Both the position numbers and the translations under genes were made by a program. The notes beneath the pieces were generated by a model. That model did not search any database. It was not told where the DNA came from and was given only the letters and a program-made list of their open reading frames with translations. A stretch of DNA of 64,000 nt, from assembly GCF_004010195.1 (NCBI RefSeq), contig NC_057719.1, forward strand, positions 24,639,604 through 24,703,603. Reading direction: 5' to 3'. Within the stretch, counting starts at the first letter, position 1. Every line of letters begins with the position of its first letter. Source of the DNA: Chiloscyllium plagiosum (taxonomy: Eukaryota). Below, piece after piece: positions 1 to 64,000 of this stretch.

Positions 1-305
1 TCCAACAGGTTTGTCAGGCATGACTTCCCCTTACTAAATCCATGACTTGTTCTGATCCGACCCTGCTCTTCCAAGAATTTAGAAACCTCATCCTTAATGA
101 TGGATTCTAGAATTTTACCAACAATCGAGGTTAGGCTAATTGGCCTATAATTTTCCATCATTTGTCTTGATCCTTTCTTGAACAAGGGGGTTACAACAGC
201 GATCTTCCAATCATCTGGAACTTTCCCTGATTCCAGTGACTTTTGAAAGATCTACTCAATCTAGTCCCACCTGCCAGCACCCAGCCAAAACCCTCCAAAC
301 CCTTC
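1..305 (-). mobile_element. CR1 LINE RT fragment joined to a short piece of CR1 3' UTR
   Basis: The minus strand reads as the CR1 RT N-terminal region (NYRPISLTS and HGF motifs). 257-305 matches the 3' tail of the young CR1 copy near 4175-4225. Confidence 0.75.
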
Positions 306-540
306 TTGTTTTTCAATATCATGACATCCACCTCCAGTTTCTATTTTATCAGGGATAAGCACTGGTGCTTCAAGCAATACTCCCTGTGGGAGGCGAACTT
401 ACATTAAGTTTCTGGGTAGATTGTTTTTCTGTGGTCTGAAAAATAAGAGGTGTGTTTTAGGTGCACAATTCTTCAAAATTACTGAATAACCTCCATTTTA
501 TTTTCCAGTGGCCTGTTTTCCCTTCTTATATCAATCAAAT

Positions 541-1120
541 GGGGCAGTGTAGTGGCTCAGTGGTTAGCACTGCTGCCTCACAGTACCAGGGACCTGGGTT
601 TGATTCGAATCCTCGGGTGACGGGATGTGTGGTTTGCATATTCTCCCCATATAGAATATAGAACATTACAGCGCAGTACAGGCCCTTCAGCCCTCGATGT
701 TGCGTCAACCTGAGAAACCAATCTGAAGCCCATCTAATCTACACTATTCCATTTTCATCCATATGTCTATCTAATGACCACGTAAATACCCTTAAAGTTG
801 GTGAGTCTACTATAGTTGCAGGCAGGCTGTTCCACACCCCTATTACTTTCTGAGTAAAGAAACTAACTCTGACATCTGTCCTATATCCATCACACGATAT
901 AGGTGGGTTTCCTCCATGTGCTTCAGTTTCCTCCCAAAGTCCAAAGATGTGCAGGCAAGGTGGATTGTCCATGCTAAGTTGCCCATAGTGTTCAGGTTAG
1001 ATGGATTACCTATGGTGAATACAAAGGATTGAGTAGGGAGTGGGTCTGGGTGGGAAGCCCTTTGAAGGATTGGTATGGACTTGAAGGGCTGAATGGCCTG
1101 CTTCCAATCTAGAGATTCGA
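541..1120 (+). mobile_element. tRNA-derived HE1/V-SINE-type element interrupted by a CR1 3' tail (650-893, minus)
   Basis: A-box TGGCTCAGTGG (553) and B-box GGTTTGATTC (597). The V-domain GGGTTTCCTCC...CCAAAGATGTGCAGG resumes at ~903. The insert encodes the CR1 C-terminus (FFTQKVIGVWNSLP). Confidence 0.85.
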
Positions 1121-2199
1121 AACTAAATGTTTCTAAACACGTTTGTTGTTAAATAGAAAACCTTTGTCTGTTCTCAGGTTCAGTTTAAATGTGAAAATCT
1201 TCATGCCCTGTATTTCAAGCACAAAACAGGCACCTAGATATCCAATTTTAAATTGAGTGCTCCATAGGCATCCAGGTTGCATATGAGAAGCATGTTAAAT
1301 GCTGAATGCAACAACTAAATAAATGGTCTATACTCATTAGGACGTTTGTGTCACATTATACTGCAATATGGCCCATTCTCACCACATGATAAACTTAGTC
1401 ATCAACTCATTGAGCCATACTTTGCAGGCAGTGGTGCAGCAACATTCTCTCCACTGACCTTGAAAACCTTGTGTACAAAGGTCCAGTGATCTCTGTGATG
1501 TGAATTACTCTGTTCCTGGCAATAACTTGAAATTAGTGCCAAGTCAAAGTATTGCCAGATGTCTGTCAACAATGCTATCATCAAGCAGGGTAAACAATCT
1601 ATCACAAGAATTGTCATAGTAAACCAAGAAGGAAAGTGCCAATTATCAATCCTTTTATTATTTAGCTTTATAAAAAATGGAATAAGCAGACCATTTGAAT
1701 TTTCATGAAAATAAAAATATATTAAACTATAGATCATACATCATAATGGGGGAGCAAATGACATTACATCAATATAAAATTAGTATTTCAGGGCACAAGA
1801 GATTTGTTTTTTTGACAACAATGAGCAGCAAACAAACAAAGTTGTAGGAGAAGTTGGTCAGAGGAGGAGGACACACTCAACATGAGTATTTAGGGAGTAT
1901 TTTACCTGAACTCATTTACAAGATGCCTTTGTTTCACACAGGAGACTGTCACCAAGCTATGACTCAAGCTGCTGTCGCAAAATGTGCCACGAAGTAGGAC
2001 ACAGACAGTGCTGTTTGTAGCTGTTTATTTCACCTTTTCCATATGTCTCAGAGAAATTCTAAAATACAAACATTCAAAGGTAATAAATACTTTAACTGTG
2101 CTGTGATCAATATCCTGGTGAATCAAATAATTAAGGCATTAACTAAAAGAAGGGGAAGAGAATTCTGGAGAGGAGATATGTAGGCTTATAAAGTAAAAG

Positions 2200-4035
2200 G
2201 AATTGGTAGAATTGCAGGGAAGCTATTTCGATTTTCATAGGCAGAGTGGGGCAGGAAGGAACAATATACAAACATGAAAAAGCAGAAAATAGGATCAAAG
2301 TTGGGAAAACAGTGCGTTGTGATTGTAACAAGGTCAGCTAAGTGGACCTCATAGAATATGAGTTCCCTGCATGGGGGCTGTTAACCTGTTCCAATCAGGA
2401 GCCCTGGCTGATAGACAAACAGGGGTGTCAGAGGTTCTGTTCACTGAGAGCTGGCTCTGAGGAAGCAGGACCAGTGTCATGTTTTATGCATGTGTATATA
2501 AAGGGTGACTTGGTGACAGGATACCGGGCTCTGTGGAGGTATTTCAGTGAAGAGGCAAAATTAATGGCTCTTTACTGAAATGCATGTATAATTTAGAACA
2601 AAATACATGAGTAACAGTAAAAATCGTAGGCAATGGGCCTGATCTTACAACCATTACTGAGTTACAGTGTTACAAGGAGATCAAAACTGGGAGGTAAATA
2701 TTCAGGATTATGTAAATTTTTGAAAGGATGGGTAGAAAAAGAGGGTAATGTTTGTTCAAAATAGTTTATTATGTACTATTCTATCTTGCTTTAGAAGATG
2801 AAGAATCCATATGGGTAGAAGTAAGAAATAGCAAAAGGAAGAATAGACTGGTCAGAGTACTCCACTGGCCCCATAACAGTAGCTGTTCTGTAGGACAGAG
2901 AATAAATCAAGAGATAATGACTGCATGTAACAAAATACAGTACACTAATTGTGGTAATAAGACAATAATCCATGGTGTTCGGTTAGAAATCTAACATGGA
3001 TAGAGGACTGGCGAACTAGTAGAAGAATTGGTATAAGATGACCTTTTCAGGATGTATTGTAACTAATGGTGGAAGCTACAGGGAACACTGCTTGGGCCAT
3101 AATTATTTACAATATATATATATATTAATCACCAAGGTGAGGGAAGTGAATGTACTGTCTCTTAGTTTGCATATGGCACAAAAATAGTTGGAAAGCAAGT
3201 GGTAAGCATATGGTGTGCTGAGAAATATAGACAGGTTAAGTGAGTGTGTAAACACTTGTAAGATGTAATATGCGAGGCTGTGTATTTTGGCAGGAAGAAT
3301 GGGGGAGATGGCTATTATTTAGATTTAAAAAAGGATGCAGCCAAGAGGGATTTGGGGTGGGGGGTCTGGTGGATGGGTTTGGGGAGTCCTTGTACATAAG
3401 TCACAATCAGCAGCATCCAAGCTCAGCAGGTAGTAGCAAGGAGAATGGATGTTGACCATTATTTAAAACAGAAGTATTGCTAAAGCTGTACAAGGTACAA
3501 GTTTGAAATTACCTGGAATACTGTGAATAGTTTTGCTCCCCTTTTCTAAAGGGAAAATATACTGATATTAGAGACTATCCAGGGAAGCATCAAGGCTGAA
3601 CACAAGCACGGAGGAATTTTCTTATGGGGGGAGTTTGAAAAGATTGGGCTTGTACTCATTGGAGTAAGGAAGAGCAGTCATCTTATTGAAACATATAAGA
3701 TACATAAGAGACTTGACAGGGTAGATGTAGAAAGTCTGCTTTCCCTTTTGGACAGTCTAGGACCAGATGGCATAATCTCAGAAAAAGGGGTCACACATTT
3801 AAGTCAGAGATAAGGAGGACTTTCTTCCCCCAGAGGATGGTAAATCTGTGACATTCTTTAACACAGAATTGTAGAGACTGGTCAGTAGATTTATTCAAAG
3901 ATGACATAGACGTATTTTTAATCAGTGAGGATTTCAGGAGTTATAGGGAAATGGCAAGATAGTGAAGTTGAGGATTATCAGATCAGCAATGATCTCATTG
4001 AATGGCAGATTTGATGGATTTACTTATGTTTCTGT
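2200..4035 (+). mobile_element. Old, heavily decayed and internally deleted CR1 LINE
   Basis: Degenerate endonuclease peptide (ESIWVEVRNSK), RT remnants, and a CR1 3' end (...gaggattatcagatcagcaatgatctcattgaatggcag). Confidence 0.75.
2324..2546 (+). mobile_element. Short solo LTR (223 bp) inserted in the old CR1
   Basis: Starts TGTAACA and ends TTTCA. Flanked by GTGAT and GTGAA (5-bp TSD, one mismatch). Internal CCAAT box and ATAAA signal. Confidence 0.7.
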
Positions 4036-4093
4036 GTCTTAAGGACATAAGACAGTGTTTCGACACATTGTAAGACATGTACATTGGCATGGA

Positions 4094-5073
4094 AGTCATA
4101 GAGTGATAGAGATGCACAGCATGGAAACAGACCCTTCAGTCCAACCCGTCCATGCCGACCAGATATCCCAACCCAATCTAGTCCCACCTGCCAGCACCCG
4201 GCCCATATCCAACCAAACCCTTCCTATTCATATACCCATCCAAATGCCTCTTAAATGTTGCAATTGTACCGGCCTCCACCACTTCCTCTGGCAGCTCATT
4301 CCATACATGTACCACCCTCTGTGTGAAACAGTTGCCCCTTAGGTCTCTTTTATATCTTTTCCCCTCTGACCCTAAACTTATGCCCTCTAGTTCTGGACTC
4401 CCCGACCACAGGGAAAAGACTTTGCCTATTTACCCTTTGCCTATTATGCCCCTCATAATTTTGTAAACTTCAATAAGGTCACCTCTCAGCCTCCAATGCT
4501 CCAGGGAAAACAGCCCCAGCCTGTTCAGCCTCTCCCTATAGTTCAAATCCTCCAACCCTGGCAACATCTTTATGAAACTTTTCTCAACCCTTTCAAGTTT
4601 CACAACATCTTTCCGATAGGAAGGAGACCAGAATTGCATGCAATATTCCAACAGTGGCCTAACCAATATCCTGTACAGCCGCAACATGACCTCCCAACTC
4701 CTGTACTCAATACTCTGACCAATAAAGGAAAGCATACCAAACGCCTTCTTCACTATCCTATCTACCTGCGACTCCACTTTCAAGGAGCTATGAACCTGCA
4801 CTCCAAAGTCTCTTTGTTCAGCAACACTCCCTAGGACCTTACCTTAAGTGTAAAAGTCCTGCTAAGATTTGCTTTCCCAAAATGCAGCACCTCACATTTA
4901 TGTGAATTAAACTCCATCTGCCACTTCTCAGCCCATTGGCCCAACTGGTCAAGATCCTGTTGTAATCTGAGGTAACCCTCTTCGCTGTCCACTACACCTC
5001 CAATTTTGGTGTCATCTGCAAACTTACTAAGTGTACTCTTATGCTCGCATCCAAATCATTTATGTAAATGACA
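4094..5073 (-). mobile_element. Young 5'-truncated CR1 (HER1-like) LINE
   Basis: ORF 4430-4801 (LYRILVRPLLEYCMQFWSP), a KFADDTK motif and a CTCTATGA-type tail. Highly similar to other copies in the window. Confidence 0.93.
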
Positions 5074-5463
5074 GTCAAACATATTAAAGAATGAAATTAA
5101 ACCCTGGGTGAAAAATGCTTCCTTTCCTATGTTTGTCTTGGAAAATAATGACAAGAAACTTTTATTATTCCTGATGTAGCCCAAGAAAATATAGTGATTC
5201 TACTTTTAAAAAAATAAAATTACAATGACCTTACATAGATACAAGCTGGGCATGGATTGGAGTGTATTTAATTTTAGCTGGACATAAACTAAGAGCCAGT
5301 AGACTGGTCATTATGACCAGTGCACAGCCAGTGTCCCAAGGATAGGAGAATTGGCCAGTCAAACAATGTCATTTGTTTATCATTCTGACCAAATTTAAAT
5401 TTCACGTCTGTCTATATTTCAATGAACCAATCATCATCTGAAGCCAACTTAAACTTTTTGGTA

Positions 5464-6603
5464 CAGAGCTTCTGAAACCGTGGGTCATGACCCCAAGTGG
5501 GCCTGCAGCCAATATTTTGAGGTTGTGAACTCCTAGCTGCAATGGTTGCTATGGAGCTCGAACCAAGTTCAAACAGGCAACAAGGCCCCTTTCAATTATG
5601 CAAGTTTTGTTAATCATGGACGTGGCCTAATTGCTCCATCTGATAGGTCTGAATGCTGTCCTAAAACAAATCTAATGAAAAGGTAGATTTGTTTTAGAAC
5701 CCAGTGGATTCAATAGTTTTCCCTCCTGCTGCTCTCACAACCTTCACTACCACATTTCACATTGACAGGCACCTTCCTCCCACGAGACATTTCCATCCCT
5801 GTAGCTATCCATAGCTATCTTTTTTCCCCACAGGTATGTCCTCTCCCTGAACATATTTCTCCCAAACACACATCTCCTCTTGCATAGAATTTAATAAATC
5901 AGATGTTGAACAGCCAAAACCTCCAAGAGTCAAATGAAGTTATGAAATTATACAAAGTAGTCAGCTTTGCAGTGCACACTATTTTAATTTTGTGCAGAGT
6001 GCAACCAAGAATTCACCAGAATTCACTATGTGCAACAAACAGAGTTATTGAACCCCATTCAGCTCAGAGTGTGCTCTGGGACATCTCTTCCCCCATTGGC
6101 AACTTTGCCCCCACAGATATCTTTGCCCCATCCCCAAGTTATCTACCCCCATCATAAATGTTCCTATGCCCCACAGTTGTCTCTCTTCCCTATTGCCAAT
6201 GACATCCACCTACTCTCCCAGGTGTCCTCTCTTTCTCACAGGCATTACTCCTGCCCTCAACATGCTGAAAATGCTGATCTTGCTAATGTTAATTTCTCTT
6301 GTATGCCCTGTGCAATGTTACCTGTATGCCACTGTTTAAATCTTTTGTTCTGTCCATTCTTGCTTTCAGTGATCTGACTGTACTGCTCATAAACAAAGCT
6401 TTTCACTATACTTCAGTACATATGATAATAAATAATCAATCAATCAAACCAAAAGCATTCTCTTACCTTACATCTGCACACCCCCTGTCTTCTCCTCTGC
6501 ACCCCACTCTAATATACAGTCCACCTGCTGGCACAGGTCTAGGATCTGGCAACTTTCTGAGACCAAAGTAGTGTCAGGATAGGAAAACATTCAGCAACTG
6601 CTG
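5464..6603. mobile_element. Possible decayed hAT-type non-autonomous DNA element with nested LINE pieces
   Basis: Left end CAGAGCTTCTGAAACCGTGGGTCATGACCCC and right end AAAACATTCAGCAACTGCTG resemble hAT MITE termini. No clear TSD. A LINE tail with (AATC)n lies near 6340-6447. Confidence 0.3.
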
Positions 6604-7037
6604 TCTTAATGGATAGAGATGAGTCAGATTCATTCACACATATGATCTAGGCTTGCCTGGGTCTACTTTAGTAAATAAAGGCCCATAGAAATTCAGAATG
6701 AAGATGCATCTTAGAAAGTTACATCATAGAAAGAGATCATTCAGCCCACCGCACCTCTGTTAGCTCTTTGAAAGAGTAGTCCGTAATGCTGTGCTGACTT
6801 GGCTTATTCAGACCAGGGTGGTGAAGAAGTGTTACAACTGATTCCTACTCCCAATCACTCAACAAACTGGACAGAAGATGAGGAGAAGGCTTTGCAAGGT
6901 TGTGTTCACTTCCTTGTCCAACATCCTGCGAGTGATTTCCTGCCTTGAAATGCAATGCTACCAGTCCCTAGTAAAGACTCCCCAAAGTCAACTTTAATTG
7001 CAGCTTTTTTTAAAATGGATTCCCATCTTGTTCGCGA

Positions 7038-7266
7038 AATAAAAACCAAAAGAACTGTGGATGCTGTAAATCAGAAACAAAAAAGTTGCTGGAAAAACTC
7101 AGCAGGTCTGACAGTAATCTGTGAAGAGAAATCACAGTTAATGGTTTGGGTCTGGTAACTAGTCAGTTCAGAGGAAAGGTCACCGGATCCAAAACACTAA
7201 CTTTGATTGCTCTTCACAGATACTGCCAGGCCTGCTGAGCATTTCCAGCAACTTCAGTTTTTGTAT
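7038..7266. mobile_element. Decayed Penelope-type terminal-repeat element with inverted ends
   Basis: GCTGGAAAAACTCAGCAGGTCTG is inverted against CAGGCCTGCTGAGCATTTCCAGC. A degenerate hammerhead-like core lies near 7168-7200. Confidence 0.55.
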
Positions 7267-7767
7267 CGCATCTTGATTGCACCTGGCTAGGCTGGGAACT
7301 GACAAGTTGTACGGGAGATGGTTGAGCAGTCTTGAAGAAAAGAACATTTCAGGCTGTAATGAATGGCAAAATATAGACATTGCGGGATGTGACTTTAGAG
7401 ACAGTTAACTCCCTGCCCTGACTTACAAGAAAGCTTGCCGGATCCAGCACCAGCCCTCATGAGATTCTTGCCCATTCGGAAGCCTTGCCATTGAAGCCCT
7501 ACCCTAGCTGAGGTCAGTCAGTGAGCAGCAGCCTCAAGGGGTTGAAAAGCATCACTGGAAACCTAGAGTATACAGCTATAAGGACATATGATAAGACTTT
7601 ATGCAGCAGGCTTGTAGAATAGAGGGAAGAGGGAGATCAGAGGGAAGTATGGGCCAGTCTCTCCAACCCAACAGATAGGCCACCCCAGTTTCCCTTTTGG
7701 AAAAGTGGCCCCTCTTCCCCACCTGCTCTGAGGGAAAGTAATAAGACAGTGCCATTTATTGGTGATG

Positions 7768-8070
7768 ATTAGATTAGATTCCCTACAGTGTGGAAACAGG
7801 CCCTTTGGCCCAACACGTTCACACTGACCCTCTGAAGAGTAACTCACCCAGACCCATTTCCCTCTGACTAATGCACCTAATACTGTGAGCAATTTAGAAT
7901 GGCAAATTCACCTGACCTGCACATCTTTGGACTGTGGGAGGAAACTGGAGCAAATCCACGCAGACATGGGGAGAATGTGAAAACTCCACACAGTCACCCA
8001 AGGCTGGAATCGAACCTGGGCCCCTGGTGCTGTGAGGCAGCAGTGCTAACTACTGAGCCATCATGCCACC
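7768..8070 (-). mobile_element. HE1-type tRNA SINE
   Basis: Minus-strand A and B boxes, V-domain and (AATCT)n tail. Confidence 0.9.
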
Positions 8071-9346
8071 CGGTGGGTTGCAAAGATTGCCCACGGACCT
8101 TCTCACCTGAAACTTAATTTGCTTCAGCAGTAGGAAAGGGGCCAATATCTCTCCAGGTCCAAACTGCTTAATTATTTGTTCTTCCCACCCTCGCCACCTC
8201 TAGGGAGGGCAAAATCACACACATGATTATTAAATCCAATTGCCTGATCTGTTTTGAGGCTTGAAGTGTTGACTGTTGTTCCAACCCCTTTTAGTAAAGC
8301 TGAACTCCTGTGAAATATAAGTTGCTTTCTCCATTGCCAAGCCAATAATGATGCCAATGGAATGTATGACACAGGGAGTTGTCGTTACCACCCATTCAAA
8401 TGCAGCTGCTCATATTTGGCATTTGTTCCACCCTCAAACAGAAATTACTCTTAATGAGGCATCACAGGCATCCCCTATTAAAGATCAAGCAAGGTTTCAA
8501 AGATCAAATAAATTTTCCACCCGTTAATCAGACAAGAAGATTGCAAAACATCATGCTGTCTAAAGCCGTTAGCTGAATGGGCAGGATTTGTGTATGTTTG
8601 TCAGACTTGTATTATTATAATTTGACAAGCTTTCCATTGAATCATTAAGGGGATGTTTGAATCACAAACATAAATTTGGTTTGGCAGGAGCTATATTCCT
8701 GAATCTGAAGCAAACATTCAAATAAGCCTTTAACAGCTTGGAAAAGGGACCAGTGCACTGATCCGATCATCAAATGCAGCTCAGAATTTCCCACAGGGAA
8801 AATGTCATCCAATTTCAGTTTAATAATCAAGCATATCATAAAAATGAACACATATTCTGAGCATTGGTTTCACTGCAGAAGCTTGGTTTCTCAGACTACC
8901 TTCATGAAAGGATTTTCTCCTGGTGATGCTCTGACCTGTTGATGATATTGTGTTACAGTGGTGGTAAATATGGTCCATCAATTTTCTGTCTTCCACCATC
9001 TGATTGTTATACCTGAGATTCTTCATGGACTAAAATAGTTTTTAAAAAAGGAATAATTCTGACCTGAAATGAATGTGGTGATCACCTGACCAGCGATTGA
9101 GGTAAGTCCCACATGGAATAAGTGAAAACATATGCACTCAAGCTACCATTTGATTGAAAGATGTTTAAACCAGGCAACTGAGTGGGGCATTAAGATACTC
9201 AGGTCTGTATCTCCACTTTCATTAACCCATGTGATAATTTCACGTACTGGGAGATGAAAGGTTTCCCTGCTTGGTATCCAGTATTCAGAAAGACGATGGA
9301 GCCAGAGTCAGGACTGCACACTGAGATATATTTCAGCAGCTGCTTT

Positions 9347-10062
9347 TATTATGAAGATGTGGATGTGCTGTACCTTTCAGACAGCTAAAAGCAATAGAAC
9401 TACCTGACAGAACCAAGTGTTCTGAAAAGAAATATAACCTAGCATTTGGTCGAACAACTTGATTAGCTATTTGCCTGGAAATGACAAAACAGATTGGAAT
9501 TAGGCCAATCAGTTTAAATTATATCCTGAAAAATACCAAACTCCAATCCAGTTTGAATTTAGTATATTGATAATCTTAAAAGCCAATAACACAATCCAAT
9601 GCTTTGGGGGTATAAGACCGGGGTAAATTGAACATCTGAGAGAAGAACTGCCAAGCTACCAGCATGTAAAAATGACTGCCTGAAAAAATAGCTCTCTTAA
9701 AAGTACCTTTATCGATAAGTAACCTGTGAAGCGGAAATCCTGAAGAAGAAGAAAAGAAGACTGGAATTCAGAGAAAATAAAAGCTGCCTGGTTTGAAGGT
9801 AAGAAGTTTTGTTTTGTAAATCGTAATCAGGAGTTTTATCGGACTGGTATTATAAAAGGCAAGGTAACAGATAGGTTAGAGTAAGGAATTGCAAATAGTT
9901 GTTAGTTAATTATTCTCTGTTATACTTTAAGAAATAAAGTTGTTAATTTTTACTTTAACTCGTTCTTGGCCTATCGAATTTTCACAGATTACTGCATGGG
10001 ATAAATCTTTTCTGTGTTACTGGTTTTAAATTAAGCAGGCGAGTTTACCCTGTGTCAAAACA
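9347..10062 (+). mobile_element. LTR (~716 bp) of an LTR retroelement
   Basis: Degenerate inverted ends TATTATG...CAAAACA, CCAAT boxes, TATAAG at ~9611 and AATAAA at ~9933. A tRNA-Pro PBS follows immediately. Confidence 0.7.
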
Positions 10063-10065
10063 GTT

Positions 10066-10097
10066 TGGGAGCCCATCTGGGATTTGAACCAGGGACC
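10066..10097 (+). other. Primer-binding site, extended complement of the tRNA-Pro 3' end
   Basis: TGGGAGCCCATCTGGGATTTGAACCAGGGACC versus the tRNA-Pro complement TGGGGGCTCGTCCGGGATTTGAACCCGGGACC: 27/32 identical, starting 3 nt after the LTR CA. Confidence 0.8.
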
Positions 10098-10943
10098 ACA
10101 GATGAGAGAACAAGCATGGATTGAAAGCCTTTCTCTCTCCCTTTTTCTCTCATTATCTCAGAAGACAGCACCCATTGCAAAAGCAAATTGGAGAACAACC
10201 ATTTACCAAAACTCAAAGATTACTACAAACTTCGCGTTGAGGACACCTGTCAATGATTAATCAGCTGTGGTCTCAGGTTTAAAATCCAACACCTGAAGGA
10301 CACTAAGGAATGTTAAATTGTATAGCTTTCATTCTTTCTATCTGTTCTGAACACTCTTCCTTTTAAATTTATAGCTGTCTTTGTGTATGTGATTGATGTT
10401 GTGTCTTTACTATTTCTTTTCTCAAGATTAATAGGAAATAAAATTCTTCATTCTTTCTCTCAGAAAAACTTTGTGATTGGCTCCATCACATTGATCCAGT
10501 TAACTGCAACTTCCATTGAAATGTGATAAAGCTGTGTGCTATAAGAAATGCAAATATTTTGTTGTAACCTAATGAGAAGGGTTTAAAAAGTGGGAGCCAA
10601 ATAATTTTTCCTCATCTGGCCATAGTAAGTTTTTTTGTTCGAAAGAGTGAGGATATAATTTTAAATTTATCCACAATATACTGGGTGGTATGTTTTCACA
10701 ATGGCGAGTGTTCCCACTGTGGGACTGAAGGTGAGCAAGATTTCTATTTGGAGATGACATGCTATCAACTGGAGACCAGTCAATCAACTACGCACAGATG
10801 AAGGGCTCGGTCACTTGTTCAGCTGCAGTTGGAAGCTGCCCGGAGATGCCAGCTGTATCACTCTGCCTGTCTGTAAAGGGGACTTTGGACTTGAACTTCT
10901 TCAGCCTCAGTGCTGCAAGCCATAATCCGCATCAGGCTTTATG

Positions 10944-12707
10944 CATGTTTCACAAACTTGGTTGAGTTTTTTTTTAGATTAGATTATTTACAGTGTGGAA
11001 ACGGGCCCTTCGGCCCAACAAGTCCACGCTGACCCTCCGAAGAGCAACCCACCCAGACCCATTCCCCTACATTTACCCCTTCACCTAATACTACAGGCAA
11101 TTTATCATGGCCCATTTACCTAACCTGCACATTTTTTTTTGGACTGTGGGAGGAAACCGGAGCACCCGGAGGAAATCCACGCAGACACGAAGAGAATGTG
11201 CAAACTCCACACAGTCTCCCTGTGTCTGCGTGGATTTCCTCCGGGTGCTCCAGTTTCCTCCCACAGTCCAAAAAAAAATGTGCAGGTTAGGTGAATTGGC
11301 CATGCTAAATTGACCGTAGTGTTAGGTGAAGGGGTAAATGTAGGGGAATGGGTCTGGGTGGGTTGCTTTTCGGAGGGTCAGTGTGGACTTGTTGGCCCAT
11401 AGGGCCTGTTTCCACACTGTAAATAATCTAATCTAATCTAAAAAAAACTCAAAAACTTTTTGAAGAAGTAACAAAGAGAATTGATGAGGGCAGAGTGGTA
11501 GATGTGATCTATATGGACTTTCGACATTCAACAAGGTTCAGTAAGGCATTCGACAAGGTTCCCCATGGGAGGCTGATGAGCAAGGTTAGATCTCATGGAA
11601 TACAGGAAGAACTAGCCATTTGGATACAGAACTGGCTCAAAGGTAGAAGACAGAGGGTGGTGGTGGTGCTGGAGGGTTGGTTGTCAGACTGGAGGCCTGT
11701 GAGCAGTGGAGTGCCACAAGGATCGGTACTTGGTTCCACTAATTTTTATCATTTATATAAATTATTTGCACGTGAGCATAAGAGGTATAGTTAGTAAGTT
11801 TGCTGATGACACCAAAATTGGAGGTGCAGTGGACAGCGAAGAAGATTACCTCAGATTTGCAATGGGATCTTGATCAGATGGGCCAATGGACTGGGAAGTG
11901 GCAGATGGAGTTTAATTCAGATAAATGCGAGGTGCTGCATTTTGGGAAAGCAAATCTTAGCAGGACTTTTACACGTAATGGTAAGGTCCTAGGGAGTGTT
12001 GCTGAACAAAGAGATCTTGGAGTGCAGGTTCATAGCTCCTTGAAAGTGGAGTTGCAGGTAGATAGGATAGTGAAGAAGGCGTTTGGTATGCTTTCCTTTA
12101 TTGGTCAGAGTATTGAGTACAGGAGTTGGGAGGTCATGTTGTGGCTGTACAGGACATTGGTTAGGTCACTGCGTGAAATTCTGGTCTCCTTCCTATCGGG
12201 AAGGTGTTGTGAAACTTGAAAGGGTTCATACAAGATTTACAAGGATGTTGCCAGGGTTGGAGGATTTGAGCTATAGAGTGAGTTTGAATAGGCTAGGGAT
12301 GTTTTCCCTGGAGCGTCGGAGGCTGAGGGGTAACTTTATAGAGGTTGATAAAGTCATGAGGGGCATGGATAGGATAAATAGGCAGAGTCTTTTCCCTGGA
12401 GTCGGGGAGTGCAGAACTAGAGGGCATAGGTTTAGATTAAGAGGGGAAAGATATAAAAGAGACCTAAGGGCAACATTTTCATTCAGAGGGTAGTACGTGT
12501 ATGGAATGAGCTGTCAGAGGAAGTGGTGGTGGCTGGTACAATTGCAACATTTAAGAGGCATTTGGATGATTATATGAATAGGAAGGGTTTGGAGGGATAT
12601 GGGCTGGGTGCTGGCAGGTGGGACTAGATTGGGTTGGGATATCTGGTCGGCATGGACGGGTTGGACTGAAGGGTCTGTTTTCATGCTGTACATCTCTATG
12701 ACTCTAT
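10944..12707 (+). mobile_element. Young CR1 LINE (RT half), interrupted near its 5' end by the SINE palindrome
   Basis: [29 protein letters not shown] and KFADDTK motifs, with frameshifts. CTCTATGACTCTAT tail at ~12700. Confidence 0.93.
10962..11452. repeat. Palindromic (head-to-head) HE1-type SINE pair, ~235-bp arms, 19-nt spacer
   Basis: 10962-11195 is the near reverse complement of 11215-11452. The mirror-image ORFs 11091-11303(-) and 11107-11313(+) reflect this. Confidence 0.95.
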
Positions 12708-13764
12708 CTGTCAATCACCTTCAACCTTCCACCATCCTCAGCTCATTTCTCTTCACCCTGATACTGCCTGTTATGACCCTCAATACACACACAAGCGTCA
12801 TTGATCCAACAATCCATCAGTCTACTGCTGCACCATCACCCCCTGCCCTCCCACAGAGACCGTCACTCTTAACTCTCCCTCTTTTGCTCCTGACCTGCCC
12901 TTGGTGACCCATGGTTCTCCCATCCTTGCAATGGCTTGTCCTCAATCACTTCGATCTCCACTGATTTAAGCTTGAGCTGTCTTTGAAAGAAATTGACCTA
13001 CCCTCTGTCATCCAGCTCCCTCCCTCTGTCCCCCCATGATTTTCCTTCTGGCCATCACTCGTTTGATCTCTCTCAGACTGCCAACCCCTAAGCTCAGTGC
13101 CATTTGCTCCAAATCTGCAAGGAAGACTGTTTCACCTACTGCACACCACTCTTTAAACAGTCCTGAATCAGAAGCCTTCTTATTTGCTGCCAATTTAATG
13201 ACAAAGGTATATTTATAACCTGCAAACTATGACCTCTAATAAACATGCATGACAAGCAAATGCAGAGAACTGGGAACCAGTCTTGATCCAATGCTACTTT
13301 CCTACTCACCTTTCATCCTACCAGCAGGAAACTGACATTTCACCTCCTGCCAAATTGATTGCACAGTTCACCTAGTTTCCTGCCCCTGGGAGTTTCACTA
13401 AATTCTGCCCACTGCAACTGTTGCTGTCAATAATTATGTCATCAAACTTTAAACTTGGAAAGTAATACCTTCTTGCTTATTCTTTCTTGAAAGATGTTTC
13501 CCTTTTTAAAACCTTTGAGTTGTCTCTATATCAAAGGTCTGTGAAACTTTGGTTTAGTTATTTCATGATCAATGTCCTGACTGGCTCTTGCTTCTCCCAA
13601 AAGATATCTGGAACCATGTTTCAGATATTTATTCAGAAAAACAACTAATCATTGCATGTGCTTGTTTCAGGTTGAGCTAGATACCATCACATTAATATAT
13701 TCAACAACACTCATTGATTCAGGCAAAATTTCTACACTGGGTGTCTCTGCTCCAGGGATAGATT

Positions 13765-14320
13765 TACTGATTGACCCTCATTCAGGCCTTTGTTACCTCT
13801 AGCCTTGACTATTGCCATTGTAATAACTGTAATCGACCTGGGTGGGTCTCCCACATTCGACAGTCTAAAAACTTGAGGCAAAACTGTACTGAGTCATTAT
13901 GCCTGTGTCACAATTCACAGCAAATCACATTCCACAATTACTTCTGGCTCACTTGCTTGCTTGGCCTTGATTTTAAAGCTCTCATTCTGTTTTTCAAATC
14001 CCTCTTTAGTTTGGCCAGTCCCTTTCTCTGCACACTCTTCCAGCCCCACAGCCCTCTGAGATATCTGTGTTCCTCTATTCCAAGCCCTTGGTGCATCTCC
14101 AATTATGATCATTCCAACATTGGTTATCATAGCATCAAGTTGCCTCGGTGCCAAACTCTGCAATTCTCTTCTTACACATCGCCAAATCTCTAATTTGCCT
14201 TCTCATTTTAAGATACTTCTTCAAATATACCTCTTTGACCAAACTTCCGTCATTCCATTTAATGCTCCTCCACAGCACCTTGGCAAGTTTTATTATATTA
14301 AAGACGCAATATGAATATAG
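13765..14320 (+). mobile_element. L2 LINE 3' fragment
   Basis: TLIQAFVTSSLDY and DFKALILFFKSL resemble the L2 ORF2 C-terminus. L2-like tail ttttattatattaaagacgcaatatgaata. Confidence 0.75.
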
Positions 14321-15633
14321 GTAATTGTATTCATTTTGTTGCCAAATGCGCTTTTCAAGACTGACAGATCACCGCCTTTAGGGTTTCCATCTGTGTCCTT
14401 ATTTGGATAATTGGCTGATAATAGCTTTTTGAATAGATCATTATGAGCTGTTCAGAATACAGCTTTCCGATTGCAGCAGTTAAACTTCATGGAAAACCTG
14501 AAAAGATTCATATGGAATGTTCTTAGAATGACATCTTAATAGGAATCGAATTCTCGCCTTTCAAATAATGGGCTTTTTGCCAAAGGAGCATATGCAGGAC
14601 AGGAAATAGGATAAACAACCTATACCAGGACGAAGGAAATGTTGAGATCCAATATGCCAGATGGTTTAATGGAAGAGAAATACAGGGGGTGTATGCATAT
14701 TAAAGAGTATCTTTATACATAAAACAACGCTGAAAGCTTGAACTGACTTGTTCCAAAAACATTAGCCAGTTGTCTAAATATAGCTATAAATGTAATTTAA
14801 AGAAAATGATGTATGTTTGCAGACCACCAACGGTATTCAAGAAATTTAATGAAGTGATGGCTTTTAGGAGGCAGTTTATGGCTCACATATATTGTGTGTG
14901 AAAGGGTCATGTCAGATCCAGAAGGCAGTATATAACCTTGCTCCAGCTGTCTGTGAATGCACAGCCACATTTTATGGGGCGGGTCAGGTAACTTTTAAAG
15001 GATGAATGCCTGCTCCAAAAAGCTTTTGGTCAGTCGGAGTGCTGATGGTTTAGCAGTCTCAGCGGTGCCATAAGGAGCAGTGGCCAGTTCTGGGACTTGG
15101 AAGATATGGACGTAGGGAAGTGGGATCTGGCAGGAAATGAGGGGAATAGCATCAAAATGTGTCTTCGTCATGGAAACATCTCGAGAGATTCTGAAGGTTA
15201 TGCACCACCTTTGTCAACTTCCTTCACCAATCATGACTGATTTAGGTCGTAAAAGGACACCATATTCCCAACCAGCTAATTGGGAACTGGGAGACGGATG
15301 GCATCATTACCACATGGACAACCTCTTTCTCTATGGACCCAGTAGGTATTCTCACTTATAACATGTGAGTTGATCGGTAGAGATTGGCATCTCAAACACT
15401 CTGAGTTCACTTCTTGCTGCCTCAATTGCCAATGCCTTTTGTGTGTAAATCATCAGAGTGTAATGTTGAGGCTATGGTGGACTCTCGAAAAATTAAAAGA
15501 GGATTTTTTTGGTACCAAATTGTTGTGGTTGATCATTCTGACAAAAGGCAACAAGGCCAGCTAGGGATGGGCAATAAATGTTGCCAGCCAGTGAAGCCTA
15601 TGTCCCAAGAGTGACATCTCTGTTGCACCTAAA

Positions 15634-18200
15634 GTCATAGAGTCATAGAGATGTACAGCATGGAAGCAGACCCTTCGGTCTAACCTGTCCATGCAGACCA
15701 GATATCCCAACCCAATCTAGTCCCACCTCCAGCACGCGGCCCATATCCCTCCAAACCCTTCATAATCCTTTACCCATCCAAATGCCTCTTAAATGTTGCA
15801 ATTGTACCAGGCTCCACCACATCCTCTGGCAGCTCATTCCATACACGTACAACACTCTGAGTGAAAATGTTGCCCCTTAGGTCTCTTTTATATCTTTCCC
15901 CTCTCACCCTAAACCTATGCCCTCTAGTTCTGGACTCCCTGACCCCAGGGAAAACACTTTGTCTATTTATCCGATCCATGCCCCTCATAATTTTGTAAAC
16001 CTCTATAAGGTCACCCCTCNNNNNNNNNNNNNNNNNNNNNNNNNNNNNNNNNNNNNNNNNNNNNNNNNNNNNNNNNNNNNNNNNNNNNNNNNNNNNNNNN
16101 NNNNNNNNNNNNCATTTATCTGAATTAAACTCCATCTGCCACTTCTCAGCCCATTGGCCCATCTGGTCGAGATCCCGTTGTAATCTGAGGTAACCCTCTT
16201 CTGCTGTCCACTACACCTCCAATTTTGGTGTCATCTGCAAACTTACTAACTTATGCTCGCATCCAAATCATTTATACAAATGACAAAAAATAGAGGATCC
16301 AGCACGGATCCTTGTGGCACTCCACTGGTCACAGGTCTCCAGTCTGAAAAACAACCCTCCACCACCATCCTCTATCTTCTACCTTTGAGCCAGTTCTGTA
16401 TCCAAATGGCTAGTTCTCCCTTTATTCCATGAGATCTAACCTTGCTAATCAATCTCCCATGGGGAACCTTGTCGAATGCCTTACTGAAGTCCATATAGAT
16501 CACATCCAATGCTCTGACCTCATCAATCTTTTTGCTACTTCTTCAAAAAACTCAATCAAGTTTGTGAGACATGATTTCCCACGTACAAAGCCATGTTGAC
16601 TATCCCAAATCAGTCCTTGCCTTTCCAAATAAATGTACATCCTGTCCCTCAGGATTCCCTCCGACAACTTGCCCACTGAGGTCAGGCTCACCAGTCTATA
16701 GTTCCCTGGCTTGTCTTTACCACCCTTCTTAAACAGTGGCACCACGTTTGCCAACCTCCAGTCTTCTGGCACCTCACCTGTCTCTATCAATTATACAAAT
16801 ATCTCAGCAAGAAGTCCAGCAATCACTTCTCTAGCTTCCCACAGAGTTCTTGGCTACTGGGGATCTATCCACCTTTAACCGTTTCAAGGCATCCAGCACT
16901 TCCTCCTCTGTAATCTGGACATTTTGCAAGATGTCACCATCCATTTCCCTACAGTCTATATCTTCCATATCCTTTTCCATAGTAAATACTGATGCAAAAT
17001 ATTCATTTAGTATCTCCCCCATTTTCTGTGGCCCAACACAAAGGCTGCCTTGCTGATCTTTGAGGGGCCCTATTCTCTCCCCAGTTACCTTTTTGTCCTT
17101 CATATATTTGTAAAACCCCTTTGGATTCTCCTTAATTCTATTTGCCAACGCTATCTCATGTCCCCTTTTTGCCCTCCTGATTTCCCTCTTAAGTATACTC
17201 CTACTTTCTTTATACTCTTCTAAGGATTCACTCGATCTATCCTGTCTATACCTGACATATGCTTCCTTCTTTTTCTTAACCAAACCCTCAATTTCTTTAG
17301 TCATCCAGCATTCCCGATACCTACCAGCCTTCCCTTTCACCCTGACAGGAACATACTTTCTCTGGANNNNNNNNNNNNNNNNNNNNNNNNNNNNNNNNNN
17401 NNNNNNNNNNNNNNNNNNNNNNNNNNNNNNNNNNNNNNNNNNNNNNNNNNNNNNNNNNNNNNNNNNNNNNNNNNNNNNNNNNNNNNNNNNNNNNNNNNNN
17501 NNNNNNNNNNNNNNNNNNNNNNNNNNNNNNNNNNNNNNNNNNNNNNNNNNNNNNNNNNNNNNNNNNNNNNNNNNNNNNNNNNNNNNNNNNNNNNNNNNNN
17601 NNNNNNNNNNNNNNNNNNNNNNNNNNNNNNNNNNNNNNNNNNNNNNNNNNNNNNNNNNNNNNNNNNNNNNNNNNNNNNNNNNNNNNNNNNNNNNNNNNNN
17701 NNNNNNNNNNNNNNNNNNNNNNNNNNNNNNNNNNNNNNNNNNNNNNNNNNNNNNNNNNNNNNNNNNNNNNNNNNNNNNNNNNNNNNNNNNNNNNNNNNNN
17801 NNNNNNNNNNNNNNNNNNNNNNNNNNNNNNNNNNNATCTGCCTTCAATCAGCTTTTGAAAGTTCTTGCCTAATACCGTCAAAATTGGCCTTTCTCCAATT
17901 TAGAACTTCAACTTTTAGATCTGGTCTATCCTTTTCCATCACGATTTTAAAACGAATAGAATTATGATCGCTGGCCCCAAAGTGCTCCCCCACTGACACC
18001 TCAGTCACCTGTCCTGCCTTATTTCCCAAGAGTAGGTCAAGTATTGCACCTTCTCTCGTAGGTACATCCACATACTGACTCAGAAAATTGTCTTGTACGC
18101 ACTTGAGAAATTCCTCCCCATCTAAACACTGTAACACTATGGCAGTCCCAGTCGATGTTTGGAAAGTTAAAATCCCCTACCGTAACTATCCTATTATTCT
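15634..18200 (-). mobile_element. Young CR1 LINE spanning the endonuclease end through RT, with two N gaps
   Basis: GDFN, ILDLLLGN, GASDHN, NYRLVSLTS, QHGFVRGKSCLTNLIEFFEEV and WNELP motifs, plus the CTCTATGA tail. Confidence 0.95.
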
Positions 18201-19129
18201 CCAGCAATCTACTGCCAACTACCCCATATGATTTACCCCTATATTAGAAAATTCTGGAAAGTGCAGAAGTACTTCCCCACTGATCTTCTCTCAGTACATG
18301 CACAGTGACGGCTGACTCCTGGCTAGCAGTTCTTGGCTGGGTTTTAAAAATAGCATGGTGCCAGGATTCCTAGGAGATCGTAGTGATAGCAAGAATTGCC
18401 ATCTCTGGCAACAGGGAATTTAATCGAGCAGGGCACCATAGAGGCACAGTGCACAGCTAATCAAATGAGTTTCAAAAAATAGAGTGAGTTGAATGATCAG
18501 CCATGATTATATTGAAAGGCGGAGAAGGCTTGAAGGGCTAATAACCCATTCTTGCTCCAATTTTATATGTTTTTATATTTCTAAATCTTCATAAGGCTGA
18601 GAAACTCTCTCACTAAAATTGACACTGAGCCAATTTCGGGTAAAATGCAGTCCTTATTAATTGTAATCGTAACATCAAACTTATTCATCAAAAATTCAAA
18701 TACATTAATGTTTTCAATTGGAAGAGTAGTTTTTTTTCACTAACATGGGAATGACATTTATTCTTTTGTGCTTTTGTTCACCCTTGTCAATGTGTCTGTG
18801 TAGGAACCAACAGAACACACAAAAGACTGTCTTTTGTTTGTGGTACTGAGAAGTAATCTGAATAATAGTTACACTGTTCTATGTCAACATCATCTATCAA
18901 TGCATTTCTACATTCCTAATAGCAACAAAATTGGCACTTTTCTCTTTACTTGGAGATGCCAAGCTTGTAGTGTATGCTCTACATCAAGTGGGAGAACAAA
19001 TGTCCCATTGTGATTGAGCAACCAAAATCAGTAAATCAACTTGCATCTCTCTCTGATTGTTGATGCCGTATACTGGGTATCAACTTGCTAGGACGATCTA
19101 GTGGCATGGCTATTGAAAACTATATTTAA

Positions 19130-19655
19130 TAATAAGCAAAGGAAGATGGGCAGACAACTAATGATTTCTTATATTTAAAAAGGGAGATGGAACAAGTCCA
19201 GGGCACAATCGACTAATTAGTTTAACTTCATTTGTACTGAAGATAATGGAATCCTCGATCGGTAATGTAACAAAAAATATATAGAAACTGAAAATATCAT
19301 AATGAGTAGACAGCACCAATTCCAAATGAGCTAGTTTAAGTCTGACTTATCTTTCTGTGTTCTTTGAAGAAGTAGATAAGAGTAGTGGGAGAATAAATAT
19401 TTTTGTATGCCAAAAGAGCTTAGAGAAGGCGTTATTTAGACATATGATGAAAGTCAGAACAGGGGATAGGTAGCAGCTTGAGTACCAAAATAAAGTTGGC
19501 AAAAAGCGAGTAGTATGTTTCAGTGAAAAACTATTATTGTTTATCATTTACTAAAATTACTTGAAGTTGGGAATTGGAAGTAGAATCTCATAATTTGTGA
19601 ATGGCAGCAAATGGAGGGATATAGATGATTTAGAAGAGGACTATAGCAAACTACA
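19130..19655 (+). mobile_element. Highly decayed CR1 RT fragment
   Basis: Remnants of the PLFKKG-NYRPISL-SQH-FFEEV coding region. Confidence 0.55.
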
Positions 19656-20269
19656 GGAGAACATTGGTGAGGAAATTGAGCAGGAGGAGAGAAGCCATAA
19701 TTCTCCTGGAGCCAGGAGGTTCTCAAGGACCAGCCCCAGAAGGCAATGGAGGCAACCCAGTAAGTGAATACATTTTCCCATGATGCCTACTTATCACAGC
19801 ATACACCTCTCATTCATCTCAATAAACCACTTCCTGACACACACTGTGCTCATCCCTTAGTATGCACGCATAAATCTTTAAAATGATGGAGCAGGACTCG
19901 GATACAGTAATCTCATCAGTAGAGCCACATGAAATTGGTATAGAGTTCAAACATATCCTATTTTGGCTGTTGTTTGGACCTTTACCTGCAGTATGGGAGT
20001 CACAAAATCACAAAGTAGACTTAAACACTCTTCAGGAAAGATAAGGTCTGCTTAGTGTCACAATATCTGGATTTTTACATTTTCTGCTCTATAAACTTAA
20101 AGAAAAAACTACTGAGTTTGAAACACACACTGTTGGACTGTTTTGATTGACAAACCATCTGATGTTGGTCAGAAACAAAAACTTCCACAAGTTCTTCATT
20201 GACATTTACCAAGTGCTGTTATTATGACATTAGGAAAGTCTGGCTGAGTTTCAAAAACCAAAAAGCGTA

Positions 20270-20748
20270 GAGCTGGAAAAAGCACAGCAGGTCAGGCAGC
20301 ATCCGAGGAGCAGCAGAATTGATGTTTTGGGCATAAGCACTTCATCAGGAATGTGGAGGGGTCAGGGGGCTGAGAGATAAATAAGAGGGTAAGTGGTCAC
20401 CCCCCACCTCATCCCAGATCAAACCCTCCAGCATGGCACCACCCTCTTGACCTGACCTGCCTCTCCATCTTCCTTCCCACATATCCACTCCACCCTGCTG
20501 CCGACCTATCACCTTAACCCCTTACCTGCATCTACCTATCACCATTCCACCTAACTTTCCCCTCATACCCACCCCCATCCTCTTATTTATCTCTCAAGCC
20601 CCCTCCCCCTCCACATTCCTGATGAAAGGCTTATACCCGAAACATCAACTCTGCTGCTCCTCTGATGCTGCCTGACCTGCTGTGCATTTTTCAGTGCCAT
20701 ACCTTTTGACTCTGACTGTCCAGCATCTGCAGTCCTCACTTTCTCCTG
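20270..20748. mobile_element. Penelope-type element with inverted terminal repeats, each carrying a decayed hammerhead motif
   Basis: 20270-20390 is inverted against 20585-20700. CTGATGA...GAAA at 20619-20642 (+), with a mirror copy near 20320-20348 (-). Confidence 0.7.
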
Positions 20749-20914
20749 CGTTTCAAAAATGACAGGCATCTCAGTGTAGATTTCACTTTCAGAAAATTTG
20801 GTAAGCTATCCGCTTTGGCAGCAAAACTCAGGTCCCTAATATCAAATAGGTGATTGTACTATTTGCTACTCCTCACATACTAAAGCAAACAATGCCCAAA
20901 TGCAATAAGCCATA

Positions 20915-21505
20915 GACAAGTTCCTGATTTGGGCTGACGAGTGACAAGTGACAATCACATCACAAGTGCCAGGCAATGACCGTTTCCAACAAGAGAGAAT
21001 CTAAACATTGCACTTTGACATTTGATAGTATCACCATCACTGAATCCTCCATCAACATCATGGCATCAACTTTGACCAGGAACTGAACTGAAATGATCAT
21101 AAAAATAATGTGACTACAAGAGTCAGAGGTGAAGTGACTTCACCTGATGAAGTAGCAGTGCTCTGAAAGCTTATGATTTCAGTTAAATCTGTTGGACTAT
21201 AATCTAGTGTCATGTGACTTCTGAACTTGTCCACTCCAGTCCAACATCGGTACCTCCACATCATGACATCGATTTCTTCCACCACTGACACAGAGTATAA
21301 GATGAACTGCAGAAATTCACTAAGCCTCCTTTGATAGCATCTTCCAAACCAATGACCTCGCCAGCTAGAAGGACAAGGCCAACCTGAGAACACTACCAGC
21401 TGCAAGTTCTTCTCCCAGCTACACACATCCTGGTTTGGAAATATATCACCATTCTGTCGCTGTCCATGAGTCAAAATTCTGTAATACCCATCTTAATGGG
21501 GTTGT
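20915..21505 (+). mobile_element. CR1/L2-group LINE 3' fragment with a nested Penelope-type hammerhead element (21140-21265)
   Basis: WAD.WQVT...KCQAMT.SNKRES remnant. The insert reads CACCTGATGAAGTAGCAGTGCTCTGAAAGCTT...GGACTATAATCTAGTGT. Confidence 0.7.
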
Positions 21506-21634
21506 GAACTGCATTGATTCAACAGGGATCTAACATGACACCAGGGTTGCAAGTGGTCTGATTCAACCTCAGACTGTTACCAGGGAGAGGGATTGAGTTA
21601 GTTGTGAGTGGTTGGTGTTTTTTTTTTCAGGAAC

Positions 21635-21758
21635 CACAACTACCTGTTGAAGGAGTAGCGTTCTGAAAGCTAGTGCTTCCAAATATACCTGTTCGACTAT
21701 AACCTGGTGTTGTGTGATTTTTAACTTTGTACACCCCAGTCCACCTCCAAATCATGAC
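21635..21758 (+). mobile_element. Penelope-type terminal repeat with decayed hammerhead motif
   Basis: ACCTGTTGAAGGAGTAGCGTTCTGAAAGCTAGTGCTTCCAAAT...ACCTGGTGTTGTGTGATTTTTAACTT, the same family as 61856 and 50825. Confidence 0.7.
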
Positions 21759-24239
21759 TAATTATACCAGTGTGACATCTCTTCCATTTCTCACAGCATC
21801 CATTGCACTCTCGAAATGATACTTGAAAGACTATGGAGTGATTAGATATTTATTGCAAGGAGCCATCATGACAAGATGGGCCAAATGCCCAGTTCTTTGC
21901 TGTATGATTCTATGATAAAACAAAAGCTAAGACAATATTTTGATAGCTCATCTATTCTTTCTCAAGTACACATAGCTACTCTGTTTCAAAACGCTCAATA
22001 ATATTTTACCTCGGAAGACTTTTGACACTTGTTATTTCGACATCTGTTCATGTTAATTATGGGTATAGAGATACAGTTTAATGAATGTGTACATAAGTCT
22101 TTGAGGTGATAAGTGGTGTGACTATGATCTCAGCAGTTACACATTAGTACTCTGCAAGAAATTCGGCAGCACAGCGTTTTACCACCATATACTGTTCTGA
22201 AATAAGCATTGTTTTAAAAATAGCGTTGACATTCAATTTAAAGTTGTATGAAGGACAAGGAACTCAATTTGCAACAATAAAGTCTTGCTTAAGACTTAAG
22301 CATATATTTACCAACTTTGTGGTGCAAAATGAATTTGAGGCAACAATTTTGTAGAAACATTTCTTTATAAAAAGACGTGTTTGAACAAATCCCCTACAAT
22401 CTCAAATGACACAGGAATAATCCTCATAAAAAAATTTCCCAAAGGTGGACTTCTTCTGGCCCTGCAGTACAACTCAAGCTGAATTTCACTCCCTTTCCAT
22501 CTGTTGTAAATGTTTCTGCACCATGACAGTTCATGGAATATATTGAACTACTTTACAAACATGAAGTTTATGTTCAGTTTTGAGATGCAAGAAAATATGT
22601 CTGATAATAAAAAGGCCTGACTAATGTTGGAAAAATCTTGCATACACCCCTAAAGTTATATTTATCACACAACATAAAACAGAGGTAATACTATAATCAT
22701 TTGCTGGATTCAGAGTTGAGTAAAAACAATTTGAGTGGTATGAGTTTGTGATCCAGATTATATCTGAATAGTCACTGCTCAAAACCCCCACAAGGTAAAC
22801 TGTAGAAGACTCACATATTGTACCCATGCTTCCATTACCCAGCACCTCCCTCAAGCTTGCATAGAATTAGATTCAATCCACAGCTTGCTTGACTTCAGGC
22901 ACCATTTGCCAACCATGAAAAAAACAAATAATTTTACATGCGTACAGAACCGTGGATGACCTTTTCTAAAGAAGCTTATCTCATAGCCCAAGCACTTTGC
23001 AGCAGTTCGGCTCATACAATGTCAGGGTCTCTCTGACCAGAATATTTCTTTTCAATTGCAGCTCCCTGTACATAGCTGTTATAATGACCTGCATTCAATT
23101 AATCTACACCAAACTGAGGAAGAAAACATATCATGATATATTTAAACTCTCTTTTAAGGTTATGTCGTGAGACTGGTTTATGGTTTCAATAATAGAAAAC
23201 GCAAAATTGATGAAGAAATTAGGACAGATTTCAATTCTTTAGCATAAAGACAGGAGTACTTGCACGAATTTCGAAGTGGGAGACCCAGTCAAGCTTAAGT
23301 ACACACACAGCAGGGAGTTCAATGCAAGGCTTATTGAAGTGATTGAAGGATGTGTGCCAACAGGGTGTGGGCCTCATGGGAGTACTTACATGACCAAGGT
23401 AGGCTAGGAAGGACATTTGTACATGATTGCATTTTAATCTAATCATCCACATTTTCATGGAAAAAATCAGAAAAAAAGCATGTCTTTTCATAAACGTTTT
23501 TGAATTATCCAGCTTCTTACTTCTCCAAATGTGCTACTTGCATTCTGGGTTGAACTCATATTGCTTTCAGTTTCTTATTGAATAACATATAAAGTACCTA
23601 TAACTTGAAAGCTTACCATGATTAACCCCATACTAATGATCTATAGGTCCCTCAATTCCACGATCGGTCAATTAACAACCTGTAAATGACTCTTTGTCCA
23701 ACTTGCAAACAATCGTTCCTTGTATGTTCCAGCGCTGGGTTGGCAGACTCTGATTCACCCAGAAGTATGAAAACTTCTTGGCAATCGAAAGAATCCAACA
23801 ACCTTACAGAGTTTGAATAAGGTTTATATACATTAATCATCATCAGACATGGAGCATGATCGCATAGTAACAACCAATCAATAATTATAATCACTTCATG
23901 GATAGTAGCTTGAACCAATGATATTGATTAAGTTGTAATGGCTTATGTCACCTTTTCAAAGATTCACAACCGGCAAAGTGTGGTTTAGTATTCCCTCTAT
24001 GAGGACTTGCAGCTTGCAAATGTGGTTAGTATTTCCTCATCTTATCCATCTACTTCTTCATAGCTTTAACTATACGTAGTCACGTAAGCATGGGGAAACA
24101 TCAGTCTTCGGTTTCTTGTTTCTGTCTGGTTCAGAGCAATCTAATTTAGCAATTCAGAAGCCCTTTTGTGCAGCAATGCAGAAGCCATTTTGTGCAGCTC
24201 CTTTATCTGTTTTGTCCTACCCCCTAGAGGCCCATATCT

Positions 24240-24752
24240 TCAGGGAGAGGGGCTGGATAGGGAGTCAGGGGATGGGTAGGGACGTTATTTGAAATTGGAG
24301 TACTCAGTGTTGAGTTCTCCAGATTGTAAGCTAACTAGGCAGAAGATGAGAGGTGCTGTTCCTCCAATTTTCAGTCTGATTCACTGTGGCATTGGAGGAG
24401 GCTGAGGATGGTCATGACGGAGAGGGAATGGGCAGGGAAATTAAAATGGACAGTGACAGGGAGGCCAGTCCTTGTAGGCCTGGCTGAGATGTTTGGCGAA
24501 ATGTGCCCTGAGTTTACGTTTAGTCTCAGCAATGGAGAGAAGACCACTTTGGAAGAACTGGATACAGTAAACTAGGAGGAGAGGCAGGTGAACCTCTGAC
24601 TCACATGGAAGGACTGTTTGGAGAAATTAGGTGAAAGTGAGGACTGCAGATTCTGGAAATTAGAGTCAAGATTAGAGTGGTGCCGGAATAGCACAGCAGG
24701 TCAGGCAGCATCCGAGGAGCAGGAAAATCGATGATTCGGGCAGGAGCCTGAA
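24240..24752 (-). mobile_element. Penelope-like element fragment plus terminal repeat
   Basis: 24630-24750 matches the 20270 and 36440 repeat family. 24280-24600 resembles the 3' (GIY-YIG-side) coding end of Penelope-like elements. Confidence 0.55.
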
Positions 24753-24754
24753 AT

Positions 24755-25073
24755 TGGGTCATCCAGCCCACTGAGTCTGCTCTGCCATTCAATCATGGCT
24801 GATACGTTTCTCAGCCCCGTTTTCCTGCTTTGTCCCCGTAACCCTTGATTCCCTTGACAATCAAGAACCTATATATCTCAGTCTTAAATATACTCAATGA
24901 CCTGGCCTCCACAGCCTTCTGTGGCAGTATATGCCATCGATTCACCACGCTCTGGCTGAAGAAGTTTCTCCTGATCTCTATCCCCCTAAAAGGTCTTCCC
25001 TTTACTCTCAGGCTGTGCCCTCGAGTCCTAGTCTCTCCTAGCAATGGAAACATCTTCCCAACATCTACTCTGT
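24755..25073 (-). mobile_element. CR1 3' tail
   Basis: TRGHSLRVKGRPF...RRNFFSQSVVNRW peptide. Confidence 0.85.
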
Positions 25074-26326
25074 GCAATGATGCAATCTTTAATGCACTTG
25101 GATAAAACTGCTCTGCACTATTTAAATTAAGTCATTATCCTTACAAAATACTTCGTCTGTCCCAATCTGGACTCAGTTCCAATTACACTCAGTAGGTTTG
25201 TGATGTTTTAGCAATAATTAGCTTAATTACCAATGCTTGTATGCACAACATATGCCACTTCTTTGAGAAACAAATTGTATTCTGCTATGTTTGTTGAGAT
25301 TTGCTAATTAATCTTTTTGGTGTTGTCGAGTCTAAATAAAATTGTAAGGCTCATTTCACATCTGTTGATGAAGCTGCTTCAAAGATATTTTCTTCCATTA
25401 CGAACCACACTGCTTGATATTACCTAATCCTAGGGCATCAGTTACATAAAGGAAGTTGGTTGATAGGCCAGATGGTGCAGTGCACCAAATAGCTGTCTTT
25501 TGCCTCTAAATCAAGTAAAAATTTTCATTCCTAGTTGAAGAATGTATAATCTGGCAGTACAGGCAGATAATGTTTCCACTATCTAGAGGTCACAAAATGG
25601 CTTGTATGGGAGATCAAAAGCATGAGTCGGTACTGCTCTGTTGTGATTGAGCTATGGCATATAGTTGGAGAAAGACAGAGTCGTGGATATTTGCTCAATA
25701 TCCAATATGACACCAATAATGCAATACTTGACACTAAAGGGCTGATTTTCTAGGTATGTATGGTTGGTGCATTGCTTCCCATTGTTCATCTTGGGGAACT
25801 TGCAACTGCATTGTTCAGTGTTTTCTGAGCAAATATTGCCTAATCAATCTGTTAAGAGATGTTATTTCACACTTCTAGAATAGGTGGCATTTAAACTCAG
25901 GCCTACTGACACACTTGGTTAATGGGCAAAATTTGTTGGTGCCAGCAAACAGAAATGTTTGATTCCCTGCACTTACATTACTCACCGTCATAAACATAAA
26001 AGGTCACAAGATACAAATTTTTCTTGCTACTTTCATGCAATTTCTTTTCCAATTGAATGGATAATCGACACAAGCTATATATCACATCAGTAGATAATAG
26101 ATTTGCCAGCAAAACTGTTGTATGCTAACTCAGTATATCGTTAATCATGCAAGGAGCTCCCAGTGCGTGGATCGCACCATCTTCATTGAGACAAATTGCA
26201 CTGACGTAAACTGCAGAAAACTGAGTACCAATACCGTGACAGTAGTTAAGGACTATACAAGTGTTTAAATTTCTTCTATTCGACATGAGTTTTATATTTG
26301 TCGTGAGTTTTACAACTGGATTTAAT

Positions 26327-27678
26327 TAGAGTCATAGAGATGTACAGCAGGGAAACAGACCCTTCGGTCCAACCTGTCCATGCCGACCAGATATCATAAC
26401 CCAATCTTATCCCACCTGCAAGCACCTGACCCATATCCCTCCAAACCCTTCCTATTCATATACCCATCCAAATGCCTCTTAAATGTTGCAATTGTACCAG
26501 CCTCTACCACTTCCTCTGGTAGCTCATTCCATACACATACCACCCTCTGCGTGAAAATGTTGCCCCTTAGGTCNNNNNNNNNNNNNNNNNNNNNNNNNNN
26601 NNNNNNNNNNNNNNNNNNNNNNNNNNNNNNNNNNNNNNNNNNNNNNNNNNNNNNNNNNNNNNNNNNNNNNNNNNNNNNNNNNNNNNNNNNNNNNNNNNNN
26701 NNNNNNNNNNNNNNNNNNNNNNNNNNNNNNNNNNNNNNNNNNNNNNNNNNNNNNNNNNNNNNNNNNNNNNNNNNNNNNNNNNNNNNNNNNNNNNNNNNNN
26801 NNNNNNNNNNNNNNNNNNNNNNNNNNNNNNNNNNNNNNNNNNNNNNNNNAGATCCTGTTGTAATCTGAGGTAACTCTCTTCGCTGTCCACTACACCTCCA
26901 ATTTTGGTGTCATCTGCAAACTTACTAACTGTACCTCTTATGCTCGCATCCAAATCATTTATGTAAATGACAAAAAGTAGAGGACCCAGCACCAATCCTT
27001 GTGGTCACAAGCCTCCAGTCTGAAAAACAACCCTCCACCATCACCCTCTGTCTTCTACCTTTGAGCCAGTTCTGTATCCAAATGGCTAGTTCTCCCTGTA
27101 TTCCATGAGATCTAATCAATCTCCCATAGGAAACTTTGTCGAACGCCTTACTGAAGTCCATATAGATCACATCTACTGCTCTTCCCTCATCAATCCTCTT
27201 TGTTACTACTTCAAAAAACTCAATCAAGTTTGTGAGACATGATTTCCCACGCACAAAGCCATGTTGACTATCCCTAATCAGTCCTTGCCTTTCCAAATAC
27301 ATGTACATTCTGTCCCTCAGGATTCCCTCCAACAACTTGCCCACCACCGACATCAGGCCGACTGGTCTACAGTTCCCTGGCTTGTCCTTACCATCCTTCT
27401 TAAACAGTGGCACCACATTAGCCAACCTCCAGTCTTCTGGCACCTCACCTGTGCCTATCGATGATACAGATATCTCAGAAAGAGGCCCAGCAATCACTTC
27501 TCTAGTTTCCCACAGAGTTCTAGGATACACCTGATCAGGTCCTGAGGATTTATCCACCTCTATGTGTTTCAAGATATCCAGCACTTCCTCCTCTGTAATT
27601 TGGACATTTTGCAAGGTGTCACCATCTATTTCCCTACAATCTATACCTTTCATATCCTTTCTCACAGTAAATACTGAC
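26327..27678 (-). mobile_element. Young 5'-truncated CR1 LINE with an N gap
   Basis: 241-aa RT ORF (26955-27680), [13 protein letters not shown]...KFADDTK and a CTCTATGA tail. Confidence 0.95.
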
Positions 27679-28674
27679 AATTATACTGTTAAATTCATGG
27701 CATCAATTATAGACTGCCAAGCTCTGCTGTGCCATCACTGGATAAGATCGATCAAGTGCCAAATATCCATGTCCAGAACAGGAAAGGTATGGCAACTACA
27801 CTGTACAGATAGCCATAGCGACTGGAGCATAAGTGTGAAAGTTCTGAGAGGAAATTGTCCACCTTCCTTCTCAGCCAAGAACAGCAATTAAATAAGAGTT
27901 CAAAGGCAGAAATGTAAATGTTAATCAAAATAATCAGGTTAAATAATTATTTAAAGTTAAAATTACCATTTCACAAAGCCATTTACAAAAGTGCTCATAC
28001 AAATTTATTAGTGCTCAGAATTTTAACAGAATTGATTCTGGGCTGGGAGGAGCAGGAGTGTTACCCCTGCTTAACAGGGGCTTAACAGTAATGTATATCT
28101 TTGTCCATTAAACACCATATGGTCCCACTGATGACCATCTTGTAGCCCTCTCCCCAATGGAGGTCTTTGTCCCTATTCAGTAGTAACTTTGTGCTTTACT
28201 CCAGCCAGGTTCTCAAACAAACTGATTGTGGCGAGAAATTGAAATTCAACTACCGCAGGGCATCCTTAATTTCTTTTTTGTTGGTTTCCCATCCCAAAGT
28301 TAAGACCAGGTTTACTGCATTTATAAATTTTCCATTTCCAATATATCCTTCTCCTTTTCTTCTTTGTCCCCTCCCTATATCATACACTAATTCTTTATCA
28401 AGGAATTTCTCAAGAGATCTGACCTGAGGATTCCGGAAACAACTGGCTTGGAAATGATGGAGGTCATCTTGGAGGAGTTTATCACCCACCTAGGAAGTTG
28501 GAGTCTGTAGTCCATTTCATAGATTACTGGGTCAATTATGTATAACATGCACTATTTCCCACAACCTAACAATATTTGCAGTAAACTTAATACAGAATCT
28601 CATTCCATCAATGAAATTTGAGCTAGGCCAATATGGTGCTGTCCTAACTCATACAAATGTATACATGCTCTTTT

Positions 28675-28970
28675 TCGTCACTGGCTTACTTTGGCTCCCT
28701 CTTAAGCAGCATTAAATTTTAAAATTCCTAACCTTGTTTTCAAATCCCTAACCTATAGCTTCTATAACATCCTCCAGCCTTGAATGCTTCAAGATATCTG
28801 AACTTAGACAATTCTACCCTTTTGAGAAATTTCAGTGAAACTGTTTCGCCATTAGTGGCCATGGCTTCGACTGACTAGGCTCTATGCTTTGGAATTCCTT
28901 TCTGAAGCCTTTCCATTTCGCTACTTTTCTTTCTTTATTCCCTATGATGCCTCTTTAAACCTATTATGTG
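28675..28970 (+). mobile_element. L2 LINE 3' fragment
   Basis: Similar to 13945-14240 (ttaaattttaaaattccta...ctttggaattcc). Confidence 0.6.
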
Positions 28971-29077
28971 GATCAGTGTTAATCTTAATTTCATGAGGCC
29001 TCATGTGAGGATACATGAGCAATCTTACTGCAATACACACGCTGATAGTACAGTAGTATAGTCCCGAGACTAGAATT

Positions 29078-29562
29078 TTTAAAATTCATTTGTGGGAGTC
29101 GGACGTCACTGGCTGGCCAGCATTGATAACCCATCCCTATTTACCCTTGAGAAGATGATGGTGAGCTGCCTTCTTGAATCGCTGCAGTCCACTTGCTGTG
29201 GGTTGACAGTAGGGAGCAAATTCCAAGATTTTGACCCAATGACTGTGAAGGAACAGCGTTATATTTCCAAGTCAGAGTGGTGAGTGGCTTGGAGGGGAAC
29301 TTGTAGGTGGTGATATTCCCAAGTACCTGCTACCCTTGTCCTTCTAGATGGAAGTGGTTGTGGGTTTGGAAGTGCTGTCTAAGAATCTTTGGTGAATTTC
29401 TGCAGTGCATCTTGTAGATAGTACACACTGCTGCTACTGAACATCAATGGTGGAGGGATTGAATATTTGTAGATGTGGTGCCAATCAAGCGGGTTGCTTT
29501 GTCCTGGATGGCGTCAAGCTCCTTGAGTGTTGTTGGAGCTGCACCCCCCCAGGCAAGTGGGG
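29078..29562 (-). mobile_element. LINE 3' end (CR1/L2 group, same family as 20915-21505)
   Basis: The reverse complement shares CAGCACTTCCAAACCC...CTAGAAGGACAAGGG and a GGGATGGG..ATCAATGCTGGCCAGCC tail. Confidence 0.75.
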
Positions 29563-29589
29563 TTGGGTGCAGCTCCAACAGCACTCAAG

Positions 29590-29875
29590 AAGTAGTAATC
29601 CAGAGGCCAAGATAACATTCCTGGGACCTGGGTTCAAATCCCACTATGGCACTTGTGAAAATTAAAAATGTGATGATAGCCATGAAGCTACTGTTGTTTG
29701 TTGCAAAAAAACCCAGCTTGTTACTTCCCTTCAAGGAAGGAAAACTGTCATCTTTATCTGGTCTGATGTGGATGTGAGTCCGGACCCACAGTGATTGATT
29801 CTTAACTGCCCTTTGAAGTGGCCTAGTGTGGCATTCAGGGGCATTGTATGCTGGCCCATGAGTGAATAAAAAACA
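29590..29875 (+). mobile_element. Second tRNA-derived SINE family
   Basis: B-box GGTTCAAATCCC at 29631, central AGGAAGGAAAACTG...GACCCACAG...CTTAACTGCCCT block and an A-rich end. Confidence 0.65.
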
Positions 29876-30540
29876 TGTTGCTGTTGCAGTAAACATACCA
29901 TGACAGCATAGTTTTGTCTAGAGAATGACATAAAGAAATACAATTCTGATCAGTGTGGTGTATTGTACCAAATTTATGGTTATTCATTTCATAATACAAA
30001 TTAATGTTATTAACAAGGTTTACACACAACACCATTATCAATCATTACCTCAGCCCTTGAAACTCTCCTGATTAATACCATCAACAAGTATTTTTACAAC
30101 CCACACAATAATGTGTCATCAGGAAATTTTTTAGATTCAGCTTTCAGCCTCCCACCTAAAGCCACTTCTGTACATGTTTAAGGTTCAATCTTGGGGCACC
30201 TCAGCAAGCATTCCCTCTAATATAATCATTTCTGATTGTGATACATATGTGTCTTCTGTCTTGTTTGGTTTTGAAGCCACTTCATTGTCTTTTTAATGTC
30301 ATAATTACCTCACTTTTAGTGAAGAATGAAGTATATTATCAAACAATGTTAGAAAACGTATTGAATAAATGACTGTTAACAGTTATGATGATTTCTAGAA
30401 ATCCTGTTGCTAAACACAATATCTAACATTTATGATACACAAGAAGGTAATTTGGCAAATTGATGTATTTGTTATCCATTCTATCCCCTTATGATTGTAA
30501 ATGCTTCAATTAAATACCCCAGCACACTGTATTCCAAATA

Positions 30541-32312
30541 CAGGTAAAGGGATGGCTGAAAAATGGGAAGCCTTCAGAAATGAGATAACAAGAATCCAGA
30601 GAAAGTATATTCCTGTCAGGGTGAAAGGGAAGGCTGGTAGGTATAGGGAATGCTGGATGACTAAAGAAATTGAGGGTTTGGTTAAGAAAAAGAAGGAAGC
30701 ATATGTCAGATATAGACAGGATAGATTGAGTGAATCCTTAGAAGAGTATAAAGAAAGTAGGAGTATACTTAAGAGGGAAATCAGAAGGGCAAAACGGGGA
30801 CATGAGATAGCTTTGGCAAATAGAATTAAGGAGAATCCAAAGGATTTTTACAAACATATTAAGGCAAAAAGATAACTCAGGAGAGAATAAGGCCCCTCAA
30901 AGATCAGCAAAGCAGCCTTTGTGTGGGGCCACAGAAAATGGGGGAGATACTAAATGAATATTTTGCATCAGTATTTACTGTGGAAAANNNNNNNNNNNNN
31001 NNNNNNNNNNNNNNNNNNNNNNNNNNNNNNNNNNNNNNNNNNNNNNNNNNNNNNNNNNNNNNNNNNNNNNNNNNNNNNNNNNNNNNNNNNNNNNNNNNNN
31101 NNNNNNNNNNNNNNNNNNNNNNNNNNNNNNNNNNNNNNNNNNNNNNNNNNNNNNNNNNNNNNNNNNNNNNNNNNNNNNNNNNNNNNNNNNNNNNNNNNNN
31201 NNNNNNNNNNNNNNNNNNNNNNNNNNNNNNNNNNNNNNNNNNNNNNNNNNNNNNNNNNNNNNNNNNNNNNNNNNNNNNNNNNNNNNNNNNNNNNNNNNNN
31301 NNNNNNNNNNNNNNNNNNNNNNNNNNNNNNNNNNNNNNNNNNNNNNNNNNNNNNNNNNNNNNNNNNNNNNNNNNNNNNNNNNNNNNNNNNNNNNNNNNNN
31401 NNNNNNNNNNNNNNNNNNNNNNNNNNNNNNNNNNNNNNNNNNNNNNNNNNNNNNNNNNNNNNNNNNNNNNNNNNNNNNNNNNNNNNNNNNNNNNNNNNNN
31501 NNNNNNNNNNNNNNNNNNNNNNNNNNNNNNNNNNNNNNNNNNNNNNNNNNNNNNNNNNNNNNNNNNNNNNNNNNNNNNNNNNNNNNNNNNNNNNNAGTTA
31601 GTAAGTTTGCAGATGACACCAAAATTGGAGGTGCAGTGGACAGCGAAGAGAGTTACCTCAGATTACAACAGGATCTTGACCAGTTGGGCCAATGGCTGAG
31701 AAGTTGCAGATGGAGTTTAATTCAGGTAAATGCGAGGTGCTGCATTTTAGGAAAGCAAATCTTAGCAGGACTTATACACTTAATGGTAAGGTCCTAGGGA
31801 GTGTTGCTGAACAATGAGACCTTGGAGTGCAGGTTCATAGCTCCTTGAAAATGGAGTCGTAGGTAGATAGGATAATGAAGAAAGCGTTTGGTATGCTTTC
31901 CTTTATTGGTCAGAGTATTGAGTACAGGAGTTGGGAGGTCATGTTGCGGCTGTACAGGACATTGGTTAGGCCACTGTTGGAATATTGCGTGCAATTTTGG
32001 TCTCCTTCCTATCGGAAAGATGTTGTGAAACTTGAAAGGGTTCAGAAAAGATTTACAAGGATGTTGCCAGAGTTGGAGGATCAGAGCTACAAGGAGAGGC
32101 TGAACAGGCTGTGGCTGTTTTCCCTGGAGTATTGGAGGCTAAGGGGTGACCTTATAGGGGTTTACAAAATTATGAGGGGCATAGATAGGATAAATAGACA
32201 AAATATTTTCCCTGGGGTCGGGGAGTCCAGAACTAGAGGGCATAGGTTTAGGGTGAGAGGAGAAAGATATAAAAGAGACCTCAGGGGCAACGTTTTCATG
32301 CAGAGAGTGGTA
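30541..32312 (+). mobile_element. Young CR1 LINE with an N gap, 3' UTR missing
   Basis: Near-identical peptides to the 15634-18200 copy (RKYIPVRVKGKAGRYRECW). Ends abruptly at FMQRVV. Confidence 0.93.
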
Positions 32313-32630
32313 ACCACCTGATAAAGCTAGTGCTTCCAAAATCTCTTGGACTATAACCTGATGTTGTGTGATTTTTAACTGTCCACCCTAGTCCAGCACT
32401 AGCACCTCCAAGTCACTGTAACCCATTGTAAATGATTAAAGACTTAACAGCAGTCGAGGTTTGTTCAATACATCGCATCAGTTGTATGACACTTTGATCT
32501 TTTACCTATAAATTCTGTGTCCTATGATTCTGCCCCACTAGCTCCTGTCAAAGGAGTTGTGCTCCAAAAGCTAATACTTCCAAATAAACCTGTTGGACTA
32601 TAAACTGGTGTTATGTAATTTCTAATTTCT
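32313..32630 (+). mobile_element. Tandem Penelope-type terminal repeats with decayed hammerhead motifs
   Basis: Two copies of AAAGCTA..CTTCCAAA..TGGACTATAA.CTG.TGTT at 32323 and 32567. Confidence 0.7.
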
Positions 32631-32746
32631 AATAAGTAGTAATTCTTGTTAAGTATAGAAACCGGGACCATGTTTTCTATCAACCTTGGTCTGAAAAATC
32701 AGTTAGATTGGGGCATGTTATATACTTACTCTGAGATCTTTAACTT

Positions 32747-33063
32747 TTAGATTAGATTAGATTACTTACAGTGTGGAAACAGGCCCTTCAGCCCAGCAAG
32801 TCCACACCAACCCGCCACTCACCCAGACCCATTCCCCTATGTTTTACCCTTTGACCTAACACTATGGGCAATTTAGCATGGCCAATTCACCTAACCTGCA
32901 CACTTTTGGATTGTGGGAAGAAACCGGAGCACCCAGAGGAAACCCACACAGACACAGGGAGAGTGTGCAAACTTCACACAGACAGTTACCTGAGGCGGGA
33001 ATTGAACCTAGGTCCTTGGCGCTGTGAGGCAGCAGTGCTAACCACTGTGCCACCATGCCGCCC
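32747..33063 (-). mobile_element. HE1-type tRNA SINE
   Basis: Full length, with A and B boxes and an (AATCT)n tail. Confidence 0.92.
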
Positions 33064-33635
33064 ATGTGAGGGTTCCAACAATAGTGAGCCTTGATTTCCA
33101 CCGTGCTACCCTACAGTGAGTTGTAATGTCTTGCCTTAGTTATCATTTGTTCTTTACATATTTATAAATCTTTAAGTTTTGCTTGATTTTTCTTTCCAAT
33201 TTTTTTAATGTTATCTTTTTACTTTCTTTATTTCCTTTTGCATTCCAAGTATGGTTTCTATACTGTTAAGCTTCTGGTGTCTGATGTCAGCATTTTTCTA
33301 CTTCATCTTGTCTCTTTTCAACGTGGGATAGCATCTTCCCAACCCTTGAATGATGTCAACATTGGCCAGTTAGTTAGAAAATAGGATGAGATTGATAGAA
33401 ATGAGAGTCTCACTGTTAAGAGAGACATTTATTAATCTTATTCTAGCGCCAATGATGCCAAAGAAACCTTCATGCCACAGCCAGAAACTGCTGCATGTTT
33501 AATTGACTGATGTTATGTTTGGCACAAGAATCACAAAACTATATGATAAAGGTCACTTACCAGTCAAGCCCATTCCCCATAGAAATATACAGTTGGAACA
33601 TAGCAGTGTGTAACTGTCTATAGAAAGATTCAAAT

Positions 33636-35085
33636 TCATAGATTCATACAGTGCAGAAAAAGCACTTTGGCCCATTGAGTCTATACCGATATAACTACCA
33701 CTAAATGTGCACTAATCTCAATTTCCTGCATTTGTCCCATATCCTTGAATGTTATGGTATTTGAAGTACTTATCCAAATATTTTTTTAAGTTTGTAAGGT
33801 TTCCAGCCTTCACTACCTTCCCAGGCAGTGCATTCCAGATTTCCACCATCCAATGAGTTATAAGGCTTTTCCCAAATCCCCTCTGAATCTTCTGCCCCTT
33901 ACCTTATTGACCCCTCAACCAAAGGCAACAGCTGCTCTCTATTCACCCTGTCCATACCTCTCATTATATTAGACACCTCAATCATGAGTGCCATAGTCTG
34001 CTCTGCTCTAAATATAACAATCCAAGCCTATCTAGTCTCTCCTTTTAGCTTTCTTTTCCAACCCAGACAATGTCTTGGTGAACCTAAACCATAGCACCTT
34101 TAGTGATGTAACATCCTTCCTGTAGTGAGGTGACTAGAACTGCACACATTATTACAGTTGTGGCCTGACCAAAGCTCTGTATAACTCCAGTATTCCCTCC
34201 TTGCTTTTGTACTCTATGCCATGACTGATGAAAGCAACTGTCGCATACGCCTTCTTCACAATCCTATTCACATGCTCTGTTGACTTCGGGGATCTGTGAA
34301 TAATTACCCAAGATTCCTCTGTTCCTCTAAGCTACCCAGTGTCCTGCCTCATCTTGTTTTTTCTTCCAATCACCTCACACTGCCACAGGTCTGCTCATCT
34401 GATCAACCCATCTATATCTTCCTGTAATCTACAACCATCTTCTTCACTATTAACCTATTCGCTATTAACTCTATCGATCTTGGTGTCATCTGCAAATTTT
34501 CCCCACATTTTCATCAATGTCATTTATGTATATAACAACAAGTACAGATTCATGTGGTACACCGGCCTTCAGTCACTCAAACAGCTACACTTTGTGTCCT
34601 ATTACTAAGTTAGTTTCTGATCCATTTTGCCATGTTTCCCTCAATTCCATGTGCTTTAACCTTCTCAAACAGTTTCTCATGTGGAACTTTGTCAAAAGCT
34701 TTCCTAAAATCTATATAAACTACATCAACTAAACCCTTCACTCATTCATACAATTGATCATATTTTCGTAAAATTCTAACAAATTCTATGCAGACGATCT
34801 CTAATTAACCCATGCCTTTCTAAATGGATATAAATTTACTCGTTCAGAATTATCTCCAATAGTTTCCCTACCATAGTGTGAGACTCACCAGCCTGTAATT
34901 TCCTGGTTAATCTCTACCACTCCTCTTAAATGATAGAATCGTATTACCCATCCTCCAGTCTTCTGGCACTCATCCTGTAGCTAGTGAGGAATTAAAAATT
35001 TGTGTCAGAGCCCTTGCAATTTCTTGCCTCACCTTCCACAGTCGCCTGGGATACAAATCATCTGGGCCAGGGGATTTGTCTGTTT
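33636..35085 (-). mobile_element. Older decayed CR1 LINE
   Basis: Minus-strand KFADDTK (34480-34498), DF.KAFDKVPH and NYRLVSLT remnants. Confidence 0.8.
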
Positions 35086-35976
35086 TTAAAATATATGTAA
35101 TTAATTCTAGAGAGTAGTCTCCAGGTCTCTTAATATGTAATAATTACTAAGGAACTTCTAGAATCTAAAAATGCTCCTGTCAGACACTAAAGCCTTAAGA
35201 CATTGAATTAACTTACTTTGCTGTCTTTTATTAGTCTGTTGTGTTATGTCAGACAATGGCTAATACAATTAGATGTGGATAATCTAATCCCTGGCAGAGA
35301 CAATAGGTAAGCTACCCAAGAACGAGACCTTGCCAACTCAAACACAACAATCAATGTAGATTTGCGTTAGTTTTAGTGTGACTCTTACAAAACAAAAAGT
35401 GAACTGCATGTAACAAATTTTTTTCATTTATGAGTAAGACTGTCATTTCATCTTGCTTGACATTTCAACTTGAAGTACCAGTTGAGAGAAATTTGAGACA
35501 AATTCAGCTCTCGAATATGGTGCTTACATCTCTTATTGTAATCTTCAATAAAATCTGAATTTATTCTTTAAGAAACAAGGCTAAAAGTATGTGCTGAATC
35601 AGCCTGCTCCCTGAAATTTTAAATCAGCAGATGTGTTTTTTTCCAAATATCTATTGAAAGGCAAACACCAGTTACTGAGTTATTGAGTTATATGGTTCAA
35701 AATATTAAAATATTGCGCCAGTGATTAGATTCTTAACTGTTGTATGAAAGTGTTGTATTTTCTCAAATAACCACTTCCGGTACTTTGTAGTATTTGCCAC
35801 CTTTGCCAGTGTGTGGTACTGGGTAAGGGCTGTTTGAGGTGGTTCACTGCCACCAATCATCCTTTGTCTTTGCTTCATCTAAGGTCTATCCAGTGATTAG
35901 TAGTAGAAAATGCATCACTGGCGAATCTCTACAGAAGAGATGCTGTTCTTAAGAAGGTTTGTTGCATGCTACCAGA

Positions 35977-36162
35977 GGGGTAGCACAGTAGCTCAGTAGT
36001 TAGCACTGTTGCCCTCACAGCATGAGGAACCTGGGTTCAATTCCAGCACTGGGTGACAGGCTATGTGGAGTTTACATAGGGGCGTTACTGGATCTGGTTA
36101 GGATGTTCTTCGGATGGCTGAATGGCCTCTTTCTGCATTGTAGGGATTCAATGATTCTATGA
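35977..36162 (+). mobile_element. Internally deleted tRNA SINE with a CR1-type tail
   Basis: A-box TAGCTCAGTAG, B-box GGTTCAATTCC and a GATTCTATGA tail. Confidence 0.75.
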
Positions 36163-36436
36163 ATTGCATGCTGTATTTGACCAGGTATAATTACAGGGAC
36201 CTTAGCTGCTGGTATGTTTACTCCCTCTGGAAGATTGTTAACTCCTTTCTCCACCCACAGATTGTATGTGACATCTCTGGAATGGGTGCTGCCTATGTAA
36301 CATGTACATTAACCCCTTCAGAGCCAGTACTTACTACAACAGGCAGAATCAGGAGGAATAGAAGGATGTCCAGTCAATGCACTCATATGTTGAAATGTGT
36401 AAATGCGATAGTTTAAGATGGACTGGACAAGGAAAA

Positions 36437-36567
36437 AGTTCCTGATGAAGGGCTCTTGCCTGAAACGTTGATTCTCCTGCATCCTTGGATGCTGCCTGAC
36501 TTGCTGTGCTTTTCCAGCACCACACTCTCGACTCTGATCTCCAGCATCTACAGTCCCCACTTTCTCC
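36437..36567 (+). mobile_element. Penelope-type terminal repeat with hammerhead motif and 14-bp TSD
   Basis: Flanked by CTGGACAAGGAAAA at 36423-36436 and 36568-36581. Core TTC-CTGATGA-A-GGGC TCTT GCCT-GAAA-CG-TT-GA. Confidence 0.8.
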
Positions 36568-38833
36568 CTGGACAAGGAAAAGTCAAGGTCAAGAGCTCCC
36601 TGCAGGCTTGACCCTTTTTATAAGACTGGTTATTACATATTACTGTGAAATACTACGATGTATGTTATTCAGCAACATACTAGGCTCTAAATGTACTGGA
36701 CATTACTGAAAAGCTGTTCCATGAACTCTACCACCTAATGCTAATGTGACTAATGCACGTTTCTAATGTTCACAAGGCTAGACTTCAGGTTACTACCTAA
36801 CTCCCTATGCTTTTCTCTCTTCCCTGTTTAAATCCACCCACATTATGCCAGTTATGTCCAGTGAGGAATAGTTCCATGATGTCAACATATTTACTCCAGA
36901 GTCCTACAGCCCTTACACAGCACCTCACCTCAAGCTTTTCTGCAGTGATAAACATTAATCACCAATAACTTCTCAAATGAGTTATTGAGATTACTTCGAT
37001 GCAGAATTTTTACTATAGAATTTTATTTTACATGTCCCACCCCTTTGAAGTCTTTGACTTGATTCATTTGTACCAATGGGTGGAGTCAGGAAAGAGTATG
37101 AAAAGGTGTAGAAACACTTGAGTCTTTATCTCTATGGCTTCGGGTGGATCAGCAGTGCTCACTGGAAGGTCTTGTATTAATGTTACTACAGAAATGTCTG
37201 GGGATGTCAGGTTGTATCTTCTTTTCTATCATTAGAGTCTGGATTTAGTGATGGTGTTAATAAAAGTGATAGGTAGTTGTTCCCCACATAAACTTGATCC
37301 ATGACTGGGGTTTGTGAAGGTTCTGCTCCAAGGCAATGTACATGTCAGCTTGAAAATGATTTGGTTTATGCCTGGCATGTTCTTTAGACTATAGCTCATC
37401 TTTGAATAGTGTTTGCTTTTCCCACAACAGATACATTGTTGTTGTGGGGCAGGACAGTTTATCTTCACTGATACGGGGTTTTGAAACAAGATGCTTTAGC
37501 ATTAGATTGTTTAGGAGTTTGCACTGATGTTACTTCTGGTACATTTTTCAGAGGAGAGGTCTATTTCCTTCAGTCGAATGGCTTATGTGCTTTAAGTGGT
37601 CAACACTCTTTGCTTCAAATAGAACTTCTGCTGCACAGTGCTTCTTAAACAATTTTCTAGCCTATGTATTCTTATGCTATTTGATTGCTCATTCTAGAAT
37701 GACCCTTGTTTGATTGAACAAGTTCAGTTCCAATTTATCTGAGAGACCAATGATGATTTTGTTGCATATGTGTTCTTGTTGTAACTTTTCTGAGGTGTGA
37801 GGTTTAGGTAATACATACATATAGGTAATTACTGAAGCTAACAACAGACTCTCTGGTGGATAGTATCAGATCTTGAAACATGATCTTGCCATTGGCCTAT
37901 TTGTGAAATAAAATATTGATAAAAAGTTGTTATGAAGTTGTCAAACATAATTTGCTTCTCAAAATCTTTTGCTTATAACATGGGATCCTATGTTTTTCCT
38001 AAAGAGTGGAGAAGTGTGTTAACCTGTTCAGCATTTAACTTGGTATTCAGTCCTGAAGTGTTCGAGATTTTAGAAATTATGCTTTTCATACGTTCAAATT
38101 TCTGATTTATCAAATGGATGATAGTTTGAATTTTTCTGGTAGTATGTTTGTTAGAAGTGAATTTTGTTTCATTAGCTGATTGTTGATAGCACTTGAAGGT
38201 TTTGTTTTTTTTTATTTGGCCAAGGATTGTTAGGATTTTGATGTCTTTGTGCTACACTCAGTTTGTTGCCTTGTTGTATTGTTAAGTGATTAAAATTGCT
38301 ATTGAATCTTTGTTATTGCAAAGATGGTTGTTGTTGTCGGAAAGTAAATATTGTGAAAGTTTCTATTGTTCTAAATGCTGTTTTCAATGTAAAGTTCCTT
38401 GAAATAACTTTAATCAATAAGATTAAATAATGTTTGACTATATCAAAGATGGCAGCCATGATGTCGCTTGCGCCAATTATTTTTCTGCATCTGATGCATT
38501 TTTGAGTTGCATTTGACAACGTGATCAGATTTGACACCATGGGATCAGATGTGAGTTTATTTCTGATTTGTTGTTTTTAGCAATAAAAATGAATAAAATT
38601 TCTTTGCTCTGAATAAAACTTTCATTTTTCAGGCAGCTGTTAAATATTAAAGATGTTATTAACTTCACTGTTACAGCTCTGAAACTTTAAAATCCAATTA
38701 GCGATTTTCATTCCTGATTCTTTTTTCAATTAATTTACTTCATTACTACTTCTGAAGAATTTTGTTAACTTGCTTACCATTAACTTTGGCATCCTGTAAT
38801 TGTTGAGGAATTTTGAAATCATTGTCAGTACAT

Positions 38834-40295
38834 TGGAACATAGGAACAGAAGTAGGCCATTCAACCCCTTGAACCTGACCCTTCATTCAATGAGATCATG
38901 GCTGATCTTTGGCCTAACTACATATCACTGCCTTTAGCTCATGTTGTTTACTACGTTTGATTAACGAGAAAACTATCTCAGATGTAAAACTAAAAATTGA
39001 TCCAGCATCCACTGCCATTTGTGAAAGAGCATTCTGAACATCTGTCACCCTCTGTGTCCAGAAATGCTTCCTAACATCTCTCCTGAATTATCTGGCCCTA
39101 ATTCTTATATTATACCCCTTAGTCCTAGAATCCCCAACCAGTGAAAACAGTTTTTCTTTATCTACCCTGTCTTTTCCCATTAATATCTTGAAGCCATTGA
39201 TCAGATCACACCTTAACCTTCTCAATTTCCAAAGAAAATAGGCCTGGTCTGTAAAATATCTCATCATGACTCCTGAAGTCCAGATATCACTCTTGTATAC
39301 CTATTTTGCATTCCTTTCAAGACCAATCTATCCATTCTAACATATGGTGCCCACTTCTATGCATAGTACTCCAAGTGGGGTCTAACCAAGGTTTTGTAAA
39401 CTGAAGCATAACTTCTGCATCCTTGTACTCCAATCCTGTAAATATAAAGGCCAGCTTTCCATTAGTTTTCTTGATTATTTTCTGCAGGTGTTTGTGGCAT
39501 TTTAAAGATCTATGCACTTGAACCCCCAACTCTCTTTGGACATTCACTGGATTTAACTTCATACTATCTAGAAAGTACCCTGATCTATCCTTTCTTGGTT
39601 CAAAATGGATAACCTCACACTTGCTTACATTGAACTCCATCTGCTGCAGTTTTGCCCATTCACTTAGCATACAATTGCAAAGGGATATGAATAGACCATC
39701 ATTTACACTGGTTATAATGCTGCCTAATTTTTTGTCATCAGCAAATTTGGATAAATAACTTTCTATGCCATTATCCAGGTCATTAATAAAAATGTGAAAT
39801 TAGGAAATAAAGTGAATAGTTGAGGCCCTAATACAGATCCTTGTGAGACATCACTGGTCACATTCTGCCGAGTTGAGTACCTACCCATTGTCCATACTTT
39901 TTGCTGCCACTCAACTAATTTCCCAGCCATGTCAGTAATTTGCCCTCAATTCTGTGGCCTTCTGCTTTAGTTAACAGTATCCTATGAAGGCATTACCAAA
40001 TGCTTTCCTTGAGGCTATATAAACTACATCCATAGACATTCCCCTGTGCACTACCTTCATCACCTTTTCAAAGTATTAAGTGAGGTTTGTCAGGCATGAC
40101 CTACATGTCATGTATCTATGTTGGCTCTCCCTGATTAGTGTTAATTTACTCTATCCTTGATTATATCCTTGGAGTAACTTTATTAAGTTACTCCATCCTT
40201 GATTCCAACATCCTTGGAAATTATCCAACAGTTTTCCCACTACAGTTGTGAGGCTAACTGGTCTGCAATTCCCTGAATTTCCTCTTTCGCCCTTC
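38834..40295 (-). mobile_element. Older CR1 LINE
   Basis: MEFNVSKCEVIHF, KFADDK and NCRPVSLT motifs, plus a CCTATGTTCC tail. Confidence 0.88.
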
Positions 40296-41684
40296 CTAAA
40301 AGAAATTTCTTCGAAAAACTCTATTTCGCTATTTGAGTTCTCAGATAGAAACATTGTTTCTGTTGTTTTTCTGTCCTATAAGGGATTAAAAATTGCTTTG
40401 GATATCTGGTAATCGGCCTGTTTTTCAATTTCATTTATCCTTTTGGTTGCCAGTGGGCTTTCACTGCTCTCACTGTTTCTTTCTTTATATATCACTTGTG
40501 TCCCTTATTACATAGCGAGACTTCAGGCTTCTGCCTCGCTCTCCATCTGTTCTCTTCTGTCTTTAACTACACATGTATTGTACTATTTATGCCGAGTGAG
40601 GAGCAGCTGTATGAAATCTTTGCAGTGTTGCTTTAGGGTCCTAAAGCCAATATTCAAAAAGCTTGCTTTCAATTGTCAAAATTTGGCATTTGACCATTTT
40701 GTTTCTTGGTAAGCAAGGCATCACAAGAGGTTCAGCCCCTAAACTATAACAATTTTCAGTAAATTTATTTACATCTGGTTAACTCAACAATATTAAAAAA
40801 TTATTGATAATTAAAAAAAGAAATAACACATGACTGTATCAACAATATCTTAATTATATTTCCATAGCTCTTCTTTACTTCAAGGATGCCTCCTTTTTCT
40901 TATAGGATTGTTGAAGATATGTCATTGAGTAACAAGAAGGAAAGGAACTTGTTAAGAACAGGGAGGAAAAAAAGCACTATGGTAGAGGAAATGTATTTTA
41001 GTACTTACTTGAAGAACACATAATAATTTTGTTGAAAATGTATAACTAAAACAAAGATTGATTCCTCTGAATGCTACAGTTAATAAAATTCTGAGCTTAT
41101 TTTTATAAACAGATTAAAAGTTTCATAATACATGAAATCTTTATCCAATTAAATTATCACCTTTGGAATGAATACCGAGCTACCACTTAAAGTTTGAACT
41201 CCTGACTTCCTAAAATATCTCAAATGTACAGCCGTGTTTATTTACTGCTGAGTTATCAGTTGTGGAACAACCTGTGTTCAGAGGCTGCAGTCACAGTTTC
41301 TTTTGTTTTCCCTGCCCACACAGTAAGACATGTCAGTTTGATGGGAATTTGTTATGCAGAGTGCAAAATGTTGAACACATTATTACCCAAAGCTGCCTAC
41401 ACAGCTGACCTAAGCAGAGTCTGAAGATATGTTGTTAATGCCTGTCTCACATGATAAACATCGGTGTTGAATAAAAAAGCCTGGGAACATTCCATATTAA
41501 AGCCTTGTTTTACGAGAAAGGGGAAAAATATATGATCATTCCAGATTATTTGGCAAACCTGTTCTTCAGTAATAACTTGCAAGAGGCACATTATTTTATG
41601 ATCATTGATTTGCTCACACCAAAGAAGTGTTTGCCCAATTTTTTTCATAGATTTTTGTCCTCTCATAACATCAAGTTAAAATTC

Positions 41685-42035
41685 CTAGGGCTGAATTTTC
41701 CCAGAATTTGGCTAAATCCCAAAGTCATGGAAAGTTTCTCTCAGTGAGCGCTAGTGACTTTGTGTGTGTAGTCTTGTGCAGCTCACCTCCACAGCACTGC
41801 TCCCTCGCTGTCCTGTGGTCAGCAGCAGCCAAACCGCTCCTGCTGCAGGTGCCATTATAAAACCACAGCCATGCACCATTTCAAATGCTGCCAGCCTGGT
41901 CAGAAGTAGCTACCTGTGTCAGTGGGGTGTCCATAGTCTGGACGTACGTGTAGCAGTGTCAAGGAAGGTTAATGACATTCTGCCCTCCTTGGGGATAGGT
42001 GTCTATGCCACCATCTCTCTCACACTCACTCAAAC
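41685..42035 (+). mobile_element. Harbinger-type DNA transposon relic with a Myb/SANT-like remnant
   Basis: 41894-41982 reads AWSEVATCVSGVSIV...QC(fs)RKVNDIL. GGGCTGAATTTTCC near 41688 resembles a Harbinger terminus. Confidence 0.55.
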
Positions 42036-42059
42036 TTTGAGGGAATAGTTAGATATGGG

Positions 42060-44921
42060 GAAGTGACAGATGTAGCGAATCTATCAGGAAAGTTATTTAT
42101 GTGATGGAACAAAGGGATCGGTTAAAGTTTGTCAGCTTTAACGCAAAGAATGCCAGAAATAAGAGTGATGAACTTAGAGCATGGATCAGTACTTGGGACG
42201 ATGATATTGTGGCCATAACGGAGACGTGGGTTTCACAGGGGCAGGACTGGTTGCTTGATGTTCCAGAGTTTAGAACATGTAAAAAAGAACAAGGAGGGTG
42301 GAAAAAGAGGAGGGAGTGTAGCAGTGCATCACAGCTACAGAAACAAAAGTTGTTGAGGAAGGTTTCTCTACTGAGTCAGTATGGGTGGAAGTTAGGATCA
42401 GCAAGGGAGCAGCCACCTCATTGGGGATTTTCTACAGACCCGCTAATAACAGTAGAGAGATTGAAGAACTAATAAGGCGGCAGATTTTGGAACAATGCGG
42501 ACGTAGCAGGGTTGTTGTTATGGGTGACTTCAACTTCCTCAATATCACTGGAACCTCCTTAGTGCAGATGGTTTGAATGGAGCTGTTTTTGTCAGGTGTG
42601 TTCAGGAGGGTTTCCTTACTCAGTATGTAGACAGGCTGTTGAGGGGAGAGGGCATTTTGAATTTGGTGCTCAGCAGTGAGCCAGGACAGGTTCAGACCTC
42701 GCGGTGGGAGAACACTTTGGTGACAGTGACCACAACTGCCTGACATTTACCATAGTCTTGAAAAAGGAAAGGAGCCATTACCAAAGGAAGATACTTAATT
42801 GGGGAAAAGAAATTATGACGCTATCATACAGGAGTTTAGAAATACAGATTGGGAGCAATTGTTCCACAGCAGACATGTGGAGACTGTTTAAGGAGCAGTT
42901 GTTGCGAGTGATGCACAAATTCATTCCTCTGAGACAGGTAAGAAGGGGTAAACTTAAGGAGCCTTGGATGACGAGAACAGAGGAGCTTCTCGTCAAAAGG
43001 AAGAAGGCAGCTTATGTAAGGTGGAGAAAGCAAGGATATAGCACAGCTTTAGAGGATTACAGGCTTACTAGAAAGGAGCTCAGAAATGGACTGAGGAGAG
43101 ACAGGAGGGAGCACGAAAAAGGCTTGGCAGGAAGGATTAGGGAGAACCTAAAGGCATCTTACTCATACGTGATAAATAAGAGAATGAGCAGGTAGAAGGT
43201 AGGGCCAGTCAGGGATAGTGTAGGGAACTTGTGCGTGGAGTCTGAGCAGATAGAGGAAGCCCTAAATGAGTTTTTTGCTTTGGTTTTCAGTAAGGAAAGG
43301 GACCTTGTTGTGAATGAGAACTTTGAGGAGCTAGGAAACAGGCTTGAACAAATCAAGATTGATGAAGTTGATGTGCTGGAAATTTTGGCAAAAATTAAGA
43401 TTGATAAGTCCCAAGGCCAGACCAGATTGCTATGCCACTGGTGAAGATCTTTGCTTCCTCACTCTCCACGGGTGTCGTACCGGAGGATTGGAGGGAGGTG
43501 AATGTTGTTCTTCTTTTCAAGAAGGGGAACAGGGAAATCCCTGACAATTACAGACCAGTCAGACTTACGTCTGTAGTCAGCAAGGTTTTGGAAAGAATTC
43601 TGAGGGATAGGCTTTATGACTATTTGGAAAAGCATAGTGTGATTAAAGGCAGTCAGCATGGCTTTGTGAGGGGCAAGTCATGCCTCACAAATCTAATCGA
43701 GTTCTTTGGGGAGGTGATGAGACAGTTCGACTAAGGTCGAGCAGTGGATGTGGTGTATATGGACTTCAGCAAGACATATTTTTTTAAGGTTCCCACAGTA
43801 GGCTCATTCATAAATGCTGGACGTATGGGATACAGGAAGGTTTGGCTGTCTGAATTCAGAATTGGTTGACTGACAGAAAGCAGAGAGTGGTTGTAGATGG
43901 AAAGTATTCTGCCTGGAGGTCAGTGGTGAGTGGGGTCCCGCAGGGCTTTGTTCTTGGGCCTCTGCTCTTTGTAGTTTGTATGAGGAGGTTGAGGGGTGGG
44001 TTAGTAAATTTGCCAATGACACAAAGGTTGGAGGTGCCGTTGATAGTATCGAGGGCTATTGCAGGCTGCAACGCGACATAGACAGGATGCAGAGCTGGGC
44101 TGAGAAATGGAAAATTGAGTTCAACCTAGATAAATGCGAAATGATGCATTTTGGAAGGTTGAACTTGAATGCTGAATATAGGACTAAAGTCGGGATTCCT
44201 GGCAGTGTGGAGGAACAGAGGGATCTTGGTGTTCACGTGCATAGATCCCTCAAAGTTGCCACCCAAATTGATAGGGTTGTTAAGAAAGCATTTGGTGATT
44301 TGGCTTTCATTAACAGGGGGATCGAGCTTAAGAGCCATGAGGTTTTGCTGCAGCTCTCCAAGACCCTGGTGAAACCGCACTTGGAATATTGTGTCCAGTT
44401 CTGGTCGTACTAATGTAGGAAAGATACAGAGGCTTTGGAGAGGGTGCAAAGAAAGTTGACCAGGATGCTGCCTGGACTGGAGGGGCTTGCCTTATGAAGA
44501 AAGGTTGACTAAGCTTGGCCTTTTCTTGCTGGAGAGAAGGAGGAAGAGAGGAGACCTGATCAAGGTATACAAGGTGATGAGAGGCATGGATAGAGTCAAT
44601 AGCCAGAGACGTTTCCCTAGGGCAGGATTGACTGGCATGAGGGTCATAACTTTAAGATATTAGGAAGAAGGTATAAAGGAGACATCAAAGGTAGATTCAT
44701 TACGCAGAGAGTTGTGAATGTATGGAATGCGTTGCCAGCTGTGGTGGTGGAAGCAGAGTCATTAGGGACATTTAAGAGACTGCTGGACATGCACATGGAC
44801 AGCAGTGAATTGAGGGGTGCGTAGGTTAGGTTATTTTATTTTCGATTAGGAATAATCCTTGGCACAACATTGGGGGCTGAAGGGCCTGTTCTGTGCTGTA
44901 CTTTTCTCTGTTCTATGTTCT
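42060..44921 (+). mobile_element. Near-full-length CR1 ORF2 pseudogene (APE endonuclease + RT), a second CR1 subfamily
   Basis: SFNAKNARNK, IVAITETW, VMGDFN, GDSDHN, NYRPV, QHGFVRGKSCLTNL, YMDFSK, GVPQG, KFANDTK and HLEYCVQFWS motifs. Many frameshifts and stops. TTCTATGTTCTA tail. Confidence 0.95.
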
Positions 44922-45480
44922 AAACATTGCCATTGTATCCACTTTTCCCCAAGGCTCATGATCCATCACTCTCAATTTGCATGCAGCTCTCACCACCCTA
45001 TTCCCCAAACCACTAACTCCTCCTTCCCTTCTGCACTTGGTATTTGCTCATCTTTCTTGCCTGAGGATGGTTTAAGAACTGCTCCCATTAGATTTCAGTC
45101 ATGGCTGATAGGCTGAAGGTCGTGCAGTATTTAATCTGATTTTACAAACTGTAGATGTGACATTAATGTCAGGTAGTGCTGTGCTGCAACATATACATCC
45201 CTTGACTATTCATTGCTGGCAAACACGACGGACTATCTGGCTTTATGCCTGTGCCAAATAGCAAGACAGGCCAAGGCTGAGATGCTATAAGCACCAAGTG
45301 ATTGAGTGATAAGGTAGCAAGCTAACAACGCTGAGATACACACAGTTCCGCCACAAGTGATGTGTACCTGTCCCATTCACAAAGTGGCCTCACAACAGCA
45401 TCCTAATGTAAAGTGTTGGTGGATTCAAAGGGGTAGTACCAAAGAGCTGAACTGTATCATGTGATTCCCAAATATGTCAC

Positions 45481-46091
45481 GATGATGTGGTGAGACTGGT
45501 GGTTTGCCGGTGGATGGGAGTGAGGATGCCAAGCAATCACTGCCCCTGGAGTTTGCCATGGATGTTGGGGAATGCTGGATTTGCAGGATCGCACCAAGTA
45601 GCTATTTCGAGTTACTTAGAGATTGGGAATTGATGCTATATAGCTCTCCTCCAGTATCTGGAAAAATAGCAAACTGCATATAAATGAGGCATAATAGGTC
45701 ATAATGTCATGTCGAGACCCTGCCAATGCACATAGATCATTCATTCTCTTGGGCACTGGATCTAGTTTCTCTTATGCTCCTATAGGCATAGTCCTCTACA
45801 GTCACCTCGGTCCAGGTTGCTTTGGTCACCTGGAGTCACCTTTTGTTGCAACCCCTCGGAATCAATTCATAGCTTCACTCCTGGATGGTGTGCAGGGGAA
45901 CATCAAATGAAGCACTGCTGCAAGGTAAAGCACCTTTTTGCCTGGTCTCTGACATCTCCAGAGTGGATGATGCTGTGGTGAGACTGGTGGTCTGTCGACA
46001 GATGGGAGTGAGGATACCAAACAATCACTGCCCTTGGAGTGTGCCATAGATGTTGGGGAATGTTGGATTTTCTGGATACCGCCAGGTAGCC
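45481..46091. repeat. ~120-bp diverged direct repeat (45481-45602 and 45966-46091) bracketing a Myb/SANT remnant
   Basis: TGTGGTGAGACTGGTGGT...GATGGGAGTGAGGAT.CCAA.CAATCACTGCCC.TGGAGT.TGCCAT.GATGTTGGGGAATG occurs twice. Confidence 0.85.
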
Positions 46092-49000
46092 GTTCCAACT
46101 TCCGACTGAGCAGAGGTTAAATGATGCTCCTGGATTGCTGTCTGGGGGTCTATCAAATAAAGGCAGCCAGAAGTTGGAATGGTGAGGTATGTAGTGGGAT
46201 GGTGTGAGAGGAGTTTGGGTACAGAATGTGCTGCCTACTAGCCTACTAAATCAGACTTTTCACCCATACAGAATGCATGAGGAGTTGTGAAGAGCATAAT
46301 TCCACCATAATGTACACCAGTCACTGGGGGCAGGAAAATAAACATGCATTTTGGCCTCTGAACAAAAGAATTAGAAACCTGGAAATCTGTAAAATAAAAT
46401 CAGAAAATGCTCAAAGGAAAGAAAAGGGTTAAAGTTTTGGAGACAGAAAGTCATCTTCTTTGGATTTGAACTCTGTCCGAAGATCTCTCTGATCCAACAG
46501 ATTGAATGCAGGTGATTAGGTAATTAGACTGATTAGACACTTAATCTAGACCCAAATCCTTACATTTAATAGAATGGCAGCTCAAAAGCTGCAAAACATT
46601 GTGATTTGAAGAAGGTGGGTGACCTTGAAGTGAGTTTTTATTTATGTTCCTGGCTTCTTTTTAATCACTCAGTCATCAAGGGAATGTCTTCAGAATTGTA
46701 CATTTAATTGTGCCTTGATTTGCTCCAACAGCTCTGTTTGCAAACATCAGCGCTGTGCACTGGCTCTTCACAAATCCCCAGCCATTCAGCTTTTACTGTC
46801 TCCCCTACGTTTTAATTTTTGGAAGATTTTACTACCACAGGAATTGAGGACGAGGGAGTGAATCACTTCCACAAGTGCCTAGGCTAGGCTGCTACCAAAG
46901 TACAGCCAGTTAATTTCCTACCACGCACTGTTCTATGCAAACTTCTGCTTTGACATTATATCAGCCACCCATTAAACACATTATGCAAACCTTAATGCAA
47001 CGATCTCTGCAGTTTTCGGTCCAGATGTTAACTCTTTTTAAAGCACAGCACTTTAAAGTCAATTGGCCATAATTTGTTGTAGGAGTGACTCCTGTGGGAG
47101 CATGTTTAGATTTATATTTATTTTGGTGATAAATCATTGAACGTGAGAGTTCACAATGTCAGTACAAGAAAGCAGGACTCAAAATGTCCAGGCCAGACAA
47201 CTGTGTATCTGCTTAACCAATCAGAAATTAACACCACAAAGACATTCAAAATGGAATGGGTGGCTTCTATTATCAAATCAGGCACAGAAAGATAAATATA
47301 GAAAATTTTTAAAAATTGAGAAAGACGATATAAAAATCAATTTTATATTTTAAAATCTCTAATAATTAAAAGGAATGATGTTTACTTAACGCAATTCTTA
47401 TGTCAATCCATTTTAAGAGACTGAAGGGTTTTATGCCAGGAATGAATTTGCTAAAGTTTTAGGTCGTAACTACTGCACAAATATAGCAACATCATGTTAT
47501 TCAGTGCATTTCAAAGGTGAGACAAGTAGAGAGAGAGATGATATTTTCATGAAGCCAAATGCTCAGATGTCAACTTTTGAAGTTACACTTTAAATTGCCT
47601 ATCAGCCTTATACCTGAAGTTGCTGTTACAATTTGCATGAGTTATATCTCCCACAGATCTTCCAAGCTTCAGGCATGCTCAGTGGAAAGAATTTTGGCTA
47701 GATTCATTGAACAAAAGGAAGTATTGTTCACCAGTCAGAGGACTGATGGGAAACCTTCATTGCCTCTGTGGGGGACCCCTGACAAAAATAATAGCCCATC
47801 TGGTATTTAAAGGTGAGCCTCCCGAAAGTTTTGGGCTCTGGAGGCAGCCTATCTGAGATCTATAATGTTTCACTGACAGCAATGCAAGCTTGACCTATTG
47901 GCTGTTGCCAGTCATGTTCTATGAACCTCAGCTAAGATCATCATGGATCCTTGGATACAGATAGATTCAAGGCTGTGGGGAGGTGGTCACTGAAGTGGGT
48001 GGATGTGTTGGAGAGAGGGCAGAGAGCATCAAGGGCAGGGGTTGGTTTTCAGCATGCAAACACCTTCCCATTGCCAGATTCTTCAATTTGGACTTTAGTG
48101 ATACGAATAAAGCCTCGTCTCACCTCAAACATAATGGCAGGATGTTCTCTCACTACCATCAAGCTGATTTAGTAGCATATTCCCTGCCATGACTGACAGC
48201 TTTATTTCCTCCCATACTCTCAAAATGTATTTTATGACACTTGTGAGAAGCCATACCACTGAAAAGTAGAAAGGTAGAACAAAAGCCCTATGAGCATGAT
48301 CGTATCCATTGAGTAAGCTATTGGCTTGTGCAAGATTCAATTCTAGTGCCTTTGGTCCACACCAGCAAAGTTTTCCACAATGCTAGTGATGTACTGTCAT
48401 TTATAAACAGAAAGCTAGAGACAGCACTAGATATGCTGGAGGAAGAAAGCATTCCCACAGACGATAATCTATCTGTTCCAATGGCATCAAGCTCTCATCT
48501 TCTACTCCTACCATATGAGTTACCTAAAAGCTATTGTTCATCTGATATATAAGATGAAGTAAAATGGAGACAACTAGACAATGGAGACATAAATAATAAT
48601 TATCATACATAACCATTTGAAATAAATTTGATGTCTTTATACTTTTAAACACCAAACTAATTTTTGTGGTAATACTAAAATGTTTTTTTTTCCATTTTCT
48701 ATTATCTTACATAGTGCAACACCTGGGGCTTCTGCTGAATGCCCTGCTGTGAGAACTGTGATACTTGTGATGCACATCCTCTGAGGATGCCTCCAAAAAC
48801 TGGCTTTCCTCTGCTGAGGTTCCATGATTGGATCGGTTGTCTTTGTCTTGACAATTGTAATACGAATCTATTCTATCTCCGAAGGAGTTCCCTTTCAATA
48901 TCCTACCTTGAATAGTCAGGTGTAGGACATGATATTGCCAGATCACTCCAACAACTTGGAAAACCTGAAAACACGTTGCTAGTAATGTGGTTCAGTTAAG

Positions 49001-50517
49001 TAGCTAAATTTGGGTTACTAACAAACTATCAGTTAAATTTGTACTTTTGAGTTCAGTCATGAGGGAATACTGTATATTTAGAGAATTTATCTGGAATTAG
49101 CCATTAGTGACACAGTGCCATGCTTGATCCAGTTGCTGAAACAGATCGCATCTTACTGTAGGTAGAGTTGGAAGGTTTCTTAATCAACACTCCTCCCCTA
49201 CTGTGTACAAGTTGAATACCCTGCCTTGATTGGGTTCATTTTGTTAAATGCTTTGGAAAATTACTTGGATGTATAACTAAAGTTCATACTTTTACTTTTG
49301 TTCCCAGAAAGATAATTTTTCTGATGATTTGAAACAATTGCAGGCCAATCCTGCTTCTGCAGACTGTTGGACACAAGGCTGCTTCAGCATTGGCATCAGC
49401 TACATATTAGGATTGATTCTAGTAACCTCCACCTCAGCATAGCCTCAAAAAGGTTTCCCTAGCCCACTGTGAGGCCGCCAGATTCACCTGACAGTCTTCC
49501 CATCTGCAAAAGCAAACCACCTCCCCGATTCGCCCCCACCGCAACTCCCAATCATGCAGCTGCTGGTAAAATGCCAACAGTCCACAGGGAGAGGCCCTCA
49601 ATTGCTACCTATTGGACTCAATGGTCTTTGATCAGAGGGCCATCTTTCCCACTGCTGGCAAAGAGACAGGAAGATGATGGGAACACTATCCCATCACCTT
49701 CCCTCGACCTTTTGCAGCTATTCCCATTTCCCAGCTCTTCCCTAGAAGGCTGGTAAACTCCAACTCAATGAATCTATTTTTCTCTCAACAAACACATGCC
49801 AAATCTGCTGGACATTCTGACATTTTCTGTGTTTTTTTTTTAACTTCAGGATTGTAACATCTTTTGTAGTTTGCTTTTTGTCCTTTGCTGACTTCCTGTA
49901 AAAAAATGAAGGCTACAAAAGAAAAACCTTTAAAACCGTGATCAAGAACTTTTTGGTATGTTGTGTTTAAAAGGAAAGAATTTGCTCTTTGAACATATAA
50001 GGAAAGCTTCCACAAATGATTCTTGGCTTAGTTGTGAAAAGCTTTTAGTATTGAGGTTACTTTAGACAGTTGAGGTCTTTGAAAATGCAGTTGCCTCTCT
50101 CTCTTGGATCTCCTTGTCACAAAATTTACATTCAAAGTCATAGAAGGAAACAGAAGCAAAGATGATAAAGTCGAGGTCAATATAAATCAAAGTAATTTTA
50201 ATAGCTTTCTACATTAAAGTACATTCCTAGTCTAAGGCAAAAATGTAAATGAAACTGTCATGGTGCAGACTTTTTTCTGTTAGGATTGTGATAAAGACGA
50301 GAAGTAATAACAAACCACTGGATACCCTAATGGATGTTTTTCTTCTCAATTCATCCATGCTATACGGGATTTAAACAATTGCTAGCGAGTAGTACTTGAA
50401 CAGTTTGTGACACTTGTAAAGTAGTCAGTTAAGACTCTTATATATTAGAGTTTATCTGTACAACATACTTTTCTCATTACTCCATAATGTAACCATTTCA
50501 TGGCTTCAATATCAGTG

Positions 50518-50909
50518 ATGTGGAGTAGCCGGTGATGGACTGGGGTGGCCAAAGTCCAACAGGTTTACTTGGAAGTACAAGCTTTCAGAGAATCACTCCT
50601 TCTTCAGGTGGTTATGGATAAGGACCATAAGACACAGAATTTAAGATTACAGCAAAAGATTACAATGTCAAGCAAGTAAAATGATATATTTCACAAACAT
50701 CAATTGTTATTAAGTCTTTGAAGTTAACTTGCAACAACAATCGAGGTTTGTTAAATATATCATTTCCATTGCATGACACTAATCTTTTGCTATAAATTCT
50801 GTGTCTTATGGTCCTGCTCCACAACCACCTGAAGAAGGAGCGGCGCTGCAAAAGCTAGTGCTTCCAGATAAACCTGTTGGACTATCACCTGGTGTTGTGT
50901 CATTTTTAA
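50518..50909. mobile_element. Penelope-type element with inverted hammerhead-bearing ends and 14-bp TSD
   Basis: 50555-50643 is inverted against 50794-50885. Flanks CTTCAATATCAGTG (50504-50517) and CTTCGATATCAGTG (50910-50923). Confidence 0.8.
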
Positions 50910-51079
50910 CTTCGATATCAGTGGCCTAATGCAACAAAAATTTACACCTAGCTTTTATTACATTTCTGAAACAAGCCAACTGAATATTTAGGGCATACCA
51001 CAACATATTAACTATATACTGAAAAGGAAGAAAAATCAGTTGGATTTGGGGTGACTAAAATTGGAGAATGAAATTGTGA

Positions 51080-52445
51080 ACATGGGCAATGTGAGCAATA
51101 GAAGACCATTTGGTCAAACATGCTGGACTATTCAACTAAGTCCTGGCTGATCTTTTACCTCAATAGTACTTTACTAACATGATCCCCAAACACTTTAATA
51201 TCTGTAAATATAGATATCTAGCAAGCACTGTCTTGACTATATTTGATATTTGGGCCTACACAGCCTTCTGCAATACAGATTTCCAAAGATTCGCTGCCTG
51301 CTGGGTGAAAAAACTCCTCTTCATCTCAGTTTTAAATGGCCTACCTCTATTTTGAGGCTGTCTTCCTTGGTTTTAGACATCCCAACTAAGAGAAACATCC
51401 TTCCTACATTTATCCTGTCGAACCCTGTATTAATTTTGTGTGATTCAATAAGATCACCTCTACTGAGCTAAATTCCAAAGAATATAGGCCCAAATTCCTC
51501 AATCTCTCTTCAGAGCATATCTCCTCCCCAACCAATCCCAGGGGCCAGTCCACTAAAACTTTGTTGATTAGATTAGATTACAGTGTGGAAACAGGCCCTT
51601 CGGCCCAACAAGTCCACACCGACCCGCCGAAGCGAAACCCACCCATACCCATACATTTACCCCTTATCTAGCACTACAGGCAATTTAGTATGTCCAATTC
51701 ACCTGACCCTGCACATCTTTGGATGGTGGGAGGAAACCGGAGCACCCGGAAGAAACCCACGCAGACACAGGGAGAACGTGCAAACTCCACACAGTCAGTC
51801 GCCTGAGGCGGGAATTGAACCCGGGTCTCTGGCGCTGTGAGGCAGCAGTGCTAACCACTGTGCCACCGTGCCGCCTACCGTGTTGCACTCTTAATACTCC
51901 AGATGCGTTCTTACCAAACATTTATGTAAAATACATTAAGATTGATTTACTCCAGCACTCAAATCTTCCTGCAATAAAGGTCAACATGCCCTTTATCTTC
52001 TGAATTGCTTGCTTTATTTACAAATTAACTTACACTGACGTATAAGCTCAGATACACAGTTCCTTTTGGACATCAACACTTCTCAATCTCTCACCATTCA
52101 AGATTCCACATTTCTGCTTTTACTACAACGTGAGATAACTTCACATTTTTTCACATTATATTCCATCTTCCATCTGTCACACTTGCTGAGCCTGTCTAAA
52201 TCTCCGTTAAGTTTTTTGCATCCTTTTCACAACACATATCCCCACCTAGTTTTTGTGCCACCAGCAAATTTGGAAATATTGTATTTGGTCCTCACATTCA
52301 AATCCTTAATATAGGTTGTGAATACTTGGAACCCAGGCACTGATCTTCATGGTACCCTACTCATCACTGACTGGCAACCTCAAAACAGCCTGTTTATTTT
52401 AACTCTGTTTTCTGCCCATTAACCAATTCTTGTCCTTTCAAACAC
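51080..52445 (-). mobile_element. Decayed CR1 LINE containing a nested SINE
   Basis: CR1 3' coding remnants on both sides of the SINE, with a KFAGGTK-like motif near 52255-52270. Confidence 0.75.
51566..51875 (-). mobile_element. Young full-length HE1-type SINE
   Basis: GGCGGCACGGTGGCACAGTGGTTAGCACTGCTGCCTCACAGCGCCAGAGACCCGGGTTCAATTCC head with CpGs retained, and an (AATCT)n tail. Confidence 0.93.
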
Positions 52446-52929
52446 ATTGCCCCTGCATTTCAGAAGTTCTTTATAATGATACAGTCCATATGTAAAGGGA
52501 TTGTTTTTCAATGTTAGCACTCAATTTTCCTAAATGGATAATGTTATGTAAAGGCTTTAGGACACTGCAGCAATATTACAATAACATCACAGAGCTGCTT
52601 TCTGCATGGCATAAATAACAGTGTGGGTGGAGTTAGATACAAAAAGTTGATCTTTTTTCTCCCACAATGAAATAAATTCCTAATTCCCAGGAGTAAAGCA
52701 TAACACTTTTGTTATATGATTGCATTATTACTTTGAAGTGTAATGCTTAAAAAACAAGATCTTGGACTTGATATTTTTTCTGAGAACCACAAATTGAGAA
52801 TGATTTTGGATTGTATACATAATTTTCCAGAATATGCTAGTGCTATTGGTCAGCTGGCGGTTTTCATTTTTCTTGACATTTTCTTTCCACCAACTTTCCT
52901 TACGACAAATTTCACATATCTTTGAAGTA

Positions 52930-55541
52930 AAAGTTATTGTCTTTTATTTAAAAGAAAAATATTTTCCAAGCAAAATCTAATTAAAACGAGACAACACAAT
53001 GTCTGGCAAAATTAAGTTCCAAGTGGTTTAATATGTAGAAAATAATTTTCTAACAATAGTTGGCAATCATTTCTGCATCATGAATTTCTGTTATTATGAT
53101 CTTCAATGATAGTGCTGAACATTTTAAGAGAAATATTCTCTGGGAAGCATTCAAGGTGAACAACTTTGCAATGAATATCCCAGTGTCATTCTTTCTTTTG
53201 CAATACTTCAGCCTCCAAAATTTTATTATTTAACCACTTTGGCAGGTACTGTAAGATCATGCCTCTGATAATGAAATGAAATAATGAAATGTGTACATGA
53301 GTATGTATGGTTGAACATAAAAAACTAGATATTGCTTCTCCTGTGTTTGCATGAAGTTTAATATGGAGAAATTATACTGTTTCAAAAACTGCAATATTAA
53401 CATATTAGGGAAGAAAACAAAACATGATTATACTTGAAGTCCCACAACAGACTAAACATAGGTTCTTAAAGATTGATCCTATGAGTATTGCTGAAGAACA
53501 TTCCAATCCATTTCCAAACAGTGTGGACAATTTTTCGAAATATATAGAAAAAAATACAGCAATGAAGCACAAACAAATGGGGAATTTTCCTTGAGTCTTA
53601 ATATTAAAGTGAATGCTCTTATTAATAAATAAAATGGAGAGCTCAAGGGATGTTACATCAATGTGTAATCGATGCAACTAAAAAAAATCAGTTATGAACA
53701 CATTCACAGTAAAGCCTGACTGGAAAAGGTTTTTAAAAGCAAGTGGGTGCAAAAATAACACTAGCAATTATTCCGCTGTTGTTAGTATTGCTATCAATCT
53801 AAATCTTGTCTAAAAAACCTTGCAATAGAAGTGTCTCCTTTATATCTAAAACAGCCTGCAGCCTGTCCCTTTCCCACAGCACTGAAACCAAAGGTCACCC
53901 AAATAAAATTGATTAATTCATCTCAGTGATTGAAGCTGGAATATTTCTGGTTATTACACTCACTGCTGGGTAATTTACTCACTCTGCCATCAAGTGTGAA
54001 CTTAAAGCTCTGCCCTTTAAATTTGCAGTTATCAAGATGATATAACAGCATTTAAATTGAATCATTGTTTTGATACGTTTACACAAAAACAGATTTCAAC
54101 TAATTAATTGTTTTTTAAAGATCTACTAATACAGCATTTTTGATCAAAATTGGAAGTCACTAGTAATTTTAAGAACAATAAATATGCAGGTTTTGTATGT
54201 ACTGCATACTCAGCTCCAACTGTTAACACTATTTTCTTTATAAATCTACAGTGTTGTAAGCCCTTATAATACTCATTAACAAATCCACATGCCTTGTTCT
54301 AATCTTCTTCCTTCACTGGTAAACTTTGTTCATTTCAAAGTAAGTGGCAAAACTGACATCTCAACCGTTTTGTTTTACAAGTATGATTCTTACAGCTTAA
54401 TTACTGAATTGTAGATATTCAACATCAGTCTATCTTTTTCAAGATGAAACAGATGAGCAAAGGTAAATAGTTAAAGTGACCAATAGGAATCAGAAGAGAA
54501 ATAGGAAAACGAATATCAAACAAAAATAATTGTAATTTACACTAGACCATTTTTAACTTAGAAAATACGCTTTTATCTTCCACTATAGAATTACATATTC
54601 ATTGTTCCACAAAATATGCATCTAATTTCATGATATGAGCAATAATTTACAGGAAAGTATATACAATCTACTGGATACTAAAATGACCAGTTTCTACCCA
54701 ATTTTCAATCATGTTTACATTGATCTAAAGATACTATTTACACCTACAGGCTAGTGGAAAACCAGCAGCTGAACAGGTAAATCAGTTTCATTTCAATATT
54801 ATTGCAAAGTATATCCTCAATACTATGTTTTCACATACTTGATACTTTTAGGAGTTAGCATTCTTCCAGAGATAGAATTGGGACACTAAGTAGATTTTTT
54901 GATGTACAGAGAAAGGTACAGTTTTAGTAAATGTCAAGAGCAAAGAAACAGCACATTTTCTAGTACACCTGCATATATTCCAATAGAGAATATACAGAAG
55001 AACACGATATCAGAACTGACATTACATTTGTTTGCCAATATTACAAGAGTGTTGTTAGATAAGGGAAAGAACAAATATGCTTTGAACAAACAAAAATAGT
55101 AATCTAATCAGGAATTGTATTTTCAACAACAAAGTGATTATAGGAAGGTACAGTATCACTCAAATGTGCTAATTTAATGGTAATTTAAACAACTCACAGA
55201 AGACAAAGGCATGTGAAATAGTCCATTTAAAAAGACTTTTATAAACAGATATGTAGATAGTGTATGACATCTCAAACACTCTGTGCAGTTCAATTGACGT
55301 ATAAGATTGATCAATCTATAGTATTAAATTACAAAATACTTTCTCTAATAAAACTGAGTTCATTATAGTATTTATGTGCAACACTTAATTAATCTTTTAC
55401 AATATTTATAAAGTAGATAAAATGATTATATATACACACACAGAGGCTGTTCAGTTGCCAACATGCATCTAATGTGTTATCAGCATAACAGGCCTGACAA
55501 GAGATACTACTCCTTCAAGTCAGGGTACATAAAAAGGCAAT
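52930..55541 (-). other. UNC79: Probable UNC79 3' UTR (end uncertain)
   Basis: AT-rich ~2.6 kb downstream of the stop with no repeat I recognise. Minus-strand ATTAAA near 55175 and 53030; AATAAA near 53225 and 52945. Confidence 0.4.
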
Positions 55542-55742
55542 TTAAAGAGGATAAAATTGAGATGCAGCTTCTGATGACTGTATTTCCACCTGAGCCATTT
55601 TGAACTGAGTACATTGCAGCCATTTACGGAGTACTGATGAATTTGTGCTCATCTGCCCAGATCCCTGGAAAGACTGCAAGACATGATGGTTGACATTATT
55701 CTGGATTGATTGAAGGCGCAACTGCAGACCCGCTGAAAGATG
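55542..55742 (-). CDS. UNC79: UNC79 last coding exon, 66 aa plus stop: HLSAGLQLRLQSIQNNVNHH...LRKWLQCTQFKMAQVEIQSSEAASQFYPL*
   Basis: Acceptor ttaactcaacag|CATCTT and TAA stop at 55544-55542. The C-terminus matches the recalled UNC79 end (KWLQCTQFKMAQVEIQSSEAASQFYPL). Confidence 0.96.
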   Translation of the reverse strand, partial: HLSAGLQLRLQSIQNNVNHHVLQSFQGSGQMSTNSSVLRKWLQCTQFKMAQVEIQSSEAASQFYPL

Positions 55743-55857
55743 CTGTTGAGTTAAGGCCAGGTGGAAATTAAAAGTTGATTAGTTATAATATTTATTATTA
55801 AAAAGTAAAAACAATGTGCAATCATACTAACCTTTGGTGGTTAGCAATAACACTTAC

Positions 55858-55899
55858 CTTTAAATTTGACTGAATCATTGGTAACCACATTGGTATCAG
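55858..55899 (-). CDS. UNC79: UNC79 penultimate exon, 14 codons: LIPMWLPMIQSNLK
   Basis: Acceptor tttttcttctttgaacag|CTGATA and donor TTAAAG|gtaagt. 42 nt, followed by a 115-nt intron. Confidence 0.95.
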
Positions 55900-56399
55900 C
55901 TGTTCAAAGAAGAAAAATGTTACAAATTATCATTGTTTTCAACAGTTAAACAAAACATTAGACATTAATTCCCTGCCAAATGACTGCAACCAAAAAGTAT
56001 AAATTATGTTGAAATTTTATCAACTGTAATCTGCTACTAGCACCTTAAGCATCTATAGATTCTAAAATGCAAATTATTTGGAACAATTTAACAGTGAAGA
56101 GCTGAATAGTGCGATGACACAGAGAATGCTGGAGAAATTCATCAGGACAGCAGAAGGGTTCTGAAGAGTCATCCCAGACTTGAAAAATTAACCCACTGCT
56201 GTCAGATCTGCCAAATTTCTCCAGTGGTCTCTGTGGTTGCTTCAGATTACCAGCATTTTGCTTTTATTACTATGATGACAGACCACATTAGAACTTCGAT
56301 CTTTTCTTTCTTATAGCTTTGTGACATAGATTCATCTAAGCAATTTGCACCTTAATTATCCTGTCATTAACAAGTGATAAGCAAACACATGGGACTGAA

Positions 56400-57600
56400 T
56401 TTTCCCATTTCCAGTGAGTGTTTTGCCGAGTGAGATTCGCAGTGCCCGGTCCATTGTGGCACATCACACAATCTTCTGCATCATCACTGCTGGGACCTGC
56501 CAGCATCATGTCACTGGCACAATATTTAAATACCAACTGCACACCCTTTGGATGCTGGAAGCAAGGAACTGCTCCTCACACCATGCTGCTTGACCAGTAT
56601 AACTGAGGACATGGCCCCAAAAGGAAAGTTCATACAGTGATTTTCTAATAGAGACTGAGAGGTGCTGTTTGATGGTGGAGCAGAAATACCTTATTCTAAT
56701 GACAACCAACGGAAGCCATATCCCCAGTCTCAACTCACCAAGACCGAGTTAGTAGACCACATCCTTTCTGTGTCCCAGGTTAAACACACAGCAGTGCAGG
56801 AAGAAGGTAAATGATCTTCAGTGTTCTGCAAGGTGAAGTGCCACCATCTTCTCTCTGTTACCTCACAATCACTTTGACTGGGCCACTGCACACATACCTC
56901 TCACCCAGACTTATGCGTTACAATTCTTACTATTGCATACATCATGTCCATTCGACAACCCTCACCCACCTCAACTTCCCAAACTACTAACTTGCTTCCT
57001 GCTCACTCAACTTGGGCACTTCATCACCTTTCCTGTTCTTCCAGCCATTCCATCATACTCAAGCCCTGCCCTTAGTGAGCTTCATTGCGCTGCCCTCCCA
57101 ATTCCACCAGCACTAACTCATTATTAATCTGTATGAGTTCTTAAACCCTTTTAGACAACTAATTCCTGCTCTTCTCTTATGTGGATACATGTGGCATTCA
57201 AAAAACCTTGGGCAAAAAACAGCTGTCTGCTGGAGACACTCAGCTCCACCTTCATCTTGGAGGTGGAACCTACTGATGCCTGATAGAATGCACGAACAAA
57301 GTTGTCACCTGCACATCCCACCAGTTCAGAGACTTTCAAATCAGTGAGTTCTCCATGCAGATTAGACTCAGGAGCACATTCTGGTGAGCACATCACTAAC
57401 ATATCTCCATAACTGAGGAGAAACCCCAAGGGCACTGGCACTCCAAATACTGGCTGTAAGCCACCACAATAGGTCGACCTAAAGAAAAGGCACCCATACA
57501 CTGCACAAACCAGGCCCTCCCACACTTCAAGCCTAGTATGTGAATGCAGGAGCTCTAAGACAGTGGCTTCCAATGATACTATGGAATGTGTTTCCAAAAG
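56400..57600 (+). mobile_element. Harbinger-type relic in a UNC79 intron (Myb/SANT remnant at 56611-56832)
   Basis: MAPKGK...FSNRD*EVLFD...QQCRKKVNDL followed by a gt donor. Outer limits uncertain. Confidence 0.55.
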
Positions 57601-57834
57601 GCCAAGCCCAGTTGTTAGCTTCTACTTTCGCTTGTCCAATTACATAAGCTCAGCTGACATGACAAGGAAGTTGTGTGAACAATGCAATGGTCCTGATTAT
57701 ACACTCCTGGACAAAGAACTGCTCATGAAGTACAATTTGCACAGAATTCTATTTTGAATTGCTCCCCTTTCCCTCAGTGACCCCAACCCCAATAAGCCCC
57801 TGGCCATCATTGAGCAAATCCCCATGACTGACAG

Positions 57835-58047
57835 TATCGATAAATTGTGGAGCTGCAAAAAGCACTGTAGGTCAAGCAGCATCAGAAAAGCAGGCGAGTC
57901 AAAGTTTCGGGCAGGACCCTTCATCAGGACAAGTCCTGCCTGAAACTTCGACTCTCCTGATCTTCTGATGCTGCTTCACCTGCTGTGCTTTGTCCAGCTC
58001 AACATTTTATCGACTCTGACTTCCCAGCATCTGCAGTCCTCACTATT
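57835..58047. mobile_element. Fold-back Penelope-type repeat with a hammerhead motif, in a UNC79 intron
   Basis: 57836-57917 is inverted against 57933-58012. Flanks CCCATGACTGACAGT and CCCATATCTGACAGT are TSD-like. Confidence 0.75.
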
Positions 58048-61000
58048 CCCATATCTGACAGTGGCTCACCCAGTCAATAATGTAACATTAGCAGCCTGCA
58101 AAAAGCTCTAATATTCCTGTGCACTAAAAAGCAATGCAAGTCACAGAGTATGGCAGTTTCAAGTAAGCACAAAGTAGTCAGCAATATGAAATGAAGCTAA
58201 GAGCTTAGATTGGTGGTTTCCTGATAGTGGCTTGTGCAGACAAAGAGCGGAGGAAGATAGCATCTATGGAGTATGAGCAAGTTGTAGTGAACACCACGTT
58301 GGATGAAGGCCATGATGAGATTTCAGTCACCAGGCACCCATTATGACTTCCATGTCAAGAATTTGTGCCAACTAGGTTATTGAGGAAGGGGAGAATTGGA
58401 AGTATGTAAATGAGGTATGTAGAGCTAAAAATGAGGTGCACAGCTATGGGAATAAGGTAGCCGTTACTCAATAGGAAGATTCTGAAGTCGCCATTTAAAG
58501 CTTAAGGAGAAAATTGAGAATATTTTCTCAATGAAGAGATTCTGATTTTGTTTCATTCTCACCATTTTCCATGTTACTCCTGAAAAAAGAAAATCCTGCT
58601 CATGGTGCTTTATGCAAATTCATTGTGCCCTTGAAGACCTCTTGACATCCATTCTTTGTATAAGATGCAAGTTTGTGCAATTTATTTGTTCTTTGCTCTC
58701 CAAAACGACCATGAGTCTCAGTAAAAAGGCTGATTTGTGCATCAATAGCATATATCCCATTTGTATAAAGACACAGTAGTTGGAAGATTAGTTATTAGTG
58801 ATGTTCATCTCATTATGCAGATCAGTCAGGTCATATATTGCTTAAGCCACAGAAACTGCAACTCCAACACACACCAACAGGAACCTTTCAACTTCATTTT
58901 AAACAATGCTTAAAAATCCCGTAATTTTCCATATTGTTCTCAGTATTAGTTCAGCTGTCTCAGTGGCACTTTCATCATCAAGTAAGGGGTTTACGGACTC
59001 AAACCCCATTATCTCACCTCAATACAATGCTGATTAAGTGCTGCATTACTGGAGGTACTGTCTTCAGATGACTCAGATAAATGCACAAGATTTTAACTCA
59101 GTATATTTTTAAAAAAGCAAATGCAGTTTTCTTGCAGTTATATTCAACATTTTCTCTACAACTAGCACAAATAAATAGATTTCCTGGTTACTGACTCACT
59201 GTTTAATTGGCTCTTACTAAGCCCAATAGGTTACCAGAGTTACTGCACATTGACTGCTTTTGAAAAATAATCCAGTGGCTGTAAAAGATGTTGAATGTCA
59301 TGAAGAGGTAACAGAATGTAAACTAAGTGAAACATATTCCTTCCATATTGAGCTTTGAATTAACTGCACATTGGCTTGCTGAAAAATGATACAATAATTA
59401 TTTATATTATAATAATTAGCTATGCATATCTATCTCATATTATCCAGGATCTATATTAGGCTATAAGAGCAAAATTGTGATGGTTGTATTTTCTTTTCTA
59501 TCTACTAGGGTTGGACATCTTGACCAGAATGAACTCCACCTTCGATGATATGAAGCTTGACAGAATGTCTGATTTATGAAATACAATTATTCTGCATTGC
59601 CTATGTCATGGATTCAAGTTATTTGGATCTATGAATCTAACTGTGGCTTTACTAATTTCCGGGGTGATTGAATGTTATTTGATCATGAAAATGTCAAAAA
59701 TGAAACCAACCAAACTCCAAGGATAATAAAAATACCAAGATTTCATAAAAATACCATACCCTTCAATGTAGGCTCAAAATTATGGAAGTTCTTATAAGTC
59801 ATTTACTGGAATCATATCAAGCCATCTAGTATAGTTTCTAAATAAAATCCATCTAACCAGGAACTAAAAGTCAAAGGGAATTTATTTCATTACAATAATA
59901 AAATCAGCATTCACAATGCATTCTGTGGTGTAAAATGGGATTATTTCTCATGTAATATTTGAAATGCTCAAAACCTGAGTCATAGCAGTAAATCACAAAA
60001 ATAAGTACCTTTTTATAAAGAACTACTGTTCATTTTTAAAATACAATCATTATTGACAGTGATATTTCCATAGTTTGCATGTTGAGCATTATGAATTTTC
60101 CACCTTTATGTAACTGAACCAAACAAAACAGTGTTAGATTTTCATGGGGGAGCTTGGAAGTTTCAGTCATGAAATATTCTGATCTAGCAGGCACTCCTCC
60201 CTAAATGGCCCACTCCCAACTGTCCTTTAATTCCCAGGTGCAGGATGGAGTCAGGCCCTCTGCCTCTGAATGCAGTGGAAGGTGGTCAATTATGTTGCCG
60301 GCAAGAGCTGAGGTGGACTGATTAGTATGTTCATCTCAGTTCTCTGGTACTTTTGTCCAGTTGTATTAGGCTTCTCCCCCTCACCCCTCACCACCCCCAT
60401 GATCCTATATAAATAAAAAAAAGTATTAGTGCTCCCATTCAAAAATGCTTGATACTAAAAAAAAGGCAATGCATGAAACCCATTTAAACAAATCAAATGA
60501 CATTGAGTAATTGATATGTTGCAAAAACAAATAAGCATCGATTTCACTAACTACATTAAAGACAATTAATTGTTCAGTAACATCCAAAGATCTACATAGT
60601 CCCCTGCTGAGATAAGTAGTTTTAGATCTTTTGATTCTCATCATTATAATACACCTTGGAATATCTAAATAATGGACTGTACTGAAATTGCTAAAACAGG
60701 GGGCTGATTTTCTTTTTTGTAAGCTGACCATCATACTGTCGGCAAAAATGGGGTCAACCAGAACTGGAGGCTGGACCTTTACATCTAAGTTCCTCCAGAT
60801 ATTTTTAAAGATCCCCTAAGTCATACTGACTCAGTGAAGATATGTGCCATGTGTGTTTTAATTCCAATGATTTAGAGGTAGCTTCACACAGTAATGGATT
60901 TTGTTTTTTGTTTTCAAAATTAGAATAACTTGAGTGTAAATTTCTCATAACAGATTGCTAAAATAAATTCATATCTTAAAATTATGTGGTGGAGCAAATC

Positions 61001-61100
61001 CCTGTTAAAAGGAGAATGAGTGCCATCCAGTTAGCATAGGCATGTAAGTATTCTGTAAAAACATGATCTCTCACATCAGATATAATAAAAATGTAATTAC

Positions 61101-61178
61101 CTTCACAAAGATGGTTGAGTTGCATTCCTGTAGAGCTTCCATCAGGTTGATAACATGCAAGCAAACCATTTCTACCAT
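61101..61178 (-). CDS. UNC79: UNC79 coding exon, 26 codons: MVEMVCLHVINLMEALQECNSTIFVK
   Basis: Acceptor cctgtgttgtag|ATGGTA and donor GTGAAG|gtaatt. 78 nt, in frame with the neighbouring exons. The ORF track does not show this frame. Confidence 0.95.
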
Positions 61179-61855
61179 CTACAACACAGGGAATAAATTT
61201 TCACTTGAGAAAAGGTTAAAATAAAAGTTAATAGGTTTGTAAAGTTGGTTTTTCGAGCATTATTCAACATATTTGCACAAATGTGAAAAGTTGGAAATCT
61301 GAAATAAAACTGAGAAAAATGTTAATACTCTAGCAGCATTCTTGGAGACAAAAGGAGAGTGAACATTTTGAGTCACTGGCCTTTCAGGAAAGGTCTTAAG
61401 CATGAATACTGCTCCTTTCTTTGGACACACTGCCTGACCTGATCAATACACTAGATTGGATTTAGGTTATTGACTTTAAGGATACTTCTATAATTAATCA
61501 GAGAATTGGTGACACAATGGTTGTGTCCATGTCAGCTTTGTGCAGTAGGAACTCAATTTAGTTTCACTTCCCTCCTTTACCCTGTAGCCCTGAAAATATT
61601 TTCTCTTTGGTTAATTATTCAACTCACTTTTGAAAGAATCAATTGCATCTACCACATTCTTAGAATTGTAGCAGTACAAGAAGTTGGCTTGCCAACAATT
61701 TCTCAAGTAGAATTAGGGCAAAAGTTTTTTTAAAAAACAGATCAAACCACTTTACTGATTTTTTTTTTAATAAAGGGCTTTTTTCTTGTCACCTTTGGTT
61801 CATTTGCTTTAAATGTGGTTTTCAAATGGTGACCAAAAGGGAGATTCTCTCTCAC

Positions 61856-61890
61856 CACCTGATGAAGGAGCAGCACTCCGAAAGCTAGTG
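61856..61890 (+). ncRNA. Putative minimal type I hammerhead ribozyme in a Penelope-type repeat (61853-61940)
   Basis: CAC-CUGAUGA-A-GGAG CAGCA CUCC-GAAA-GC-UA-GUG: stem I CAC/GUG, stem II GGAG/CUCC, palindromic AGCU in place of stem III, CUA cleavage triplet. Confidence 0.7.
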
Positions 61891-62259
61891 TGCTTCCAAT
61901 TAAACCTGTTGGACTATAATCTGGTGTTGTGTGATTTTTAGATTTCTCATGATTTTGGTATCTCCACAATACTTCATCAAATCTCATCTTAACATTCTCT
62001 TCTCTAAGGACATCAGTCCAAGCTTCCTTAATGTGCCTAAATAACTGAGTCCCTCATCTCTTGTACCATTTTCTTAAGCCTTTTCTGCACATCCCTAATG
62101 TTTCCCACCCTTTCTAAACTGTGGTGCATAGAATTCGACACAATACTCCAAATTAGGCTGAGCCAGTGTCTTAAAAAGGCTAACTATAACTCTCATGTCT
62201 TTGCATTCTTTTAGCCAGGGTAAAGAACAATAGGTTCAAATATTCTGTTTGTTACTCAC

Positions 62260-62457
62260 CATTTTGTTGTGAACCATCAGCTGTAAAATGCTAGGTGTCA
62301 CCCGACTCCAGAATTCGAGGGCTGTCAAAGTGGCTGTGCAAACAAACTCATTCAGGCTCTGTAGTGTCGGAATAGAAGCTGCTTGTTCGCAGTATACTGT
62401 CCAAAGTTGGGCAAATATGAATGCATGGAATAGGGAGCACATATGTAATACAGATGT
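62260..62457 (-). CDS. UNC79: UNC79 internal coding exon (fourth from last), 66 codons: TSVLHMCSLFHAFIFAQLWTVYCEQ...LEFWSRVTPSILQLMVHNKM
   Basis: Minus-strand acceptor ttttatttatag|ACATCT and donor AAAATG|gtgagt. 198 nt, phase 0/0. The peptide matches the vertebrate UNC79 C-terminal region as I recall it. Confidence 0.95.
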
Positions 62458-64000
62458 CTATAAATAAAAAGCAAAAAAATCAAATTTATTGCATTTAAGT
62501 TTCTACACATAACATTAAAGTCATAGCTTTTTTTAAAACAGCTATCCCATATTAAAAACATTTATGCAAGACTAATGGAAGTATTAATTGGTACATTACA
62601 ATGTTTAACTGATTCCATGAGATACTGTAAAGATGCTATGACTTTAACTTGTACTAACACAGGTACAGAAAAATAAGTAATACTTGAATGTACAGCCATT
62701 TGGTATTTTGGTTTGAGAAAATGGAAATCTTTCTAGCAAAGAGTTAATGACATTTATTTCAACTCATTATGTATTTAGTCAATGAGTGTTGATGCCATTT
62801 TAAAAGTTATCATAAATTGAATTGTTAGAAGCACAATAGGACAGCACAGAAGGAGACTATCAGGCCATTGAGTCTGCTGTGGCTCTTTTGAACAGTATTC
62901 CAGATAATCTCCCTGACCCACTCTTTCCCCATAGTTCTACAATTTGATCTCCTCCAAGAATTAGTCCAGTTTCCTCTTGACAGCTGCTGTTGAATCTATG
63001 TCTATAACCCTGTCAGGCAGAGCATTCCAAATGTGTCACAGGGATATATGCTGGGGTCTTAATTTTTTTTACAATTGATGTATGTGACTTTGATGAAAGA
63101 TTAAAGGTAAAGTTGCCTTGTTCAGATCAAAGAAAATCACAAAAAATAAAGAAAGGATGTAATGGAAGATACAAACAAGGAAAAATGATGGTTGATTAAT
63201 TCATTGCATTGAAAACAGATTCAAAGGGATGAATGTGAAACTGACACCCAGATGAATTTCAACCCGACTTTGTGCCTAAAATACCTTATTCTGGTGATAC
63301 TATTCTTGAAGTGAATAGGCTGATTCAGCAGGAGGCAAGCTCAGCACCCTGGAGATATAAATTGCTTATCTGGAACTAGTGGAAAATCAAGTAAACCCAT
63401 ACTGGGTGCTGCTGCTGTGCTACCAATGTGGTCCAGCAGTTCATGGAAGGACCAGGATGACAAAATGACATAAAATATTATGGTCACCAAATTGAAGAAA
63501 TGATGCTCATTCCAGGTTTAGTTATCCCTTCACATTTTACAAAAGTCAACATATGGAACTAAGCTTTATTTTGCAGCTTGGTGACCCTGACAGCTGTTCA
63601 TTAATGTGCATCAGTCTGTTTGGCTTTGCACGGAAAAAATATTGAAAATCCTATCTTTGTTGCAGACGGACCCCTAAACAAGTTCCTTAGGGAACCACTA
63701 CCTGGCATCAAATAGGATTCTGATTACCACCATTCCCTTTCAAAATTGTAAAACATCCAGAAGTGATGGGATCCAGTTGTTTCTCAGGGATACAACTTTC
63801 AACTCACTCCTGTACCCATTCCTGTCCCCATGACAACTGAAAATCCATCCCAATGTGCTTAATGAGGATCAGGGAACATTATCAAAATGCCCCAGAGTTG
63901 ACCTTTTTTATTAACTACTGCATTATATTAAACTGACACCCTGTCTATTTATTACAGGAGGATTTTAAAATCAAAACAAATGTCTAGCACCCTAGTCTAC

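Follow-up and report, generated by a model that had tools for sequence, protein, structure and literature searches.

The short hammerhead-carrying repeats found in a 64,000-nucleotide stretch of Chiloscyllium plagiosum DNA (the window) are very probably dead, very short, 5′-truncated insertions of Penelope-like elements (PLEs) from at least three endonuclease-bearing families, each cut down to the pseudo-LTR end module, i.e., the hammerhead and the tail. The window as a whole holds 11 insertion events with 18 arms from three families (A, B, and C), and these PLE stubs account for about 4% of it (2,766 of 62,554 called bases). A preliminary description had spoken of about ten insertions. All 12 of its A/B motifs are present, those of family A at 21141, 21641, 32315, 32543, 50610(−), 50826, and 61856 and those of family B at 20351(−), 20617, 24749(−, beginning in stem II), 36440, and 57929(−), but several of them pair up as the two arms of a single insertion, and the number of events is counted here as 11 for this reason. 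A sixth family B arm, at 57934(+), had been overlooked. The AGCU (A) and ACGU (B) palindromes and the dissimilar stems II are as had been described, and the two decayed relatives claimed at ~7170 and ~56160 are both there. The former is a head-to-head unit related to B, the family-B profile matching its two arms with E values of 5.8e-8 and 7.5e-6, while the latter is weakly related (E 0.014–0.039, with profiles built without this element) and gave no BLAST match. The features are as follows.

7038..7263, family C head-to-head unit; tail on the minus arm, cores decayed; 15-nt imperfect target duplication (P 0.033)
20262..20748, family B head-to-head unit; 14-nt target duplication (P 0.002)
20262-20392, minus strand, arm of the 20262..20748 unit; 40 nt upstream of the core, without tail
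20395-20748, plus strand, arm of the 20262..20748 unit; upstream region of ~224 nt, rich in pyrimidines; core at 20619; tail present
21139..21266, plus strand, family A single stub with tail; 5′ end 3 nt ahead of the core; stems broken, core boxes intact
21632..21757, plus strand, family A single stub with tail; 5′ end 10 nt ahead of the mutated core
21682..21720, plus strand, family A poly(A) cassette, by projection; hexamer 21682-21687, poly(A) addition near 21702, then a GU/U-rich element
24240..24626, minus strand, decayed, frameshifted PLE-type GIY-YIG endonuclease remnant, at 24300-24626, and start of a pyrimidine-rich 3′ region; without a ribozyme of its own
24630..24749, minus strand, family B stub; starts inside stem II; tail; flanking 10-nt repeat, 9/10 alike (P 0.08)
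32311..32628, plus strand, family A direct partial tandem of two arms
32311-32415, plus strand, first arm of the tandem; stem II deleted, tail present
32420-32628, plus strand, second arm of the tandem; at least 107 nt of upstream region, decayed core, without tail
36439..36569, plus strand, family B single stub with tail; 5′ end 3 nt ahead of the core (at 36442); intact minimal hammerhead, cut predicted after 36469; target duplication of 14 nt, perfect (P 0.0008)
50515..50913, family A head-to-head unit; 14-nt target duplication (P 0.002)
Minus-strand arm of the 50515..50913 unit; 112 nt upstream, intact core at 50607, tail; an internal deletion takes out the poly(A) site region
Plus-strand arm of the 50515..50913 unit; 96 nt upstream, G12 mutated, without tail
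56116..56262, decayed family C-like head-to-head unit in an UNC79 intron; short minus arm without core; 7-nt end repeat (P 0.2)
57846..58050, family B head-to-head unit in an UNC79 intron; 14-nt target duplication (P 0.012)
Minus-strand arm of the 57846..58050 unit; starts 2 nt before the core, palindrome lost
Plus-strand arm of the 57846..58050 unit; starts in stem II, carries the tail
61852..61940, plus strand, family A single stub without tail, lying antisense in an UNC79 intron; best-kept hammerhead, with the core at 61859 and the cut predicted after 61887

Three insertions are common to a related species, as a comparison of contigs shows. The left boundary of the 20262..20748 unit and the 21139..21266 stub are bridged in organism C, and the 21632..21757 stub in organisms B and C.

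Each A/B motif is a predicted minimal type I hammerhead of the form published for PLEs. Among the 10 A/B arms having a full-length core, the core boxes CUGANGA and GAAA, with U16.1 and H17, are all intact in 6, the extra A between positions 9 and 10.1 is present in every one, and G at 10.1, which forms the G10.1–C11.1 pair, is kept in 9. The ACGU palindrome is kept in one of the four full-core B arms, AGCU being the family A form. A strict minimal-hammerhead descriptor gave three matches in the window versus none in each of 300 shuffles; these are the arms 61859+, 50607−, and 36442+ of the per-copy table. Only 3 of the 13 A/B arms thus pass, and the consensus quoted in the preliminary description overstates the intactness of the copies. 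An Rfam search of the window at gathering thresholds returned 0 matches.

The preliminary description had also proposed that the ribozyme structure was under selection during the mobile life of the elements, and had suggested a check for covariation. A permutation test shows that the stems and the palindrome covary across 33 families of other animals, which, together with the compensatory differences between A and B, bears this proposal out. Positions 15.1–16.1 are palindromic in 32 of these 33 outside families, with a search pattern that allowed four dinucleotides. The stems and loops of the window copies, on the other hand, depart from the family majority at 20–22% of sites versus 9.6% downstream, and the stems decay faster than the flanks once inserted. 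Folding of single strands of three intact copies and one decayed copy yielded no hammerhead fold (z-scores −0.8 to 0.9), which is expected because the motifs are of the dimer type. It is highly improbable that the host has recruited some of the copies as regulatory ribozymes, for example in the introns of UNC79. Three events do lie in these introns, the best-kept core (61859) among them, but this copy lies antisense to the gene, the palindrome is missing from the sense-strand core at 57927, and three lone copies are predicted not to fold into the active form; the divergence of the stems and loops also speaks against such a role. The idea that family A is biased in orientation against the host gene was dropped, because UNC79 ends near 55545, which leaves only one A copy intronic.

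The alignments of the window copies reveal two fixed 3′ ends per family, some 35–40 nt apart, which bound the tail. The same two ends recur in the loose contig ends of three organisms, for family A at 21728-21730 and about 24 nt behind 21743. The 5′ ends vary, lying at −3, −10, −6, ≤−107, −112, −96, and −5 to −14 relative to the core in the family A arms and at −40, −224, about +8, −3, −2, and about +12 in the family B arms. All five inverted units are head-to-head, and one direct tandem is found among the 11 events; in the four inverted units that are readable, the tail is confined to one arm. With element boundaries set by eye, target duplications exceed the random-position null (P below 0.05) in 5 of the 11 events, three others having short candidates and three none. 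A 24-member family from outside the window displays the same two 3′ ends and inverted partners, with 5′ ends from +93 to −340.

The 5′ ends bear most directly on whether the copies form a system of their own. In 8 of the 13 A/B arms they fall within ~14 nt of the core, and none lies between +13 and the 3′ end, a clustering stronger than plain random truncation predicts. The other five arms run 40–224 nt further into shared upstream sequence. The preliminary description had considered the copies to be non-autonomous, SINE-like Penelope derivatives. The PLE origin and the hammerhead fold stand, but a separate system finds no support, given the varied 5′ ends, the shared upstream sequence, the 3′ ends and geometry of published type, and the lack of tandem hammerhead-bounded monomers. 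A true SINE-like family, in which a short ribozyme-plus-tail RNA from short masters is mobilized in trans by a PLE protein, is accordingly unlikely, although the predominance of short forms (the depth ratio of terminus to upstream region is above 15) and the starts of the eight arms near the core would suit it. Non-autonomous PLE derivatives are known as well (Chlamys/MRC1 in the available text of PMC8557442; retrozymes in that of 10.64898/2026.07.22.740005), and pseudo-LTR sequence is, according to the available part of PMC3846280, enough in cis for mobilization in trans. Against it stand the five longer arms, the occurrence of short and long arms inside one insertion, and the fact that no pair of events has both ends in common. 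The alignments of window copies show no tRNA-like or other shared head upstream of the short arms, and there is no defined SINE-like length with a fixed 5′ end, the 5′ ends ranging from about +12 to −224. The claim of abundance holds. In X1, the summed contig depth, which is not a copy number, drops from 0.8–1.3 million over the terminus bins to 47,515 over the family-B upstream region, versus 6–11 on the unique flanks.

It is very unlikely that the copies are non-LTR retrozymes, that is, hammerhead-bounded monomers that self-cleave, circularize, and return to the genome through reverse transcription of the rolling-circle type. In favor of this, the dispersed repeats bear type I hammerheads, retrozymes are reported from the one cartilaginous fish sampled in 10.64898/2026.07.22.740005 (available text), and one direct partial tandem (32311-32628) is present. 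However, this sole tandem has unequal ends and lacks stem II in its first core, full units do not occur in head-to-tail arrays in the window, the units finish at the tail sites rather than at the cut site (none of the 13 A/B arms starts there, at +28/29), and five events are head-to-head.

For the truncated PLE insertions favored here, the following course can be proposed. An autonomous PLE protein with RT and GIY-YIG domains would cut the target and start cDNA synthesis within the element RNA, from either of two sites ~35–40 nt apart. This enzymatic step is taken from the available text of PMC11167929; the two 3′ ends themselves are seen in the window. Synthesis would mostly halt after 90–350 nt, often just beyond the ribozyme, which are the lengths seen in the window. 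Priming of both target ends, or fold-back of the cDNA, would give the observed structure of a head-to-head unit, a tail on one arm, and a 10–15 nt duplication. The RNA template was uncut by the ribozyme, or had been re-ligated, since the core, which lies upstream of the cut site, is retained in the arms. The ribozyme, whose cleavage is predicted and which would need a partner for helix III, is conserved in the master elements and decays neutrally in the stubs, as the contrast of covariation and decay shows.

The halt just beyond the ribozyme could have another origin. It is possible, though rather doubtful, that the stubs are run-off copies resembling strong-stop products: the master RNA would have its 5′ end a few bases ahead of the ribozyme; its other end, in family A, would be the poly(A) site of the downstream pseudo-LTR, short of the tail. 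The RT could then prime nowhere but in the upstream pseudo-LTR and would run off the RNA at its 5′ end. Stubs of nearly fixed length would result, and long copies would need read-through. The starts of the eight arms at −14 to +12 are consistent with this, and in X1 and X9 the consensus of the loose ends behind 24742 tracks the core but ceases to agree ~6 nt upstream of it. The RT starts internally in vitro (PMC11167929, available text), and a PLE start site lies within the upstream pseudo-LTR (PMC6765202). On the other hand, neither RNA starts nor RNA ends piled up in an oligo-dT single-cell library of which ~2% of the run was read, which is no cleavage test. In the 24-member outside family, the partner arms, which are not core-selected, begin between +93 and −110 and do not pile up at the ribozyme, and the Penelope start of D. 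virilis lies 46 bp before a 75-bp intron ending at helix I, i.e., ~120 nt upstream, in the available texts of PMC2377424 and PMC4209133. Stalling of the RT at the ribozyme fold would, moreover, yield the same cluster. The run-off course refines the explanation by truncated PLE insertions and does not exclude it.

A new lead is that the family A stub also carries a poly(A) site used in RNA. From family-A look-alike copies elsewhere, 250 RNA reads carry poly(A) behind 21702, an addition point that follows the cut site by 30 nt and lies upstream of both 3′ ends, as the run-off course would have it. The hexamer is AATAAA in the 32543 copy and ATTAAA in the 61856 copy, and it is mutated in the 21632..21757 copy. 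Speculatively, the family A pseudo-LTR may act like the R-U5 of a true LTR, with the RNA start immediately ahead of the hammerhead, a Pol II poly(A) site at a distance of 30 nt beyond the cut, and the RT starts further on. Normal transcripts would thus be primed only at the 5′ repeat, and the stubs in the genome would be directly integrated, strong-stop-like cDNAs. The by-product would be a very large set of portable poly(A) sites behind latent ribozymes, ending host or cryptic transcripts. If confirmed, the poly(A) site inside the family A terminus would place the RNA end, the ribozyme, and the RT start sites on one map; it would bear on the matter of full-length versus stub PLE copies and on the purpose of the hammerhead, and the stubs would be a source of alternative polyadenylation in this lineage.

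Within the window, no family A, B, or C arm is physically joined to a recognizable ORF, and four RT seeds found no PLE RT remnant. The same core pattern is present in loci of other animals (L006, L009, L026, and L032), located 159–505 nt behind, or at the start of, ORFs with Pfam GIY-YIG or RT plus GIY-YIG domains. The terminus of a further locus, L107, resembles family A (best of 113 tails), with an ORF ending ~205 nt upstream. This ORF end may be that of a PLE endonuclease; its 30 residues gave no score with the GIY-YIG HMM or in the Atlas. Exact-pattern scans found 0 loci in viral contigs for the A and B tails and 0 in genome contigs for the B tail.

The GIY-YIG remnant at 24240..24626 was detected by frameshift-aware scoring only: tblastn, phmmer, and a 15-sequence GIY-YIG HMM gave no significant match, Pfam assigned 0 families to its two stop-free pieces, and two word-indexed searches with the pieces returned no relative. 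Of the 53 relatives returned for a coral-type PLE query, not one is named as a fish. The one match of the remnant in a representative library, P0001, a repetitive insect hypothetical protein, was dismissed as spurious. We also considered the remnant as the body of the 24749 stub; this was dropped because the flanking 10-nt repeat marks the stub as an insertion of its own. The 3′ region of the remnant does not match the family-B upstream region (P 0.64). The remnant is an older piece of a PLE, separate from the stub.

At present, the finding amounts to a local sample from a class of repeats already known, and the proper annotation for these copies is that of PLE ends rather than of a new SINE. 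With the minimal hammerheads of metazoan PLEs (Cervera and De la Pena 2014, PMC4209133, in its available text), the copies share the type I core, the extra base between 9 and 10.1, G10.1–C11.1, a palindromic 15.2–16.2 without helix III, and the occurrence mostly as single dispersed motifs. Opposite-strand pairs 100–700 bp apart, ascribed in that text to truncated PLEs, are likewise shared. The stems are shorter here, with 4–5 bp in stem II and 2–3 bp in stem I versus 7–8 and 4–5 bp in the Schistosoma motifs, and the density is far higher (11 events per 62.5 kb versus ~4,000–9,000 motifs per genome in coelacanth and Xenopus with a strict descriptor). Cartilaginous fish are not named among the hosts in the available text of that paper.

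The units of Penelope/Poseidon, Neptune, and Nematis, which are endonuclease-positive PLEs (Craig et al. 2021, PMC8557442; Arkhipova et al. 2013, PMC3846280; available parts), share the strong 5′ truncation, the adjacent inverted truncated copy, the head-to-head junctions, the partial tandems, a 30–40 bp tail on one end, and target duplications, which are optional in PLEs. The duplications are 10–15 nt here versus ~8–10 bp there, and both arms are too short here to retain an ORF. Poseidon of Anolis carolinensis, PAc (Frangieh et al. 2024, PMC11167929, available text), shares the two internal RT start sites bounding the tail and, on the course proposed above, the cutting and extension of both target strands and the use of uncleaved RNA as the main template. 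The PAc ORF starts in the ribozyme, whereas the window copies have no long ORF after the core, and a poly(A) site, present in family A, is not described for PAc in that text. Finally, non-LTR retrozymes (PMC7761336; 10.64898/2026.07.22.740005; available texts) share the non-coding nature, the type I hammerhead, and the kinship to PLE pseudo-LTRs, but they are defined by tandem hammerhead-bearing monomers and circular RNA, whereas the copies described here are dispersed single or head-to-head stubs that end at the PLE tail sites.

The short hammerhead-bearing motifs that the preliminary description had reported in the window are real: all 12 listed sites of families A and B, two sets of Penelope-like element (PLE) end-stubs, were found, together with an extra family B arm (one stub half) at 57934. 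The profile searches of the window returned no more family A copies at E <1 and one doubtful B-like piece of 27 nt (E 0.46). The decayed relative near 7170 represents a third family, one related to B (E 5.8e-8 and 7.5e-6 in the profile search), and forms a head-to-head unit; that near 56160 is a relative as well, if a weak one (E 0.014-0.039). A possible additional decayed piece of the third family, C, lies at 14945-15002 on the minus strand (E 0.045-0.11). Grouping by junctions and target duplications reduces 18 arms to 11 insertion events, a slight revision of the roughly ten proposed; with a GIY-YIG remnant they occupy 2,766 bases, or 4.4% of the called window. A strict hammerhead descriptor (both boxes, three stem II pairs, two G/C, U, H) gives 3 matches in the window, as compared to 0 in each of 300 shuffles, and an Rfam search of the window at the gathering score gave no match.

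Coding features of the window
62260-62457, minus strand: UNC79 exon, matches the solved UNC79 chain (E 5e-29)
61101-61178, minus strand: UNC79 exon, matches the solved UNC79 chain (E 5e-10)
55858-55899, minus strand: UNC79 candidate exon of 42 nt, from the splice scan only
55545-55664, minus strand: UNC79 terminal coding stretch, ending at 55545, matches the solved UNC79 chain (E 2e-15)
24300-24626, minus strand: frameshifted GIY-YIG remnant, the only PLE coding trace in the window

The window consists of vertebrate DNA (GC ~40%), with a repeat content that points to a shark, and 55545-62457 on the minus strand corresponds to the last exons of an UNC79 orthologue, the introns of which host three stubs. 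LINE pieces with an RT domain by Pfam, presumably of the CR1 type, are abundant, and each of the four assembly gaps (16020-16112, 17367-17835, 26574-26849, and 30988-31595; 1,446 N) is located inside or adjoining a LINE copy. A SINE-like repeat of ~320 nt, which we take to be HE1-like, is present at 7766-8070, 10977-11438, 32750-33062, and 51564-51887 (78-85% alike), with an inverted pair at 10967-11443 (spacing 9 nt) and fragments at 552-647, 903-990, and 35983-36076. An unnamed repeat, 21296-21485 and 29220-29416 (minus strand), is 72% alike over 198 nt; its first copy sits between two family A stubs and is also repetitive in the compared sequencing runs.

The motifs consist, in order, of the stem I 5' strand, CUGANGA, an extra A, stem II, GAAA, two bases, UH, the cut, and the stem I 3' strand. 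Helix III is absent in the A and B motifs, which have instead a four-base palindrome that differs between the families as claimed, AGCU in A and ACGU in B. All core bases are intact in 6 of the 10 arms with a full-length core, and in three of these ten (61859, 50607 on the minus strand, and 36442) the palindrome and the stems are intact as well; inspection by eye shows G12 replaced by A in the 50829 arm. In the family A copy at 32311-32335 stem II is cleanly gone, as though reverse transcription had skipped it or a hairpin deletion had removed it.

A core-pattern scan of metagenome contigs gave at least 121 loci. Among the matches listed, one locus, L107, resembles family A outside the core and none resembles family B. 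The 117 flanked matches among those listed fall into 33 families, which are non-independent and have their core fixed by the search pattern. Among these matches the palindrome is kept in 32 of the 33 families, although the pattern admitted four dinucleotides, and Watson–Crick pairing exceeds that of the shuffles at stem I pairs 2 (79% vs 28%) and 3 (64% vs 31%) and at stem II pairs 3 and 4 (82% and 73% vs 36% and 33%), stem II pair 5 being at chance level. These values bear out the proposed selection on the ribozyme structure. In the window copies, with three partial arms excluded, the stems and loops deviate from the family majority at 29/144 sites vs 23/239 downstream for family A, and at 20/90 vs 18/187 for family B. 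The pairing in the outside families and the excess stem and loop divergence in the window together indicate that the fold is kept in the master elements and erodes once a copy has inserted, frequently at CpG, as judged from sequence.

The core in four outside loci (L006, L009, L026, and L032) is found either at the start of a Pfam GIY-YIG or RT+GIY-YIG ORF or 159-505 nt behind one. In L032, at least four GIY-YIG-bearing PLE ORFs are arranged in tandem, and two of the units are separated by a hammerhead core. L107 is a marine-metagenome contig, whose terminus (300-420) is the top family A match beyond the ribozyme of 113 tails, among the matches listed; an ORF ends ~205 nt upstream of it. At the GIY-YIG remnant of the window, the L009 domain, picked after the likeness was noticed, scores 77; its score elsewhere is 47, and 8 controls give 35-44. 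Of 18 seeds, several of them related, 10 have their best match within 128 kb at this site, 2 tie, and 6 score lower there. The remnant adjoins the 24749 stub; a 10-nt repeat flanks the stub alone, and the two are thus separate insertions. The proposed Penelope origin is supported by the position of the core beside such ORFs in other animals; we infer that families A, B, and C are directly tied to an autonomous element, since the remnant is a separate insertion and no PLE RT remnant was found in the window in support of such a tie.

In the window alignments each family has two 3'-end sites, ~35-40 nt apart. Loose contig ends of family A from three organisms become heterogeneous from 21728-21730 or ~24 nt behind 21743 (24 of 8,072 rows). 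Five events are head-to-head, with the 3' ends pointing outward, and in all four readable ones the tail between the two 3' ends is on one arm and absent from the other; one further event is a direct partial tandem. With element boundaries placed by eye, 5/11 events have target duplications (14-15 aligned bases) that surpass the random-position null (P 0.0008-0.033), 3/11 have short candidates, and 3/11 none.

The 5' ends, counted from the first core base, are at -3, -10, -6, -107 or further, -112, -96, and -5 to -14 in family A, and at -40, -224, ~+8, -3, -2, and ~+12 in family B. Since none of the 13 arms begins at the cut site (+28/29), reverse transcription did not use the cleaved linear RNA as template; re-ligated RNA may have served instead. 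The absence of a fixed arm length speaks against the suggested SINE-like system, although 8 of the 13 5' ends cluster near the core. All three long family A arms (32420-32545, 50607-50720, and 50733-50829, two of them from one event) reach back 96-112 nt from the core, which may mark a second favored stop or RNA start. A family of 24 members from the fetched outside loci shares the pair of 3' ends and has its 5' ends between +93 and -340, the longest copy extending into a GIY-YIG-like ORF (motif only); its partner arms, which are not core-selected, have no 5'-end pile at the ribozyme.

The RNA data come from one poly(A) single-cell run, of which ~2% was read, and over 19600-25200 they contain no pile of RNA starts or ends. 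The unique flanks are nearly without reads and 99% of the 5,279 matching reads continue into unlike sequence, so the reads derive from other copies. Over family A they favor the element sense strand (first mate on minus 119 vs 14, 53 vs 13, and 282 vs 154), and in 250 reads from look-alike copies a poly(A) stretch follows position 21702, by projection. The predicted cut lies 30 nt before this position and the hexamer position 15 nt before it, and a GU-/U-rich stretch follows directly; the hexamer is AATAAA in the 32543 copy, ATTAAA in the 61856 copy, and altered in the other five family A arms. The 250 reads may reflect priming on A-runs of other genomic copies, but no window copy has an A-run at the equivalent of 21702, nor is there one among the rows listed for three DNA runs. 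As a poly(A) site, 21702 is upstream of both RT start sites, and an RNA ending there cannot be primed at the 3' repeat. This suggests a run-off model, where the RNA starts just before the ribozyme and RT, primed in the upstream pseudo-LTR (the PLE terminal repeat), runs off the RNA 5' end to give strong-stop-like stubs. Of the seven arms of family A, six are in plus orientation; in the minus arm (50515-50612) the hexamer is altered and a deletion has taken out the poly(A) site and the GU-rich stretch. The non-inverted family A events are all plus (4/4), a weak bias (P ~0.125).

Four of 24 listed runs were compared with window 19600-25200. In the DNA run X1 the summed contig depth, which is not copy number, is 6-11 on most unique bins vs 0.8-1.3 million on three terminus bins; the family B upstream region has 47,515 and the GIY-YIG remnant 11,882. 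This magnitude and the steep upstream drop are consistent with a very large number of copies, most of them short. Single-copy contigs of a related source, organism C, span 3 of 4 short insertions by at least 31 bases, and one of organism B spans one. The flanks of the bridged insertions are ~3% different from the window, and these insertions are old and fixed.

No paper on families A, B, or C was found in the literature on Penelope, hammerheads, and cartilaginous fishes, a search that covered few subscription papers. In the literature on Penelope pLTR, polyadenylation, and hammerheads we found no account of a poly(A) site within a pseudo-LTR; the sole match concerns Clec2, and 'polyadenylat' occurs nowhere in the text of PMC2377424. 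The stubs belong to a known kind, the ends of PLEs, of which the families are new members. The minimal hammerhead of PLE pseudo-LTRs has the same architecture as the A and B motifs (PMC4209133). The anatomy of the window copies agrees with the marks of PLE insertions given in PMC8557442 and PMC3846280, namely, two 3' ends with a tail, head-to-head units, partial tandems, and target duplications. Finally, the two 3' ends of the window families correspond to the two internal RT start sites used in vitro by the anole element (PMC11167929).
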